NCBI RefSeq assembly: GCF_963921235.1
Contig: NC_086129.1
Location: forward strand, 5,890,001 to 5,954,000
DNA length: 64,000 bases
Reading direction: 5' to 3'
Origin: Mobula hypostoma
Taxonomy: Eukaryota
A program made the position numbers and the translations under genes. This document shows positions 1 to 64,000 of the stretch, in pieces. How positions within the stretch are numbered: the first letter of the stretch is position 1; each line of letters begins with the position of its first letter. The notes under the pieces are model-generated. The model did no database searches, was not told where the DNA came from, and saw only the letters and a program-made list of their open reading frames with translations.

Positions 1-289
1 CTTCACCTCATCTAAACCCCTCACTCTAGGGAGACGTTCATCAATATTTGGAAATTAAATCTCCCACAACAATGACCCTGTTATTATTACTCCTTCCCAG
101 AATCTGTCTCCCTATCTGCTCCTCGATGACCCTGGTACCACTGGGTGGTCTATTAAAAACGCCCAGTAAGGTTATTGACCCCTTCCTATTCCTAACTTCC
201 ACCCACAGAGACTCTGTAGACAACCCCTCCATGACTTCCTCCTTTTCTGCAGCCTTGACACCATCTCTGATCAGCACTGCCATGCCCCC
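1..289 (-). mobile_element. CR1-type LINE ORF2 fragment (apurinic endonuclease domain)
   Basis: ORF 41..373 reads EGLSTESLWVEVRNRKGSITLLGVFNRPP...IVVGD, matching the CR1 endonuclease segment at 40465..40932. Confidence 0.8.
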
Positions 290-395
290 AATATTGTTGT
301 ATTTAGCGGTGAAAGGGGTGAGAGTGGACGCAGAGCTGGTGTACAGAGAGTTTACACAATAAAATAAATTCAAAGTGATCTCAATAAGGATTCGT
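290..395 (-). other. Conserved non-coding block homologous to the 3' part of the intron of GPCR genes A and B
   Basis: Reverse complement has ttattttattgtgtaaactc...ccagctctgcg...ccgctaaatacaacaata, collinear with about 19385-19490 (+) and 9075-9180 (-). Confidence 0.65.
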
Positions 396-1481
396 GCACT
401 CTGTACCTGTCAGCCTCTGGAACAGTGTGAGAGTGTGGGGATCATTTGGTACCTGCCAAATCACTCTGTAAAGATTTGCTTCCTGATGTTAGTCTGAAAT
501 CTCCCTTTAATGAGTCTCCACGTGTGGCTCCGTTTCCTTGTTGATGTATAAATTTTGAAGTAGCAGCTGGCATCCACCGTACCTCTACCCTTAATGATTC
601 TGAACACTTCTATCATATCTCTTCCAATTCTCTGTCAAGTTAGGCCAAATACCCTGCTGTCCTGCAATCAGTCTAGTCGCCTTTCTGTAAACTCTTTCCA
701 GTGCCTTCACATCCCTCACAAAATATGGAGATCAAAATTGTACATAATACTTAAGATGTGGCCTCACAAGTGCATTATGAAGCTTATAGACAACACCTCT
801 AGACATGAACTAGTCTGAGCGCATTATATAGTCAAACATTGTGCAATGTTTCAGTGCATTGTCTAGATGTTGATAGTGATGTCTACCAGTAAATCCAAAT
901 CCTTCTCATGCAATGCACTTTTTTACTCAAGTCCCCATTGTACATTTATGTCTAATATTTCTACCTGCCATAATTAATATTTTATATTTACCTACATTGA
1001 ATTTCAGCTGCCGTTTATCTGCCCACATCAGTATTTTGTTTGGATCCGACTGTATGTATTTTGCTGGCTGAAAATTATCAGCCCATCTCTCTAATTCTCC
1101 AATTTTGTATCATCTGCAAACTTAAATAGTTTATTGGTTCTGCGCTTATCCAAATCATTAATGTAAATTAAAACCAGCAACGCCCCCAAAACTGAATCTT
1201 GTGGAATCCCACTTTTAATATTTGCCAGGTGTGAAAATGATCCTCTCACAATCACTCTTTTTTTTTTTTTAGCCAATTCCCCATGCATTCACATAACATA
1301 ATCTTAATCTCTACATCCTGCAATTTGTGAGGCACCTTGTCAAAAACCTTCTGAAAGTCCAAGAAAATGATATAGACCTCTCTACTTTTATTATAAATTT
1401 TAATTGCCTATTCGTAGACATGCAACATATTAGTAAAATGTAATTTACCCTTTCTGAACCCATGCTGCCTTTCTGCTTACA

Positions 1482-2930
1482 AAAGACCATAAGACCATCA
1501 GACATAAGAGCGGAATTCGGGAATTTGGCGCATTGGGTCTGCTCAACTATTTAATCATGGCTGATCACTCTTTCTCCTCCTTAGCCCCATTTATCGGCCT
1601 TCTCCCCATAACCTTTGATGCAATGTCCATTCAAGGACCTATCAATCTCTGCCTCAAGTATACCCATCGACCTGGCCTCCACGGCTGGATGTGGTAAAAC
1701 ATAAATAAATAAATCCACAAACTCACCACCCTCTGGCTAAAGAAATTTCTAAACTTCTCTTTTCTGAATCGACACCCCTCGATCCTGAGGCTATGTCCTC
1801 TTGTCCTAGACTCTCCCACCATGGAAACCATCCTCTCTATATCTATTCTATATAGGCCTTTCAATATTCAAATGGTTTCAACAAGATCCTCCCTCATCCT
1901 TTCGAATTGCAGTGAGTATAGATCCAGAGCCATGCAAAGTTGAGAGGAATAGATAGGGTGGATATCCAGTTCCTGTTTCCCAGGGCACGAATAGCAAACA
2001 CCAGAGGGCATATCTACAAAGTTAAGGAAGGGAAGTTTAGGGGAGACATCAGGGGTAAGTTTTTTACACAGAGAGTTTTGGGTGCATCGAATTACTTGCC
2101 AGGGATGATGGTGGAGGCTAAAACATTAGGAGTATTTAAGAGCCTCTTGGACAGGCACATGGATGAAAGAAAAATAAAGGGTTACGGGGTAGTGTGGGTT
2201 AAGTACATTTTTAAGGAATATATGGGTCGGCACAACATCGAGGGCCAAAGGGCCTGTACTGTGTTGTAGTATTCTAGTATCTAGTGTCTAGTGTCTGATA
2301 GTCTTCGTATAATAACCCTTTCATTCATAGAATATCCTGATGAACCTCCTCCGGACTCTCTCCAATGCCAGGATATCTCTTCTGAGATGAGAAGCACAAA
2401 ACTGTACACAATACTGAAGGTGAGGCCTCACCAGTGCCTTATATAGCCTCAACATCACATCCCTGCTCTTGTATGCTAGACCGCTTTAAAAGAATGCTAA
2501 CATAGCATTTACCTTCCTCACCACCAACTCAACCTGCAAGTTATCCTCCAGGGTGTTCTGCATAAGGACTCCCAGGTTCCTTTGAATCACTGTTCTTTTT
2601 AATTTTCTCTCCGCTTAGAAAATAATCTGCGCATTTATTACTACTAACGAAGTGCATGACCACGCACTTCCAACATTATATTCCATTTGCCACTTTCCTG
2701 CCATTCTCCTAATCTGTCAAAGTCCTTCTGCATCCTACCTGCTTTCTGAACATTGCCTACCCTCCAGCAATCTTCGCATCATCTGCAAACTTGGCAACAT
2801 ATCCATCTATTTCATCATCTGAATTATTTATATAGAGCCTAAAAAGAAGTGGTCCCAACAATGACCTCTGCGGATCACGACTAATCACTGGCAGTCAGCC
2901 CGACAAGGATAATTTTATTCCCACTGTCTG
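1482..2930 (-). mobile_element. CR1 LINE 3' portion inserted into the older LINE
   Basis: GESRTRGHSLRIEG...FFSQRVVSLW (1631..1864); (aagaccat)n tail on the + strand near 1483-1500. Confidence 0.8.
1934..2296 (+). mobile_element. 5'-truncated CR1 3' end nested in the opposite-strand CR1
   Basis: RGIDRVD..LFPR...TRGH..KV...FFTQRVLG (1940..2269), then gggccaaagggcct stem-loop and (tctagtg)-like tail. Confidence 0.85.
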
Positions 2931-4625
2931 CATGCCTGTTCTTATCAGATGCTTCTCCAACTCGTTCTTTATTAATGTTTTCCTTATTTTACCCACAATA
3001 CACGTTAAGCGTATTGGTGAAGAGTTGCAAGGATCAATGCTGTCACTCTTCTTATATACCGGGAACATGTTAGCCCTATTCAAGTCCTTAATTATTTCAC
3101 CAATATTCACAGAATTATGAAAAAATCTTGCTGGGTGTTTGCATTTTTGATCATGGACTTCTCTAAGTACCCTTGGGTATATGCTGCCTGATACTGAGAT
3201 GTATTAACTTTCAGCCTTTTCAGCTGAAGCAGGATCTCACTTTCTTAGTTCTCTGAGTCACTTTAAACAACTTTATTTTATCTCTACATTTACTAGCATA
3301 TTGTTAACATCTTTGGGGGTGAACACTTTAGCAAAATAAGAGTTCAGAATATCTGCTATGTCCTCCTCGGTATAATGTAGCACCCCACTGTTATTCCAAA
3401 TACACTTATCATCCCACTTTACCTCATTAAATCGATGTCATCGTTTCTAAACTGACTCAACATTAAGCAGTTTCTTCCAGTTTGCTTTCTGAGGACTTTG
3501 CTACAACTGCATAACCTTTGCCTTTTGAAATTCAATTTATTTTTTTTTTTGATTTTCAGTGATATTCTCCCCCAGAGTACTTAGAGACTAATAATGCTCT
3601 GATCACTTCCTCCTTAAGGCTAAACAACTTCCTTACTCAAAATTGTCCCTTGGATGTTACAGAACATCTCCGAATGTTACAGAATATCTCGCCTCCTATT
3701 AATGTATTAGCATACTGGGTCAAAAAGTAATCCAGTGTATTGTGGCAGTACAAGTGGAATCAGTAACAAAATGCAAAATAAAGTATAACAGCTGCAGAGA
3801 AATGTAAATCATAAGGGTCCAGATCTTTAGGTGGCAGATTATATCGCCAATATTTCAACATATAGCCTAGTCTCACAGTGTGATAAATGTTGTCATTAAG
3901 CCCGTGGTCTGTGCTTTCAGGGTGATTTCTTAATCAGTCCTCAGTCTTCGCAATTGTTTGCCCTTCAGGGAGATGGGAGCATAGATTTGAATATTTTTCT
4001 GACAGCGGGTGGTGGATACTTGACAAACAAAGGGGGTAAACGTTGACCGTGTGTCTATCGGGATATGGAGTTGGGGTTCTCATGAAATCTTGTCTAATAT
4101 TAAATGGAGGAGTGCACTTACAGAGTAGAGTGGGGACTCCTTCTCCTAATTTTAATGTCGCTGTGTCTGTATGTCCCTGGGTGTAATGACCAGAACTGTA
4201 TGCTTCTATGTTTCCAGCAGAGCCACCTGCTCTGGCGTTCAGTACCCCGACCCACCAAAGGCAAGTCTCTATCTGTCTATTAACTCACCGACCGAACTAA
4301 GCACCTATCTTTGGAGATCTGTCCTCATGCTCTCCAGGGTCCCCTTTCCCCTCTGTGTTTCTTCACACTCCATCATTTCTTGTGTATCCCCTGGCCTCGT
4401 TTAGAATCTCCGCCTGCAGCCCCTCACTTCTGCATGGACGTGAAACCTCCAGATTTAAATGGAAAAGTTTCATATTATTCACCCACCTAAGACCTTCACA
4501 ACTTTTTAAAGTCTCAAACATCACTCGCACATTGCTCTGCTCCAAGGATAGCAAATTCACACAAGAGGATTACTATCACAATGTTCATTCATATTGGGCT
4601 TCCAACCGGTTGCAGGTTTCAATTA

Positions 4626-4670
4626 CAACCAACGTTTCGATGATAAACTCTATCATCTTCGTCAGGGATG
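4626..4670 (-). ncRNA. Minimal type I hammerhead ribozyme motif (Penelope-like element derived)
   Basis: Minus strand caucc-CUGACGA-A-GAUGAUA(gaguu)UAUCAUC-GAAA-CG-UU-gguug: intact core, perfect 7-bp stem II, ACGU palindromic helix III, imperfect stem I. Confidence 0.6.
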
Positions 4671-4896
4671 ATGCCTGATTACATCGAGACTTCGGTTATA
4701 ATCAAAACCCGAGAGGAGTTATTTTGACAGATATGTTGGGAAGCACTAGCTCCTTTTTCATTCATTCATATCTTACCGGTCTAATAGTAAGTCAATATTT
4801 CGTCTGAACGGTCACAGGAAAGGTAAATATATAGTTCAGCCCCTCACTGTGAACTCGGGCTCACTGTTGGAAGGACATAACTGTCATTGATATGGC

Positions 4897-5136
4897 CCAG
4901 AAGGTGGTGAATCTATGGAATTTGTTTCCACGGGCGGTAGTGGAGGCCAAGTCATTAGGTGTATTTAAGGCAGAGATTGATAGGTATCTGCGTATCCAGG
5001 GCATCAAAGGTTATGGTGAGAAGGTGAGGGAGTGGGACTAAATGGAAGAATATATCAGCTCATGATAAAATGGCGGAGTAGACGCGATGGGCCGAATGCC
5101 CGACTTCCGCTCCTTTGTCTTATGGTCTTACAGTCT
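4897..5136 (+). mobile_element. CR1 3' end, same subfamily as the insertion in gene A
   Basis: Near-identical to the reverse complement of about 8330-8575; ends gggccgaatgcc...tgtcttatggtctta. Confidence 0.85.
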
Positions 5137-5484
5137 AATGTGTTTGCTACAGGTGATTCATACTTTTTCCATCCCCGGGTATTTATGTGCTTTCTAATTG
5201 CATGTTTGTAATGAACGTTGTTTGAAAATTCATTCATTGTATTCTTCTTTGATGCAGCTCAGGCAATTTACTTGTGCATTCGCAAACAAAAGACAGTGCA
5301 CACGCATTGAAACCAGACAATTTGTCAGAACTCGTACGATTTTAATACAAACAAAAAAACTAATGTCTACAGTAGTAGCTATACACAATTCAAAATAATA
5401 CCTTTCATCCACTAAACAAGCCGATCTCTGTGAAAGAGTGGAACCACAGATCCGACAATATCACACAGCCTCTTTTCTATCTAT

Positions 5485-6690
5485 CCATCTCTCTCCCTCT
5501 CCCTCTCCTACTCCCCCTCCACCTCCCCCTTCCCATCCCCATGTCCCTCTCTCTCTCTCTCTCTTCGTCCCTCCCTCTCCCTCTCTCTGTCTCTCCCTTT
5601 CCCTCTTTCTCTCTCTGACCCCCCTCTCCCCTATCTCTCCCTCTCTCTCTCCCTCTCTCTCTCCGTCTCCCTCACGGTGTCTTAGTCGCTTCATTATCTC
5701 TCTGTCTCTCCCTTTCCCTCTTTCTCTCTCTGACCCCCCTCTCTCTCCCCTATCTCTCCCTCTCTCTGTCTCTCTCTCTCCGTCTCCCTCACGGTGTCTT
5801 AGTCGCTTCATTATCTCTCTGTCTCTCCCTTTCCCTCTTTCTCTCTCTGACCCCCCTATCTCTCCCTCTCTCTCCCTCTCTCTCTCTCTTCGTCCCTCCC
5901 TCTCCCTCTCTCTGTCTCTCCCTTTCGCTCTTTCTCTCTCTGACCCCCCTCTCTCTCCCTCTCTCTCCCTCTCTCTCTCTCTTCGTCCCTCCCTCTCCCT
6001 CTCTCTGTCTCTCCCTTTCCCTCTTTCTCTCTCTGACCCCCTCTCTCTCCCCTATCTCTCCCTCTCTCTCTCCCTCTCTCTCTCCGTCTCCCTCACGGTG
6101 TCTTAGTCGCTTCATTATCTCTCTGTCTCTCTCATTCCATTTTCTCTCTCTCTCTCTCTCTCTTCGTCCCTCCCTCTCCCTCTCTCTGTCTCTCCCTTTC
6201 CCTCTTTCCCTCTCTGACCCCCCTCTCTCTCCTCTCTCTCTCCCTCTCTCTCTCCGTCTCCCTCACGGTGTCTTAGTCGCTTCATTATCTCTCTGTCTCT
6301 CTCATTCCATTTTCTCTCTCTCTCTCTCTCTCTTCGTCCCTCCCTCTCCCTCTCTCTGTCTCTCCCTTTCCCTCTTTCTCTCTCTGACCCCCCTCTCTCT
6401 CCTCTCTCTCTCCCTCTCTCTCTCCCTCTCTCTCTCCGTCTCCCTCACGGTGTCTTAGTCGCTTCATTATCTCTCTGTCTCTCTCATTCCATTTTCTCTC
6501 TCTCTCTCTCTCTCTTCGTCCCTCCCTCTCCCTCTCTCTGTCTCTCCCTTTCCCTCTTTCCCTCTCTGACCCCCCTCTCTCTCCTCTCTCTCTCCCTCTC
6601 TCTCTCCCTCTCTCTCTCCGTCTCCCTCACGGTGTCTTAGTCGCTTCATTATCTCTCTGTCTCTCTCATTCCATTTTCTCTCTCTCTCCC
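5485..6690. repeat. CT-rich minisatellite/low-complexity array
   Basis: Anchor ctcacggtgtcttagtcgcttcattatc at 5671, 5788, 6092, 6262, 6444 and 6626, embedded in (CT)n. Confidence 0.9.
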
Positions 6691-7577
6691 ACTTGCTCAT
6701 TGCCTCGCGCTCACTCTCGCGGCATCTTCCTCGTGTCCTGTCCTTCGCGCCCTCTCCGTCACGCCAACTCCCTCGTGCTCTCCCCCTCGCGGTGTCTCCT
6801 TCTGTCGCTCTCCCTCCCGCTCCCTCTCCCTCCCGCCCTCTACTTCACGGTGCTCACTCTTGCGTCATCTCCATGGCACCCTCTCCCTCGCGCCCTCTCC
6901 CTCACGTGCTCTCCCGCGCGCCCTTTCCTCGCGATGTCTCATTCGCTCTCTCCTTCGCGCCCTCAGCCCTGGCGCTCGCTTCCTCCATCTCTCTATCTCT
7001 CACACAGCGACAAGTGAGGGTAGCGGAACTTTGTCTTCAATTGTAGAACAGGAGCATTCTCTCACAGGAAGATAGTTCAAGTTGGCAGTGAGAAGCAAAA
7101 CCTACAGGTAGAGAAGGAGGAGAAAAAAAGAGGGTGAAGGAAAGGACGGGTTCTGACTGGAGCGGGAGTGGTTGATAGAGACGAAAATATACCACAAGTT
7201 CAGGCGGTTTTGTCAGAATCTGGAAGCGGGGGAAATAAGTTCGCCTCAAGCTTCAATTTAACAGGGCGGGACGTGAGGCGTAAAGGAGATTTGTCTGGGA
7301 TGGTGAGGCCAGTGATGCCGTCGGGATCAGCTGTAAACAGCTGTTTTGTAACTCTAAGGCAACACACACAAAACGGGAAAAGAGTAAACAGTTAACAGGA
7401 ATCTGATGAAGCGTCTCGGCTCAAAACGTCGGCAGTTTATGTTTTTATTTTTCCCATCAATGCTGCCTGTCCTGCTGAGTTCCACCAGCATTTCGTGTGA
7501 GGGAAAGAGTAAACAGTCGACGTATCGTGGCGAGACCCTTCATCAGGATCTGATTTTGTGTGTGTTGTTTAGTATTT

Positions 7578-9649
7578 CTAACGTTTCATGCGTTTCAGAA
7601 TCCGATTCATTGGGTATTTCACCACATTCTTCAGTTCCTCTCGGAATTTGCTCTGGGTCAGGACGTAAATACACGTGTTGGTGCAGGAACTGAGAACCTG
7701 CAGCATTTCCGCTGCCTGCTGTCTGATGTAACGGGGATCCGTGACAGAATAAACAGAACTCCTTGAAATCCGTCTATAGATAAAAAATGCCACGTATGTT
7801 GCCCACAACACTATGAAACAACCGGTTATGCTGAAGAGCAAAACGATAGATTTGTGTTGGTTCTCCATCTCCCGGTCCCTGTCATTCTCTCCACTCTTTT
7901 GTCCCCGGAGCCCCCTGCGGGCTCGACTGGCCGCTAGAATCCGCCTGACAGTCAGGATATTGAACAGCAACATCAGAAAGAATGGGACACAAGGGGTTAA
8001 AATTAGGTGAAACATCTCAATTGCCGCCCATGAGGGAGAGTTTGTGAAGCTTGGTGTATAAACACAATCCCAGGGAACACCATCAATTATTTCTCCAGGC
8101 CAGTATGCAAAGCCCCAGGGGACAGTCACCAAACCGGCCAGCACACTCACTGTCCCGATAACCACAGCCGCCGTTCTCTCGGTGCAATATCTTGTTTTCA
8201 GCTTCTCACAGCAAATAGCCACAAATCGATCGACGGTGAAAGCGACAGTCAGCCAGACTGAGGCCGCAGTGCTCGCAGAAATCAACCATAGACAGAGTCT
8301 GCACACAGGAGTGATGAACAGGAATGATCATAAGACCATAAGACCATAAGACAAAGGAGCAGAAGTAGGGCATTCGGCCCATCGAGTCTGCTCCGCCATT
8401 TTATCATGAGCTGATCCATTTTATCCTATTTAGTCCCACTGCCCCGCCTTCTCACTATAACCTTTGATGCCCTGGCTGCTCAGATACCTATCGATCTCTG
8501 CCTTAAATACGCCCAATGACTTGGCCTCCACTGCTGCCCGTGGCAACAAATTCCACAGATTAACTACCCTCTGACTAAAAAAAATTCTTCGTATTTCTGT
8601 TCTGAAAGGGCGCCCTTCAATCCTGAAGTCATGCCCTCTCGTACTAGACTCCCCCATCATGGGAAACAACTTTGCCACATCCACTCTGTCCATGCCTTTT
8701 AACATTCGAAATCTTTCTATGAGGTCTCCCCTCATTCTTTTAAACTCCAAGGAATACAGTCCAAGAGCGGACAAACGTTCCTCATATGTTAACCCTCTCA
8801 TTCCCAGAATCATTCTCGTGAATCTTCTCTGTATCGGGGAAAATAAATCATTACAGTCCACCCCAGCAGCGGATCGAAGATAACGGCCAGGAGATCGGCC
8901 ACTGCCATTCCCACCAGGTAGCGAGTGACACATTTGGCGAGACCGCACTTTCCCCGGGACAGGATCACAATCGCCACCAAGTTCGCTGGAATAGAGACAG
9001 GGAACAGCAAGTTGAGAAAATACTGAGCAGAAGCGAATGCGGCAGTTTGAGGGGATCCTGTAATATTTCCACTTTATTGTTGCATTTAGCGCTGGGATGG
9101 TCGAGTGAGGGCGCAGAGCTGGCGGGAATAGAGAAGAAGTTTACACAATAAAAGTCAATATGATCTGAATACTGATTCCTTACTGATGAGCGAAATGTGA
9201 CGTGGCAACGGAAAGATAAAACTGGGTAACTACCTCCTCAGAATTAATACTAGATGGGTGGTCTGGATGAAATGAATACATCCGGATGCTAATGGCTGGA
9301 TTCCTCCAGTAGACAAGACCAAAAGCAGAGAGCCGAAAAATTCATTATTAATTACAAAACGCCGGAAGAACGCTGCCTGACCCGCTCAGTCCCGCAGAAA
9401 GTGGCCAAATTGTTTTTAGATCTAAATCCCATCATCTACAGTCCCGGTGTTTCCTCTCCATTCCTGAAATGCGGAATACTGGAACTGGAATGAGAGAGTT
9501 AAAACCAGCGGAAGAATCAAACACAACATCGGAATTAAACTTCAACCTCCACCCACGGCAGCTGATACTGCGGCTTACCGGGAATTAAAAAACACAGAAA
9601 TAAAAGGATAGTAAACTTCTCGAATCCGCCAGATGACTGGATACACCAT
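7578..9649 (-). pseudogene. GPR139-like orphan GPCR, gene A (disabled). Exon 1 9649-9579; exon 2 8985-7578, interrupted by CR1
   Basis: Exon 1 MVYPVIWRIREVYYPFISVF... with a gtaagc donor is 71 nt versus 70 in gene B (extra T in a T6 run). Acceptor tccag|CG AAC. Exon 2 has 7TM sequence with DRF and NTCIY. A 503-bp CR1 sits at 8330-8832. Removing both lesions gives a 323-aa ORF. Confidence 0.9.
8330..8832 (-). mobile_element. 5'-truncated CR1 LINE inserted in exon 2 of gene A
   Basis: QRRFTRMILGMRGLTYEERLSALGLYSLE...FFSQRVVNLWN; (tcttatgg)n tail; flanked by GAT repeats (atc at 8327-8329 and 8833-8835). Confidence 0.92.
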
Positions 9650-9699
9650 TTCAGTGAAAATCTGTGATTTCTAATGCTCCTGCATTCACAGCTCCGGCA

Positions 9700-9790
9700 G
9701 ACAGCTGATGCATTCCAAGCGGCCCTGAGTTATACAGAGGATCTGTCTCCAGAGATACGGTTATACACCTCACTAACTTTCTTCGTTACA
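9700..9790 (-). promoter_or_regulatory. Core promoter of gene A with an altered TATA box (TATAAC, 9734-9729)
   Basis: Near-identical to the gene B promoter, which has TATAAAT at the same position. Confidence 0.55.
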
Positions 9791-10057
9791 GTTGCTTGAA
9801 CAAACACTTTAATTCAATACCATTGTCTCGATTGTGAATACTGGGGCGATCGGAGAGAAATACAACAAAATTCTTTGTCATTACCTCAGCAGCGACTCTG
9901 GTGCAAATAGACCAGTAGATTTACTTTCAAAGACTGAGTTTCGTCACGAAGCAGCTACACTTACAGATTTCATCTTTTTGTTGGCGAATTATTCATCTCT
10001 GAACGGAAACCAGCAACAGTGAACGGTCCCTACCATTTTGAACTGTCCTTCAGTCCT

Positions 10058-10206
10058 NNNNNNNNNNNNNNNNNNNNNNNNNNNNNNNNNNNNNNNNNNN
10101 NNNNNNNNNNNNNNNNNNNNNNNNNNNNNNNNNNNNNNNNNNNNNNNNNNNNNNNNNNNNNNNNNNNNNNNNNNNNNNNNNNNNNNNNNNNNNNNNNNNN
10201 NNNNNN
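10058..10206. other. Assembly gap (N run)
   Basis: Run of N; the paralogous arm has a (GT)n microsatellite at the equivalent position (17666-17718). Confidence 0.99.
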
Positions 10207-10992
10207 TTCTATGTTATAGTGACTGTCCTGTTGTGCATACTATTTGTTATTAGTTACTATAAATTGCATATTGCATATTTAGACAGAGACACAACGTAAA
10301 GATGTGTACTTCTCATGTATATGAACGATGTAAGTAATGAAGTCAATACAGTTCCAAATACGCAAACACTGTCAAGTCAAACTAGGGTTTCCAGAAAGTA
10401 TCGGGACCGAGAGGCAAAAGAAAATAAAATTTTAAAGTGATACAAGAATCCACTGGTAGACGGGGGAGCCGGCAGCATCACAGTGTCAGTCCAGGAGCGG
10501 CGCTGGAATCTGCGGGAACGTTAAATAACTTCAGAGACTGTTTGATGAAAAAGCGCTCTGCTGTCTCTGTGTTTTACATTAGCGTGAGCCTCACGTCACG
10601 GGGATCATCGCGCGCGGGCGCTTCTGGGAAATGGCGCGAGGTGGAAGAGCTCGGGAACATTCGGGAGGGGTCGCATATAAAAAAATAAAAGCAGGAAAAA
10701 GCAAAAGTTGTTTTGTCATTGAGTGGAATCTAGTTAAGAGCCTTCGGGTAGACGCATTCAATCCCTTTCAAGTGGGGAAGCTGCACATGTTCAAAGAACA
10801 AAAGAAATACGACTTGACACTGAAAAAAAACTGGTTGATAGTGAAAAACTGGTTGACCGGGAAACTGGAGGACCAGGAAACAAAATTCTGGGAGCTTTGA
10901 GCTGGAACAGCAGGAGCAATAACTTGGAATCCTGAAAAAGGAAGAAAATCAAGATGAGATAAAACGACATCAAAGCATCATTACAAAGTTGT

Positions 10993-12128
10993 GAGACAGC
11001 TTATCCAATATTTCCGACACCTCCCTCCCCTTTCTGGATCTTTCTGTCTCTGTCTCTGGAGACAGCTTATCCACTGATGTCTACTATAAGCCTACTGACT
11101 CTCACAGCTATCTGGACTATTCCTCTTCTCACCCTGTCGCTTGCAAAAACGCCATCCCCTTCTCGCAATTCCTCCGTCTCCGCCGAATCTGCTCTCAGAA
11201 TGAGGCTTTTCATTCCAGGACGAGGGAGATGTCCTCCTTTTTTAAAGAAAGGGACTTCCCTTCCTCCACTATCAACTCTGCTCTCAAACGCGTCTCCCCC
11301 ATTTCACGCACATCTGCTCTCACTCCATCCTTCCGCCACACCACTAGGAATAGGGTTCCCCTGGTCCTCACCTACCACCCCACCAGCCTCCGGGTCCAAC
11401 ATATTATTCTCTGTAACTTCCGCCACCTCCAACGGGATCCCACCACTAAGCACATCTTTCCCTTCCCTCCTCTCTCTGTTTTCCACAGGGATCGCTCGCT
11501 ACGCGATTCCCTTGTCCATTCATCGTCCCCACCCCCCCCCACCACCACCACATCCCTCCCCACTTATCTCCCACCTGGCACTTATCCTTGTAAGCGGAAC
11601 AAGTGCTACACATGCCCTTACACTTCCTCCCTTACCACCATTCAGGGCCCCAGACAGTCGTTCCAGGTGAGGCGACACTTCACCTGTGAGTCGGTTGGGG
11701 TTGTATACTGTGTCCGGTGCTCCCGATGTGGCCTTGTATATATACCTCCCCCTCGTACCCCATCCGTTATTTATTTATATACACACATTCTTTCTTTCAC
11801 TGTCCTTTTTCTCCCTCTGTCCCTCTGACTATACCCCTTGCCCATCCTCCGGGTCCCCACCCCCTTTCCCTTCTCCCTGGGCCTCCTGTCCCATTATCCT
11901 CTCATATCCCTTTTGCCAATCACCTGTCCAGCTCTTGGCTCCATCCCTCCCCCTCCTGTCTTCTCCTATCATTTTGGATCTCCCCCTCCCCCTCCCACTT
12001 CCAAATCTCTTACTCACTCTTCCTTCAGTTAGTCCTGACGAAGGTTCTCGGCCTGAAACGTCGACTGCACCTCTTCCTAGAGATGCTGCCTGGCCTGCTG
12101 CGTTCACCAGCAACTTTGATGTGTGTTG
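10993..12128 (+). mobile_element. Penelope-like element fragment (RT thumb, zinc-finger linker, start of GIY-YIG, terminal repeat) inserted upstream of the BEL gag
   Basis: TDVYYKPTDSHSYLDYSSSHP..CKNAIPFSQFLRLRRICS; CKRNKCYTC; TCES.GVVYCVRCSRCGLVYI followed by a deletion; pyrimidine-rich end carrying a hammerhead motif. Confidence 0.85.
12031..12066 (+). ncRNA. Minimal type I hammerhead ribozyme motif in the Penelope-like terminal repeat
   Basis: AGUC-CUGACGA-AGG(uucucgg)CCU-GAAA-CG-UC-GACU: stem I AGUC/GACU, stem II AGG/CCU, predicted GUC cleavage after 12062. Confidence 0.7.
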
Positions 12129-15100
12129 ATGAAAAAGTTCTACTTACCTTCTTACCTGTGAACAGCCTGCAGAGGAAATGAACATGACTGATCAAGCTAT
12201 TGGTAAATCAGTTGAGCAACTCAAGGTAGAGCGAACGATAGCAAAAAGATTATTTTCGCGTCTGGTCAACAGTATTACCAGCACCTATGAAGACGTGTCT
12301 GAAGAGGAGCTCAGAGTCAGTTTCAATAAACTCACAACAGAAGCTGAGAAAGTCATGGAAGCCAGTGATGATGCGGAGGCCGGATTCACTGCAGAACTGG
12401 AGGCAGAGCTGAGCGCAGAGGAAGTAGCTGTGTTAACTGAACAGCAAAAAGCCGACCTGGCAAAGACGGCAAACGAGTGTGAGTTGAAACTAAAGAAGGT
12501 CGGAAGAAGAAGCCTAATCCAGGTGACACTTTGGACCAACTTTGGAAATGTTGAGTTGTTCACAGCACTACAAACAGCAGAGGATGAGTGTGAAGACGTC
12601 GCTGCTGTACAACACGATGGCAACCAGGAAGCGTGTGAGTTCATGCTTAACCACCCGCAAGGACTGGTAAGGACAGCGAAGGAGGTGCATGGACCGTAGA
12701 AACGATGGATCCCGCCAGGGGATCAGAAGGACCTTCAGAATCACCTAAAGGGGCTCGAGCTGCAGATCACCAAGTTGGTTTCCAAGAAGGCCCACTTCAT
12801 GCAGGCAGGGAGAAAGGTGGATGATGAAAGACTAACAACGACGGCGTGGACTTTTCCTCTAATTTTCCCACGCCAGCCATCAGATTGAAACCGACAGCCC
12901 TTCCCAAGTTTACTGGCAGAAAACGTGATTTTCACAGGTGGAGAAAGGACTGGAAGGTACTCCAGAAGCAGGGAGAGCCGACCGGTTCATTGGAGGTGAA
13001 AAAAGGTTCAACTACTGGACAGTCTTGACGACAAAATCAGACAAGACCTTCGCCTTACTACTTATAACACCGCAGATGACATCTTCCGTGTTCTCGAAAA
13101 CCGCTATGGAAATCAAACGTGCATTGCTATTGAAATAGTGGAAGAGTTACAGTAAATGCCAGCTGTCAGAAATCATCAGTCACTGAAAATGGTGGAATTA
13201 TTTCAAGCTGTGGAGAAGGCACTTCAAGACTTGAGTGACGTTGGAGACACGGGTGCTGTCAAAAACCCGCTGGTGACAAAATGAATTGAAAGTAAACTTC
13301 CAGAAACTCAAAAAGGAATGGCTAGTCTATGTCACTGACTCGAAAAATGCTGTGGCACCAGATAATCGGTTTGACAGTCTTTTGGAATTCCTCAAAGGGC
13401 GAGAGAACATATATGAGCAGCTCGAGCAACTGAGGGATGAAGAGCCAAGTAGAAGAGAAACCAGGGCTGAGCCAAGACATGCCAGAACCAAGTCCCCCAA
13501 GTCAGGCGACGACCATGCAGGGTTTGTCGTCTGCGGTGATGGAAAGCACAAAAGGAAGCTCTACTTTTGCAAACAGTTTCGAGCGCTAAAGCTACCAGAG
13601 AAAAAGGCCGCAGTAAGAAAGTTGGGGGCATGCAAGAAGCGTCTCGAGGTTCATGATGACAGTTCATACTGCAAACCAGCTTATCTGTGTAAAAACTAAG
13701 ACTGCAAGGATGGGACACTCCTGAGCATCACTACTATCTGTGCCCCAATGCCGAAATAAAGAAAAGCAGCGCAGGTCACAAAAAGAGCAGATTTGGTCCA
13801 GAAGACGATAAAGGCAGGAAGAAATATACAGAGGATCAAGAGGAGTTCTTCAGCAAACTTTCACCAGAATTGTCCAAACAATGTCGCGATGTATTTTCAA
13901 ACGCTGCAGCCAGAGCCTTCAGCACTGTGAAAGATAAATCGGGCCTTCTGATGGCAAGTGGATTGTAAAAGCTGCCAGTGATTATGATGCTTCTTCTGGT
14001 CACAGCTAATCCTGGACAAAAAATGGGGACGTTAATTGACTTGGCTTCAGACACCAATTATATAACCCACAAGGCTGCAAGCAGACTGAACCTCAGAAGT
14101 GAGGAAATCGCTCTCGTTGTCCATGGAGTCGGGGGGATGAAGGTTCAAGTGGAGACAAAGCGGTACCTTCTAAAAATCAGAGTGAACACTCCCAAGGGCA
14201 CTCTCAAATCACACCAATTGGTTTGTTATGGACTAGGCAGCATTGAAAATGTCTACAAATATGTGACACCGAAGCAACTGCAGAAATTCTTCCCAGACAT
14301 GCAGTTTGACGAACTTGTGAGACCCAGAGGAATAAGTTTACTCATAAGTCAAAGAGAAGGTCAGCCAGCGCCTCAGAGAAGCAGAGCTGTTGGAGACCTC
14401 GTGCTGTGGGACGGACCACTGGGGAAGATGTTCGGAGGAGCACACCCTGGTCTCTTTGAGGAGCTGTCTGTGTTTGCTCACATGTACAAGATACATTTTG
14501 CAAGGTCAATGAGAGCGGCGCTGTGATGTAGGAGGAGCTCACCGGCAGAGTCCCAGAGCAACTTCCGCCAAACAAACAGGATGACATCAATCTCCAGGAG
14601 TCAGGTAGGTCAGGCACTAACCTGGTCTTCCGAGAGTGGTGGAAGTGGGATAGTATTGGCGCAGCATGCGAGCCAAAATGCGGGGGTTGTCTTTGCGGAA
14701 ACTGTCAGCCAGGCGGCAAAGGAATGACTCTTGCTGAGGAGAGGGAACTTGAAGTTGTAAGAAGAGGCCTCACCTATGTCACAGAGAACCACCACAGAAA
14801 GGAAGCACATTGGCACCCCAGATATTCTTGGTTAGAGGACCCAGCTTCCTTGCCAAACAATAAAAGAACAGTTGAGGCAACATTTCTCAGGACGGAAAAG
14901 CAACTAGCCAAAGAACCCGAGTGGAAAGCTGCCTACACTGCTCACGTGCATGACATGGTCGATCGTGGGGCTGCAATGAAATTGTCCAAATACACCGTCA
15001 TCAACTGGAACGGGCCAGTCTGGTACGTGAGTCACCTTGTTGCTCCGAATCCGCACTCTGTCACGACCCCAGTGAGACTCGTGTGGAACAGCAATGTGAG

Positions 15101-16328
15101 CTTCAACGTCCTGCTAATGAAAGGTCCAGATATCCTCAACCAGATTCGCACTGTCCTACTGAGATTCAGGGGTGCAGTATACGCTGCTCTGGTGACATAA
15201 AAAGGATGTACAATTCGGTTTGGTTGGAAGATCGAGAAGTGCACCTGCACAGGTTCCTCTGGCGAGACTCCGAGGACGAGGAGCTGGGGGAATATGCAAT
15301 CACAAGAGTGAACATCGGAGATAAATCAACAGGGTGCATTGCACAGTTAGCAATGCGCGAAACTGCTAACCTCCCTCCTTTCACCCACCTCAAAGAGGAG
15401 CGGCAGATGCTCCAGCACGACAGCTACGTTCATGACATTGTCACACCCCACAACAACCTTGACCAGCTGAAATCCATCACAGCGAATGTGGAGCAGACTC
15501 TAAAGGCCGGAGGTTTCAAGCTCAAGCCTTGGATCTTTTCTGGGCAAAGTGGGAGGAAAGAGTGCAAAGACAAGCTGGAGAAGTTCAAGGCAGAAGCCAT
15601 GGTCTTGCCAAACCAAATGCACGATGATGACAACAAGGCACTTGGCCTGGGCTACATAGTAAAGGAGGACAAACACCATGTCATGATTTCAATCAACTTC
15701 TCGAAGAGAAAGCAAACAATGAGACTTGGCCAAGACCTTCTACAGGAGCAAGTCAGAGACCAGACGTCAAACCCCCTGACAAGAAGAGAACTGCTCAGCC
15801 AAGTATCAGGGCAATATGACCCAGTTGGCCTGGTAACTCCTGCTGAGCAGAAGGGATCTATTCTGGTACGAAGGGCGTTCCAAGAGGCAAAGGGCGAAAG
15901 ATGTCCAGTCAAAGACACATTGGACATCGCACCCTCAGATGGCCTCAGGGGGGATGCAATTAAGCTCTTCGAAGAGTACGTTCAACTTGGCAAGGTAAAG
16001 TTCTCCAGTGCACTGACTCCCCCATGCGTCACTAAGGAACCCTGGGCAATCACGTTCTCTCATGGAAACTAGCACGCCTACGGAGCAGTGATGTACCTAA
16101 GGTGGTACTCGGACCGCACGCTGTTTATTTCTAAATTCCAAAACAAACTGTGACAAACTAATAGGCACCTTGCTACTAAACTATTGTTCCTTCAGCAAGG
16201 TCAACCGTCCTGAAACCAATCCAGATTTTAAATTTTCCTTATTCAAAGGTTCAGAAACAACACGTTTTCCACTCTCTCAATAAAATTTACCTCACCAGTG
16301 ACAGGTACAGAATGAACCCAACACTCTT

Positions 16329-16836
16329 AGAATCAGAATCAGTGTCGGGGTTATTGTCACCGGCATGCGACGTAGGATTTGTTAAATTAGTAGCTGCAGT
16401 TCAATGCAATGCATAACAGAGAAGTAATAATAATAATAAAGAATATTTAAAATGATATTAATACAAAAGTAAATCAATTACAGTATAAGTATATTCAATA
16501 GATTTTTTTAAAAATGCAAATTCAGAAATACCGTATATTAAAAGAAAGTGAAATGCTGTCCAAAGATTCAACGTCCATTTAGGAATCGAATGGCAGAGGA
16601 GAAGAAGCTGTTCCTGAATCGCTGAGTGTGTGACTTCAGGCTTCTGTACCTCCTACCTGATGGTAACAGCAAGAAAGGGGCATGCCCTGCGTGCTGGAGG
16701 TCCTCAGTAATGGACGTTGCCTTTCCGAGACGCTGCTACCTAAAAATGTCCTTGATACTTTGTAGGCCCCTACCCAAGATGGAGCTGACTAGATAAACAA
16801 CGCTCTGCAGTTTTTTTTTTCGGAGCTGTGCAGTAT
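16329..16836 (-). mobile_element. Rex1/Babar-like LINE 3' end
   Basis: Minus strand translates LLPSGRRYRSLKSHTQRFRNSFF..AIRFLN; (ttctga)n-type tail. Confidence 0.75.
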
Positions 16837-16975
16837 CACACTGTATCATCGACTGACAAGTACAGAATGAACTCCACACTCTCACACTGTATCACAGACT
16901 GACAGGTACAGAATGAACCCCACACTCTCACACTGTACAAGAGACTAGGAGATACAGGAGGAACACCACAATCCT
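16837..16975. repeat. 46-bp tandem repeat (3 copies, plus one partial unit at about 16290-16328)
   Basis: cacactgtatcacagactgacaggtacagaatgaaccccacactct units start at 16837, 16883 and 16929. Confidence 0.8.
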
Positions 16976-17044
16976 GCAATCTATGCAACTGTTTCTGGCT
17001 GCCTTTCTGCCTGCTTGACCTATCTATTTGTCAGTTTGCCTATC

Positions 17045-17046
<2 letters not shown>

Positions 17047-17090
<44 letters not shown>
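17047..17090. repeat. (CT)n microsatellite
   Basis: Direct reading. Confidence 0.95.
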
Positions 17091-17096
<6 letters not shown>

Positions 17097-17665
17097 CCTC
17101 TGTCCTCTTTCTCCTCTCTCCCCCTCTCTCTCTCTTCCAACAATTTACCTCATGACTGTCTTTCTCTCGTTCATTTCCAGCCGCAATGCACACATTCGTC
17201 TGCCAATTTTCAGTATTTTTTATATTATTTAACATTCTGCCCATTCCTTTACAGACTGAAATATTTATTCTCGATTTCGTTGGACCTTTGATAGATTTAC
17301 GATGCCCATTAAAGACTGTTACATCAGCGACATGACACACAAAATGCTGGAGGAACTCAGCAGTGTTCCTTGTGTTGCCCCGGATTTCCAACATCTTCAG
17401 ATTTTCTCGTGTTTGTACACTAGCAACGTGCTCATTTTACCGTTTCCATCCTGATCTGGGTCTCTCTATTGTATCTTTGTTCAAATCTGTGTTTGTGTAT
17501 TTCGAATTGTATTGACTTCATTACTTATATCCTTCATCTACATGAGAAGTAAAAATTTTTACGTTATGTCTCTGTCTAAATATGCAATTTATGGTTACTT
17601 ATAATACAGATTATGTTTAACAGGGCAGTCACTATAACATAGAAATACATTTGTGCAATAGTTTC

Positions 17666-17686
17666 TGTGTGTGTGTGTGAGTGTGT

Positions 17687-17718
<32 letters not shown>
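17666..17718. repeat. (GT)n microsatellite
   Basis: Direct reading. Confidence 0.95.
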
Positions 17719-18051
17719 CCAGGAAGAAGCTGAAGGACTGAAGGACGGTACAAAATGGGAAACTGCAGGGACAGAGGTAGGGATCGGCCAGCGTCGCAGG
17801 TCTCCCTTCAGAGATGAATAATTAAAGCCAGCAAAAAGATGAAATCTGTAAGTGTAGCTGCTTCGTGACAAAGCTCAGTCTTTGAAAGTAAATCTACCGG
17901 CCCATTTCCACCAGAGACACTGTTGAGGTAACGCTAAAGAATTTTGATTTATTTGTCTCCAATCGCCCCAATATTTACAATAGAATTAAAGTAACTGGAA
18001 CTAAGAAAGTTAGTGAGGTGTATAACTGTATCTCTGGAGACCGATCCTCTG

Positions 18052-18058
18052 TATAAAT
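18052..18058 (+). promoter_or_regulatory. TATA box of gene B
   Basis: TATAAAT 85 bp upstream of the ATG, with an initiator-like catcag about 25 bp downstream; flanks conserved in gene A. Confidence 0.6.
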
Positions 18059-18136
18059 CAGGGCCGCTTGGAATGCATCAGCTGTCTGCCGGAGCTGTGA
18101 ATACAGGAGCAACAGAAATCACAGATTCTCACTGAA

Positions 18137-18206
18137 ATGGTGTATCCCGTCATCTGGCGGATAGAAGGCGTTTACTATCCTTTTATTTCAGCCTTTGGGA
18201 TCCCCG
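18137..18206 (+). CDS. GPR139-like orphan GPCR gene B, coding exon 1 (MVYPVIWRIEGVYYPFISAFGIP)
   Basis: ATG, 70 nt, phase-1 donor G|gtaagc. Resembles the VYY...GLPAN start of TM1 in GPR139. A homologous exon is present in gene A. Confidence 0.85.
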
Positions 18207-19575
18207 GTAAGCCGCGGTGTCAGCTGCCGTGGGTGGATGTTGGAGTTTAATTCGGATGATGTGATTGATTCTGCCGCTGGTTTAAACTCTCACATTCCAG
18301 TGCCGGTATTCCGCATTTCGGGAATGGAGTGGAAACACCGGGACTAGAGATGCTGGGATGTCTATCTGAAAACAAACCGCTGCAGGAATTCAGCGAATCA
18401 GCCACTTTCTGTGGGACTGAGCGGGTCAGGCAGCGTTCTTCCAGCGGGTTGTGATTAATAATGAGATGTTCGCCTCTCTGCTTTTGGTCTTGTCGAAGCT
18501 GCACTTCACTTGCAGATATTGTGTTTATACAGCCCGCGGAGCTCATGCCAATTGATCGTCTGTATTTGAATGTGAGTGATTGTCTACTTAGGAGCAACAA
18601 TCAAACCATCGACTGCAGTAACACTGCAGGAAATGTGTTGTAACACGAAACAGTTGTGGATTTTAATAACTGTGTGCGATATGACGGAATATAAAGCAGA
18701 TGATGGACAACACAATGAATTTGATGCTGAGTGAATTAACACAACCGAGGTGGTGCTTCATAGCCATCAATACTGTGAAATGTATTGTATCGTATCTACA
18801 CCTGACATTGTTCCGGACATCTGACTACGACACCGAGTTTGAATTCCTCTCCCCTCCTCCCTTGATGGGTTCAGTGGGAGGCGTCATGTCTGCCTGTGAG
18901 GTTGCGTCAGGCTGCGCTGTATTTGTTGGAATCAGTCAATGTTCTGTTGTAAAGTCAGTGAGTTGGCAAATGTTGAAATAGGAAACAAACTCGGAGAATG
19001 CTGGAAACACTGAGCCCCAAGCAGCTGGTATGGGAAGAGAAACCGGTTAACACTTGTGTCAGGGGTCTCTCGGAGAACAGTTCTGAAAGAGAGATACTTT
19101 AACTAATTTCCACATATTTTGTTTTGTCTGGATGAGTGTTTCCAGCATTTCCTGTTTTTGTTCCGTCTTTCGGCTGTTCTGTCGCTTACAGGGATCTCCA
19201 TGGAAGTTGTTGATTGTCTAATGGAAGAATCCCGCCATCAGCGTCCGGATTTATTCATTTCATCCAGACGAGACGCAGAAGGTACCGATAGAAATTGTTC
19301 CATCAAGTATTGGCCCTGAGGAGGTAGTTACCCAGTTTTAGCTCTCCGCTGTCATTTCACATTGAGGAAATCAGTGAGGGAACCGTATTCAGACCATATT
19401 GACTTTATTTTACTGTGTAAACTCCTTCTCTGTCCCGGCCAGCTCTGCGCCCTCTCTCGACGCTCCCGCCGCTAAATGTAACAATAAAGTGGAAATATCA
19501 CAGGATCCCCTCAAACTGCCGCATTAGCTTCTGCTCTGTAATTTCTCAACTTGCTGTTCCCTGTCTCTCTTCCAG

Positions 19576-20483
19576 CGAACTTGGTGGCGATTGTGATCCT
19601 GTCCCGGGGAAAGTGCGGTCTCGCCAAATGTGTCACTCGCTACCTGGTGGGAATGGCAGCGGCCGATCTCCTGGTCGTTATCTCCGATCCGCTGCTGAGG
19701 TGGACTGCTCAGATTTATTTTCTCCGATCATTCCTGTTCATCACTCCTGTGTGCAGCCTCGGTGAATGGTTGATTTTTGCGAGCACGGCGGCCTCAGTCT
19801 GGCTGACTGTCGCTTTCACGGTCGATCGATTTGTGGCTATTTGCTGTGAGAAGCTGAAAACAAGATATTGCACCGAGAGAACGGCGGCTGTGGTTATCGG
19901 GACAGTGAGTGTGCTGGCCGGTTTGGTGAGTGTCCCCTGCGGATTTATATATGGGCCTGTGGTAATAATTGATGGTGTTCACTGGGGTTGTGTTGCTACA
20001 CCGAGCTTCACAAACTCTCCCTCATGGGCGGCATTTGAGATGTTTCACCTCATTTTAACCCCTTGTCTCCCATTCTTTCTGATTTTACTGTTCAATATTC
20101 TGACTGTCAGGCGGATTCTAGCGGCCAGTCGAGCCCGCAGGGGGCTCCGGGGACAAAAGAGTGGAGAGAATGACAGAGACCGGGAGATGGAGAACCGACG
20201 CAAATCCATCGTTTTGCTCTTCAGCATAACCGTTAGTTTTATATTGCTGTGGGGAACACAAATGGTATTTTCCATCTATAGACGGATTTCAATGAGTTTT
20301 TTTTATTCTGTCACGGATCCCCGTTACATCATAAGACACACATCGGACATGCTGCAGATTCTCAGTTCCTGCACCAACACGTGTATTTACGCCCTGACTC
20401 AGAGAAAGTTCCGAGAGGAACTGAATAATGCGTTGAAATACCCACTGAATCAGATTCTGAAACTCTTGAAGCATAAGAAATAA
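19576..20483 (+). CDS. GPR139-like orphan GPCR gene B, coding exon 2; spliced join(18137..18206,19576..20483) gives an intact 325-aa 7TM protein
   Basis: Polypyrimidine tract and tccag acceptor; ANLVAIVIL, LVGMAAADL, SVWLTVAFTVDRFVAIC, TM5 LTPCLPF, TM7 SSCTNTCIY, helix 8 KFREEL; no stops. Confidence 0.92.
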
Positions 20484-20583
20484 ATGTTGTAAAGTATTAC
20501 AATTCAGCTGCCTTCATGCTCCCTATTCTATCCCCCACTTGTGGGGAAATGGAAACAATGTGATGAACAGAGTTACAAAACAT

Positions 20584-20800
20584 ACACGAGAAAATCTGCA
20601 TCCGCTCGAAATACAAAACAACACACACAAAATCAGATCCTGATGAAGGGTCTCGCCACGAAACCTCGACTGTTTTCATTTTTCCTCACAGAAAATGCTA
20701 GAGGAACTCAGCAGGCCAGGCAGCATCTATGAAAAAGAATAAACTTTCGACGTTTCGGGCCGAGACCCTTCTTCAGGTTCCAGTTAACTTTTTACTCTTT
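20584..20800. mobile_element. Penelope-derived short repeat containing two opposite-facing hammerhead-like motifs (about 20636-20672 + and 20745-20780 -)
   Basis: cctgatgaagggtctcgccacgaaacctcgactg (+) and cctgaagaagggtctcggcccgaaacgtcg (-); homologous copy at about 7400-7570 beside gene A. Confidence 0.7.
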
Positions 20801-22099
20801 TCCCGTTTTGTGTGCGTTGCCTTAGTTACAAAATAACTGTTTACAGCTGATCTCGACGGCATCACTGGCCTCACTATCCCAGAGAAATCCCCTTTGCTCC
20901 TCTCGTCCCACCCTGTTATATTGAATCTTGGGGTGAACCTGTTTCCCCTGCTTCCCGGTTCTGACTAAACTGCCTGAACTTGTGGTATATTTTCGTCTCT
21001 ATCAACCTCTCCTGATCCCGTCAATACCCGTCCTTTCTTTCATGATCTTTTGTTTCTCCTCCTCTATACCTGCAGATTTCCCTTCTCACTGTCAACTTGA
21101 ACTATCTTTCTGTAAGAGTATTTTCCTGTTTTCCATTTCAAGACAAAGTCGCGTCACCTTCACTTGTTTCTCTGTGAGAGATGGAGATGCGAGTGCTGAG
21201 GGCGCGAATGAGACATCGCGAGGAAAGGGCGCGCGGGAGAGCACGTGAGTGCTGAGGGCGCGAATTAGACATCGCGAGGAAAGGGCGCGCGGGAGAGCAC
21301 GTGAGGGAGAGGGCGCGAGGGAGATGATGCCACGGAGATGACGCCACGGAGATGACGCTGGAGTGAGGGTAATGCAGAGGGCGGGAGGGAGAGGGAGCGG
21401 GCGATGGTGCGCGCGAGTGAGAGCGACAGGAGGAGACATCGCGAGGGCGCGAAGGTGAGCACGTGAGGGAGAGCGGGCCGGGGATAGGACACGAGGAAGA
21501 TGTCGCAAGATTGAGCGCCAGGGAACGGGAGTGTGAGAGAGGCAGAGAAAATAGAGTGAGAGAACAGAGAGATAGTGATGCGACTGAGACATCGTGAGGG
21601 AGTCAGGGAGAGAGAAAGGGTGGGGGGAGAGAGAGAGAGAGGGAGAGGAGCGGGAGGGAGGGGGACAGAGAGAGAGGGAGGGGGAGAGGGAGAGGGAGAG
21701 AGAGAGAGAGATAAATAGATGGTTAGATAAATAGTCAGATAGGTAGAAAAAAACAGTCCGAGGAACATTGCCGGATCTGTGGTTTTACTCTTTCACAGAG
21801 ATCGGCTTCTTTAGTGATGATAAGTATTCTTTTGAATTATGTACAGCTAACTACTGTAGACATTAGTTGTTTTTTGTTCTATATTAAAATCCTACGAGGT
21901 CTAACAAATTGCGTAGTTTCAATATGTGTGCAGTCTCCTTTGTTTGCGAATGCATCAGTAAATTTCCTGAGCTGAATCAAAGAAGAATACAATGAATGAA
22001 TTTTCATACAATGTTCATTACAAACAGGCTATAAGAAATCACATAAATACACGGGGATGTAAAGATATGAATCACACGTAGCAAACACTTTAGCGGGGT

Positions 22100-23460
22100 C
22101 ACAGACAGGAGTCTGTGTGTAAATGAGTGAGCCTGCAGGATGATGCGTTACCCCAATCATGCCATGGCCAAGGATGTCTCTGAGAAGTTACGGGTCATTC
22201 TGAAAGGGCCGGGTGAGCAGACAGAGGTCATGTTCCTTATTAGAACTAACAACAGAGACAGGTTCCTGCAAACAGAATTTAAAGAATAGGGCAGAAAGTT
22301 CGGAAATAAAAACTCTCGGGTGGTGATTTGGGGATTAGTTCAGGTGCCACATGCTTGCGAGGTAAGAGATGGTAAGTTGGTACACTTAAATATGAGGCTA
22401 ACAATTTGGTACAGGAAAGAGGGCATCAGGAACACTGATAATTATGCTCTCTTTCAGAATAAGTGGGACTGGTGTAACATGAATTGGTTACAGTGAAGAG
22501 AAAGTAATATTCTCACAGAGAAGCTTGCTGGAGCCACCCTGACGATTTTTATCCTGTGACATGAGGAGGGGGTGTTGGGATCTAGAGCTAAAGTCAGTAA
22601 GGAGCATTGAGCGGACGGGGCATTATTTATTTGGTGTGTTCAGGAAGGTTTCCAGAAACAGTATGTAGATGGTCCGCCAGGGAGGGAGGCATACTTGGTA
22701 TGGTATTGGGAAATAAACCTGTCAAGATGATTGGAGTTTAATTCGGAAAGATTTATGGATCTCAATTCCAGAGGGTTTCAGATGGTTATTGTTAAGAGCA
22801 TGTTTGGACCTGCAGGTCGATGATTGTAAATTTGTGGAAGAATTGGGCAGGTGTCATAGAGATTTGCCTAGGAGCAAATGTTACTGGCTGTTACTGGATG
22901 GAGCTAATGTTAGCTGATGTTTGACATGTGAGAGTCACCAACAGCATGCCGGTCAGTATTTAGTAGTTCCCTGTGGCTGTGAGGAGGGTAGAGAAGGACA
23001 GGGATGGTCAGGTACTTAGGGTGATGAGAAATATTGTATTTGTTTTAAAATGTAAAAGGCGTCATACGTAAGGGCGAGGAAGATGAAATTGGACAGGGTC
23101 TTGGAAGAACATACAGGAAGCAAGAAAGAAGTCACACAGTGAATCAGAAGAGTGAAGAGTTACCAGGAAATGTCCTCATTCAGGAGGATCAATCAGAATC
23201 CCAATGCATCTTAAGCATACACAGAAAACAACAGTGGAGTGGGGAGAGGACAGGACCAGCCTAGGACAAAGGTGGGAGTTTACGCCCGGAGGCAGAGTTA
23301 GCATGTGAGGTAGAGAATGAACACTGGTGTTCACTCAGTGTACAAGGAGGAAAGCGTGATGAGAAAGGCGGTATGCTGATATTCTCCAGCGTGTTCATAC
23401 TAAAGAGGAGGTGCTGTTGGGTCTCTCAGACCATTTAGATGGGTAACTCCTTTGGGGGAT
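22100..23460 (+). mobile_element. Old degenerate CR1 LINE (ORF1 esterase and ORF2 remnants)
   Basis: aaggatgtctctgagaagttacgggtcattctgaaaggg resembles the KDVSDRLHDILK segment of the CR1 ORF1 at 39357; ORF2-like remnants follow. Confidence 0.55.
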
Positions 23461-24119
23461 TTAGACCATTGGGGGACACAGACCACATGCATTTAAATGT
23501 GATGTTTAATCTGCTGGCACCGTACTGTAAGAACAGAGATCTTAACAACATCTGACCCGTACTGTAAGGGAACGGAATGGTCTATCTCTGGTATAAGCAT
23601 ATCCTGCACATGTGACTGCACAAGAATAATCAACATTTGACTACAGGGACAGTGAACTTTACAATATCTGGACCTTCACCACCAGGACACGGAACAATAA
23701 AACTCACAGCACTGTGCAGTGAGCACACGCTCCTGTACACACCCAGCACTGTACTCCACCGTTAAACACTTCAAGGACAGGGAACTGTACAAACGTGATA
23801 TTGTACTACAATTCATGAACACTATCTATCCCCTCAATCCCACTGGGTATCTCTCAGGATGTAACAGAGAGTTGACAAAGGAGAACCTTGAATGATGTGT
23901 GCTTCAATTTACAAAGGTTTTTGAAATGCTGCTGGCAGAAAGAAGAACAGAAACGTAGGCAGGTTCTGTAAAGTTGGAAAGAGTAGTGTGTGGCTGTAAT
24001 TTCCCCAACATTTACTCCGATTGTCTTAGTGTCGAGGCTCCGAGGAGTGGAATTTGTTGGCATTCGGGAAATACTTACCAGCATTTACAGCCTATACTAT
24101 GTCAGCTTGTGCAGATTCG

Positions 24120-24735
24120 GCATGTCCTCTAAAAGGTTGATAATGTTCTCTAGAAATTTAGTGGAGAATAGCCTGACTGGTCTGGTTTAGAAACACCGAT
24201 GCCCTTGAATGCAATAACAATTGAAATGCTGTGGGTGCAGCCAGTCCATCACAGGTAAAGCCTCCTCACCATTGAACACATCTACAAGGAGCGCTGTCAC
24301 AGGAAAGCTGCATCCACATTCAAGGACCCCATCATCCAGGCGATGCTCTCTTCTCCACGCTGCCATCAAGAAGGAGTTACAGGAGCCTCAGGTCCCACAG
24401 CACCAGGTTCAGGAATAGCTATTAAACCCCAACGATCAGGCTTTGGAAACAGAGAGGATAATGTCACTCAGCACAACAATGAACTCGCTTTCAGGGAATC
24501 CACAGCTCATGTTCTTGATTATTACTGCATATTTATCATCCGTTTTGCTTTGCTTTTTGTTTACTTACACAATTTAGTCTCTTTGTTGTCTGTTCTACAT
24601 TGGCGATTTGCCAGTCTTTGACGTGTGCAGCTTTTCATTGATTCCTCTGTGTATCTTTGTATTTACTGTGCATGCCCGCAACAAATTTATATGGTGCCTT
24701 TTGTACTTTAACAATAAATTTACTTTCAACATTGA
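24120..24735 (+). mobile_element. Rex1/Babar-like LINE 3' end
   Basis: Remnants resembling AQSITG...I.DPHHPG..LFS.LPSRRSYRSL..HSTRFRNS; ends aataaatttactttcaac. Confidence 0.65.
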
Positions 24736-24744
24736 ACTACACAG

Positions 24745-25070
24745 AAAGTATCTTGTGAGAAAAGGCGGAGTAAGATAGGGCTTTACTCTTTGGCAGGAAG
24801 CAGGATGAGAGGGGACTTGATGGAGGTATACAAAATGATAGGAGGTATCAAATGAGTGGAAATCCAGAGCATGTTTCCCAAAGAGAATGTTGTTAAAACA
24901 AGGAGGTCCAGTTTTAAGGTGATGGGAGAAAAGTGTGTGCATGTTTGGGGGGGCGGTGTTGTGCGGATGACTGAGGATAACTTTTAAGCACAGAAAATGT
25001 GTGGAGTTTACTGCTAGGGAAGGCGGTAAAGGTAGGTGCATTAGGGACACTTAACAGACCTTGCACTGGG
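24745..25070 (+). mobile_element. Degenerate CR1 3' fragment
   Basis: gggctttactctttgg...aggatgagaggggacttgatggaggtatacaaaatgat matches the other CR1 3' ends. Confidence 0.65.
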
Positions 25071-25239
25071 CATGACCCTTGCAATTGATGAATTTCAGTG
25101 GGAGACCATTTTGATAACAGTCATCCTCAAAGATGGACACAATCTTGGAGGATTTTGCTAAACTAAGGGCAGCTAATGATCACCTCCCACCTTCTACTTC
25201 CTGCTCACCTTCCACCACCTTCTTATCCTGACTGATGGA

Positions 25240-25840
25240 ATGAAGGGATTGGTAAATGGGGGGAAAACAGAGGACAATGATTAAATTATAATCAATCACC
25301 TTGTGGGCGCCTTACCTTACTGTTTTGGACAGTCAAAAAGAAACTTTACCCAGGAACTGGTGAAGTACTAGCCATTGTTCTCTAAAGATTGGCAAAGGCT
25401 CAAATAAGGAACTACCTGATCTTGCAGAAGGAGCTCAAGGTACAGCTAAATATGGGAGGGATGAGGTAACGGCTAGAATGTTCTGGAGAAAAGGGGAAGG
25501 GTCCGAATGAGGAACTGATGGGCTAGCTTTGGCTTAAAATAATGATAACTAACTGACCAATGATTATCTTACATCTAATTGTATCTCAGCATGTGATTGA
25601 AATGATTCTAATGTTGTCTAAACTTGTAATCGTAAGATTTCCTGCTACCTGATCAATGTTATAAATTGTGGAGAATTGTGTAATTCGGGGGTAATTTCTG
25701 GTCCAGCTCTTTTGGGAGATCAGTCTGTAACTGCCCCCATAGCATGCTATGGGTAGAGAATAAAGGTTTGAAAAGAATTACGTGTGTCAGTGTATTTGTA
25801 GTACAATTGCTATTGCATCGGGTCCGATCGAATACGATGG
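25240..25840 (+). mobile_element. Putative solo LTR (ERV-like); boundaries uncertain
   Basis: Ordered CCAAT (25557), TATAAA (25660), AATAAA (25759) and a GT-rich downstream stretch in non-coding sequence; no TSD found. Confidence 0.35.
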
Positions 25841-25860
25841 TGTGATTGTCGCCATTTTGA

Positions 25861-25901
25861 CACGCGCGCGTGTCTGTGTGTGTGAGAGAGAGAGAGAGGG
25901 G

Positions 25902-25954
<53 letters not shown>

Positions 25955-25975
25955 GGGGGGGGGGCGGGAGAGAGA
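25861..25975. repeat. Compound (CG)/(TG)/(GA)n microsatellite
   Basis: Direct reading. Confidence 0.9.
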
Positions 25976-26184
25976 GTTTTCCCGTACTTGAAAGAATGAG
26001 ACAGAGAATCTGAGAGTTCCCATTTAGATTCAGGAATGTTTCCAGTAACTGGTGTGTCTCGAAAGTGGGGTCACAGTGATGGGACGAATATTCAGATCAG
26101 AACAAAATAATTTACGCAGCAGGTAGTGAACCTTTGGAGCTCACAACCCACTCTTGTGTTTGAGAGCGACATTTACAAATGTAA

Positions 26185-27200
26185 ATGTACAATTTAAAAT
26201 GAACAAAGTAAATGTATTGCCAAAGTATACCTATGTCACCATGTGCAATCCTGAGATTCATTGTTTGAGGCAAACTCAGTAAATCCAGGAATCAAGACTG
26301 ATCAATGAAAGACCAAACCCAAGATCATGGACACAAATACAACATGCAAAAGAGAACAAACTATGCAAATACAATATAAAAAAATAAATAATAAATAAAT
26401 AAAAATAAATATTAAGAACGCAAACAACAGGAATTCTGCAGATGCTGGAAATTGTCTCGGCCTGAAACGTCCACTGCACCTCTTGCTAGAGATGCTGCCT
26501 GACCTGCTGCGCTCACCAGCAACTTTGATGTGTGTTGCATAAGTATTAAGAAGAAGAGATGAAGAAACTGGAAATGTGTCCATAGGTCGTGGGAACAGTT
26601 CAGCGATGGCGCAAGTGAACTTGAGTACCGTTATCCCCTCTTGTTCGAGAGCTTGATGTTTGAAGGGTGATAACGCTCCCTGAACCTGGTGGTGTGGGTT
26701 CCGAGAGCCCAGCACCTTGTTCTTGATGGCAGTAATGAGAAGAAAGCATGTCCCACATGGTGGGTTCCTTGATGGAAGTAGTCTTCCGATAGCAGCACGC
26801 CGTAGAAATGTGCGCAGTGGTGGGGCTGGTTTACCCCGTGATGTACTGGGCTGTATCCATTACTTTCTGTGGATTTTCCTTTGAAGGGCTTTGGTATTTT
26901 CATATCAGGCCTTAATGTAACCTCTGAACATATTTTCCAACACACATCTGGAGAAATTTGTCAAGGTTTTAGATGTTATGATGAATCTTTGTGAACTTCT
27001 AAGGAAGTAGAGATGCTGCCGTGCTTTCTTCGTAATTGCACCTACGGGCTCGGCGCAGGAGAGACCCTCAGAAATGGTAACATGGAGGAGTTTAATGCTG
27101 CTGACCCTCTCCACTTTTGATCCTTGATGAAGACTGGCTCATGGGCCTCCTGTTTCCTCCTTCTGAGGTCAATCAGCAGCTCCTTGGTCTTGCTGACATA
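26185..27200 (-). mobile_element. Rex1/Babar-like LINE 3' portion with a Penelope terminal fragment inserted at about 26415-26540
   Basis: ERVSSIKLLHVTISEGLS...AITKKARQHLYFLR (26905..27114); HHVGHAFFSLLPSR. Confidence 0.7.
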
Positions 27201-27221
27201 AAATGAGAGGTTGTTATGAGA

Positions 27222-27665
27222 GCATAGAGGATAGGAGCGGAATTAGATCATTTGGATCATTGAGTCTGCTGCACTATTTAATTTTAGCTGATCCAATTAT
27301 GCTCTCGGCCCAAATCTCCTGCGTTCTCCCGGTATCCCTTCGTCCTGACAACTCTGTCATGAAGATACTCTGTCCTCCACAGCTGCCAATGGCAAAGAAT
27401 TCCATAGAATCTGACTCCTGCCTGGCTAGAGAAATTCCTCCTCATCTCCGTTCGAAAGATGCCCCGCTCGTCTGAGTCTGTGTTCTCTGGTCTTAGACTC
27501 TCCCAAAATAGGAAACATTTTCTGCTGATCCACTCTATCAAGGCTTTTCACCATTTGATACATTTCATTCGGTCAACTGTCATTCTTCTGAATTCCAGTC
27601 AGCACAGGCCCAGAGCCGTCAAACGCTCTTCACATGACGAGCTGTTTAATCTGCGAATCATTTAT
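27222..27665 (-). mobile_element. Degenerate CR1 3' fragment
   Basis: FRTEMRRNFSSQ (27284..27541) and a CR1-type 3' UTR. Confidence 0.65.
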
Positions 27666-27669
27666 GTCA

Positions 27670-28270
27670 GAGCCAGAATCAGAATCAGTTTTTTTATCAC
27701 CGGCATGTGACCTGAATTTCTTAGTTAAGCAGCAGCAGTTCAATGCAATACATAATATATAAGAGAGAGTAAAAAATAATAAACAAACAAACAAATAAAT
27801 AAATAAATAAATTACAGTACACATATATTTAACAGATTAAAAGTATACAAAAACTGAAATACAGTATATTAAATGTGAGGTAGTGTCCAAGGGTTAAATG
27901 TCAATTTAGGAATCTGATGGCAGAGGCGAACAAGCTGTTTCTTCATCGCTGAACGTGTGCCTTCAGGCTTCTGTACCACCTACCTGATGGCAACAGTGAG
28001 AAAATTTCATGTCCTGGATGCTGGAGATCCTTAATAATGGACGATGCCTTTCTAAGACACCGCTCCCTGAAAATGTTCTGGGTACTCTGTACCCCAGATG
28101 AAGCTGACTAGATTTACAACTTTCTGCAGTTTCTTTTGGTCCTGTGCAGTAGCCCCCGCCCCCCCCCCCACTCCCACCCGCATACCAGACTGTGATGCAG
28201 ACGGGCAGAATGCTCTCCGTTTACCATCTATAGAAGGTTTTAAGTCTATTTGTTGCCATGCCAAATCTCG
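27670..28270 (-). mobile_element. Rex1/Babar-like LINE 3' end, same family as 16329-16836
   Basis: (cagaat)n tail and sequence collinear with 16329-16836; AQDQKKLQKVVNL. Confidence 0.75.
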
Positions 28271-28439
28271 AGTTTGTTCCGTCTATAAATACTTCAATAA
28301 TTAATGCAATATGAACTTTGACCTCTAGATGAAGCACCCTTAAAAAATCTATATAGCCAAGGTGAAAGAATATTAGAAAAGGATTTGAAAAAATTCTACT
28401 GTGAAACCGTTCGAACCAGGTGCTTTACCTGAATTCATC

Positions 28440-31056
28440 GAAAAAATAGATAAAGATCCCACAGAATGTGTACAATATAGGCCTATAACTTTGTTGAATG
28501 TAGATTCCAAGATTTTTTTCTAAAATATTAGCGACCAGATTGGAAAAAGTATTGCCTCAAATTATTTTTGTTGATCAGATGGGATTTATTAAAAATCGTT
28601 GTTCTTTTTTTTTAATATTAGGAGATTAATGAAGATTGTTTATACTCCTTCACGAAGAACTCCAGAACGTGTCATTTCACTAGATGCTGAGAAAGCGCTT
28701 GACAGGGCTGAATGGACGTATTTATTTAGTGTGCTTGAAAAATCTAATTTTAGTCCGACGTTTATATCTTGGACTAAATTAATATACCTTACCCCTTCGG
28801 CGTCGGTATTTACCAATAATCAGAGATCTCCTATTTTTCAGTTGTTTCGCGGCACCAGGCAAGGTTGTCCTCTTAGTCCACCGCTGTTTAATATTGCTTT
28901 AGAACCATTGGCCATTGCTATTCGTGAATCAACTAATATATTTGTTGTCACCCGTAGGAATGAAACACATAAGTTATCACTGTACGCTGATGATTTATTA
29001 TTATTTATTTGTAACCCCGAAAAATCTATTCCGGCACTCTTATTCTTGCTTGATGAGTTTAGTAATTTTTCGGGCTATAAATTGAACCTTAATAAAACTG
29101 AACTCTTCCCTTTAAATGTGCAGGTTCCAATTTATAGATGTTCACCATTCAGACTGGTTAATGATTATTTTACTGATCTGGGTGTTAAAATTACTAAGGA
29201 GCATAAGGATTTATTTAAGTATATTATTTTACCTTTAATTGATCAAATTAATCACATTTTTATTAAATGGTCCCCATTGTTTCTCTCAATGCTTGGTCGA
29301 ATTAACGCTATTAAGATGATTCTCCGACCAAATTCTTTATACTTGTTTCAAGCATTACCAATTTTTATTTCCAGATCCTTTTTTGATACTTTAGGTTCTA
29401 AAATCTCTTCATACATATGGCAGAACAAACGTCCTAGATTAAGTAAAATGTATTTACTGAAGCCTAAAGTGGTTTGGCTTTACCAAATTTTAGATTTTAC
29501 TGTTTGGCAATTAATATCCGATATTTAATATTTTGGACACAAGATTTGGATATAACTTTACGCCCACAATGGGTAAACCTGGAATGTAAATCTATACAAG
29601 AGTTTTCTTTGACTTCCATTTTAGGGACATCTTTACCATTTGTTAGTTCTAAATTAAATGAACAAATGGTTAATCCAATAATTAAACATAAAATACGAAT
29701 ATGGTTTCAATTTCGTAATTTTTTTGGCTTGATCCAATTTATTTTATCAAGCCCTATTACGTCTATTTTTTTTTCTTTCAACTTCTATTATAGATCAAGC
29801 TTTTTAGGTATGGAAAACGAAGGGTATATTTAGCTTTCGTGATCTATTTTGGAAAACAGTTTCATATCGTTTGAACAGTTATCTAATAAATATAATTTGC
29901 CTAGATCTCACTTTTTCAGATAATTGCAAATTGGAAACTTTTTAAATATTAATTTACCCACATTTCCAACTTCACATCCAATTGATATTACGGAAAAATT
30001 CCAAGATTAAATCCTTTTCAGAAGGGTTTAATAGCATTCATTTATGATTTGATTATGAAAATAAATTCAGGAATATCTGATAAAATTAAGACTGAATGGG
30101 AAAGAGAACTCCAACTTCCTTTACCTATAGAAAAATGGGGAAATTTTTCAATTAGTTAACATATCCTCTTTATGTGCTAAACATACATTGACACCATTTA
30201 AGGTGGTGCATAGGGCACATATGTCTAAAGACAAATTAGCTCGTTTCTATTCACGTATAAGCCCAATTTGTGATAGATGCCATTCTGAAGTTGCTTCCTT
30301 GACTCATATGTTTTGGTCCTTCCCTTTCTTACATGAATATTGGAAAGATATCTTTGATATTATTTCTACCGTTTTGCATATTAATTTACAACCGCACCCT
30401 GTTTCTGCAATATTTAGGATACCAATGATGGATGATAGTTACTTCTCCCCTTCAGCCTGTCAGATGATTGCTTTTTTAACATTAATGGCTAGAAAATGTA
30501 TCTTATTGAACTGGAAAGAGGTCAATCTCCCTACTACATTTCAATAGTTTTCTCAAACTATATCTTGTTTAAATTTAGAGAAAATTAAAAGTAGCACCTT
30601 CGACCCTTCGATTAAATTTGAAGAAACTTGGAGAGCATTTATTCAACATTTCCATATGATGTAGTTTGACCTTCTCGAATCATTTTTTTAAAACTTAAAA
30701 TACACGTATAGAGGAGCGGAGTTAACGACATTAATGTTTTTATCCAATGTAATATGTTAACCTGTATTTTATTTTTCTATAGTTCTGTTTTTAGTTTTAT
30801 TTCGTTTAGGTTAATATTGCTTATTTTAATTAATATGTCTTTTTTTCTTTTCTAATTTGTTTTTTTTTAGATTTTTTCTCATTCGTCCTTCTACTATGTT
30901 TAAATATATTTAGAGTTTGGGAAGCTTTATACATCTGTATTATTACCAATGCTATATTTGCAATGTCAATTATTAATAATGTAATCCCAATCTCTGTTTA
31001 TTAATAGTGTTGTTATGTTTATAATTTTGAAAATTAATAAAAAGATTGGAAAATAA
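28440..31056 (+). mobile_element. L1-clade LINE ORF2 3' half, frameshifted
   Basis: YRPITLLNVD, ISLDAEKALD, GTRQGCPLSP, LYADDLLL; C-terminal CDRC...LTHMFW; T-rich 3' UTR, AATAAA and an A-rich end. Confidence 0.9.
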
Positions 31057-31426
31057 ATTTTGACCTCTGTTCTTGCTTTTTTTAAATGGCAACAACCATT
31101 TTGTGAACAGTTTGAAATGATTCTTGCTCTGGGATTATCTAATGAGCAGATGGTGGTGTCTGCTGATTTGGAGCTGTTCCAAGTCTCAAGGTTGTTTCAT
31201 TTGTACATGCATTAATAATAAATGCAGTTTGAATCTTGACCTCAGTTCTTGCTTCTTTATGGTTGAGGTAGACATTTTGTTAAGTGCTTGAAATGAGAGT
31301 TCAAGGGCACCTGCAGATTTCGGAGACAGATGGGAAGGTTCTGAACCAAGGGGCATGAACTGAATTGGATATGGACACGAGTATATACGGGCAGGGTCAA
31401 GCAGAGACGATGGATCTACCCCCACA

Positions 31427-32116
31427 NNNNNNNNNNNNNNNNNNNNNNNNNNNNNNNNNNNNNNNNNNNNNNNNNNNNNNNNNNNNNNNNNNNNNNNNNN
31501 NNNNNNNNNNNNNNNNNNNNNNNNNNNNNNNNNNNNNNNNNNNNNNNNNNNNNNNNNNNNNNNNNNNNNNNNNNNNNNNNNNNNNNNNNNNNNNNNNNNN
31601 NNNNNNNNNNNNNNNNNNNNNNNNNNNNNNNNNNNNNNNNNNNNNNNNNNNNNNNNNNNNNNNNNNNNNNNNNNNNNNNNNNNNNNNNNNNNNNNNNNNN
31701 NNNNNNNNNNNNNNNNNNNNNNNNNNNNNNNNNNNNNNNNNNNNNNNNNNNNNNNNNNNNNNNNNNNNNNNNNNNNNNNNNNNNNNNNNNNNNNNNNNNN
31801 NNNNNNNNNNNNNNNNNNNNNNNNNNNNNNNNNNNNNNNNNNNNNNNNNNNNNNNNNNNNNNNNNNNNNNNNNNNNNNNNNNNNNNNNNNNNNNNNNNNN
31901 NNNNNNNNNNNNNNNNNNNNNNNNNNNNNNNNNNNNNNNNNNNNNNNNNNNNNNNNNNNNNNNNNNNNNNNNNNNNNNNNNNNNNNNNNNNNNNNNNNNN
32001 NNNNNNNNNNNNNNNNNNNNNNNNNNNNNNNNNNNNNNNNNNNNNNNNNNNNNNNNNNNNNNNNNNNNNNNNNNNNNNNNNNNNNNNNNNNNNNNNNNNN
32101 NNNNNNNNNNNNNNNN
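31427..32116. other. Assembly gap (N run)
   Basis: Run of N. Confidence 0.99.
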
Positions 32117-32709
32117 CAAATGCACAGAGACACGGACACACACATACGCAAACAACCACACTTTCTTATCTCCGTTTCCAGCTCTCTGCCGTGTTCTTTG
32201 ACAGATGCGGGGTGATAGGATTAGACTACTGAGTTTGATGACCATGAGTTATGGTTAGGGATAGGTCCTGAACGAGCCCCCAGATGATCTGATTGTGACT
32301 AAGTCACTGAAGACGTTGGAGGGTTGCGTGGATGTCAACGTGTTTATTCATCACCACAGACATTTTCTTGGAGACCCTCTCGGTAGAGTCCCCCGAGCAC
32401 AAACTGCATTGCGAGTTTATAATCTGGAGGAGAATGGTAACAGTAGCTGATTCAATACAATCTCAAAAGCTACAATGACATAATTTACTTCAACATTCTG
32501 TGTTTGAGAAGTGGTTCCTTTGAAGTACATATTTACAGTAAAAGCACATTTAATTGTTAAGACACCTCAGAGGGTTCAGTCACCTTTGTTGGGACAAACT
32601 AACTCCCACGAATGTCTAAATAGCAATTCAGTAAATTAAACACAATCTATCACCGCGGGGATTGCAGCTGTCTGAGGTAATCGATTTGTAAATACTGTAA
32701 TGTGAAACC

Positions 32710-32800
32710 CTTTATTTTTAAATCTGTTGAAATCTGTCCCGGTGGAGCGCTAAATGGTATTAAAACCCCAGGCATGTGTTGCCTCAACATTTCACTCAGA
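32710..32800 (+). promoter_or_regulatory. Putative core promoter of gene C
   Basis: TATTAAAA at 32758-32765, initiator-like ttcactc near 32791, ATG at 32847; spacing matches gene B. Confidence 0.5.
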
Positions 32801-32846
32801 GAGACCGCACAGGGGGACAAGTCACTGCACAGAGACAATATCTGCA

Positions 32847-35800
32847 ATGTTGGATCGGTACGAGCGTGTGGCGAAAATGTTGTACGTGTTCATTGCCGTC
32901 ATTGGAGTTCCTGGTGAGTGAGCACAGCAATTCATGTTTGGTATTTCTGTGTGTTAACCGGCGTGAACCTGTTTATAACCATTTTATAAGCTTCCCACTT
33001 GATGACCATTACAAAAATAACCGATAGAGATATCGATCCCGTCAGCTCAACACTCTCATGCTCAATCCGTATTGATAAGTGGAATTAAGCCTCTGTCTGT
33101 CTTTTAACTCACGGGATCGACTCGAACGATGTTCTTTCCTTTAATAACACCATGTACATATTTATCCCAGTGTAGGGGAGGGGAATCTCCCCGTAAAGGG
33201 GTTGACTGCGGGGGGGGGGGGGGGGTGGTTACATTGTGAAGTACACTGTATAGAACATAGAACATAGAATAGTACAGCACAGTACAGGCCCTTCGGCCCA
33301 CAATGTTGTGCCGAACCTCAAACCCTGCCTCCCATATAACCACCACCCCCACCTTAAATTCCTCCATATACCTGTCTAGTAGTCTCTTAAACTTCACTAG
33401 TGTATCTGCCTCCACCACTGACTCAGGCAGTGCATTCCACGCACCAACCAGTCTCTGAGTAAAACACCTTCCTCTAATATCCACCTTGAATTTCCCACCA
33501 CTTACCTTAAAGCCATGTCCCCTTGTATTGAGCAGTGGTGCCCTGGGGAAGAGGCGCTGGCTATCCACTCTATCTATTCCTCTTATTAGCTTGTACACCT
33601 CTATCATGTCTCCTCTCATCCTCCTTCTCTCCAAAGAGTAAAGCCCTAGCTCCCTTAATCTCTGATCATAATGCATACTCTCTAAACCAGGCAGCATCCT
33701 GGTAAATCTCCCCTGTACCCTTTCCAATGCTTCCAAATCCTTCCTATAGTGAGGCGACCAGAACTGGACATAGTACTCCAACAGTGGCCTAACCAGAATT
33801 TTATAAAGCTGCATCATTACATCGCGACTCTTAAACTCTATCCCTCGACTTATGAAATCTAACACCCCATAAGTTTTCTTAACTACCCTATCCACCTGCG
33901 AGACAACTTTCAGGGATCTGTGGACATGCTCCCCCAGATCCCTCTGCTCTTCCACACTACCAAGTATCCTGCCATTTACTTTGTACTCTGCCTTGGAGTT
34001 TGTCCTTCCAAAGTGTACCACCTCACACTTCTCCGGGTTGAACTCCATCTGCCACTTCTCAGCCCACTTCTGCATCCTATCGATGTCTCTCTGCAATCTT
34101 CGACAATCCTCTACACTATCTACAACACCACCAACCTTTGTGTCGTCTGCAAACTTGCCAACCCACCCTTCTACCCCCACATCCAGGTCTTTAATAAAAA
34201 TCACGAAAAGTAGAGGTCCCAGAACAGATCCTTGTGGACACCACTAGTCACAATCCTCCAATCTGAATGTACTCCCTCCACCAGCACCCTCTGCCTTCTG
34301 CAGGCAAGTCAATTCTGAATCCACCTGGCCAAACTTCCCTGGATCCCATGCCTTCTGACTTTCTGAATAAGCCTACAGTGTGCAACTTTGTCAAATGCCT
34401 TACTAAAATCCATATAGATCACATCCACTGCACTACCCTCATCTATATGCCTGGTCACCTCCTCAAAGAACTCTATCAGGCTTGTTAGACACGATTTGCC
34501 CTTCACAAAGACATGCTGACTCTCCCTGATCAGACCATGATTCTCTAAATGCCCATAGATCCTATCTCTAAGTATCTTTTCCAACAGCTTTACCACCACA
34601 GAAGTAAGGCTAACTGGTCTATAATTACCCGGACTATCCCTACTACCTTTTTTGAACAAGGGGACAACATTCGCCTCCCTCCAATACTCCGGTACCATTC
34701 CCGTGGACAACGAGGACATAAAGATCCCAGCCAAAGGCTAAGCAATCTCTTCCCTCGCCTGGTGGAGCAGCCTGGGGAATATTCCGTCAGGCCCCGGGGA
34801 CTTAACCGTCCTAATGTATTTTAACAACTCCAACACCTACTCTCCCTTAGTATCAACATGCTCCAGAACATCAACCTCACTCATATTGTCCTCACCATCA
34901 TCAAGTTCCCTCTCATTGGTGAATACCGAATAAAAGTATTCATTGTGTATCTGAGATATTGGTCAGAGAGAACCCCTGGTCCTGTGTTTCACCCCTCCCT
35001 GTGGAGATCACAGTCGGATCCCGCTGACTGTTGGTCAATAATTGGGTCCGATCACCTGGATCAGAGTCCTTGGATCTGCTGACACGAGTTATCGAATTGA
35101 ACTGCGCTGTGGAATTAATCCTTAACGGACGCGCTCAGCCTCCGGTTACTAAGTTGTCGCTACTTTCCCCCTGAGATCCGTCGTAAATCGGGGCAGCGTT
35201 TCGTCATGAAGACGGTCTCGACCCGCATCAAGAGTTTGTTCAATTCCATGGATGCCGCCTGCCCTGCTGAGTTGCACCAGCATTTTGTGCGTGTTCCTCC
35301 CCTCTGTATCGCTTCTCGGCCCCCTCAGATGCTGAGTTTCCGGAGACCTGGTGAGTCACGGTTAAATCGGTGAAACCGGGCCCATCAGCGACTGGAATCG
35401 GGATCAGCACCGATTGTTCTTCTTCATGTCGCTCGTTTTTATCGCCGACGATTGCCGACTCATCATCTTATCTGCACACTGAAGAAGGCAGTTTAGAGAC
35501 AGCGTGACCCGTGTCTATTGTTAGATCAGTAGCCGTTCACAGAGTCTAGCACTCCTGAGGTTCAGCTGAAGCCCGATCCCGGGTCAATTCCCGGAAAATA
35601 AGTTCAGTTATGCCCACTGTCTGCCCTCTCTCTCTGTCTCCCCCTCTCCAGTGAATTTAGTGGCGATTGTGCTCCTGTCCCGGGGAAAGTGCGGCCTCTC
35701 TACCTGCACCACTCGCTACCTGGTGGCCATGGCAACGGCCGATCTACTGACCATCGTCACACAGGTCATTTTGTATCGAATTAATGTGTATTACTTCCCC

Positions 35801-36661
35801 TGGAGTTTTCTGAGCATCACCCCTGTGTGCAGTGTTATTTAAGTCCTGACGTTCGCAGCCACAGACCGTTCTGTCTGGTTCACCATCACATTCACCTTTG
35901 ATCGGTTTGTCGCCATTTGCTGCCAAAAGGTGAAAACAAAATATTGCACCGGGAAAACTGCGGCTGTGGTTCTGACAACAACCGGCGCAATGTGCTTTCT
36001 GAAACACGTCCCCCGATACTTCACACTCGAACCCAGAGTGATCATCGGCGACGCACTGTGGTTCTGTGTGATGAAAGACAATTATTTCACTGACCCCGGG
36101 TGGGTAGGATATGACTGGTTCGATACGGTTTTAACTCCGTTCCTCCCTTTCGCTGGGATCCTGCTGCTCAACGCTCTGACAGTCAGGCACATTGTAGTGG
36201 CCAGTCGGGTCCGTAAGAGGCTGAAGGGTCAGAGCAAGGGGGAGAACCGCAGTGACCCGGAGATGGAGAGCAGGAGGAGGTCTGTGGTTTTACTCTTCAC
36301 CCTCTCCGGCAGCTTCGTCCTCCTGTGGATGACATACCTTGTAAATTTCATTTATTATCAGGTCTCAGGAAAAGGATTCGATTTCAATGATTCTGAACGG
36401 ATCTTTCAGCTCGTCGGGTTTTTGCTGAGGGATTTCAGCTGTTGCATCAACACATTTATTTACGCGGTGACTCAGTCAAAATTTAGGGAGCAGCTGATCA
36501 GCGCGGTGAAATATCCGGTCACCTCGGTGCTTCAGTTGATTAATAATGAGTACAGTGTCTCCAGTCCGGACTGTGGGTCCTCACAATCTCCGCCTGATCT
36601 CCCAGATATTAATCCCGGGCGGATTGTTCCATCGACCGGCAGGTACGGGGCATTAGGATAG
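32847..36661 (+). pseudogene. GPR139-like orphan GPCR gene C: join(32847..32913,35652..36661) with one in-frame TAA at 35840-35842
   Basis: Exon 1 MLDRYERVAKMLYVFIAVIGVP with G|gtgagt donor; acceptor ctccag|TG AAT; NLVAIVLLSRGKCGL, TFTFDRFVAICC, CINTFIY, KFREQL; frame continuous across the stop. Confidence 0.88.
33250..34944 (-). mobile_element. Young 5'-truncated CR1 LINE (RT domain) in the intron of gene C
   Basis: YRPVSLTSVV, YMDFSKAFDKV (34309..34734); KFADDTKVGG...FTQRLVGAWN (33104..34204); (ttctatg)n tail. Confidence 0.93.
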
Positions 36662-37199
36662 TGTGTCGGGGGTGGGTGGGGGGGGGGAGATAAGCAAAAC
36701 ATCGTCCTGAGACTGATTACAGTCCCTCATTAGGCCCGCCAGATGTCAGTCACAGAACTACTGCAGAATGCGCACATCCATTAGTCTGTGGATATGTCCA
36801 TCTAATCCGATTCCGCCTACCAACCTCACAGTCCGACATTACAAGACGGCTGCGGTCTAGTCTGATGCTGGTTGGTTAATCCAATGACATCACAACAGTC
36901 TCCGCCTTCCCATTTAATGATTGGCCAACGTGTTGAAGTAGGGCGGGCTTTGCATAAACGGCGATTGACACTCCAAATTAAAGTCGCATTTACACGACTA
37001 ACTGAACTGAGGTGTGGTGTAGAGAATTGGGAAACAACGCTTACTAAAAGCTAAATTACCCCCCAAATCACATAGATTGTACGTAATGAAACACAGTATC
37101 GCAAATTAAATTAAACACACTCCCATAATTTAAGAAATTTTTCAAATGAAAGCTTTCAAACAACAAAGATTGTAATGAAGCTGCATTTGATTTCCTTCT

Positions 37200-38110
37200 G
37201 CCTGATATGCTTCACCCTGAAATAGTATCTGTTCAACTGTTTCAAATGACAAAACCGACAAGACTCGGAATCATGTGTTCCAAAAAGATAGAAGAAATAC
37301 TCAATCGTACAATACACAATTCTCAGTCGTTTCAATATAATTCCCCCCCTTATTGTTTTATCCCTTTTCCAATAGACCTAACTGTGATGTACTCTGCAAA
37401 GTTGTCTCCTCCCATGCCCATTATCCCAGCAGACCTGCAATTCTTACCCACACCAGCCCCTTAACTTCTGCTTTGCTAGGTGGAAGGTCTTTATCCACAG
37501 TTGAAATTTGAACAGCTTTTGTAACTAAAGTTCTAAGTGCAAGGATCCATAACAAGTGGACAGAGAAACTAATACCTTCTGTATGAAATAATGTTTGATG
37601 AATTTCCAATAGTAAATCTGACCGACTGCTAGAGTAACCTGTTTAAGACTCATTAAATCCGTAAAGGCATTGAACAAATTAAAACTTTACATAGTCAAAT
37701 GTCCTCCACCCACTGTAATTCTATTTTATATACTGATAAATGATTGGTAAGTTGATTATTTATCCTTACCTGTAGTTCAGGCACAACAAACAGCTACACC
37801 AACATTCATAGTTGACCTATACTTTGACTCTTCTGTAAGAATGGTAACAGATTATGATAATTTTGCTTCATAAACAGACTCTCAGGCGTAACAGAATGCT
37901 TTGACTTTATTAAACTGTGTGACCTGAAACCAACCAGTCATAGGGAGAAGATGGTGTTACAGAGAACGTGACAGTGGGCATTTGTGTAATCCAACAATCC
38001 CATTTTCCCAGCGTGATAAGATCCCAACCTCCTAAAACTAAAAGCACTCTTCCTGTGATGCTCCCAACAGTTCTCTTACACAACTGCAACAGGATGATCA
38101 TTTCATTGTC
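37200..38110 (-). mobile_element. Degenerate Nimb/I-like LINE fragment
   Basis: Reverse complement resembles 55330-55410 joined to 56260-56560, and also 48880-49130. Confidence 0.5.
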
Positions 38111-38159
38111 CAGTCAACTTAATCCAGTGTGTTAACATTAACTGCAATCACCACAATTG

Positions 38160-39080
38160 ATTAGATTAGATCAACTTTATTGCCATTGTGCAGAGTACAG
38201 ATGCAAAGCCAATGAAATGCAGTTAACATCTGACCAGAAATGCAAAGAATAGTGTTATTTTCAAAATAGCTGCAAATAAAAAAGTGCTACAGCACACAAA
38301 TATAACAGTACTGAGACAGTACAATATGGGTGCAATACTGCTTAGCGCTGTGATGTGAGGTTCAGCAGTGTCACAGCCTCAGGGAAGAAGCTCTTCCTGT
38401 GTCTGCTGGTGTGGGAGCGGAGGCTCCTGTAGCGCCTACCGGATGGAAGGAGAGTAAAAAGTCCATAGTTAGGGTGAGATGCATCCCCGATAACGCTTTT
38501 CGCCCTGCCCAGGCAGCGTTTATGGTAGATGTTCTTAATGTTGAGCAATTGGGTGCCGATAATCCGCTGGGCAGTTTTCACCACATGCTGGAGTGCTTTG
38601 TGGTCCCAAATGGGACAAGTGCCATACGACACTGAGATACATTCGGTGAGTATGCTCTCAATGGTACAGCGGTAAAAGTCCATCTGTATCCTGGGACAGA
38701 GGTGAGCTTTCTTGATACTCCACAGGAAATAAAGGCGCTGTTGTGCATTTTTCATCAGGATGGCGGAGTTCAGGGACCAGGTGAGATCCTCGGAAATGTG
38801 GACACCAAGGAATTTTAAGCTTGATACACGGTCCACTACAGTTCCGTTGATGTAGATGGGGATGTGAGTGTGACTCTTAGCATGCCTGAAGTCCACAATT
38901 ATCTCCTTGGTCTCCTGGGTGTTAAGGGCCAGATTGTTGTCGACACACCATGAGGCCATGTGCTGGACCTCGTCTCTGTAGTCCGTCTCGTCATCCCCTC
39001 TGATCAGGCCAACCACCGTGGTGTCATCTGCGAAGTCGATTATGGAGTTAGAACCATGTAGAGGAATGCAGTCATAGGTT
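38160..39080 (-). mobile_element. Rex1/Babar-like LINE 3' portion (RT C-terminus)
   Basis: FADDTTVVGLI...FLGVHISEDLTWS...FYRCTIESILT...LPSGRRYRSL. Confidence 0.88.
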
Positions 39081-39084
39081 TCAG

Positions 39085-40905
39085 TTGAAGCAAGCAGCTG
39101 GGAAGAAGGGAGTGAAGAAATCGGGTAGAAAAAGTTTGTTTTTTTTAAACACTGCTCGGGGAGAATGGTCTGCAATGTGCAGGCGCATGACGTAGCGCGC
39201 CAAGGTTTAAAAGCAGACCACCATATACAGCGGCCATCGTCGGAATGGACTGAGTCAGAGTCGGATGGCTTTGGCTCAACAGGTTTCGGCAAGATCAGGT
39301 AGAGGCCAGAGTAGGTTCCGGTAAGTTTTTTGTTCAGATTGTCTAGCGTAGAGAGAATGCCAGGCAGGATGTTGGAATGCTCCTCTTGCAGGATGTGGGA
39401 AGTCAGGGAGTCCTCTGGTGTCCCTGACAACGACACCTGCAAGAAGTGCATCCAACTGCAGCTCCTAACAAACCACGTTAGGGAACTGGAGCAGGAGCTG
39501 GATGACCTGCGGATCATTCGGGAGAATGAGAAGATTATAAATAGTAGCTACAGGGAGGTAGTTACGCCAAAGGAGCAGAGGACAGGAAATTGGGTCACTG
39601 TCAGGCGAGGGAAGAGGAAAGGGCAGGCAGAGCAGGGTTCCCCTGTGGCCATTCCCCTCAAGAACAAGTATACCACATTGGATACTGTTGGGGGGGATGA
39701 CTTACCTGGGACTAGCTGCAGTAGCCGGATCTCTGGCACTGAGTCTGGCTCTGCAGTGCAGAAGGGAGGGGGGAGAAAGAGGAGAGTGGTAGTGATAGGG
39801 GACTCGATAGTTAGAGGCGCAGATAGGAGGTTCTGTGGTCGTGACAGAGAATCCAGGATGGTTTGTTGCCTCCCAGGTGCCAGGGTCAAGGATGTCTCTG
39901 ATCGATTGCATGACATTCTGAAGTGGGAGGGTGACCAGCCAGATGTCGTGGTGCACATAGGCACCAATGACATAGCAAGGAAGAGTGAAGAGGTCCTGGA
40001 CAGTGAGTATAGAGAGCTTGGTAGGAACTTGAAAAGCAGGACCTCGAGGGTGGTAATCTCAGGATTGCTACCTGTGCTAGGTGCCAGTGAGGGTAGGAAT
40101 AGGATGCTCTGGAGGAGGAACAAGTGGCTGAGGAACTGGTGTAGGGGGCAGGGTTTCAGATTTCAGGATCATTGGGACCTCTTCTGGGGCAGGTGGGACC
40201 TGTACAAGAGAGACGGGTTACACTTGAACCACAGAGGGACCAATATCCTTTCAGGGAGGTTTGTTAGTGCTATTGGGGAGGCTTTAAACTAGATTTGCAG
40301 GGCGATGGGAACCAGAGTGCCAGAGCTGACGGTGTGGCTGGGGTGAAAATAAATGATATTGAAAGTTTAAGCAAATCCGCTGATAGAAAGGTTGTGAGTG
40401 GTGGTAAAACTCTTCTGAGGTGTATATATTTCAATGCTAGGAGTATTGCGGGGAGGCGGATGAGTTGAGAGCGTGGATTGACACGTGGAATTATGATGTT
40501 GTAGCAATTAGTGAAACTTGGCTACAGGAGGGCCAGGACTGGCAGCTTAATATTCCAGGGTTTCGCTGTTTCAGATGTGATCGAGGCAGAGGAATGAAAG
40601 GTGGGGGAGTAGAATTGCTTGTTAGGGAAAATATTACAGCAGTGCTCAGGCAGGACAGATTAGAGGGCTTGTCTACTGAGTCTTTATGGGTGGAGCTGAG
40701 AAACGGGAAAGGTATGGCCACATTAGTGGGATTGTATTACAGACCACCCAATAGTCAACGAGACTTGGAAGAGCAAATCTGCAGAGAGATAGCAGACAAC
40801 TGCAGGAAACATAAAGTTTTGGTGGTAGGGGATTTTAATTTTCCATACATTGATTGGGACTCCCATACTGTTAGGGGTCTAGATGATTTAGAGTTTGTAA
40901 AAGTG
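39085..40905 (+). mobile_element. CR1 LINE 5' portion (5' UTR, ORF1, start of the ORF2 endonuclease)
   Basis: Intact ORF1, then YFNARS, ISETW, YYRPPN and GDFNFP endonuclease motifs; truncated at about 40905. Confidence 0.9.
39357..40292 (+). CDS. CR1 ORF1 protein (Cys zinc-binding motif, coiled coil, SGNH/GDSL-like esterase), 311 aa
   Basis: CSSC..CKKC, VRELEQELDDL, VIGDSIVRG, PGA, HIGTND, DGLHLN; no stops. Confidence 0.85.
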   Translation: MPGRMLECSSCRMWEVRESSGVPDNDTCKKCIQLQLLTNHVRELEQELDDLRIIRENEKIINSSYREVVTPKEQRTGNWVTVRRGKRKGQAEQGSPVAIPLKNKYTTLDTVGGDDLPGTSCSSRISGTESGSAVQKGGGRKRRVVVIGDSIVRGADRRFCGRDRESRMVCCLPGARVKDVSDRLHDILKWEGDQPDVVVHIGTNDIARKSEEVLDSEYRELGRNLKSRTSRVVISGLLPVLGASEGRNRMLWRRNKWLRNWCRGQGFRFQDHWDLFWGRWDLYKRDGLHLNHRGTNILSGRFVSAIGEALN

Positions 40906-41680
40906 TCTTCCTATAAGCTGCTGTACAACTGAGACACCACACAGAGATGCAGTATGTTCTCTATGGTGCAGCGGTAAAAGGTGTCCAGCATCTGTTCAGG
41001 GAGACCAGCTTTCTTCAGCGTCCTGAGGAAAAACAAGCGTGGCTGTGCTTTCTTAACTATTGTAGCGGTGTTAGTGGACCATGTAAGGTCTTCTGAGATA
41101 TGTATTCCCAGAAACCTGAAACTGGACACTCCCTCCACTATGTCTCCGTTAATGTAAACTGGAGCGTACTCGTCATCCCGTGACTTTCCAAAGTAAATAA
41201 TCAGCTCCTTGGTCTTTTCTGTATTAAGAGACAGGTTGTTCTCTGAGCACCCGCTCACTAAGTTCTGTGCCTCCGCTCTGTACACTGATTCGTCTCTGTT
41301 GGAGATCAACCCGATCACTGTTGTGTCGTCTGCGAATTTGACGATGGTATTGGTGTTAAATGCAGGTACACAGTCGTAAGTGAAGAGGGAGTAGGGTATG
41401 GGACTCAATACACAACCTTGTGGAGTACCAGTGTTCAGGATAGCAGTGGAGGACAGGTGAGGGCCCAGTCTCACTGCCTGTGAACGCTCTGACTAGAAAT
41501 TCAGGACCCAGTTGCAGAGTGATGTGCTGAGGCCCAGCTGGTGGAGTTTGGAGATGAGCTTGCTTGGGGCGACAGTATTAAAAGAAGAGCTGTAATCAAC
41601 AAACAACATCGTCACGTACGTGCCCTTTCCCTCCAGGTGTGCCAGGACAGTGTGAAGAGCTAATGAGATGGCATCCTCCG
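40906..41680 (-). mobile_element. Second Rex1/Babar-like LINE RT fragment
   Basis: TGTPQGCVLSP..YSLFTYDC...KFADDTTVIGLI. It overlaps the coding region of the 38160 copy, so it is a separate insertion. Confidence 0.85.
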
Positions 41681-42158
41681 CGGCCCCAAGGTTAGAGCTT
41701 GTGGGCCCGTTCGTCTCTGATTCACTCCAACGGTCCGCCCGTCCACTGACTCAGTTTTGGCAAGGGGTCTACCACCTATTGGGAACCTGCTCGCAGCGCC
41801 AAGAATCGATCAGCCTCTCTACCGGAGAACTTTCAGTTCAGACCCAGGGAATAGTTGTCTCGCACAGTTAGCTGAGAGTATTAGCAAGCTTGCGTTGCTC
41901 AGATGACCCACAGAGTCCCGCGCAGTGAGCTTTGGAAAACCTGCAAGTCAAGTGAGTCCCCGAGTACGGTCTGGGCTGTTGTTAACAGTATTCCTTATCA
42001 CATACATACTCTGATAAGGGTGCACAGTGCGGCTTCTCATCGAACAAACACTTCTTTGTTCAGACATTACTCTCACAGCACGACTTGTCAAGCTGCCAAT
42101 AACTGAGTTAGGTTTTAACCCTTTTACTTCTGCATATAATTCCCCAACGTTAGAGTCA

Positions 42159-43081
42159 ATCACAGACACGACAGCACAGATACTGCTCTTCGGCCCGTCA
42201 CCCTGTTGTTCCTCTACCGCGAGAGACGGTCAAAGAAACCAGAGCGCAGAAACAATCACCTTGACCCGTCAAACTGTCGCTCCTGTCCCGTGAGGGTGAT
42301 CCACAGACACGACACCGCAGAAACAGTCCATTCGGCCCATCAGCGTGTCGCTCCTGTCCCGTGAGAGTGATCCACAGACACGACACCACAGAAACAGTCC
42401 ATTCGGCCCATCAGCGTGTCGTTCCTGTCCCGTGAGGGTGATCCACAGACACGACACCGCAGAAACAGTCCATTCGGCCCATCAGCGTGTTGTTCCTGTC
42501 CCGTGAGGGTGATCCACAGACACGACACCGCAGAAACAGTCCATTCGGCCCATCAGCGTGTCGTTCCTGTCCCGTGAGGGTGAGTCACAGACACGACACC
42601 GCAGAAACAGTCCATTCGGCCCAGCAGCGTGTCATTCCTGTCCCGTGAGAGTGATCCACAGACACGACACCGCAGAAACAGTCCATTCGGCCCATCAGCG
42701 TGTTGTTCCTGTCCCGTGAGGGTGATCCACAGACACGACACCGCAGAAACAGTCCATTCGGCCCATCAGCGTGTCGTTCCTGTCCCGTGAGGGTGAGTCA
42801 CAGACACGACACCGCAGAAACAGTCCATTCGGCCCAGCAGCGTGTCATTCCTGTCCCGTGAGAGTGATCCACAGACACGACACCACAGAAACAGTCCGTT
42901 CGGCCCATCAGCGGGTCGTTCATGTCCCGTGAGGGTGATCCACAGACACGACACCACAGAAACAGTCCATTCGGCCCATCAACCTGTCGTTCCTGTTCCG
43001 TGATATAGAGTCACAGACACGACACCACAGAAACAGTCCATTCAGCCCATCAGCGTGTAGTTCCTGTCCCGTTAGACTGAG
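42159..43081. repeat. 71-bp minisatellite (11 conserved and 2 degenerate units)
   Basis: ccacagacacgacaccgcagaaacagtccattcggcccatcagcgtgtcgttcctgtcccgtgagggtgat repeats every 71 bp from 42301 to 43081. Confidence 0.95.
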
Positions 43082-43334
43082 TCAGCAACCCGACAGGACC
43101 CATTATCCTAACATTAATGTTCCGTTTGAGTCAGTCTCAGAACGTAGAGCACAGAAACAGACTCTTCGTATCTTATCCTGGCTGTGAGAGTCAATTACAG
43201 ACACAACACCACATAGACCGTCAGGGCCATTATCTTGTTATTCCTCGCACATTAGAGTCAGCCACAGACGTGACAGCGAAGAAAAAGGCCCTTCGGCCCA
43301 TTTTTCAAACGATCCATTTCTGCGCCTGAAATAA

Positions 43335-43736
43335 TTATTATGGTCTGGTCACATGACCCGCAGACCGACAGAGCAATTTCCTGGTCCTTCTCGGCCAGGC
43401 GGAGGCAGATTTACACCCTCAGTTTGCCTTTGCTGGAGAGGTTCAGAGGTTGGATTAGACGGTTGGTGAATAGTTAAATGGGACAGTTAAAAGACAAAGT
43501 TTTTATTATGGAGAAAGCCACTATATATTTGCAATTTATTCTGCATAAGCATATGTTTTCATTTGTTTTTTTTTTCTTCTAAATAACTTTAGGGCAGTTT
43601 TTATACTTTTTTTTCCACCTGGCAGTAAATAAAACCCCTTGCACCCCCCGTGTTAGTGCGGACTGCCATCGGTTTGATTTTTAACTGCTGACCCTCGTCG
43701 TGTACACTTCCCCACACCTGATAGCGAGGTGTGACA
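43335..43736 (+). mobile_element. Possible Gypsy-like solo LTR remnant
   Basis: AATAAA near 43628 and an end in gtgtgaca; start degenerate, no TSD. Confidence 0.25.
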
Positions 43737-43749
43737 CCCCGAAATGCCC

Positions 43750-44860
43750 ATGAGATTGTCCCAGAGCAAAGACCATTTCAAACTGTTCACAAGTTAGCTG
43801 TCTCCACCTTCCAGAATAGCAAAACCAAAGTTCAACGTTCAAACTGTATTTATAACTAAAGTACCTTAAGATTCATCTGTGTGCACCTCAGAATCTACTA
43901 CATACCCCCAAATCTACCCACACACGCACAATCAAATTCGAGTGCATGCTCTTATTCGACAACACACCCCCATATCAGAGTGCACCCCCATATTAGCCGA
44001 CACGTCCCCAGATCTGTGCCGGTCACAAATCCATGTGCATCCCCAAATCCCAATGCATCCCACAAGTCAGTGTGCACCGTCAAATCCATGACATCCCTAA
44101 ATCTGCGTGCAATCCTAAATCTATCTGCACCCTCAAATCCGTGTGCAGCCCAAACCCGCTGACACCACCGCGAGCAAATTAGATTATCCCAGAGCAAGAA
44201 CAATGTCGAACAGTTCACAAAAGAGCTCGCTCCACCTTACAAAACTGGCAAGGACAAAGTTCAAATTCAAACTGTGTATATCAGTAAAGTATCTGTGAAT
44301 GAAGCAACGTTGAGATTCATCACAGCTCAAATCGACCTACACCACCTGATCCCCCACATTCACCCACACACCCCTCAGTCTGTGCACTTCCCCAAACCTG
44401 TGCGCACTCCTAAACCCACTGACACCACACATACGTATTATATTACCCCACCGCAAGAATCATTTTAAACTGTTCAGTAAACAGCTGCCTCCACCTTAAA
44501 CCAATATCAAGAACAAAGTTCAAAGTGTATTTATTGTTAATGTATCAAAAACGAAAAACCGTCCGTTTCATCACAATCCCAAATCTGTGAGCACCCCAAA
44601 TCCGTGTCCGCAAACATAACTATGTACACCCCCCAAATCTGTGTGCACTGACAAATCGGTATGCACCCCAAACCCACTGACACCCTCCAAATGCACATTA
44701 GATTATACCAGACTAAGAATCATTTCAAACAGATCCTAAACAGCTGTCCTACCTTAAAAATAATCAAGAACAAAGTTCAAACTTCAGAATTTATTATTTA
44801 AGTATCTATAAATGTAACATCCTTGAGATTCGTCACCACTCCAAATCCACCGACACTCCC
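43750..44860. repeat. Old hierarchical tandem repeat
   Basis: About 110-bp core at about 43752, 44181, 44441 and 44700, separated by roughly 18-20-bp ccccaaatccgtgtgca sub-repeats. Confidence 0.7.
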
Positions 44861-44879
44861 AAATGTGCTCTGTGTGAGA

Positions 44880-46219
44880 AGTCAGAGTGTGGCAGTAGAT
44901 AGTTGCCTCCCTGACTGAAGGCCTCTGACCAGTGATGTGCCGCAGGGATCCATGCTGGATCCTTTGTTGCTTGTCATCTACATCAACAATCTGGACGATA
45001 ATGTGATAAACTGGATCAGAAAATTTGCTAATGCCACCAAGATTGAGGTTGTAGTGGACAGTGGAGAAGTCTATCATCGTTTTCAGCAGGATCTGAACCA
45101 GCTGGAAACATGGGCTGAAAAATAGCATATGGAATTTGATGTAAACAAGAGGGAGGTGTTGCACTTCGACACAACCAAGCAGAGAGCTCTTACAAAGTAA
45201 ACGGAAGTATATTCGGATTGGAGGGTTGTGACTCGTGGTGTCCCACAATGGTCCGTTCTGGGACCTCTGGTTTTCGTGATTTTTATTAACCACCTGGATG
45301 TCGGGGTAGAAGGGTGGGTTGGCAAGTTTGCAGACGACACAAAGGTTGGTGTTGTTGTAGATAGTGTAGAGGATTGTCAAAGATTGTAGAGAGAGATTGA
45401 TAGGATACAGAAGTGGGCTGCGAAGTGGCAGATGGAGTTCAACCCGGAGAAGTGTGAGGTGGTACACTTTGGAAGGACAAACTCCAAGGCAGAGTACAAA
45501 GTAAATGGCAGGATACTTGGTAATGTGGAGAGCAGAGGGATCTGCGGGTACCTCTCCACAGATCCCAGAAAGTTGCCTCACAAGTGGATAGGATAGTTAC
45601 GAAAGCTTATGGGGTGTTAGTTTTCATAAGTCGAGGGATAGAGTTTAAGGGTCGCGATGTAATGTTGCAGCTCTATAAAACTCTGGTTAGGCCACACTTG
45701 GAGTACTGTGTCCAGTTGTGGTCACCTCACTATAGGAAGGATGTGGAAGCACTGGAAAGGGTACAGAAGAGATTTACCAAGATGCTGCCTGGTTTAGAGA
45801 GTATGCATTATGATCAGAGATTAGGGGAGCTGGGCTTTACTCCATGGAGAGAAGGAGGATGAGAGGAGACATGGCAGAGGTATACAAGATATTAAGACTA
45901 ATAGATAGAGTGGACAGTCATCGCCTCTTCCCCAGGGCACCAATGGTCAGTACAAGAGGCTATGGCTTTAAGGTAAGGGGTGGGAAGTTCAAGGGGTATA
46001 TTAGAAGATGTTTTTTTTACTAGAGTGTGGTTGGTGCGTGGAATGCACTGCCTGAGTCAGTGGTGGAGGCAGATACACTAGTGGAATTTAAGAGCCTGCT
46101 AGGCAAATATATGGAAGAATTTAAGGTGGAGGTTATATGAGAGGTAGGGTTTAAGGTTCGGAACAAAATTGTGGGCCGAAGGGCCTGTACTGTGCTGTAA
46201 TATTCTATGTTCTATGTTC
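44880..46219 (+). mobile_element. Two abutting CR1 RT fragments; 45205-46219 is the same subfamily as 33250-34944
   Basis: PQGSMLDPLLLVIYINNLDD; second copy aagtttgcagacgacacaaaggttgg through a (ttctatg)n tail. Confidence 0.88.
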
Positions 46220-46899
46220 CTACAACGGTGGTCGCTGATTTGTTGTGAGTCTGTCTGAGGACGGACTGCGGCCGGGAAGAGTGTATGTCAGTCCCAGTTT
46301 GTTCTCAGGATCAAAGGAGTTTCCCTGGAGCTCAAAGTTCAAAGTACATTTTATTATCAGAGTAGAGATAACGAGACATTAAATAACCGCAGCGGCTGCT
46401 GATCGATTTCTGTAGCTCTCGCCGCTCCCCCGTTCAATCAGATAGGCTGAAGGCCAAGGGAGTAGAAGAGGCAAAGGTAAACTCGTGTTTCAGAAAATAC
46501 GAAACAGAAGCAGGCGTTGCCATTCGGCCCCCCACGCTGGTCTGCTTTTCACTCAGAACATGCCCCATCTTTGACCTCAGCGACACTTTCCTGCAGCGTT
46601 CCCAGCATCGCAGAGCCCCTAAATTTGCTCTTTCAATTTAGAAACCTTGTGGAGAAAATTCCAAAGATTCACTGCACTCTGGGTGAGAAAATTTCTCCTC
46701 ATCTCTGTCCTGCTGAGCTGACGCGGATTTTGAGTCTGTGAGACTCCCCAGCCAGGGGGAGACATCATTCCTGCCCCTACCCTGTAAATACCCTCTGAGA
46801 AATTGTCTGTCCCAGTCAGAACACCTCTTATTTATGTCATTCTGAGACTGGCCCAGTGCGATAATTGGATTCGGGAGCAACTCAGTGCATGAACAAGTC

Positions 46900-47150
46900 A
46901 GTGCATTTATGCTGTATCGTTCAGGAGTCTGATGGTTGAGGTGTAGTAACTGTTCCTGAACCTGGTCCGAGTCCTGAGGCTCTTGTACCTTCTACCAGAT
47001 TGCAGCACCGAGAAAAGAGTCTGGCCTGGGTGGTGAGCATCTCTGATGATGGATGCTGATTTGCCACGACAGCGTTTCAAGTAGATGTGCTCAATGATTG
47101 GGTGGGCTCCACCCGTGATGTACTGGGCTGAGTCCAATACTTTGTGTCGG
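46900..47150 (-). mobile_element. Rex1/Babar-like LINE 3' fragment
   Basis: SIIRDAHHPGQTLFSVLQSGRRYKSLRTRTRFRNSYY. Confidence 0.75.
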
Positions 47151-47293
47151 TTCATCAAGAGGGCGATGAACTACTTTGGTCATCGCGATCCATGTGAACC
47201 TCTCAGACCAGCAATTTTGACCTCAAGAACATCAGACTGTGCTCAGCACAGAATGCCCTGCAGTTAATGCAGGAGAAGGGCTGGATGTGTAAA

Positions 47294-48089
47294 TGTAACT
47301 TTGCTGGATTAAATAACGACAGCACAAAAAAGATCGTTACTTATCTTTCCACACGTTTATTCCTTCGAGCTCAGCCGGCGAGTGAACGTGGACCCGAGAT
47401 CAGGGAGAGACCCTTTCACATCTCCCCTGCTGTTCTACAAGTTCACTGCCCGATGTCAGAATTGTTAGAATTTATAAGGCCACCGATACAAATAACCAAT
47501 CAGTTTGATAACCATTCCGGTCAAGTCAATGGATTATTGATGCAGAGAACAATCAGTTTGATAAATATTCCAGCCAAGTTAATGGACTATTGATACAAAA
47601 GTACAATCAATTTGTTAGACACTCCAGCCACCTTAATTAAAGAAAGGAATGTCCTACCTGGTTTGCTGGAAGCACAACTTAATTACAAAGATAAGAAAAT
47701 CCGTCAAATTTGTGCTTGAATTAAGAAAGGAATGTTGTGTCTAATTTCCATCAGGTACTGCTTTTCGTCATAATCAAAAGGTGTGAAAAGCCCAGAGACA
47801 TCTTATGTGGATCTGGGCGAACTTTAACCCTTATCTTGCTTCAAAGAAAGCAGCTGTGAGACATTATTCAAACACACTGCAGTCACAGACATAGTCAGTA
47901 CTGAATCCATTGTTTACAGGAATCTGAGAATCCCCCATTCCGTTAAACTTATCGTGTGTTCCCAGATCCTTCTGGTCTACCGACTCCCCAGGACCCGAAT
48001 GCTCACCGTGTCTTCATGCACCCCCAAATCAGTGCAAACCCCCAAATCCATCCTTTGAATATGAAATAACATTTGATGAGTTTCCAGCA
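47294..48089 (-). mobile_element. Putative solo LTR with three about 53-bp U3-like tandem repeats
   Basis: Minus strand order: repeats (47640-47485), TATAAA (47476-47471), AATAAA (47361-47356), end ...gttaca. Candidate gtaaa TSD at 47289-47293 and 48090-48094; right boundary uncertain. Confidence 0.45.
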
Positions 48090-48123
48090 GTAAATCTGAC
48101 CTGCTGTGAGAACGACCTGTTTT

Positions 48124-48621
48124 ACCAGAAGGTTCACCAGATTGATTCCTGGGATGACAGGACTTTCATATGATGAAAGTCTGGATCGACTAGGATTATA
48201 CTCGTTGGAATTTACCACATTGCGGGGGGATCCTATTGAAACATATAAAATCCTAAAGGGATTGGACAGGCTAGATGCAGGAAGTTTGTTCCCGATGTTG
48301 GGGAAGTCCAGAACGAGGGGTCACAGTTTGAGGATAAAGGGGAAGCCTTTTAGGACCGAGATGAGGAAAAACTTCTTCACACGAGAGTGGTGAATCTGTG
48401 GAATTCTCTGCCGCAGGAAACTGTTGAGGCCAGTTCATTGGGTATATTTAAGAGGGATTTAGATATGGCCCTTGTGGCTAAAGGGATCAGGGGGTATGGG
48501 GGGAAGGCTGGTACTGGGTTCTGAGTTGGATGATCAGCCATGATCATACTGAATGGCGGTGCAGGCTCGAAGGGCCGAATGGCATACTCCTGCACCTATT
48601 TTCTATGTTTCTATGTTTCTA
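48124..48621 (+). mobile_element. CR1 3' end
   Basis: RRFTRLIPGMTGLSYDE.LDRLGLYSLEF...RTRGHSLRIKG; (ttctatgt)n tail. Confidence 0.9.
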
Positions 48622-48639
48622 AGACTCTTGAAAACGGGA

Positions 48640-51000
48640 GGGAATCTGAACATATTACAACTTTACATGGACAAATTTCCTCCACCCACTGTAAGGACGA
48701 AATGATGGCAACCTGTTCTGCTGTATCTCCTGATAAATGGTTGGTTGGTCGTTTCTTTCTCGTTACCAAAAATTCAGGCACAAAACAGCCACATAAACAA
48801 TCCCAGTTAAATTATATTTTGATCCTTCTGTCAAAATGGTTAACCTATCTCAATAAATTTCCTTCTTTATACTGAAGCAACAGATTCTCAGGCATAACAG
48901 AATCCTCAGATTTAATTAAATCGGGTATCTAAAATCAACTAAAGGCACTGAAGGAAACAATGTGGGGTTACCGAGAACGCGACTGTGGGACATTTTGCAT
49001 AATTCAACAAACCCATTATTTCAAGCGTGATAAGAACCCAGTTGCTCAAAATTTAAAAAAAACAGTCTTCCTGTGAAATTCCCAACAGTCCCCCAACACA
49101 CCTTCAACAGGATGATCATTTATCATATTGTGAAATAATAAATATTGTCTTGTAGCGTCCCAATCTCTATCTTATAGAAACCCGAATACAACGTGCCCAT
49201 CAGTACCTGCACAAGATGTCCAAATTAAAACTCTCAGAAAAAAAATATTATACAATCGCCCCCTCAATCCAATTTCCAAAAGTTAATCAAAAGTCCGTCC
49301 TTCCATACATATCATCTGCCTGTCCGATATCAAAAATACTGCTATTACAACATCTTTATTTAACTGTGTTTTCCTAATATCATTTTTCAAACATAAAACT
49401 GAATCCAATGCCATTCTACCCTTCAGAAATCTAATAAAAACTCTGATAAAACGCGAAGTCATCTCTCTTTTCCAAATTATAATTCAGACGCTCAAATATC
49501 ACACGTTCCATCAGTTTACATAAATGAGACATTAATGATATAGGCCTATAACAAGAAGGATCAGACGGGGTTCTCCCAGGTTTTAGAATAGGCACGACTA
49601 CAACCATTTTCCATGAGGAAGGAAGATGGCCAAACCTCCAAATACAATTCAGAAATTGTAATATTATCTCAAGAGAGTTGCCAGTCACATGTCGAATCAG
49701 ACAATAACATAGATCATCCCTTCCCGGAGACGTCTGACCTGCCGATTCCGTACAATATTATCACAATATGTCCTCCAGAAAACCTTTTTCGGTATCTTCT
49801 CCACTTTCCTCACCACGGCCTGTGTCCTTTTATACATAATGAGGTCACTCGGAGACTGATACTTCTTCACTTTCCTAAACACCTTATTTCTCTCCCTAAT
49901 TGCCTCTGCACGGTCCTCAGTCCACTATGGTACAGGACTTCTCCCATTAATCCTGTTTGTAATGGGAATCACTTCCAACACAGTCTCCTGAATAACATGA
50001 CATAACTTTTCATTGTTAAAATACACATCTTCCTCAACATTCTGTAGCAGTTCCTTCCAGAACTACTGTGGGCATTAAATCTCGTACCCATTCAGACACA
50101 CAAGTTGGGAAACTCTTCGAATCCAACCATTACCATCATTCCACAATCAACCCCACAGTGAATTATGTGCGTTAAAATCCCCACACCATACAACCCTTAG
50201 TGAGCGAGATCTGCATATACTTTCTCACAAAGCAATTGAAAGTTTTCCACAAGGTTTGTAAAAACTAACCACTTTTGTACAACTACCTGCTGAATCTAAT
50301 ATTTCTACTACAAGTTACTCATATGTTCCATTCACTTTCACAACTCTACACCCTGCCCCTTCCCTTATAAAACTGGCAACACCACTCCTCTATCAACCAA
50401 CCCATCACGACCACTAACATAATAACTCTACACAAAAAAAAACACTTACATGTGGAAATACCAGGTTTCCTCAATGCATATAACATTGGGAGAATCTGAA
50501 TGACAAATCAGAAATAAACTTCTTAAAGTCTTGAACATTATGAATCTGACTTCTCGCATCCCATTGCAATATATTTAATCCCATTATGAACCTTCACAAG
50601 TAGACTGGGATACAGATACCCCACCCATCAGAGCTTCATTTACAGCTTCCCACAGAACACCAGCTACACCGAGATACCTTTCTGCAGCTTTTACAATAAT
50701 TTTAATTTCCTCAGTGGTGCGAGATGTCCGATCAGTACAATTCGCCACATCCATTATAAACATCGGAAACTTCATTTTATCCAGCAGTGAAATATCTTTA
50801 GTGAGAGAACTGTGATGGTGACATATACTGTACATATATCCACTGACGTCACAGTCTGTTCTCTGACTGGGAACACTTTATCCAGTTTACCTGCTCTACT
50901 TGCTGTACTTGTCCATAACAGGCCCTTCTGCTCACTGTGTTGTTCTGAACCAACTGAACCGGTCATTTCATGCCTCACTAAACCAACCCCTCTGCCGACA
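48640..51000 (-). mobile_element. Degenerate Nimb/I-like LINE (ORF1 C-terminus, endonuclease, RT start)
   Basis: EEIKIIVKAAERYLG (ORF1 end); LQWDARS and IEETW (endonuclease); WKMVVVVPILKPG...YRPISLMSHLCKLMER. Confidence 0.75.
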
Positions 51001-51639
51001 CAAGGTCCACATCCCTCCATTCTCCACACATTCTTGTGGTATCTATTAGCCTCTATCACGTCTGCCTCCACCACCACCCCTGACATTCACTCCAGACACT
51101 CACCACGATGGGTATGAAAAACAAAACTTGAAACGTAAATCTCCTTTAAACATTCTGAGTCAGATTTTTAACATTATTGTCTTTTCTAATGCTTTTAACA
51201 TCAGCTGTGTGAAGAAAAGTTGCAAACTTACACTAAATTACAAAATACATAAATAGTGGAGAAAGGACCAATGAGGTAGTGTTTCCCCTTTCTCCTGAAG
51301 TGCATGCCCTCTGGTATTAGACATTTCCTCCATAGAGATCAAAATACCGGTTGTCCACTCTGTCTCTTCCTCTCGCGTTACTGTAAACGTTTGTCCCTCA
51401 GCCTCTGCCAGCCCAGAGAAACTAGATCCCTAGATTGTCCAGTCTCACTTTATCCAGGCAGCATCCTGTTAAGCCTCTTCTAATCACCATCCAAAACCTC
51501 CGCATTGTTCCTGTATTAGAATGCAGTTCTCCAGATGCAACGTAACTGCCTGACCCTGGAACCAGTGTCTGCAGTTGTGAACTGGGATTCCAAGCTCCCT
51601 CTGTAGATCAACACTGTCCAATCCCATCCCATGAAATTA

Positions 51640-52248
51640 ACAGCAAGGGGATAACATTGAGCCTTTATAAGACACTAGTCAAGCCCACTTGTAGAATTGT
51701 CAACAGTTTTGGGCCCCATATCTCAGAAAGGATATGTTGGTATTGGAGAGAGTCCAAAGGAGGCTCAGAAGGATGATTCTGGGAATGAAGGGGTTAACAT
51801 AGGAGAAGCATTCGGCAGCTTTGACCCTGTACTCACTGGGATTCTGAAGAATGCAGAGGGGATCTCATTGAAACCTGCTGCATGTTGAAAGGACCAGATA
51901 AGGTGGATGTGGAGAGGATGTTTCTGACGGTGGGGCTATCAAGGTCTGGAGGGCACATACACAAAAATGAGCGGCCACCTTTTCAAACAGAGTTAAGGAG
52001 GATTTTTTTATTAGCCAGGGAGTATTTTATCTGTGGAATGCTCTGCCACTGTTTGCGGTAGAGGCCAAGTCTTTGGGTATATTTAAGGCAGAAGTTGATC
52101 GTTTCCTGATCGCTCACGGCATCAAAGGATATGGCGAGCGGTCAGGTGTATGGAATTGAGTGCGATCAGGGATCAGCCATGACAGAAATTCAGCAGACTC
52201 GATGGGCTGAATGGCCTAATTCTGCTCTTATGTTTTATGGTCTTATGG
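51640..52248 (+). mobile_element. CR1 3' portion
   Basis: CR1 RT C-terminal remnants and 3' UTR ending ttatggtcttatgg. Confidence 0.8.
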
Positions 52249-52504
52249 ACACAAGCCCCCTCAATCATGATGAATCTCCTCTGCAGCCTTCCAGCACAAA
52301 ACATCCTTCATACAGAATGCTAAGCAGAACTGAATATAACTTTTTAAGAACTTTGGCCAGTCAGGCAGCATCTATTGGGGGGAATGGAGTCGATGTTTGG
52401 GACGGAGCTCCTCCCTTACGGTACTGACACAGGCCCTTCTGCCCAACCTTTCCATGCTGTCCTGGTGTCCATTTAAACTAATCCCTCTGCCTGCCTTTGA
52501 CACA

Positions 52505-53232
52505 GAACATAGAAATCTACAGCACATTACAGGCCCTTCAGCCCACAATGTTGTACCAACTATGTAAAGTTCTCTAGAAACTGTCTAGGATTTCCCTATT
52601 GTATGGCTGTCTATTTTTCTAGCTCCATGTACCTATCTAAGAGTCTCTTACAATATCCTATTGTATCTGCGTCTACCACTGTCACTGGCAGTGAATTCCA
52701 CACACCATCCAATCTCTGTGTGAAAAACTTACCCCTGACATCCCCCTTGTACCGACTTCCTAGCACCTTAAAACTATGTCCCTTCGTGTTAGTCATTTCA
52801 CTCCCTCCTTAGTATCCACATTCTTTTTGTAGTGAGGTGACCAGAACTGAAAACAGTACTGCAAGTGGGGACTAAATGTCTCCTAATATAGCTTCAACAT
52901 TACCTCACAGTTCTTGAACTCAATCCCACGGTTGATGAACCCCTCACACCAGACGCCTTCTTAACAACACTGCCAACCTGCGCAGCCGCTTTGAGTGTCG
53001 TATGGACACGGACCCCAATATCTCTCTGACCCTCCACACTGTCAAGAGTCTTACCATTAATGTTATATTCTGTGTTCAAAATTGACCTGTCGAAATGAAC
53101 CACTTCACACGTATCTGGGTTGAACTCCATCTGCCACTTCTCAGCCCAGTTCTGCATCCTATCTATTTCCCGCTGTGATCTCTGACAACCCTCCAGACTA
53201 CCCACAACACCCGCAACCTCTGTGTCATCAGC
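52505..53232 (-). mobile_element. CR1 3' portion with an internal deletion
   Basis: MQNWAEKWQMEFNP.TCEVVHF (52900..53205); KFFTQRLDGVWNSLP (52611..52796). Confidence 0.85.
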
Positions 53233-55434
53233 GGGGCCTTCTGGGAGTTGTAGTCAGGGGCCTTCCACCCCGCTCACTCCCTGCATTTTGTTTTCTCAGC
53301 CACCACAGACATCACCGGAATGGAGTCACCGAGGCGTCGGAGGAGAACCACACCCGTCCCTGTGGGTGCCGAGACCGGCGACCAGCGACCGCAGCGACTC
53401 GCTGAACTCCGCCATGGCGATGGAGAGGAGCAGCAGGGGCTGAACAGGGGGCAGATTCCCACCAGCCTATCGTAGGTCAGGCACTCCTCTGACCCCTGCT
53501 GTTATTGGCTGCAGTGCGTGTCGGTCAAATGAGAACTCACACGGTGATTAGTTAATATGAACGTCAGTCAGACTTGTATCTCCATGAGCTTGAGTTTGGA
53601 TTTATATCGGGGATCGGATGCCACTTGTAGGAGGTGGAGTCTTTGGTAAAGCAAATTGGGAGAAATGTAAGTTTTTAATGTAATGATGTATTTGTCTTCA
53701 AGTGACACTATTAAGAATAAAAGGGCGCAGGTCGTGGTGAGGAAGGATGTGATTTACTGGAGGTCATATTGGCATAATATTTGAAGGGATATTTAACTGG
53801 GAGTTGTTTGGAGTATGATTTAGAAAATGGGGGGGATTTGAAACGATCTGAATATTTCAGCATTGATTAATGAGGGCAAAATGATTGTTACTGAAACAGG
53901 GAAGGTTGTGGTACTGGCTGGGTCATGTGCTGTGATTCATAATAAAGATAATTTAAGTGAATAAGTTATTCAATATAGGGATATGTTTCTAAGTGCATAC
54001 TCTGATGTGTTGGAAGTCAGCTGTATCAATGATAGTATCATTGACGTAGAGTTTTCTTTGTACAATATTTTTAAAAGTCTATTATTAATGCAAGTCAGGC
54101 ATCCCCAGGAAAGGGTGATATATGTAATTGTAGCTGTATGTAACTCTCTTTCGTGAAAATATTTACATTTCTGATTCGTGTTTAGAAATTGGGCCATCTC
54201 CCTCCCTCATGGAATATGGCAGCAGGATTGCCTGTTTTCTGAAACCTGGCAGATCCCAGTTTGATCCTGCTATTTATGGCCTATATCGTTAATGTCTCAT
54301 TTATGTAAACTGATGGAATGTATGGTAATCGAACGCTTCAGTTATATTTTGGAAAGAGAGATGATATAGTGTTTTATTAGAGTGGATTTTGGAAGGATAG
54401 AATGACATTGAAATCAGTTTTAGGTTTCCAAGATGATTATAGGAAGCACGGCTAAATAAAGATGTTGTAATAGCAGTATTTTAATATTGTAAATACATAT
54501 GATATGTTATGGAAGGATTTTTGATTGAATTTTGGAAATTAGGAGTGAGGGGAGATTGCATAATTTATCTGAGTTTTTTATTTGGACGGACTGTGCAGGT
54601 ACGGGTGGGCATGTTATGTTTGTGTTTCTATGAGATGGAAAATGTGACCCCATACAGGAGTATTTTAGCCCTTCATTATTTAATATTATGATTAATGGCA
54701 TTTTCTCTGAGATGGGTACGCTGGGTTAATCACTTTATACAGATGATATAGCTTTATAGATTAGAGGTAGCATTTCAATTTTACTGCAAATAGGATGAAA
54801 TTTACAATTAATAGATCAAACAGTGGGCAAATAGATGAAGATTTTAAGTTTTCAGTTAAACACTGAAACACGTTATGTGTTTTACAAACAGGATTAATAG
54901 ACCTGCACTTGCTTTGAAATTATATGGTCAAACTCCTGAAAATATGTCAGTGGTGAGATTTCCAGGCATCTGGATGGATAATAAGCTGACATGGAAGCAC
55001 CGTATCAGTAAAATAATTGATAACTGTAAAGGAGCATTAAATATCCTCAGGCGTCTGTGTGGGTGTTCTTGGAGTGCAACATGTTGACCATTTATATTTG
55101 TGTAATTCAATCTGTTCTTGATTCTGGCTGTGTGGCTTATGGATCAGTTTCATATTCAACTTTAAAATACTTGGGTGTGATACGAGCACAGGTTTTAAGA
55201 TTTTGCTGTGGTGCAGTAAAGTGGTCCCTTGTTTCGGCTTTACTGGTTGAAATGGGACAATTGCCCTTCCAGCGACAGAGGTTGAAGCTGCTGTTAACAA
55301 ATTGGATTAATTTGAGAGGGCAAAGAAATTATCATCCTGTGCTAGAGGACATTTGGTTTTCAGTTTTAGGTGGCTGGGTTCATATCACGCTGGGAACATG
55401 GGTGTATTGTTGGGTGTACTGTACTCAGGTGTAA

Positions 55435-56255
55435 CCTTGAATACAGGGCCACGGTAGGAAACTTTGTCACATGGTGTGAGCAGAATTATCTGCGGCTTAA
55501 TGTGAAAAAGACTAAGGAGCTGGTGGTAGACCTGAGGAAAGCTAAGATACCGGTGACCCCTGTTTCCATCCAGGGGCTCAGTGTGGTCATGGTGGAGGAT
55601 TACAAATACCTGGGGATACGAATTGACAATAAACTGGACTGGTCAGAGAACACTGAGGCTGTCTACAAGAAGGGTCAGAGCCATCTCTATTTCCTGAGGA
55701 GACTGAGGTCCTTTAACATCTGCCGGACGATGCTGAGGATGTTCTACGAGTCTGTGGTGGCCAGTGCGATCCTGTTTGCTGTTGTGTGCTGGCGCAGCAA
55801 GCTGAGGGTAGCAGACACCAACAGAATCAACAAACTCATTCGTAAGGCCAGTGAAGTTGTGGGGATGGAACTGGACTCTCTCATGGTGGTGTCTGAAAAG
55901 AGGATGCTGTCCAAGTTGCATGCCATCTTGGACAAAGTCTCCCATCCAGTACATAATGTACTGGGTGGGCACAGGAGTACATTCAGCCAGAGACTCATTC
56001 CACCGAGATGCAGCACAGAGCGTCATAGGAAGTCATTCCTGCCTGTGGCCATCAAACTTTACAACTCCTCCCCTGGAGGGTCAGACACCCTGAGCCAATA
56101 GGCTGGTCCTGGACTTACTTCATAATTTACTGGCATAATTTACATATTACTATTTAACTATTTATGGTTTTATTAATATTTATTATTTCTGGTGCAACTG
56201 TAACGAAAACCAATTTCCGCCGGGATCAATAAAGTATGACTATGACTATGACTAT
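55435..56255 (+). mobile_element. Young Rex1/Babar-like LINE 3' portion nested in the Nimb-like LINE
   Basis: Open frame WCEQNYLRLNVKKTKELVVD...YKYLGIRIDNKLDWS...RHRKSFLPVAIKLYN; AATAAA and (tatgac)n tail. Confidence 0.88.
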
Positions 56256-56589
56256 TGGTTGATACAATATGTCCCACTGTAGCTTTCTCCTTAACCACAT
56301 TTTGTGTTTTTTTTCAATGACTGTAGTTAATTTTAGGTTACACAAGTGGATTCTGTTCTGCCTGAGAGTCTGTTTGTTCGTGAGTATATTAATGACAGTT
56401 ACTATCATACAGTAACCATTTTTACAGATGGATTGAAACATAATTTAACTGGGAATGTTAGTGTGGCTGTTTTCTTTTTTCTATGTGTCTGAATTGCAGA
56501 TAATGATAAAGAAATCACTTACCAGCCATTTATGGGTATATGAAGCAGAATTCTTTGTCGTCATTACAGTGGGTGGAGGAAATTGGTCC

Positions 56590-57730
56590 TTACAAACTTG
56601 AAATTTGTTCAGAATCCTTTTCGGGTTTGATGGTTTTTGCAATATCTTCAGGTCAGACATTTTTTTAACAAGAATATTTAAGTAATTTTCCATATATACA
56701 AGATTCTGACCTTATTTTAAAAATGAACCCTTTAGTGAAAGGCTTTATTGGGAAAATTTATAATTAACTATTACAACAGGACAATTCTCCTTTCCTTGAC
56801 ATCAAGCAAGATTGGGAAAGAGAGCTTAATATGACCTTGATATCAGAGGATTGGTTGTGAATTTTGTGCCAGTCATTATCTAATTCTATTTAAAATTGTA
56901 CATCGTTATTATTTGACGAAGGAGAGATTGTCTAAAATTTTTCCTAATGTAAATAATCAGTGTGATAGATGCAAAACTGAGATAGCTACATTGACACATA
57001 TGTTTTGGTCGTGTTCTATATTGAAACAATTTTGGAAATCCATTTTTTCTATAATCTCTAAAGCTTTAAGAATCAATTTACAACCTAATAAATTGACAGT
57101 TTTGTTTGATATAATTCCTCAACATATTCACGGTATTTCTACATCTGACCAGTACGTAATTGCATTTGTCACATTATTGGCTGGAAGGGCTATTTTATTA
57201 AAATGGAATGATGCCTCTGCTCCCACTTTGATACAATGGTTCTTCCAGTTGATTTTATGTCTTAGTTTGGAAAAAATTAGAAGTGGAACTTTTGATCCTA
57301 AATTTGACTTTGAGAAAAGGTGTGGCTCTTTTGCCCGTTATTATCATTTGACTTGAGTTAATTAAGATGGTCCTTTTCTGATGCTTGGTTATATGAATTT
57401 GGTTGGCCGTTTGATGTCTTTTTTTTATGGAAGCTTGTATGGCGCAAAGCTCCGGGGTTGTGCTCCAAATGGGTTTTTCCCTTTTTTTAGTTATTCGGGG
57501 TATTCTCTGTTTTAGTTCGTAGGGGTTCCTTTTTATTCCTTCATTCCTTTTTTCCATAAAAAAAGATTTAATACTTTGTTTTTTGATTATTATTGCTTTT
57601 CTGTTTAACCTGGTTGATAATTTAACTTTTACTCTACATATGGATATGTTATCTTGAATATTTTGATGTATTTTTCTCTGTTGTTGATTTTCAATAATAA
57701 TTAATAAAAAGATTTAAAAAGCAAGAAAAG
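56590..57730 (+). mobile_element. L1-clade LINE 3' fragment nested in the Nimb-like LINE
   Basis: CDRCKTEIATLTHMFWSC, homologous to 30188..30547; AATAAA and A-rich tail near 57703-57730. Confidence 0.85.
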
Positions 57731-58329
57731 GATTTGATGAGCCTTAAAACAGGTCATTGTAGCAGTAGGTCAGATTGACTGTTGGGACCTCGTCAAGCAG
57801 TATTTGATATACAAATTTGGTTTATGTGTCTGCACCTTATGGGCCCTGCACAGCGCACTGGTGAGGGAAATGATCAGGCTGACTGTTTAGCAACACAACC
57901 TGTTAAAAGTTCAACTGTGAATATAGACCTTCCACTTAGCAAATCTTAGCTTAGGGGTTGGTAGTGTTAAGAGTTAGGGACTTATGGCAAGACTTGTAGG
58001 ATACAGGACAGGCACCTTCACAGAATACATAAACCAATCGGGTTTATAGAAGAAGGGCTAAAATCAAGAATGGAAGAAACGATATTGACACGACTTAGAA
58101 ATGGCCACACGATGTCTAATTATTCCTTGTATCTAATTGGAAAACGTCATTCTGTGTCGTGTACATTTTGACATTATGAAACTGGTAAACACATACTATT
58201 TCAGTGTGAAGCAGATATGGCTGAAAAAAATCAAATGCAGTCTTCAGTACAATCTTTGGTGGGGTTGGTTGTTTTCAGATAAACACTTTATTAAGTTAAG
58301 GGACAGGCTTTAAATTAATTCGCTGTATT

Positions 58330-59118
58330 GAACGGGCAAAGGACTATAATAACGGTAGCGTCACAATTATGTCCGGGACATCAATAGGCAAAGGGTTGGG
58401 AAAATCAGCTTGTTGTTAGATCACGATAGGGCATTTGTTGAATGCCGACGAGACGGCTTTTTAAAGCAGCTTGTGTTTGGCCCTATTCGGGGAAAGGCCA
58501 TCTTGGATTGGGTGTTGTGTAATAAAACTGATCATATCCCGGAGCTTAAAGTAAAGGAACCCGTCAGAGGCAGTGATCATAATATAATTGAATTCATACT
58601 GCATTTTCATAGGGAGAAGCCTAAGTCACATGTATCAGTCTCGCAATGGAATAAAGGGAATTACAAAGGCATGAGAGAGGAATTTGCCCAGGTGAATTGG
58701 AGAAGGATACTGCGGGGATGATGGCTGAACACAGGTGGCTGACGTATCTGGAAATAGTTTACAAGGCGCAGGAGAGACATGTCCCACAAAAGAATTTCTC
58801 AGATGGCAGGGGTAGGAATCTATGGCTGACAAGGGAACTTAAGGACTGCGTGTTATATGGCATATAAGGTAGCAAAGGTGAGTGGGATGTTGGATTATTG
58901 GGATGCTCTTAAAATCCAACAAAAGGCAAAAGATGAAATATGAGGCAAACTAGCCAATAATATAAAGCAGTATATCAAAAGTTCATTTTCAGTTACATGA
59001 AGAGTGAAAGGGAGATGAGAGTTGATATTGGATTGGAAAATGATGCTGGTGAGGTAGTAATGGGGGACAAAGAAATGTCAGATGAACTTAATGAACACTT
59101 TGTATCAATCTTCACTGT
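58330..59118 (+). mobile_element. CR1 ORF2 fragments
   Basis: FLKQLVFGPIRGKAILDWVLCN...SDHNIIEF...KGNYKGMREE. Confidence 0.8.
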
Positions 59119-59300
59119 CTTTTCCTGTCAGCACCGCCCCACTTGTCCCATTTTACCTGTATCAGTGAGGGTGGACTTTAGGACCCGGGGGAGCTCAGGA
59201 CCCGCCGCCCGCGGCTGCTGCTGAATCCGCGGTGTTTCTGTTCGGTTGTCGGACGCGGTGAACAAGTTAAAATTAACGGATCGATAATTCTCATCTCGTG

Positions 59301-59306
59301 TTTATT
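59301..59306 (-). promoter_or_regulatory. Polyadenylation signal of the B30.2 gene
   Basis: AATAAA on the minus strand about 70 nt after the stop codon. Confidence 0.6.
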
Positions 59307-59372
59307 TCACTCTCCGCACATTTATATTTACAGGGACTTTACTCCTGACGCCGGTCCCGGGACCCGACCCGT

Positions 59373-59929
59373 TTACAGACCCGGAGCGGAACCGGAGCAG
59401 ATTCTCAGCCACTGGTTTACATCCCGAGGCCAGAAGAGAGGATAAAGTTTCCCCGTGAATTTATTCCCAGTGAAGGTGTGGAGACGGGACTTGGTCTCCG
59501 CGTTGTAAAATGAAACTGTCCCGGACTGGTAACTGAGATAAACTCCCACCCTCCCGGGGATGGGACCGGCAGGGAGACGGGACTCGGGGGAGGGGAACAC
59601 GTCACAATCCCGATGTAACACGTCACCAACCCGCCCGATGACCCAGAATCCGGTCTCCGGACTCAGACTGAACCGTCCCTTCCTCTCCACAGACTCTGCA
59701 GCGACTCCCAGACACCAGACCCGATTCCCCGTCACCTCCACCTCCCAGTAATGTCTCCCCGATGTGAATCCCTCCGATCCCAGCACACAAGCCCAGAATG
59801 TGAATCTCTTCCCGGTGTCAGGGAGATCCCTCCGGGTCCGGGTCCTGGTCCGGGTCCATCTCACACTCCTCCGATCCCCAGACACCTCGAGACACGGATG
59901 CGCCGTTTCCACATCCAGGGTGACAGAGA
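59373..59929 (-). CDS. Terminal exon encoding a B30.2 (PRY-SPRY) domain of a TRIM/butyrophilin-like protein
   Basis: Acceptor cttctcccccag|TC; VTLDVETAHPCLEVS, RFTFWACVLGSEGFTSGRHYWEVEV, RVGVYLSYQSGTVSFYN, LYPLF; open to TAA. Upstream exons not recognised in the window. Confidence 0.9.
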
Positions 59930-59959
59930 CTGGGGGGAGAAGCAGAGAATTAGAGAGCG

Positions 59960-60060
59960 TCCGGGGATCGGGGGAGACTCGGGCAGCGCGGCCCCGGGGA
60001 CCGGGGGGAGACTCGGGCACCGCGGCCCCGGGTATCGGGGGGAGACTCGGGGATCGGGGG
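59960..60060. repeat. G-rich about 34-bp tandem repeat (3 copies) in the intron next to the B30.2 exon
   Basis: Repeated ccggggatcgggggagactcgggcagcgcggcc-like units. Confidence 0.8.
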
Positions 60061-61639
60061 AAAGGCCGCTGGGCCTCAGGCATGGTCTGGTGGCTACACG
60101 AACTTTTCCTTTGGTTTGACTCAACGAAAGCGGACGGACAACTAATGTCTCCCCAGGGGTTTTCCGCTGGACGGAGAGCAGAGATTTCCCGATCAAACAG
60201 ACACAAAATGCTGGAGGAACCGAGCGGGTCGGGCAGCATGTGTGGAGAGAGATGGACAGTCTACGGTTCAGGTCGACATCTTCCCTCAAGAACAGAAATA
60301 AATAGACAGCAGAAACGAGTGCAGGAGAGGGGTGGATTAAGATGGGAAAGGGGTGAGTGAATAGATTTAAACTGGAGGTCACGGAGGCCCATCGGCCCAA
60401 CTTGTTTGTGCTGACCAACTTGCTCTAGTGAGCTAGTCCCATTTGTCCATTATTCCTTTCACGTTTTTTTATCCACGTCCCTGCCAAGATGTATTTTAAA
60501 ACATTCTCCCTGTACCCATCTCTACGGTTGATTAAGGGCCCGGTGTAAACAGAGATAACCCTCTTCACTGTCCACTGTACCATGAATTTTAGTGTAATTA
60601 ACAAACCTACTAACTATGTCACCGACATTATCATCCAAATCATTGATAGGAATGACAAACAACCCCGGCCCCAGCACTGACCTCTGCAGGTTACAGTCCT
60701 CCAGTCCTCTGTGTTTAAGAGACACTTGGACAGACACTTCAATAGGCAAGGCACAGAAGGAGACTGATCTAATGATGGCCAATGGGATGAATGTAGATGG
60801 GTAAATGGGTCAGCACAGAGGTGATGGGTCAAAGGGCACATTTCTATGCTGTATGGCGATGGCTCTGTGAACTGAATGGATAAGAACGCCCAAACCCCGC
60901 TCTCCCTGCGGGTGCTGAGAATTCCAAACAGACAGTGACCCCTGACCCTTGACTCCTCAGACAAAGGAAACATCCTCCTTGTATCCTGTCTGTTGACCCC
61001 AGAAGAATTTTTTGTTTCCCTGAGATCTCCTCTCATTCTTCTGATCATGGAACAGAGAACATAGAACAGTACAGCACAGGAGCCCTTCATTCAATGTTAA
61101 CATTCATCACCCGCAGCCCCTCATTTGGACAGGGGGAGAATTTGCAGGGACCCTTAGACAACACAGGTCCTGATGCAGGATTTCAGTCTGAATCATCAAC
61201 AGTTCACTCTTTTCCATAGATGCTTCCTGGCCTGCTGAGTTCCTCCAGCATTTTGTGGTGTGTGGCTTCACCTTAAATATACACAATGAAATGTATTCCC
61301 TGTGGCATATTCACTATCCTGTGGATAAAGGAATTCCTCCTCATCTCTGTTCTAAATGGACATCCTCAAGTCGGAGGCTGTGCCTTGTGTTCTCGACCCA
61401 CCCACTATAGGAAAGGTCCTTCCAATATCCACTCTCTCCGGGTAGGTTTCAGTGAGATCAGGCCAAGACCCTTCATCAGGACCTGTGTTGCTTGGATAAC
61501 CAGCATCTGCAGATCTTCTCGTGTGTGATTTTTAAAGCAGAAGTTGATATGTAAACTTCTTGATTAGTCAGGGTGTCAAATATTATGGGGAGGAGGCGGG
61601 AGAGTAGAGTTGAGAGGGATAATAAATCAGCCATTCTTC

Positions 61640-63840
61640 TAAAGTCCCATGAGTACAGTCCAAAACCATCAAACACTCCTCATATGTTAACTCTTTCATT
61701 CCCAAAATCATTCTTGTGAACCTCCTGGACCCTTTCCAATGCCAGCACATCTTTTCCGATATAAGGGACCCAAAACTGCTCACAATACTCCGAGTGTGGT
61801 CTGACCAATGCCTTATAAACCCTCAGAATTACATCCTATTCGAGTCCTCTCGAAATGAATGTTAACATTGAGCTTGCTGACCTTAACACTGACTCAAACT
61901 GCAATTAACCATTAGGGAATCCTGCACAAGGACACCCAAGTCCCTTCTGCACCTCTGATTTTTGAATTTTCTCACAGTTTACAAAATCGTCTATGCCTTT
62001 ATTCCGTCTACCAAATTGCATGCAGGACTTCCCGACTGGATAATCCATCGATCACATCTTTGTCCATTTTCGAATCTGTCTCTGCCCTTCCCCAGACTCT
62101 GAGCTTCTGCAGCGCTATCTTCCCCTTCACCTAACTTCATCTCATCTGCAAACTTGGCCACAAAGGCAACAATTCTGTCATCCAAATCATTCTTTGTCTA
62201 TCTCGGCTTAGTGTTCCTCGAAAAATTCCAACAGATTTGTCAGGCACGATTTCCCCTTCAGTGAAGGCATGCTGTCTTTGCTCTATTTTATCATGAGCCT
62301 CCATGCACCCAAAAGCAGTTCCATTAATACTGGACTCCCAGCATCTTTCCAAGCACACCACATCCAGACTAACTCACCTGTAATTTTCTTTCCTCAGCTG
62401 CTCTCCCGTCATAAAGAGTGAAGTGACCTTTGCAATTTCCATTCGTCTTGAATGTCCAATTATCTAGTGATTCCTGAAAGATCATTACTAATGCCCCCAT
62501 ATTCTCTTCAGCTAACTCTTTCCGAACACTGGGGTGTAGTCCATCTGGTCCAGGTACCTTCAGACCTTCAATCTTCCCACGCACTTTCTCCTCAGTAACA
62601 TCAACAACACTCAATTCTGTCCCCAGACACTCTCACATTTCTGACATACAGCTGGTATCTTCTACAGTGAGGATTGATACAAAATATTAAATAAGTACTT
62701 CGACAATGTCTTTTGTCACATGTCTCCTCTCCAGTGTCACTTTCTTGGGGTCCAATATCCACTCTTGCCTCTCTTTTACTCTTTAGAGTTTTGTGTCCTC
62801 TTGAGTATTGTAGGCAAGCTTTCCCTCATATCTTATTTTCTCTCCTTCGGGCTTTGTAATTGCTTTCTGCTGATTATCACAATCTCCTCAATACTTCAAC
62901 ATCCTGCTAATTTTTGCTCTATTGTATGCCCTCTCCTTCACTTTTATGCTGTCTTTGACTTCCCTTGTTAAACAAGGTTGCCTCATTCTCCGTGGAGAAT
63001 ACTCCTCCGTCTTTGGGATTTATCTATCCAAATTGTCCCCAGAAATTCCAGTCTTTGTTGTTCTGCAATCATCCCTGCTGGTGTCCCCTCCCAATCTACT
63101 TTGGTCAGCTCTTCCCTCATGCCTCTGTAACTAACTTTACTCCACTCTAATACCGATACATCTGACTTTATCTCCCTCTCAAACTCTGGGGTGAATTCTA
63201 TCATTTTGTGATCACTGCTTCCTAAAGGTTCTTTTCCCTTAGTCTCCCCAATCATATCTGGTCCACTATACAAATCCCACTCTAGAATTGCCATTGGGCT
63301 CAACCAGAAGCGGTTCAAAAAAGCCATCTTGGGGACATTCTACAAATTCCCTCTCTTGGGATGCAGCACCAGCCTGATTTTCCCAATCTACCTCCTTGTT
63401 GAAATCCCCCATTCCGACTGTCACATTGCATTTTTTTCCCATTTCCTCGTGTAATTTGTATCCCATTTCGATCCTGGCTACTATTTAGAGGCCTGTATAT
63501 AATTACCATCAGGGTCTTTTTAGCCTAGCAGTTTCTTAACTCTACACACAATGACTCAACATCTTCCAATCCTATGTCACCTCTCTCTAAGGATTTCATT
63601 TCATTTTTGACAACAGACCCTCCCCATTCCCTCTGCCTACCTGCCTGCCCTTTGAATACAAGGTGTATCGTTGAATGTTGAACTTCAAGCCAGCATCTCC
63701 TTTCAGCCACAACTCAGTGACGCCAACAACGTTATACCTGCCAATCTCTACCTGTGCTACAACATCATCAACCTTATTCCGTATACTGGAGCATTCAAAT
63801 ATAACACCTTCAGTCCTGTGTTCATCAGCATATTCGACAC
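61640..63840 (-). mobile_element. Degenerate CR1 ORF2 (endonuclease to RT) with internal deletions
   Basis: VVGVTELWL, IYRPLNS, MGDFN, GSSDHKMIEF, PGPDGLHP, AKFADEMKLG, RRFTRMILGMK. Confidence 0.85.
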
Positions 63841-64000
63841 TGTCCACATGAGCTTAAGCAAGGTCTATGATATCGATGATAGACCACAGTTCGGGTATTG
63901 TCTGCATGTCCACTTCCCCGAATATAGTGAAACATAGAAACACAGAAAACATAGAACATAATACAGGCCCTTTGGCCCACAAAGCTGTGTCGGACATGTC

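What the first reader, a model, noticed from the sequence alone, without database searches (positions are those of the whole stretch)
7578..36661. Candidate undescribed receptor repertoire: a birth-and-death cluster of GPR139-like orphan GPCRs
Seen: three paralogues, and probably a fourth, share a TATA-type promoter, a tiny first exon, a phase-1 intron in TM1, an N-terminus of about 10 aa with no N-glycosylation sequon, DRF in place of DRY, and NTxIY in place of NPxxY. One is intact and two are recently disabled by different lesions. Established: mammalian GPR139 and GPR142 are single-copy receptors activated by aromatic amino acids (L-Trp, L-Phe), and cartilaginous fishes have very few canonical odorant receptors. 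Inference: clustering, fast turnover and pocket diversification resemble chemosensory or immune-sensing families, so this may be a lineage-expanded amino-acid/peptide-sensing system rather than true GPR139 orthologues. Function is not shown by the sequence.
Basis: partly seen in the sequence, partly recalled or inferred. Interest (0 to 1): 0.85.

Follow-up and report, generated by a model that had tools for sequence, protein, structure and literature searches.

The report
Expanded orphan GPCR family in rays
The window holds three genes (one intact, two recently broken) of a very large, shark-and-ray-specific family of orphan cell-surface receptors that databases call "GPR139", although they are not GPR139; the family evolves like a smell or taste receptor repertoire, but no expression or ligand data exist.

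Summary
Three two-exon class A GPCR genes are present.

- **B** (18137-20483, +) is intact.
- **A** (9649-7578, -) is broken by a 506-bp LINE tail in exon 2 and by a +1 frameshift in exon 1.
- **C** (32847-36661, +) has one in-frame TAA.
- A fourth copy was not found. Both assembly gaps lie upstream of exons and touch no coding sequence.

A and B are an inverted, head-to-head segmental duplication. C belongs to a different, older subfamily.

The family is large: 2337 database proteins, the best 120 all elasmobranch. Human GPR139 is only a remote relative (42 bits, about 20% identity), and its agonist-pocket residues are not kept.

In a maximum-likelihood tree the elasmobranch genes form one clade. 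Its sister is a conserved gene that appeared once per species in amphibians and sturgeon. A third conserved orphan lineage, which sharks also keep, lies outside both.

Family variability sits in the extracellular half, while the microswitch residues and intracellular face are nearly invariant. A and B differ mostly in that half (omega about 1.45 against 0.6-0.7).

My reading is a ligand-diverse receptor repertoire evolving by birth and death, probably chemosensory. Function is not shown. No paper describing it was found. The scan has noted at least 26 similar findings elsewhere in this genome.

The parts
18052..18057 (+). TATAAA motif 85 nt upstream of gene B's ATG. The duplicate A has TATAAC at the same offset.
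   Evidence: This is a motif only; no transcription start data exist.
18137..18206 (+). Gene B exon 1: ATG + 23 codons + 1 nt, followed by a GTAAGC donor. It encodes the 4-residue N-terminus and most of TM1.
   Evidence: exon-1 HMM E 1.4e-10
18207..19575 (+). Gene B intron (phase 1). It holds a 720-bp stretch (18495-19214) that is absent from A.
19576..20483 (+). Gene B exon 2 (TM1 end to helix 8, stop TAA). The spliced product is an intact 325-aa receptor.
9579..9649 (-). Gene A exon 1: 71 nt, one base more than B, which shifts the frame.
7578..8985 (-). Gene A exon 2. It is open for 299 codons once the insertion is set aside; stop TAG at 7580-7578.
8328..8833 (-). 5'-truncated CR1-like LINE 3' end (reverse-transcriptase C-terminal tail plus an 8-nt microsatellite tail), inserted in sense orientation into A's exon 2 at the extracellular end of TM2 / ECL1, just before TM3.
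   Evidence: five other copies in the window, sharing the 3' end
32847..32913 (+). Gene C exon 1: ATG + 22 codons + 1 nt, followed by a GTGAGT donor.
32914..35651 (+). Gene C intron (phase 1). It holds an antisense LINE reverse-transcriptase fragment at 33104-34734.
35652..36661 (+). Gene C exon 2. It has a single in-frame TAA at 35840-35842 (codon 86, start of TM3) and a C-terminal tail about 37 aa longer than B's.
5229..10369 (-). Arm A of the inverted segmental duplication.
   Evidence: Non-coding divergence from arm B is 14%.
17489..22000 (+). Arm B of the inverted segmental duplication. A and B lie head to head, with their ATGs 8.5 kb apart.
10058..10206 (.). Assembly gap in A's far upstream region. 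It lies outside all exons, and A/B collinearity holds across it.
31427..32116 (.). Assembly gap 731 bp upstream of C's ATG. It lies outside all exons and its content is unknown.

Best explanation
The region is a small cluster of an elasmobranch-specific multigene family of class A (rhodopsin-like) orphan GPCRs. RefSeq labels these genes 'probable GPR139' only because GPR139 is the nearest named human protein.

ORIGIN (shown). The family is the massively duplicated elasmobranch counterpart of a gene that bony vertebrates (amphibians, sturgeon) showed once per species in the searches. A sister orphan lineage, also conserved, is retained in sharks as well.

HOW IT GROWS AND DECAYS (shown here). 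Copies arise by local segmental duplication in DNA rich in transposable elements; A and B are an inverted, head-to-head pair. Copies die by LINE insertion, frameshift or nonsense mutation. A and C were lost after long periods under constraint.

HOW THE RECEPTOR WORKS (inferred).
- Each receptor has an almost absent (about 4 aa), unglycosylated N-terminus. The ligand must therefore bind in the transmembrane/extracellular-loop pocket, which favours a small molecule or short peptide.
- The intracellular face is nearly invariant: ICL1, DRF, ICL2, a charged ICL3 motif and helix 8. The members should therefore share one transducer.
- The pocket-lining positions are hypervariable and differ between young paralogues, so each member should be tuned to a different ligand.

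My committed reading is a ligand-diverse sensory repertoire, most likely chemosensory (nose, taste or solitary chemosensory cells), with gene B a working member. The family assignment and evolutionary mode carry about 0.9 confidence. The chemosensory role carries about 0.4.
For: - **Gene models and lesions:**
- **Family size and range:** 2337 proteins at E<=1e-5, the top 120 from at least 17 shark and ray species, many sharing contigs. There are 106 clusters at 50% identity with E<=1e-30. Deep branches are all elasmobranch.
- **Tree** (IQ-TREE, LG+C20, 71 rows):
  - vertebrate clade 100/100;
  - elasmobranch clade 96/84;
  - sister to the amphibian + sturgeon gene 94/91;
  - separate gnathostome-wide lineage, including Scyliorhinus, Stegostoma and Pristiophorus, 97/93;
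  - A and B sisters 92/85;
  - C with the Heptranchias subfamily 100/99.
- **Structure:** AlphaFold2 model with pLDDT 87 and pTM 0.86 shows 7TM + helix 8, with TM1 starting at residue 5.
- **Family variability:** 1.83 bits in the extracellular half against 0.95 bits in the intracellular half, Mann-Whitney p 1e-17.
- **Invariant switches, variable pocket:** N1.50, D2.50, R3.50, P5.50, W6.48, N7.49 and Y7.53 are invariant or nearly so. Positions 3.32, 3.33, 5.43, 6.51 and 6.55 each take 6 or more residue types.
- **A against B:**
  - no replacement in 87 codons of TM3/ICL2 and cytoplasmic TM5/ICL3, despite 5 synonymous changes;
  - extracellular half 33 replacement against 4 silent changes, omega about 1.45; intracellular half 20 against 11, omega 0.6-0.7; Fisher p 0.02;
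  - coding divergence 8.7% with 1 small indel, against non-coding 14% with 10 indels per 1709 bp (P 0.02 for so few coding indels).
- **Conserved core kept:** B, A and C retain 79, 75 and 73 of 82 conserved positions.
Against: - There is no expression, ligand or signalling evidence of any kind.
- Higher variability in the extracellular half is common to most GPCR families. It does not by itself mark chemoreceptors.
- The omega of about 1.45 in the extracellular half comes from a single gene pair, one of them a pseudogene, and is only marginally above 1. Relaxed constraint on A could contribute.
- Published catshark work that examined the 50 most abundant and specific genes of a 'brain & olfactory epithelium' RNA-seq library reported no GPCR among them (PMC11979771). 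This argues weakly against strong nasal expression.
- The family census rests on automatic gene models, many with wrong N-termini.
- Holocephalans were not examined.
Confidence: 0.6

Rival explanations
1. The receptors detect internal signals (neuropeptides, hormones or metabolites) and are expressed in brain or endocrine tissue. They would have expanded together with families of endogenous ligands, as some invertebrate peptide-receptor families have.
For: - The nearest structural and sequence neighbours are peptide-type class A receptors: GPR139, neurotensin, CCK, neuromedin-B, galanin and opioid receptors.
- The bony-vertebrate counterpart is strongly conserved, 66-74% identical across amphibians. 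That is typical of a receptor with a fixed endogenous ligand.
Against: - Hundreds of paralogues with hypervariable pockets, a high pseudogene share and recent lineage-specific duplications are unusual for vertebrate endogenous-ligand receptors.
- No matching ligand family is known.
Confidence: 0.15
2. The receptors are an immune or barrier-surface sensing repertoire, analogous to formyl-peptide, chemokine-like or MRGPR families. They would be expressed in leukocytes, skin, gill or gut.
For: - The clusters sit in fast-evolving, transposon-rich regions. A PRY-SPRY (B30.2) exon lies in the same window at 59373-60239.
- In Chiloscyllium, one 90%-identity cluster with a family member joins a RING-domain protein and long fused gene models. 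This hints at TRIM-like neighbours.
- The catshark's canonical olfactory-receptor families are reported to be most highly expressed outside the nose (PMC11979771), so large receptor families there need not be nasal.
Against: - No expression data exist.
- The PRY-SPRY exon is 23 kb away and may be unrelated.
- The RING fusion may be a gene-model artefact.
Confidence: 0.15
3. The copies are mostly non-functional passengers. The family would have been amplified passively by segmental duplication in a large, repeat-rich genome, and the apparent diversification would be decay.
For: - Two of the three copies here are pseudogenes.
- The overall A-B dN/dS is about 1.0.
- The surroundings are saturated with LINEs and an LTR element.
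Against: - Replacement changes are absent from 87 core codons while silent changes occur there.
- Coding indels are far fewer than in the flanks.
- B keeps an open 325-codon frame and 79 of 82 conserved residues.
- Subfamilies are shared between sharks and rays with intact microswitches.
Confidence: 0.08
4. The genes are true GPR139 (or GPR142) orthologues that duplicated locally.
For: - RefSeq names them so.
- GPR139 is the top hit in the PDB sequence search and in Swiss-Prot models.
- Like these genes, GPR139 lacks Pro at 7.50 (alignment).
Against: - The score to human GPR139 is only 42 bits, at about 20% identity, whereas GPR139 is described as highly conserved across vertebrates (PMC12208981 abstract).
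- The agonist-pocket residues are not kept.
- Closer relatives exist in two other conserved vertebrate orphan lineages.
Confidence: 0.02

Closest known systems
Orphan GPCR of amphibians and sturgeon, seen once per species ('S' lineage; e.g. Pleurodeles waltl XP_069092602.1, RefSeq name 'probable GPR139')
   Same: - It is the sister clade of the elasmobranch family (94/91), at 32-35% identity.
- It has the same very short N-terminus and a homologous exon-1-type peptide ending in G-x-P.
- It also lacks Pro at 7.50, with an N-x-C-I-Y motif.
   Different: - Each species yielded one protein, strongly conserved (66-74% identity across amphibians).
- It has DRY rather than DRF, Met/Val rather than Thr at 7.50, and Ser rather than Asn at 1.50.
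- Its function is also unknown.
Gnathostome-wide orphan lineage ('L'; e.g. Latimeria XP_005988539.1). It probably corresponds to the 'GPR210' orphans that Rinne et al. 2019 placed near GPR139/GPR142 (PMC6504862).
   Same: - It belongs to the same strongly supported vertebrate clade (100/100).
- It has a short N-terminus and lacks Pro at 7.50 (NMYLY).
   Different: - It is a conserved lineage from sharks to reptiles, seen mostly once per species.
- Sharks keep their own orthologue (Scyliorhinus, 66% identical to coelacanth), so it is a paralogue, not the source of the expansion.
- It has ERF rather than DRF.
- The mapping to the GPR210 Ensembl identifiers was not tested.
Human/mammalian GPR139 (PDB 7VUG-7VUJ, 9M42)
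   Same: - It is a class A receptor and the nearest named and solved relative by sequence and by Swiss-Prot model.
- W6.48 is kept and Pro at 7.50 is absent in both.
   Different: - Identity is only about 20% (42 bits).
- F3.33, H5.43, R6.51 and N7.38, which bind agonists and L-Trp/L-Phe (PMC5430874), are not conserved.
- GPR139 is a single-copy, brain-expressed gene.
Lineage-expanded class A chemoreceptor repertoires (OR, TAAR, ORA/V1R, T2R) and immune-type expansions (FPR, MRGPR)
   Same: - Large copy number, tandem or inverted local duplicates, and many pseudogenes.
- A conserved signalling face with a hypervariable pocket.
- A short N-terminus, like TAAR and V1R.
   Different: - There is no sequence kinship beyond class A.
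- These genes have a two-exon coding region with an intron inside TM1, whereas most such chemoreceptors have intronless coding regions (from my own knowledge).
- There are no glycosylation sequons.
- Expression is unknown.

Membership tests
Class A (rhodopsin-like) GPCR | Match to Pfam 7tm_1 above the gathering score | tested here: met
   A scores 70.8, B 82.4 and C 38.7 bits against a cut-off of 30.5.
Class A (rhodopsin-like) GPCR | Seven-helix bundle plus helix 8, and the TM3-ECL2 disulfide cysteines | tested here: met
   The AlphaFold2 model of canonical member P0088 has pLDDT 87 and shows 7TM + helix 8. C83 (3.25) and C162 (ECL2) are conserved in at least 90% of members. Foldseek hits have TM-score 0.7-0.8 to many class A structures.
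Class A (rhodopsin-like) GPCR | Canonical microswitch residues (N1.50, D2.50, D/E-R-Y, CWxP, NPxxY) | tested here: inconclusive
   N1.50, D2.50, R3.50, P5.50, W6.48, N7.49 and Y7.53 are invariant or nearly so. However, Y3.51 is Phe, P6.50 is Thr (45 of 56) and P7.50 is Thr (52 of 56). The family is a variant, not a non-member.
GPR139/GPR142 orthologue | High sequence similarity to mammalian GPR139 (described as a highly conserved vertebrate gene) | tested here: not met
   42 bits, E 6e-10, against PDB GPR139. The CCK-B receptor scores 36 bits. Identity to the rat and human models is 20%.
GPR139/GPR142 orthologue | Agonist / aromatic amino-acid pocket: F3.33, H5.43, W6.48, R6.51, N7.38 (PMC5430874) | tested here: not met
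   Only W6.48 is kept. Position 3.33 is F/S/Y/N, 5.43 is L/Y/R, 6.51 is Q/R/K/H/N and 7.38 is S/A/G.
GPR139/GPR142 orthologue | Groups with bona fide GPR139/GPR142 in a tree | not tested
Two other vertebrate orphan lineages are demonstrably closer.
Elasmobranch 'GPR139-like' expansion (clade E) | Falls inside the monophyletic elasmobranch clade | tested here: met
   Clade E has support 96/84. A and B sit in the Mobula/Hemitrygon subclade (100/99). C sits in the Heptranchias P0035 subfamily (100/99).
Elasmobranch 'GPR139-like' expansion (clade E) | Exon 1 of 22-23 codons + 1 nt ending in G-[VI]-P, with a phase-1 intron before N1.50 | tested here: met
   The exon-1 peptide is shared by 37 of the 120 top homologues.
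Elasmobranch 'GPR139-like' expansion (clade E) | DRF and N-T-x-I-Y motifs, and a conserved ICL1 S-R-G-K-C-G-L-S-K | tested here: met
Chemosensory receptor repertoire (functional class) | Large family in local clusters with many pseudogenes | tested here: met
   for family size. In this window there are 3 genes in 29 kb, 2 of them pseudogenes. As an unchecked lead, 26 notes elsewhere in the same genome fit the search word 'gpr139'.
Chemosensory receptor repertoire (functional class) | Variable ligand pocket on a conserved signalling scaffold | tested here: met
   This feature is suggestive but not specific to chemoreceptors.
Chemosensory receptor repertoire (functional class) | Expression in sensory cells, one or few receptors per cell, and activation by external chemicals | not testable with these tools
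   No expression or ligand data were accessible.

The most novel reading that the evidence does not exclude
This family is the unrecognised main class A chemoreceptor repertoire of sharks and rays. These animals have only a handful of OR, TAAR and ORA genes. The family would be a fifth vertebrate odorant/tastant receptor family, born from an orphan gene that bony vertebrates kept in what the searches show as one copy per species.
Probability: 0.3. Interest if true: 0.9.

Novelty: new member of a known kind. Interest (0 to 1): 0.62.

Why it matters
Cartilaginous fishes are known for acute chemical senses, yet they have very small canonical olfactory receptor repertoires. The catshark has 2 OR plus a few OR-like genes, and 3 or fewer each of the ORA, TAAR and TAAR-like families (PMC11979771). 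Only V2Rs are moderately expanded.

A class A family that is hundreds strong, confined to elasmobranchs and carries a diversifying pocket is an obvious candidate to fill that gap. Alternatively it could reveal another large sensing system, immune or internal.

The result also gives a clean example of one conserved orphan gene in bony vertebrates against a large birth-and-death repertoire in a sister lineage. That contrast could help find a ligand for the amphibian/sturgeon and 'GPR210'-type orphans.

Finally, it shows that the RefSeq name 'probable GPR139' on these genes is misleading. Ligand predictions should not be carried over from GPR139.

Tried and rejected
- **Fourth copy.** tblastn with B, a family HMM on all six frames and an exon-1 HMM found nothing. 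The marginal hits at 23876, 24642 and 25764 are not collinear and were rejected.
- **Promoter shared by B and C.** The only shared word is a 10-mer, CAGCTGTCTG, at different positions relative to the ATG. About 0.24 such matches are expected by chance, so it was rejected as evidence. C has no canonical TATA.
- **Neighbourhoods in other species.** The look-up of encoding contigs returned no DNA for the Mobula and Heterodontus genes because the files are too large. Clustering elsewhere therefore rests only on shared contigs.
- **Structure searches.** Foldseek against PDB and Swiss-Prot cannot discriminate among peptide-type class A receptors; E-values and TM-scores are nearly flat. The ESM Atlas search added nothing beyond names.
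- **Literature.** Eight searches found no description of the expansion. Only the 'GPR210' note in PMC6504862 bears on relatives.
- **Alternative first exon for B.** The N-terminus of Hemitrygon isoform X2 matches 17344-17439. The match starts with a motif that is part of an interspersed repeat present elsewhere in the window. It is probably an exonised or mispredicted repeat and was not used.
- **Assembly-artefact duplicate.** Rejected, because A and B differ at 8.7% of coding and 14% of non-coding sites.
- **Not done.**
  - A bona fide GPR139/GPR142 was not placed in the tree, because no non-human sequence was in hand.
  - Holocephalan genomes were not examined.
Full report
**1. What is in the sequence**

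ORF listing and Pfam show three rhodopsin-type receptor reading frames, at 7578-8306 (-), 19551-20483 (+) and 35930-36661 (+). tblastn with the middle one (B) recovers the full extent of the other two.
- A, on the minus strand, matches in two pieces (9010-8834 and 8327-7575, 81-86% identity) separated by 506 bp.
- C matches at 35648-36550 (51% identity) with one stop.

All three open frames are preceded by a polypyrimidine tract and an AG. This puts the exon boundary one base before the codon preceding N1.50 of TM1, so the intron is phase 1.

Canonical homologues begin with a 23-residue peptide of the type M-G-Y-P-V-I-x-Q-I-E-D-I-Y-Y-P-V-L-A-A-I-G-V-P. An HMM of that peptide finds exon 1 of B at 18137-18206 and exon 1 of A at 9649-9579. 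A weaker match led to exon 1 of C at 32847-32913. Its peptide resembles the first exon of C-type homologues.

Donors are GTAAGC (A, B) and GTGAGT (C). Spliced B is an intact 325-codon gene.

**2. Lesions and gaps**

- **A has two lesions.**
  - A 506-bp insertion at 8328-8833 encodes the C-terminal tail of a LINE reverse transcriptase and ends in an 8-nt microsatellite. It has five other copies in the window that share the same 3' end. It is therefore a 5'-truncated CR1-like LINE.
  - One extra base in exon 1 (71 nt against 70) shifts the frame.
  - With the insertion set aside, exon 2 is open for 299 codons.
- **C has one lesion,** a single TAA at 35840-35842 in an otherwise open 358-codon frame.
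- **Assembly gaps.** Gap 10058-10206 is 409 bp upstream of A's ATG. A/B collinearity holds across it, with a matching length. Gap 31427-32116 is 731 bp upstream of C's ATG. Neither touches coding sequence. I did not fill them.
- **Fourth copy.** None is detectable. One hidden in the second gap cannot be excluded.
- **Promoters.** TATAAA lies 85 nt before B's ATG, and TATAAC lies at the same place in A. C has no canonical TATA. B and C share no upstream motif beyond chance.

**3. Local history**

B 17489-22000 and A 10369-5229 are an inverted duplication, head to head. A BEL/Pao LTR retrotransposon lies between them.

| Measure (A against B) | Value |
|---|---|
| Non-coding divergence | 14.0%, 10 indel events in 1709 bp |
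| Coding divergence | 8.7%, one small indel in 967 bp (5.7 expected if neutral, P 0.02) |
| Overall dN/dS | about 1.0 |
| Codons 68-117 and 170-206 (TM3/ICL2, cytoplasmic TM5/ICL3) | 0 replacements, 5 silent changes |
| Extracellular half | 33 replacements, 4 silent; omega about 1.45 |
| Intracellular half | 20 replacements, 11 silent; omega 0.6-0.7 |

The overall dN/dS hides strong heterogeneity. The 53 replacements cluster in TM2/ECL1, the top of TM3, TM4/ECL2, TM6/ECL3/TM7 and the C-terminal tail. Using the helix limits of the structure model, the replacement-to-silent ratio differs between the two halves (Fisher p 0.02), and replacement density differs more strongly (p 8e-5).

Polarised against close homologues, 18 changes are A-derived and 12 are B-derived. 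B, A and C keep 79, 75 and 73 of the 82 positions conserved in at least 90% of the family.

Both A and C were therefore under selection for most of their history and were disabled late.

**4. The family**

B's exon 2 finds 2337 proteins at E<=1e-5. The best 120 are all from sharks and rays, covering at least 17 species of Myliobatiformes, Rajiformes, Torpediniformes, Hexanchiformes, Heterodontiformes, Orectolobiformes, Lamniformes, Carcharhiniformes and Pristiophoriformes. Nearly all are named 'probable G-protein coupled receptor 139', and many share contigs. The nearest are Mobula and Hemitrygon proteins (82-86%), so the window comes from a ray of that group.

An exhaustive HMMER scan of 50%-identity representatives gives 106 clusters at E<=1e-30, then a sharp fall. 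The deepest branches that I named are all elasmobranch.

Human GPR139 is a remote relative: 42 bits, E 6e-10, against 36 bits for the CCK-B receptor, and 20% identity in Foldseek.

Closer relatives exist.
- **An amphibian + sturgeon gene,** 32-35% identical to the family. It returned one protein per species, 66-74% identical among frogs, salamanders and caecilians.
- **A gnathostome-wide gene,** typified by coelacanth XP_005988539.1. It has orthologues in Scyliorhinus, Stegostoma, Pristiophorus, sturgeon, bichir, Amia, teleosts, amphibians, turtles and squamates.
- None of these is a true GPR139 either; they score 51-60 bits to it.
- Rinne et al. 2019 noted unnamed orphans near GPR139/GPR142 in gar, coelacanth and fishes and called them GPR210A/B (PMC6504862). 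This is probably the same group, but I could not map the identifiers.

**5. Tree**

IQ-TREE (LG+C20+F+G4, 71 rows, 324 columns, rooted on invertebrate relatives) gives the following support values.

| Grouping | Support (UFBoot/SH-aLRT) |
|---|---|
| Vertebrate clade | 100/100 |
| Gnathostome-wide lineage, sharks included | 97/93 |
| Amphibian + sturgeon lineage | 100/100 |
| Elasmobranch expansion as one clade | 96/84 |
| Elasmobranch expansion sister to amphibian + sturgeon lineage | 94/91 |
| A + B as sisters, inside a Mobula/Hemitrygon subclade (100/99) | 92/85 |
| C in another subfamily with Heptranchias proteins | 100/99 |

Because C groups with shark proteins, subfamilies predate the shark-ray split. 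The expansion is therefore old, still ongoing and lineage-specific. It descends from a gene that appears once per species in the bony vertebrates sampled.

**6. The protein**

An AlphaFold2 model of a canonical member (pLDDT 87, pTM 0.86) shows seven helices and helix 8. TM1 starts at residue 5, and ECL2 forms a beta-hairpin.

B has no N-x-S/T sequon at all. None of 42 canonical members has one in the N-terminus, and only one has one in ECL2.

Family entropy is 1.83 bits in the extracellular half against 0.95 in the intracellular half (p 1e-17). ICL1 is almost invariant.

Microswitch residues are invariant or nearly so. Three canonical residues are replaced: Y3.51 by Phe, P6.50 by Thr and P7.50 by Thr.
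- Loss of Pro at 7.50 is shared with the two sister lineages and with GPR139.
- Thr at 7.50 is specific to the expansion. DRF distinguishes it from the sister lineage's DRY; the third lineage has ERF.

The positions that bind agonists and L-Trp/L-Phe in GPR139 (3.33, 5.43, 6.51, 7.38; PMC5430874) are hypervariable here. Positions 3.33 and 6.51 differ even between A and B.

**7. Interpretation**

*Shown:*
- the gene structures and lesions;
- the inverted duplication;
- the size, range and monophyly of the family;
- that it is not GPR139;
- a conserved signalling face with a variable pocket.

*Inferred:*
- ligands bind in the transmembrane pocket, because there is no N-terminal domain;
- members share a transducer and differ in ligand;
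- the repertoire is sensory, most likely chemosensory.

Rivals are receptors for endogenous ligands, immune or barrier sensing, and passive amplification. The last is disfavoured by the selection evidence. No expression or ligand data exist. One catshark study saw no GPCR among the 50 top genes of a 'brain & olfactory epithelium' RNA-seq library (PMC11979771), which is a weak caution.

**8. Novelty**

The genes are annotated in public genomes. No paper in the searched library describes the expansion.

The scan's own index lists 26 notes that fit the search word 'gpr139' in 1204 windows of this genome. This window is therefore one sample of a genome-wide repertoire, not a unique locus.

I class it as a new member of a known kind: a lineage-expanded class A receptor repertoire evolving by birth and death.

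Noticed in passing
window 59373-60239 (-): An open frame encodes a PRY + SPRY (B30.2) domain (E 3.7e-17 and 2.6e-20), as in the last exon of TRIM/butyrophilin-type genes. In Chiloscyllium, one 90%-identity cluster with a family member joins a RING-domain protein and long fused models, so TRIM-like genes may neighbour these receptors in other species too.
   Followed up: partly
window 12178-16072 (+): A BEL/Pao-type LTR retrotransposon remnant (Peptidase_A17 and reverse-transcriptase hits, broken frames) sits between the head-to-head genes A and B, at the centre of the inverted duplication.
   Followed up: partly
window 5438-6620 and 21092-21770: Arrays of a repeat of about 170-180 bp, rich in CT/TC, translate as S-L-S-L-S-P runs. 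They lie at the outer ends of both arms of the inverted duplication, with related short arrays at 17040-17140 and 25884-25976.
   Followed up: no
window 39330-41000 (+): A LINE whose first open frame carries a GDSL/OSK-type esterase domain (E 4e-13), followed by an endonuclease-like frame. An antisense reverse-transcriptase tail with an ALKBH8_N-like match lies at 38342-39517.
   Followed up: no
window 17338-17439 (+): This stretch translates to a peptide 63% identical to the N-terminus of a Hemitrygon akajei 'GPR139 isoform X2' model. It starts with a motif that recurs in interspersed repeats at 61232-61257 and elsewhere. That isoform's first exon is therefore probably repeat-derived or mispredicted.
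   Followed up: partly
family-wide (alignment A1), ICL3, residues about 206-234 of B: The third intracellular loop carries an unusually conserved charged motif (R-R-G-L-R-G-x-x-x-G-E-N-x-x-D-x-E-M-E-N-R-R-K-S), identical in A and B except two residues. It may be a shared docking or phosphorylation site.
   Followed up: no
RefSeq models P0001-P0021 (Mobula, Hemitrygon): Many automatic gene models of the closest homologues have unrelated N-termini in place of the conserved 23-residue first exon. Public protein sets therefore misrepresent TM1 of this family.
   Followed up: partly

What the first reader, a model, noticed from the sequence alone, without database searches (positions are those of the whole stretch)
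19690..20370. Mosaic divergence between A and B: frozen cytoplasmic half, hypervariable ligand-facing half
Seen: 50 consecutive residues from mid-TM3 through ICL2 and TM4 (19779-19928) are identical, with only two synonymous differences that I could find, and 37 residues across TM5-ICL3 are identical. Replacements cluster at the top of TM2 (GWTVM/RWTAQ), top of TM3 (RLCLWLIS/SLGEWLIF), ECL2 (WGFAYWPGE..PWDCVY/CGFIYGPVV..HWGCVA), top of TM6 (ATYVAFF/GTQMVFS) and ECL3-TM7 (RQQAAE/IRHTSD). Non-coding flanks are visibly more diverged than the frozen tracts. Inference: diversifying selection on the binding pocket plus segmental gene conversion of the G-protein-coupling face.
Basis: partly seen in the sequence, partly recalled or inferred. 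Interest (0 to 1): 0.75.

Follow-up and report, generated by a model that had tools for sequence, protein, structure and literature searches.

The report
Ray receptor gene pair: conserved core, variable pocket
Two neighbouring copies of an orphan GPR139-like receptor gene in a devil-ray genome are identical in their inward-facing half and differ mainly in their outward, ligand-facing half; this is the usual pattern for an expanded receptor family, and one of the two copies is a recently broken pseudogene.

Summary
Copy A (minus strand) and copy B (plus strand) share a 50-residue identical tract at 19779-19928 with two synonymous differences. They also share a 37-residue identical tract at 20085-20195.

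The gene models needed correction:
- The family has two coding exons. B is an intact 325-aa gene (exon 1 at 18137-18206, exon 2 at 19576-20483).
- A is dead. A 506-bp LINE fragment splits its exon 2 at 8832-8327, and exon 1 has a +1 frameshift.

- Replacement divergence is about 4-fold higher in the extracellular half than in the cytoplasmic half (dN 0.152 vs 0.040, P=5e-6).
- Across 120 homologues, the most variable helix positions match GPR139 ligand-contact positions.
- dN/dS in the variable half is 1.29, not significantly above 1, and replacement divergence does not exceed flank divergence.
- The frozen tracts are conserved family-wide, so purifying selection suffices. Tract 2 has normal synonymous divergence.
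- Only a roughly 450-bp block at the 5' end of exon 2 shows weakly reduced silent divergence (corrected P=0.03).

Earlier scan notes report this expanded family elsewhere in the same genome.

The parts
18137..18206 (+). Copy B, coding exon 1: ATG plus 23 codons plus 1 nt, followed by a G|GTAAG donor
   Evidence: tblastn of a canonical family member hits here. The sequence and donor were read. It is 85% identical (28/33, E 1e-20) to the exon-1 part of the spliced Mobula birostris model P0138.
18207..19575 (+). Copy B intron (phase 1).
   Evidence: Intron-retaining shark models read GVP-GK..., which is the G|GTAAG donor.
19576..20483 (+). Copy B, coding exon 2 (TM1 from N1.50 to the stop codon). 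Together with exon 1 it gives an intact 325-aa ORF.
   Evidence: spliced translation without stops; Pfam 7tm_1 E 4.8e-23; 86% identity to annotated Mobula proteins.
19578..19658 (+). Identical run 3 (residues 25-51: TM1 end, ICL1, cytoplasmic part of TM2), with no nucleotide differences
   Evidence: Synonymous sites here are also conserved against the distant copy C (pS 0.27 vs 0.62 overall).
19659..19778 (+). Variable cluster 1: top of TM2, ECL1, top of TM3 (residues 52-91; 11 replacements)
19779..19928 (+). Frozen tract 1 (residues 92-141: mid-TM3, DRF motif, ICL2, TM4), with 2 synonymous differences
   Evidence: Near-invariant in 120 homologues.
19929..20084 (+). Variable cluster 2: top of TM4, ECL2 hairpin, top of TM5 (residues 142-193)
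   Evidence: (beta hairpin in the model).
20085..20195 (+). Frozen tract 2 (residues 194-230: cytoplasmic TM5 and ICL3), with 3 synonymous differences (pS 0.108, flank-like)
20196..20465 (+). Variable region 3: TM6 (positions 6.42-6.55), ECL3, top of TM7 (7.34-7.43), helix 8 and tail
19483..19927 (+). Block of lowest silent divergence between A and B: 8 differences in 186 silent sites (4.3%, against 13.5% overall)
   Evidence: Scan statistic with parametric null, corrected P=0.03.
9579..9649 (-). Copy A exon 1, 71 nt: one extra base relative to B puts exon 2 out of frame
8833..8985 (-). Copy A exon 2, first piece (up to the codon matching B residue 74/75)
8327..8832 (-). 5'-truncated LINE 3' end inserted in A exon 2, in the same orientation as the gene, with an octamer-repeat tail and a possible GAT target duplication
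   Evidence: Sequence read. Its ORF is 48% identical (E 6e-38) to the region after the RT domain of another LINE copy at 33104-34204.
7578..8326 (-). Copy A exon 2, second piece, open to its stop codon
17489..22093 (+). Duplicated segment, B side. It matches 10369-5135 on the other strand (A side). Non-coding divergence is JC 0.14-0.21.
35652..36661 (+). Copy C: a third, distant family member (about 70% nt identity, about 50% aa). Exon 2 has the same pyrimidine-CAG acceptor and an in-frame stop in TM3.

Best explanation
A and B are inverted local duplicates, about 10 kb apart, within a duplicated segment of at least 4.6 kb. They belong to a very large elasmobranch-specific family of class A receptors whose nearest named relative is GPR139.

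For most of the time since the duplication both copies were functional, and selection differed by region:
- The cytoplasmic core was under strong purifying selection. This core comprises the TM1 end, ICL1 and cytoplasmic TM2; the DRF motif, ICL2 and TM4; and cytoplasmic TM5 with ICL3. It is kept nearly invariant in the whole family, presumably for G-protein coupling and trafficking (inferred).
- The extracellular half was under little or no constraint. There replacements accumulated at about the neutral rate, concentrated at positions that line the orthosteric pocket in GPR139.

This gives identical tracts alternating with dense replacement clusters. Copy A was then inactivated recently by a LINE insertion in ECL1 and a +1 frameshift in exon 1, and it carries somewhat more derived changes. 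B remains an intact two-exon gene.

Gene conversion is not needed for the frozen tracts. At most one roughly 450-bp block at the 5' end of exon 2 may have been homogenised, or it may be constrained at the nucleotide level.
For: - Gene models: canonical family N-terminus and intron-retaining models; exon 1 found by tblastn and read with its donor; intact spliced ORF; match to the spliced Mobula model P0138.
- A is broken: LINE insertion and frameshift.
- Selection pattern: exon-2 dN/dS is 0.98 overall. The extracellular half has dN 0.152 and dS 0.118. The cytoplasmic half has dN 0.040 and dS 0.070, with dN/dS 0.33 when helix 8 and the tail are left out. The dN contrast has P=5e-6 and the dS contrast P=0.33.
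- Zero replacements in 252 non-synonymous sites of the three identical runs, P=5e-7 given local dS.
- The frozen tracts have near-zero entropy in 23 close and 97 distant homologues.
- A and B deviate at 6 and 5 of 124 conserved columns, against a family median of 4, so A's death is recent.
- Pocket positions are the most variable in the family (using contacts from PMC8807744).
- In a DNA run, paralogous contigs pile up on the conserved tracts and thin out on ECL2 and ECL3-TM7.
- A and B share rare derived residues (S40A, K120R, C139G, E141V, K224R), consistent with sister copies.
Against: - dS in the coding region (0.085 per site) is lower than flank divergence (0.153; P=0.0017). dS is lower in residues 25-141 than in 142-320 (0.033 vs 0.137, P=0.014 uncorrected). 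Some homogenisation or synonymous constraint therefore exists.
- Within that low-dS block the TM2/TM3-top replacements exceed local silent divergence, which could mean positive selection.
- With only two close DNA sequences, site-level selection cannot be tested.
- Transcription and splicing of B were not shown directly. No 18206-to-19576 joint was listed, and the 'RNA' runs are guesses.
- The protein tree does not recover A and B as sisters.
Confidence: 0.65

Rival explanations
1. One reading: positive diversifying selection on the binding pocket, together with segmental gene conversion that keeps the G-protein-coupling face identical.
For: - Replacement clusters hit positions 2.61, 2.65, 3.28, 3.29, 3.33, 6.51, 6.52, 6.55, 7.35-7.39.
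- dN/dS is 1.29 in the extracellular half.
- Dense multi-nucleotide codon changes occur in the top of TM7, TM6 and ECL2.
- A low-silent-divergence block ends exactly at the end of tract 1.
Against: - dN/dS is not significantly above 1 (P=0.49), and pN in the extracellular half (0.138) is no higher than the flank rate (0.153).
- For the A-B pair, pocket positions are not enriched over other extracellular-half helix positions (7/17 vs 19/70, P=0.38).
- The replacements run over 5-7 consecutive residues, so all helix faces are hit.
- Tract 2 has flank-like dS.
- A conversion tract is contiguous DNA and cannot follow a three-dimensional face.
- The tracts are conserved in other species too.
Confidence: 0.15
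2. One real A-B (or third-party) gene-conversion event of about 450 bp covers the last ~90 nt of the intron and exon 2 up to the end of TM4. This sits on top of ordinary purifying selection elsewhere.
For: - Silent divergence is 4.3% in 19483-19927 against 13.5% overall, corrected P=0.03.
- Four of the five rare shared-derived residues lie in this block.
- A and B are each other's unique best match in residues 97-141.
Against: - The block contains 11 replacement differences at the TM2/TM3 tops.
- The same 5' end of exon 2 has conserved synonymous sites even against the distant copy C (pS 0.27 vs 0.62). It also draws the deepest pile of paralogous contigs. Both suggest family-wide nucleotide constraint, for example splicing signals, rather than a pairwise event.
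- The significance is marginal.
Confidence: 0.3
3. Both copies are pseudogenes drifting neutrally, and the mosaic comes from patchy conversion with other paralogues.
For: - Overall dN/dS is 0.98.
- A is clearly broken.
- Stops lie upstream of 19576 if that stretch is read as coding.
- Many Mobula gene models of this subfamily have makeshift N-termini.
Against: - B has an intact 325-codon spliced ORF with GT-AG signals.
- The upstream stops lie in the intron.
- There are no replacements in 252 non-synonymous sites of the identical runs while synonymous changes occur there (P=5e-7).
- A and B are no more deviant at conserved columns than annotated family members.
Confidence: 0.05

Closest known systems
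Human GPR139 (and GPR142), class A orphan receptor; cryo-EM structures 7VUG-7VUJ
   Same: - It is the best-scoring solved structure by sequence (E 1.4e-12).
- Both are rhodopsin-type 7TM receptors with a short N-terminus and W6.48.
- The positions that contact agonists in GPR139 (2x57, 2x61, 2x62, 3x29, 3x32, 3x33, 6x51, 6x55, 6x58, 7x35) are the hypervariable ones in the ray/shark family.
   Different: - The relationship is distant (phmmer E 1.4e-12).
- It lacks the Arg at 6x51 that the paper calls unique and essential to GPR139/GPR142: B has Gln and A has Tyr.
- It has Thr rather than Phe at 7x50, and DRF instead of DRY.
- GPR139 is described in the literature as highly conserved across vertebrates, whereas this family is hugely expanded.
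Elasmobranch proteins annotated 'probable G-protein coupled receptor 139' (Mobula, Hemitrygon, Hypanus, Heterodontus, Heptranchias, Scyliorhinus, Rhincodon and others)
   Same: - 61-86% identity over the full length for most of the 120 listed hits (a few long models align at 52-53%; 1802 proteins have E<=1e-20).
- The same 324/325-aa architecture, the same phase-1 intron before N1.50, and the same invariant cytoplasmic motifs.
   Different: - B itself is not among the annotated proteins.
- A is a pseudogene.
- The batoid subfamily has a long intron (0.6-1.4 kb). Most automatic models miss its exon 1.
Lineage-expanded receptor families with a variable pocket and a conserved intracellular face (odorant receptors, TAARs, V1Rs, MRGPRs, formyl-peptide receptors)
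   Same: - Birth-and-death clusters with pseudogenes and interspersed retroelements.
- Replacements concentrated in the extracellular halves of TM2, 3, 5, 6 and 7 and in ECL2.
- An invariant DRY-region/ICL2/ICL3 core.

This comparison rests on general knowledge, not on a test done here.
   Different: - No expression site or ligand is known for this family.
- No significant dN/dS above 1 was shown here.

Membership tests
Class A (rhodopsin-like) GPCR, Pfam PF00001 | Match to 7tm_1 above the gathering score | tested here: met
   B 82.4 bits (cut-off 30.5), A 70.8 bits, C 38.7 bits.
Class A (rhodopsin-like) GPCR, Pfam PF00001 | Hallmark residues N1.50, D2.50, the C3.25-ECL2 Cys pair, D-R-Y/F at 3.49-3.51, W6.48, N7.49..Y7.53 | tested here: met
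   Read from the spliced B protein: N25, D54, C83/C162, D107-R108-F109, W249, N291..Y295. Thr replaces Pro at both 6.50 and 7.50.
GPR139/GPR142 orthologue | Arg at 6x51, which PMC8807744 reports only in GPR139 and GPR142 and as essential for activation | tested here: not met
   B has Gln252 and A has Tyr. The position is hypervariable in the family.
GPR139/GPR142 orthologue | Phe at 7x50 in place of the NPxxY proline | tested here: not met
   Thr292 in B and in A, within the family motif ..CTNTCIY.
GPR139/GPR142 orthologue | High sequence identity to vertebrate GPR139 | tested here: not met
   Only E 1.4e-12 to the human GPR139 chain of 7VUG. It is the nearest solved relative, not an orthologue.
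Elasmobranch-expanded GPR139-like family | Full-length similarity to annotated members, and conservation of the family's invariant columns | tested here: met
   86% identity to the best hit. B deviates at 5 and A at 6 of 124 columns that are at least 90% conserved; the family median is 4.
Elasmobranch-expanded GPR139-like family | Two coding exons: a 23-codon exon 1, a phase-1 intron, and exon 2 starting one codon before N1.50 | tested here: met
   Direct RNA support for B's junction was not obtained.
Gene-conversion tract | A contiguous stretch whose silent divergence lies significantly below that of the surrounding duplicated DNA | tested here: inconclusive
   The block 19483-19927 has 4.3% vs 13.5%, corrected P=0.03. 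Tract 1 alone: 2/40 sites, P=0.08. Tract 2: 3/27.7 sites, P=0.47.
Positive (diversifying) selection | dN/dS significantly above 1 in the candidate region | tested here: not met
   Extracellular half: dN/dS 1.29, Fisher P=0.49; pN 0.138 against flank 0.153. Site models could not be run because no paralogue DNA was obtainable.
Positive (diversifying) selection | Variable sites line the ligand pocket | tested here: inconclusive
   Met at family level: entropy at 17 GPR139-contact positions vs 70 other extracellular-half helix positions gives P=0.016 and 0.001. Not significant for the A-B pair (P=0.38). The 3D model was too poor to use (pLDDT 61).
Unprocessed pseudogene (copy A) | ORF-disrupting lesions in an otherwise homologous gene | tested here: met
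   A 506-bp LINE fragment with stops inside exon 2, and a +1 base in exon 1.

The most novel reading that the evidence does not exclude
The pair is a sample of an undescribed, elasmobranch-wide receptor repertoire. There are at least 84 distinct contigs at one conserved site in a single ray DNA run, and 1802 database proteins. The orthosteric-pocket positions of this repertoire are being diversified adaptively, which would make it a new chemosensory or other ligand-sensing GPCR family of cartilaginous fishes, with a fixed signalling core.
Probability: 0.25. Interest if true: 0.7.

Novelty: new member of a known kind. Interest (0 to 1): 0.33.

Why it matters
The mosaic itself is what any expanded class A receptor family shows, so it does not change understanding.

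Its value is as a clean, quantified example from a very large, unstudied elasmobranch receptor family. No paper in the searched library links GPR139-like genes with sharks or rays.

The corrected two-exon gene model matters in practice. Most automatic Mobula models of this subfamily miss the 70-nt first exon and invent N-termini, which would mislead counts of intact genes against pseudogenes and any selection analysis.

If the pocket hypervariability proves adaptive, the family would be a candidate sensory repertoire in a lineage known for few odorant receptors.

Tried and rejected
1. B first looked like a pseudogene, with a TAA at 19539 and no ATG in the supposed TM1. This was rejected once the family's intron was recognised.
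2. Paralogue DNA for PAML-type site models could not be obtained. The look-up of encoding contigs gave no DNA because the assemblies are too large, or had no record. The cluster members are all from the same NCBI assemblies. A metagenome scan found only an unrelated 40% match.
3. The AlphaFold2 model of the exon-2 product had pLDDT 61 and pTM 0.35. Only its secondary structure was used, and no pocket/lipid mapping in 3D was attempted.
4. Helical-periodicity tests of family entropy were not significant.
5. Read laying listed no exon 1 to exon 2 joint (113 further joints were not shown). The 'RNA' label of the runs is a guess, so the jump in depth at 19576 is compatible with RNA but equally with cross-species conservation of the exon alone.
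6. Polarising synonymous changes with copy C is unreliable because dS is 1.3, i.e. saturated.
7. Segment-wise nearest-neighbour ranking suggested mosaic ancestry. However, the rare shared-derived residues at 40, 120, 139, 141 and 224 fit simple sisterhood with homoplasy at hypervariable sites.
8. A global MAFFT alignment of the whole duplicated segment misaligned around the two insertions and was replaced by block-wise alignments.

Full report
**What is there**

The window carries three members of a class A GPCR family (Pfam 7tm_1). The best solved relative is human GPR139, at E 1.4e-12. A database search gave 1802 proteins with E<=1e-20. The best 120 are all elasmobranch proteins, mostly named 'probable G-protein coupled receptor 139'. 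The closest (76-86% identity) come from Mobula hypostoma, M. birostris, Hemitrygon akajei and Hypanus sabinus. Earlier scan notes call this genome a devil ray and report the family on other pieces of it.

- Copy B lies on the plus strand at 18137-20483.
- Copy A lies on the minus strand at 9649-7578.
- Copy C, a distant third member, lies at about 35652-36661 and has a stop in TM3.

**Gene models**

The canonical family protein is 324 aa and starts with a 23-residue segment of the type M-G-Y-P-V-I-...-G-V-P, followed by VNLVAIVILSRGK. Some shark models instead read GVP-GK... into a short retained intron, which is the translation of a G|GTAAG donor.

In the window, tblastn places that first segment at 18137-18205. 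The DNA there reads ATG, 23 codons, one further G, then GTAAG. Exon 2 begins at 19576, behind a pyrimidine tract and CAG. The spliced product is an uninterrupted 325-aa protein. Exon 1 and the 11 codons upstream are 85% identical to the spliced M. birostris model P0138, and exon 2 is 80% identical to it.

This stretch includes a TAA at 19539. B is therefore apparently intact.

A is not intact, for two reasons:
- Its exon 1 (9649-9579) has one extra base, which shifts the frame.
- Its exon 2 is split between the codons matching B residues 74 and 75 by a 506-bp insert (8832-8327) that ends in an octamer-repeat tail. The insert's ORF is 48% identical (E 6e-38) to the part after the RT domain of another LINE copy in the window.

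Apart from these lesions, A's exon 2 is open to its stop codon.

**The observation**

With the LINE removed, exon 2 of A and B aligns without gaps over 296 codons, with 51 residue differences.
- Residues 92-141 (19779-19928) are identical, with two synonymous changes.
- Residues 194-230 (20085-20195) are identical, with three synonymous changes.
- Residues 25-51 are identical at every nucleotide.

Random placement of the 51 differences gives runs this long with P=0.0014 and P=0.0002.

**The duplication**

A and B sit in inverted orientation inside a duplicated segment: B 17489-22093 against A 10369-5135. Non-coding divergence is 12-18% uncorrected, or JC 0.14-0.21.

A and B share five residues that are rare or absent in 41 close homologues: S40A, K120R, C139G, E141V and K224R. 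This fits sister copies. The protein tree is star-like and does not join them. In the hypervariable 3' segments, many other paralogues are closer to B than A is.

**Selection**

I split exon 2 a priori by Ballesteros-Weinstein position, anchored on B's own motifs, with helix limits checked against the model's secondary structure. NG86 results are as follows.

| Region | dN | dS | dN/dS |
|---|---|---|---|
| Whole exon 2 | 0.089 | 0.091 | 0.98 |
| Extracellular half | 0.152 | 0.118 | 1.29 |
| Cytoplasmic half | 0.040 | 0.070 | 0.57 |
| Cytoplasmic half without helix 8 and tail | 0.022 | 0.065 | 0.33 |

- The dN contrast between the halves is strong (P=5e-6). The dS contrast is not (P=0.33).
- dN/dS of 1.29 is not distinguishable from 1 (P=0.49).
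- Replacement divergence in the extracellular half (0.138 per site) is no higher than flank divergence (0.153).
- In the three identical runs there are 5 synonymous changes and 0 replacements over 252 non-synonymous sites (P=5e-7 at the local synonymous rate). This is purifying selection.
- These tracts are almost invariant in 23 close and 97 distant homologues from many species. The constraint is therefore family-wide and is not a property of this pair.
- In a DNA run of a related organism, thousands of paralogous contigs pile up on the conserved tracts and thin out on ECL2 and ECL3-TM7.

**Which lineage changed**

I polarised the changes with the close homologues. Eighteen replacements are derived in A, 10 are derived in B, and 23 fall at family-hypervariable sites, of which 21 are in the extracellular half.

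A and B deviate at 6 and 5 of 124 highly conserved columns, against a family median of 4. A's inactivation is therefore recent relative to the divergence, with only a modest excess of A-specific changes.

**Pocket or not**

The GPR139 agonist contacts are listed in PMC8807744. Seventeen of them map to helix positions in B.
- For the A-B pair, 7 of the 17 differ, against 19 of 70 other extracellular-half helix positions (P=0.38). Against all other residues the odds ratio is 3.7 (P=0.015).
- Across the family, entropy at the 17 positions exceeds that of the other 70 in both the batoid group (1.30 vs 0.71 bits, P=0.016) and the shark/skate group (2.04 vs 1.18, P=0.001).
- Nine of the 18 most variable helix positions are on the list.

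Variation is thus focused on the pocket at family level. This fits ligand diversification but does not prove positive selection. The A-B replacements also run over 5-7 consecutive residues in TM6 and TM7, so they are not confined to one helix face.

**Gene conversion**

- Synonymous divergence is 0.050 per site in tract 1 (2 of 40 sites, P=0.08 against the silent average of 0.135).
- It is 0.108 in tract 2 (P=0.47).
- It is 0 of 22 sites in the first run (P=0.04).

A scan of all silent sites along the duplicated segment (non-coding columns plus synonymous sites) finds one low block. This is 19483-19927, with 8 differences in 186 sites, at corrected P=0.03. The block includes 90 nt of intron and the variable TM2/TM3 tops, so it does not correspond to 'the cytoplasmic face'.

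The 5' end of exon 2 also has conserved synonymous sites against the distant copy C (pS 0.27 vs 0.62). It attracts the deepest pile of paralogous contigs. Nucleotide-level constraint near the acceptor is therefore an alternative to a pairwise conversion event.

Overall coding dS (0.085 per site) is below the flank value (P=0.0017). Some homogenisation or synonymous constraint cannot be excluded.

**Comparison with known systems**

The proteins are class A receptors but not GPR139 orthologues. They lack Arg 6x51 and Phe 7x50, which the structural paper singles out for GPR139.

They belong to the elasmobranch-expanded 'probable GPR139' family. The conserved-core, variable-pocket mosaic, the tandem or inverted local duplicates, the interspersed retroelements and the frequent pseudogenes are the standard birth-and-death picture known from odorant, TAAR, V1R and MRGPR families. 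That comparison rests on general knowledge.

Four literature searches found no paper that links GPR139-like genes with sharks or rays.

**Verdict**

The mosaic and its ligand-side location are real and family-wide. Diversifying selection is unproven. Gene conversion is unnecessary for the frozen tracts and only weakly indicated for one 5' block.
- New facts are the two-exon gene model, the intact state of B and the LINE-plus-frameshift death of A.
- Interest is moderate to low for the finding itself, and higher for the unstudied family it samples.

Noticed in passing
window 18080-18136 (and A 9706-9650): The ~57 nt upstream of B's ATG are conserved with shark and ray gene models. B reads S-C-L-P-E-L-stop-I-Q-E-Q-Q-K-S-Q-I-L-T-E in frame, against ..SECLPEL.FPGQQKSLLLTE before the Met in Heptranchias, Heterodontus and Narcine models. 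B has a stop in this stretch, so it is non-coding: a deeply conserved 5'UTR or promoter-proximal element of the family.
   Followed up: partly
database proteins P0001-P0024 and P0121-P0138 (Mobula, Hemitrygon): Most automatic models of the batoid subfamily join unrelated N-terminal sequence to the acceptor before N1.50, or start inside the intron (MPEIAALADAQYF...). Only P0138 carries the real 23-residue exon 1. Counts of intact genes based on these models will be unreliable.
   Followed up: partly
window 35652-36661 (+): Third GPR139-like copy (C): about 50% aa identity to the family, the same pyrimidine-CAG acceptor, an in-frame stop in TM3, and a C-terminal extension. No exon 1 was found upstream.
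   Followed up: partly
window 18495-19213 and 20484-20608; 20640-20700: B has a ~720-bp insertion in its intron and a ~125-bp insertion directly after the stop codon, both absent from A. The stretch at about 20640-20700 is a very high-copy repeat (depth about 136,000 in a DNA run, against a few thousand nearby).
   Followed up: no
window 5438-6106 and 21092-21768: CT-rich low-complexity arrays, which translate as PLSLSLS..., lie in the 3' flank of both copies and belong to the duplicated segment. The A side has about 900 bp extra (5623-6526).
   Followed up: no
window 59373-60239 (-): An ORF with PRY and SPRY domains (E 3.7e-17 and 2.6e-20): a B30.2 exon of a TRIM/butyrophilin-type gene.
   Followed up: no
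window 12178-16072 (+), 28599-29528 (+), 33104-34204 (-), 38342-41474: Several retroelement fragments lie between the receptor copies: Pao/BEL-type peptidase plus RT, LINE RT fragments, and an ORF with an ALKBH8_N-type match.
   Followed up: no
Read laying on window 18000-20700, run X1: At one conserved exon-2 position (19623), 84 distinct contigs of a single DNA run cover the site at 80% likeness or more, and nearly all read T where B (and A) have G (Ser in the family, Ala in A and B). This suggests on the order of a hundred related copies in that genome.
   Followed up: no
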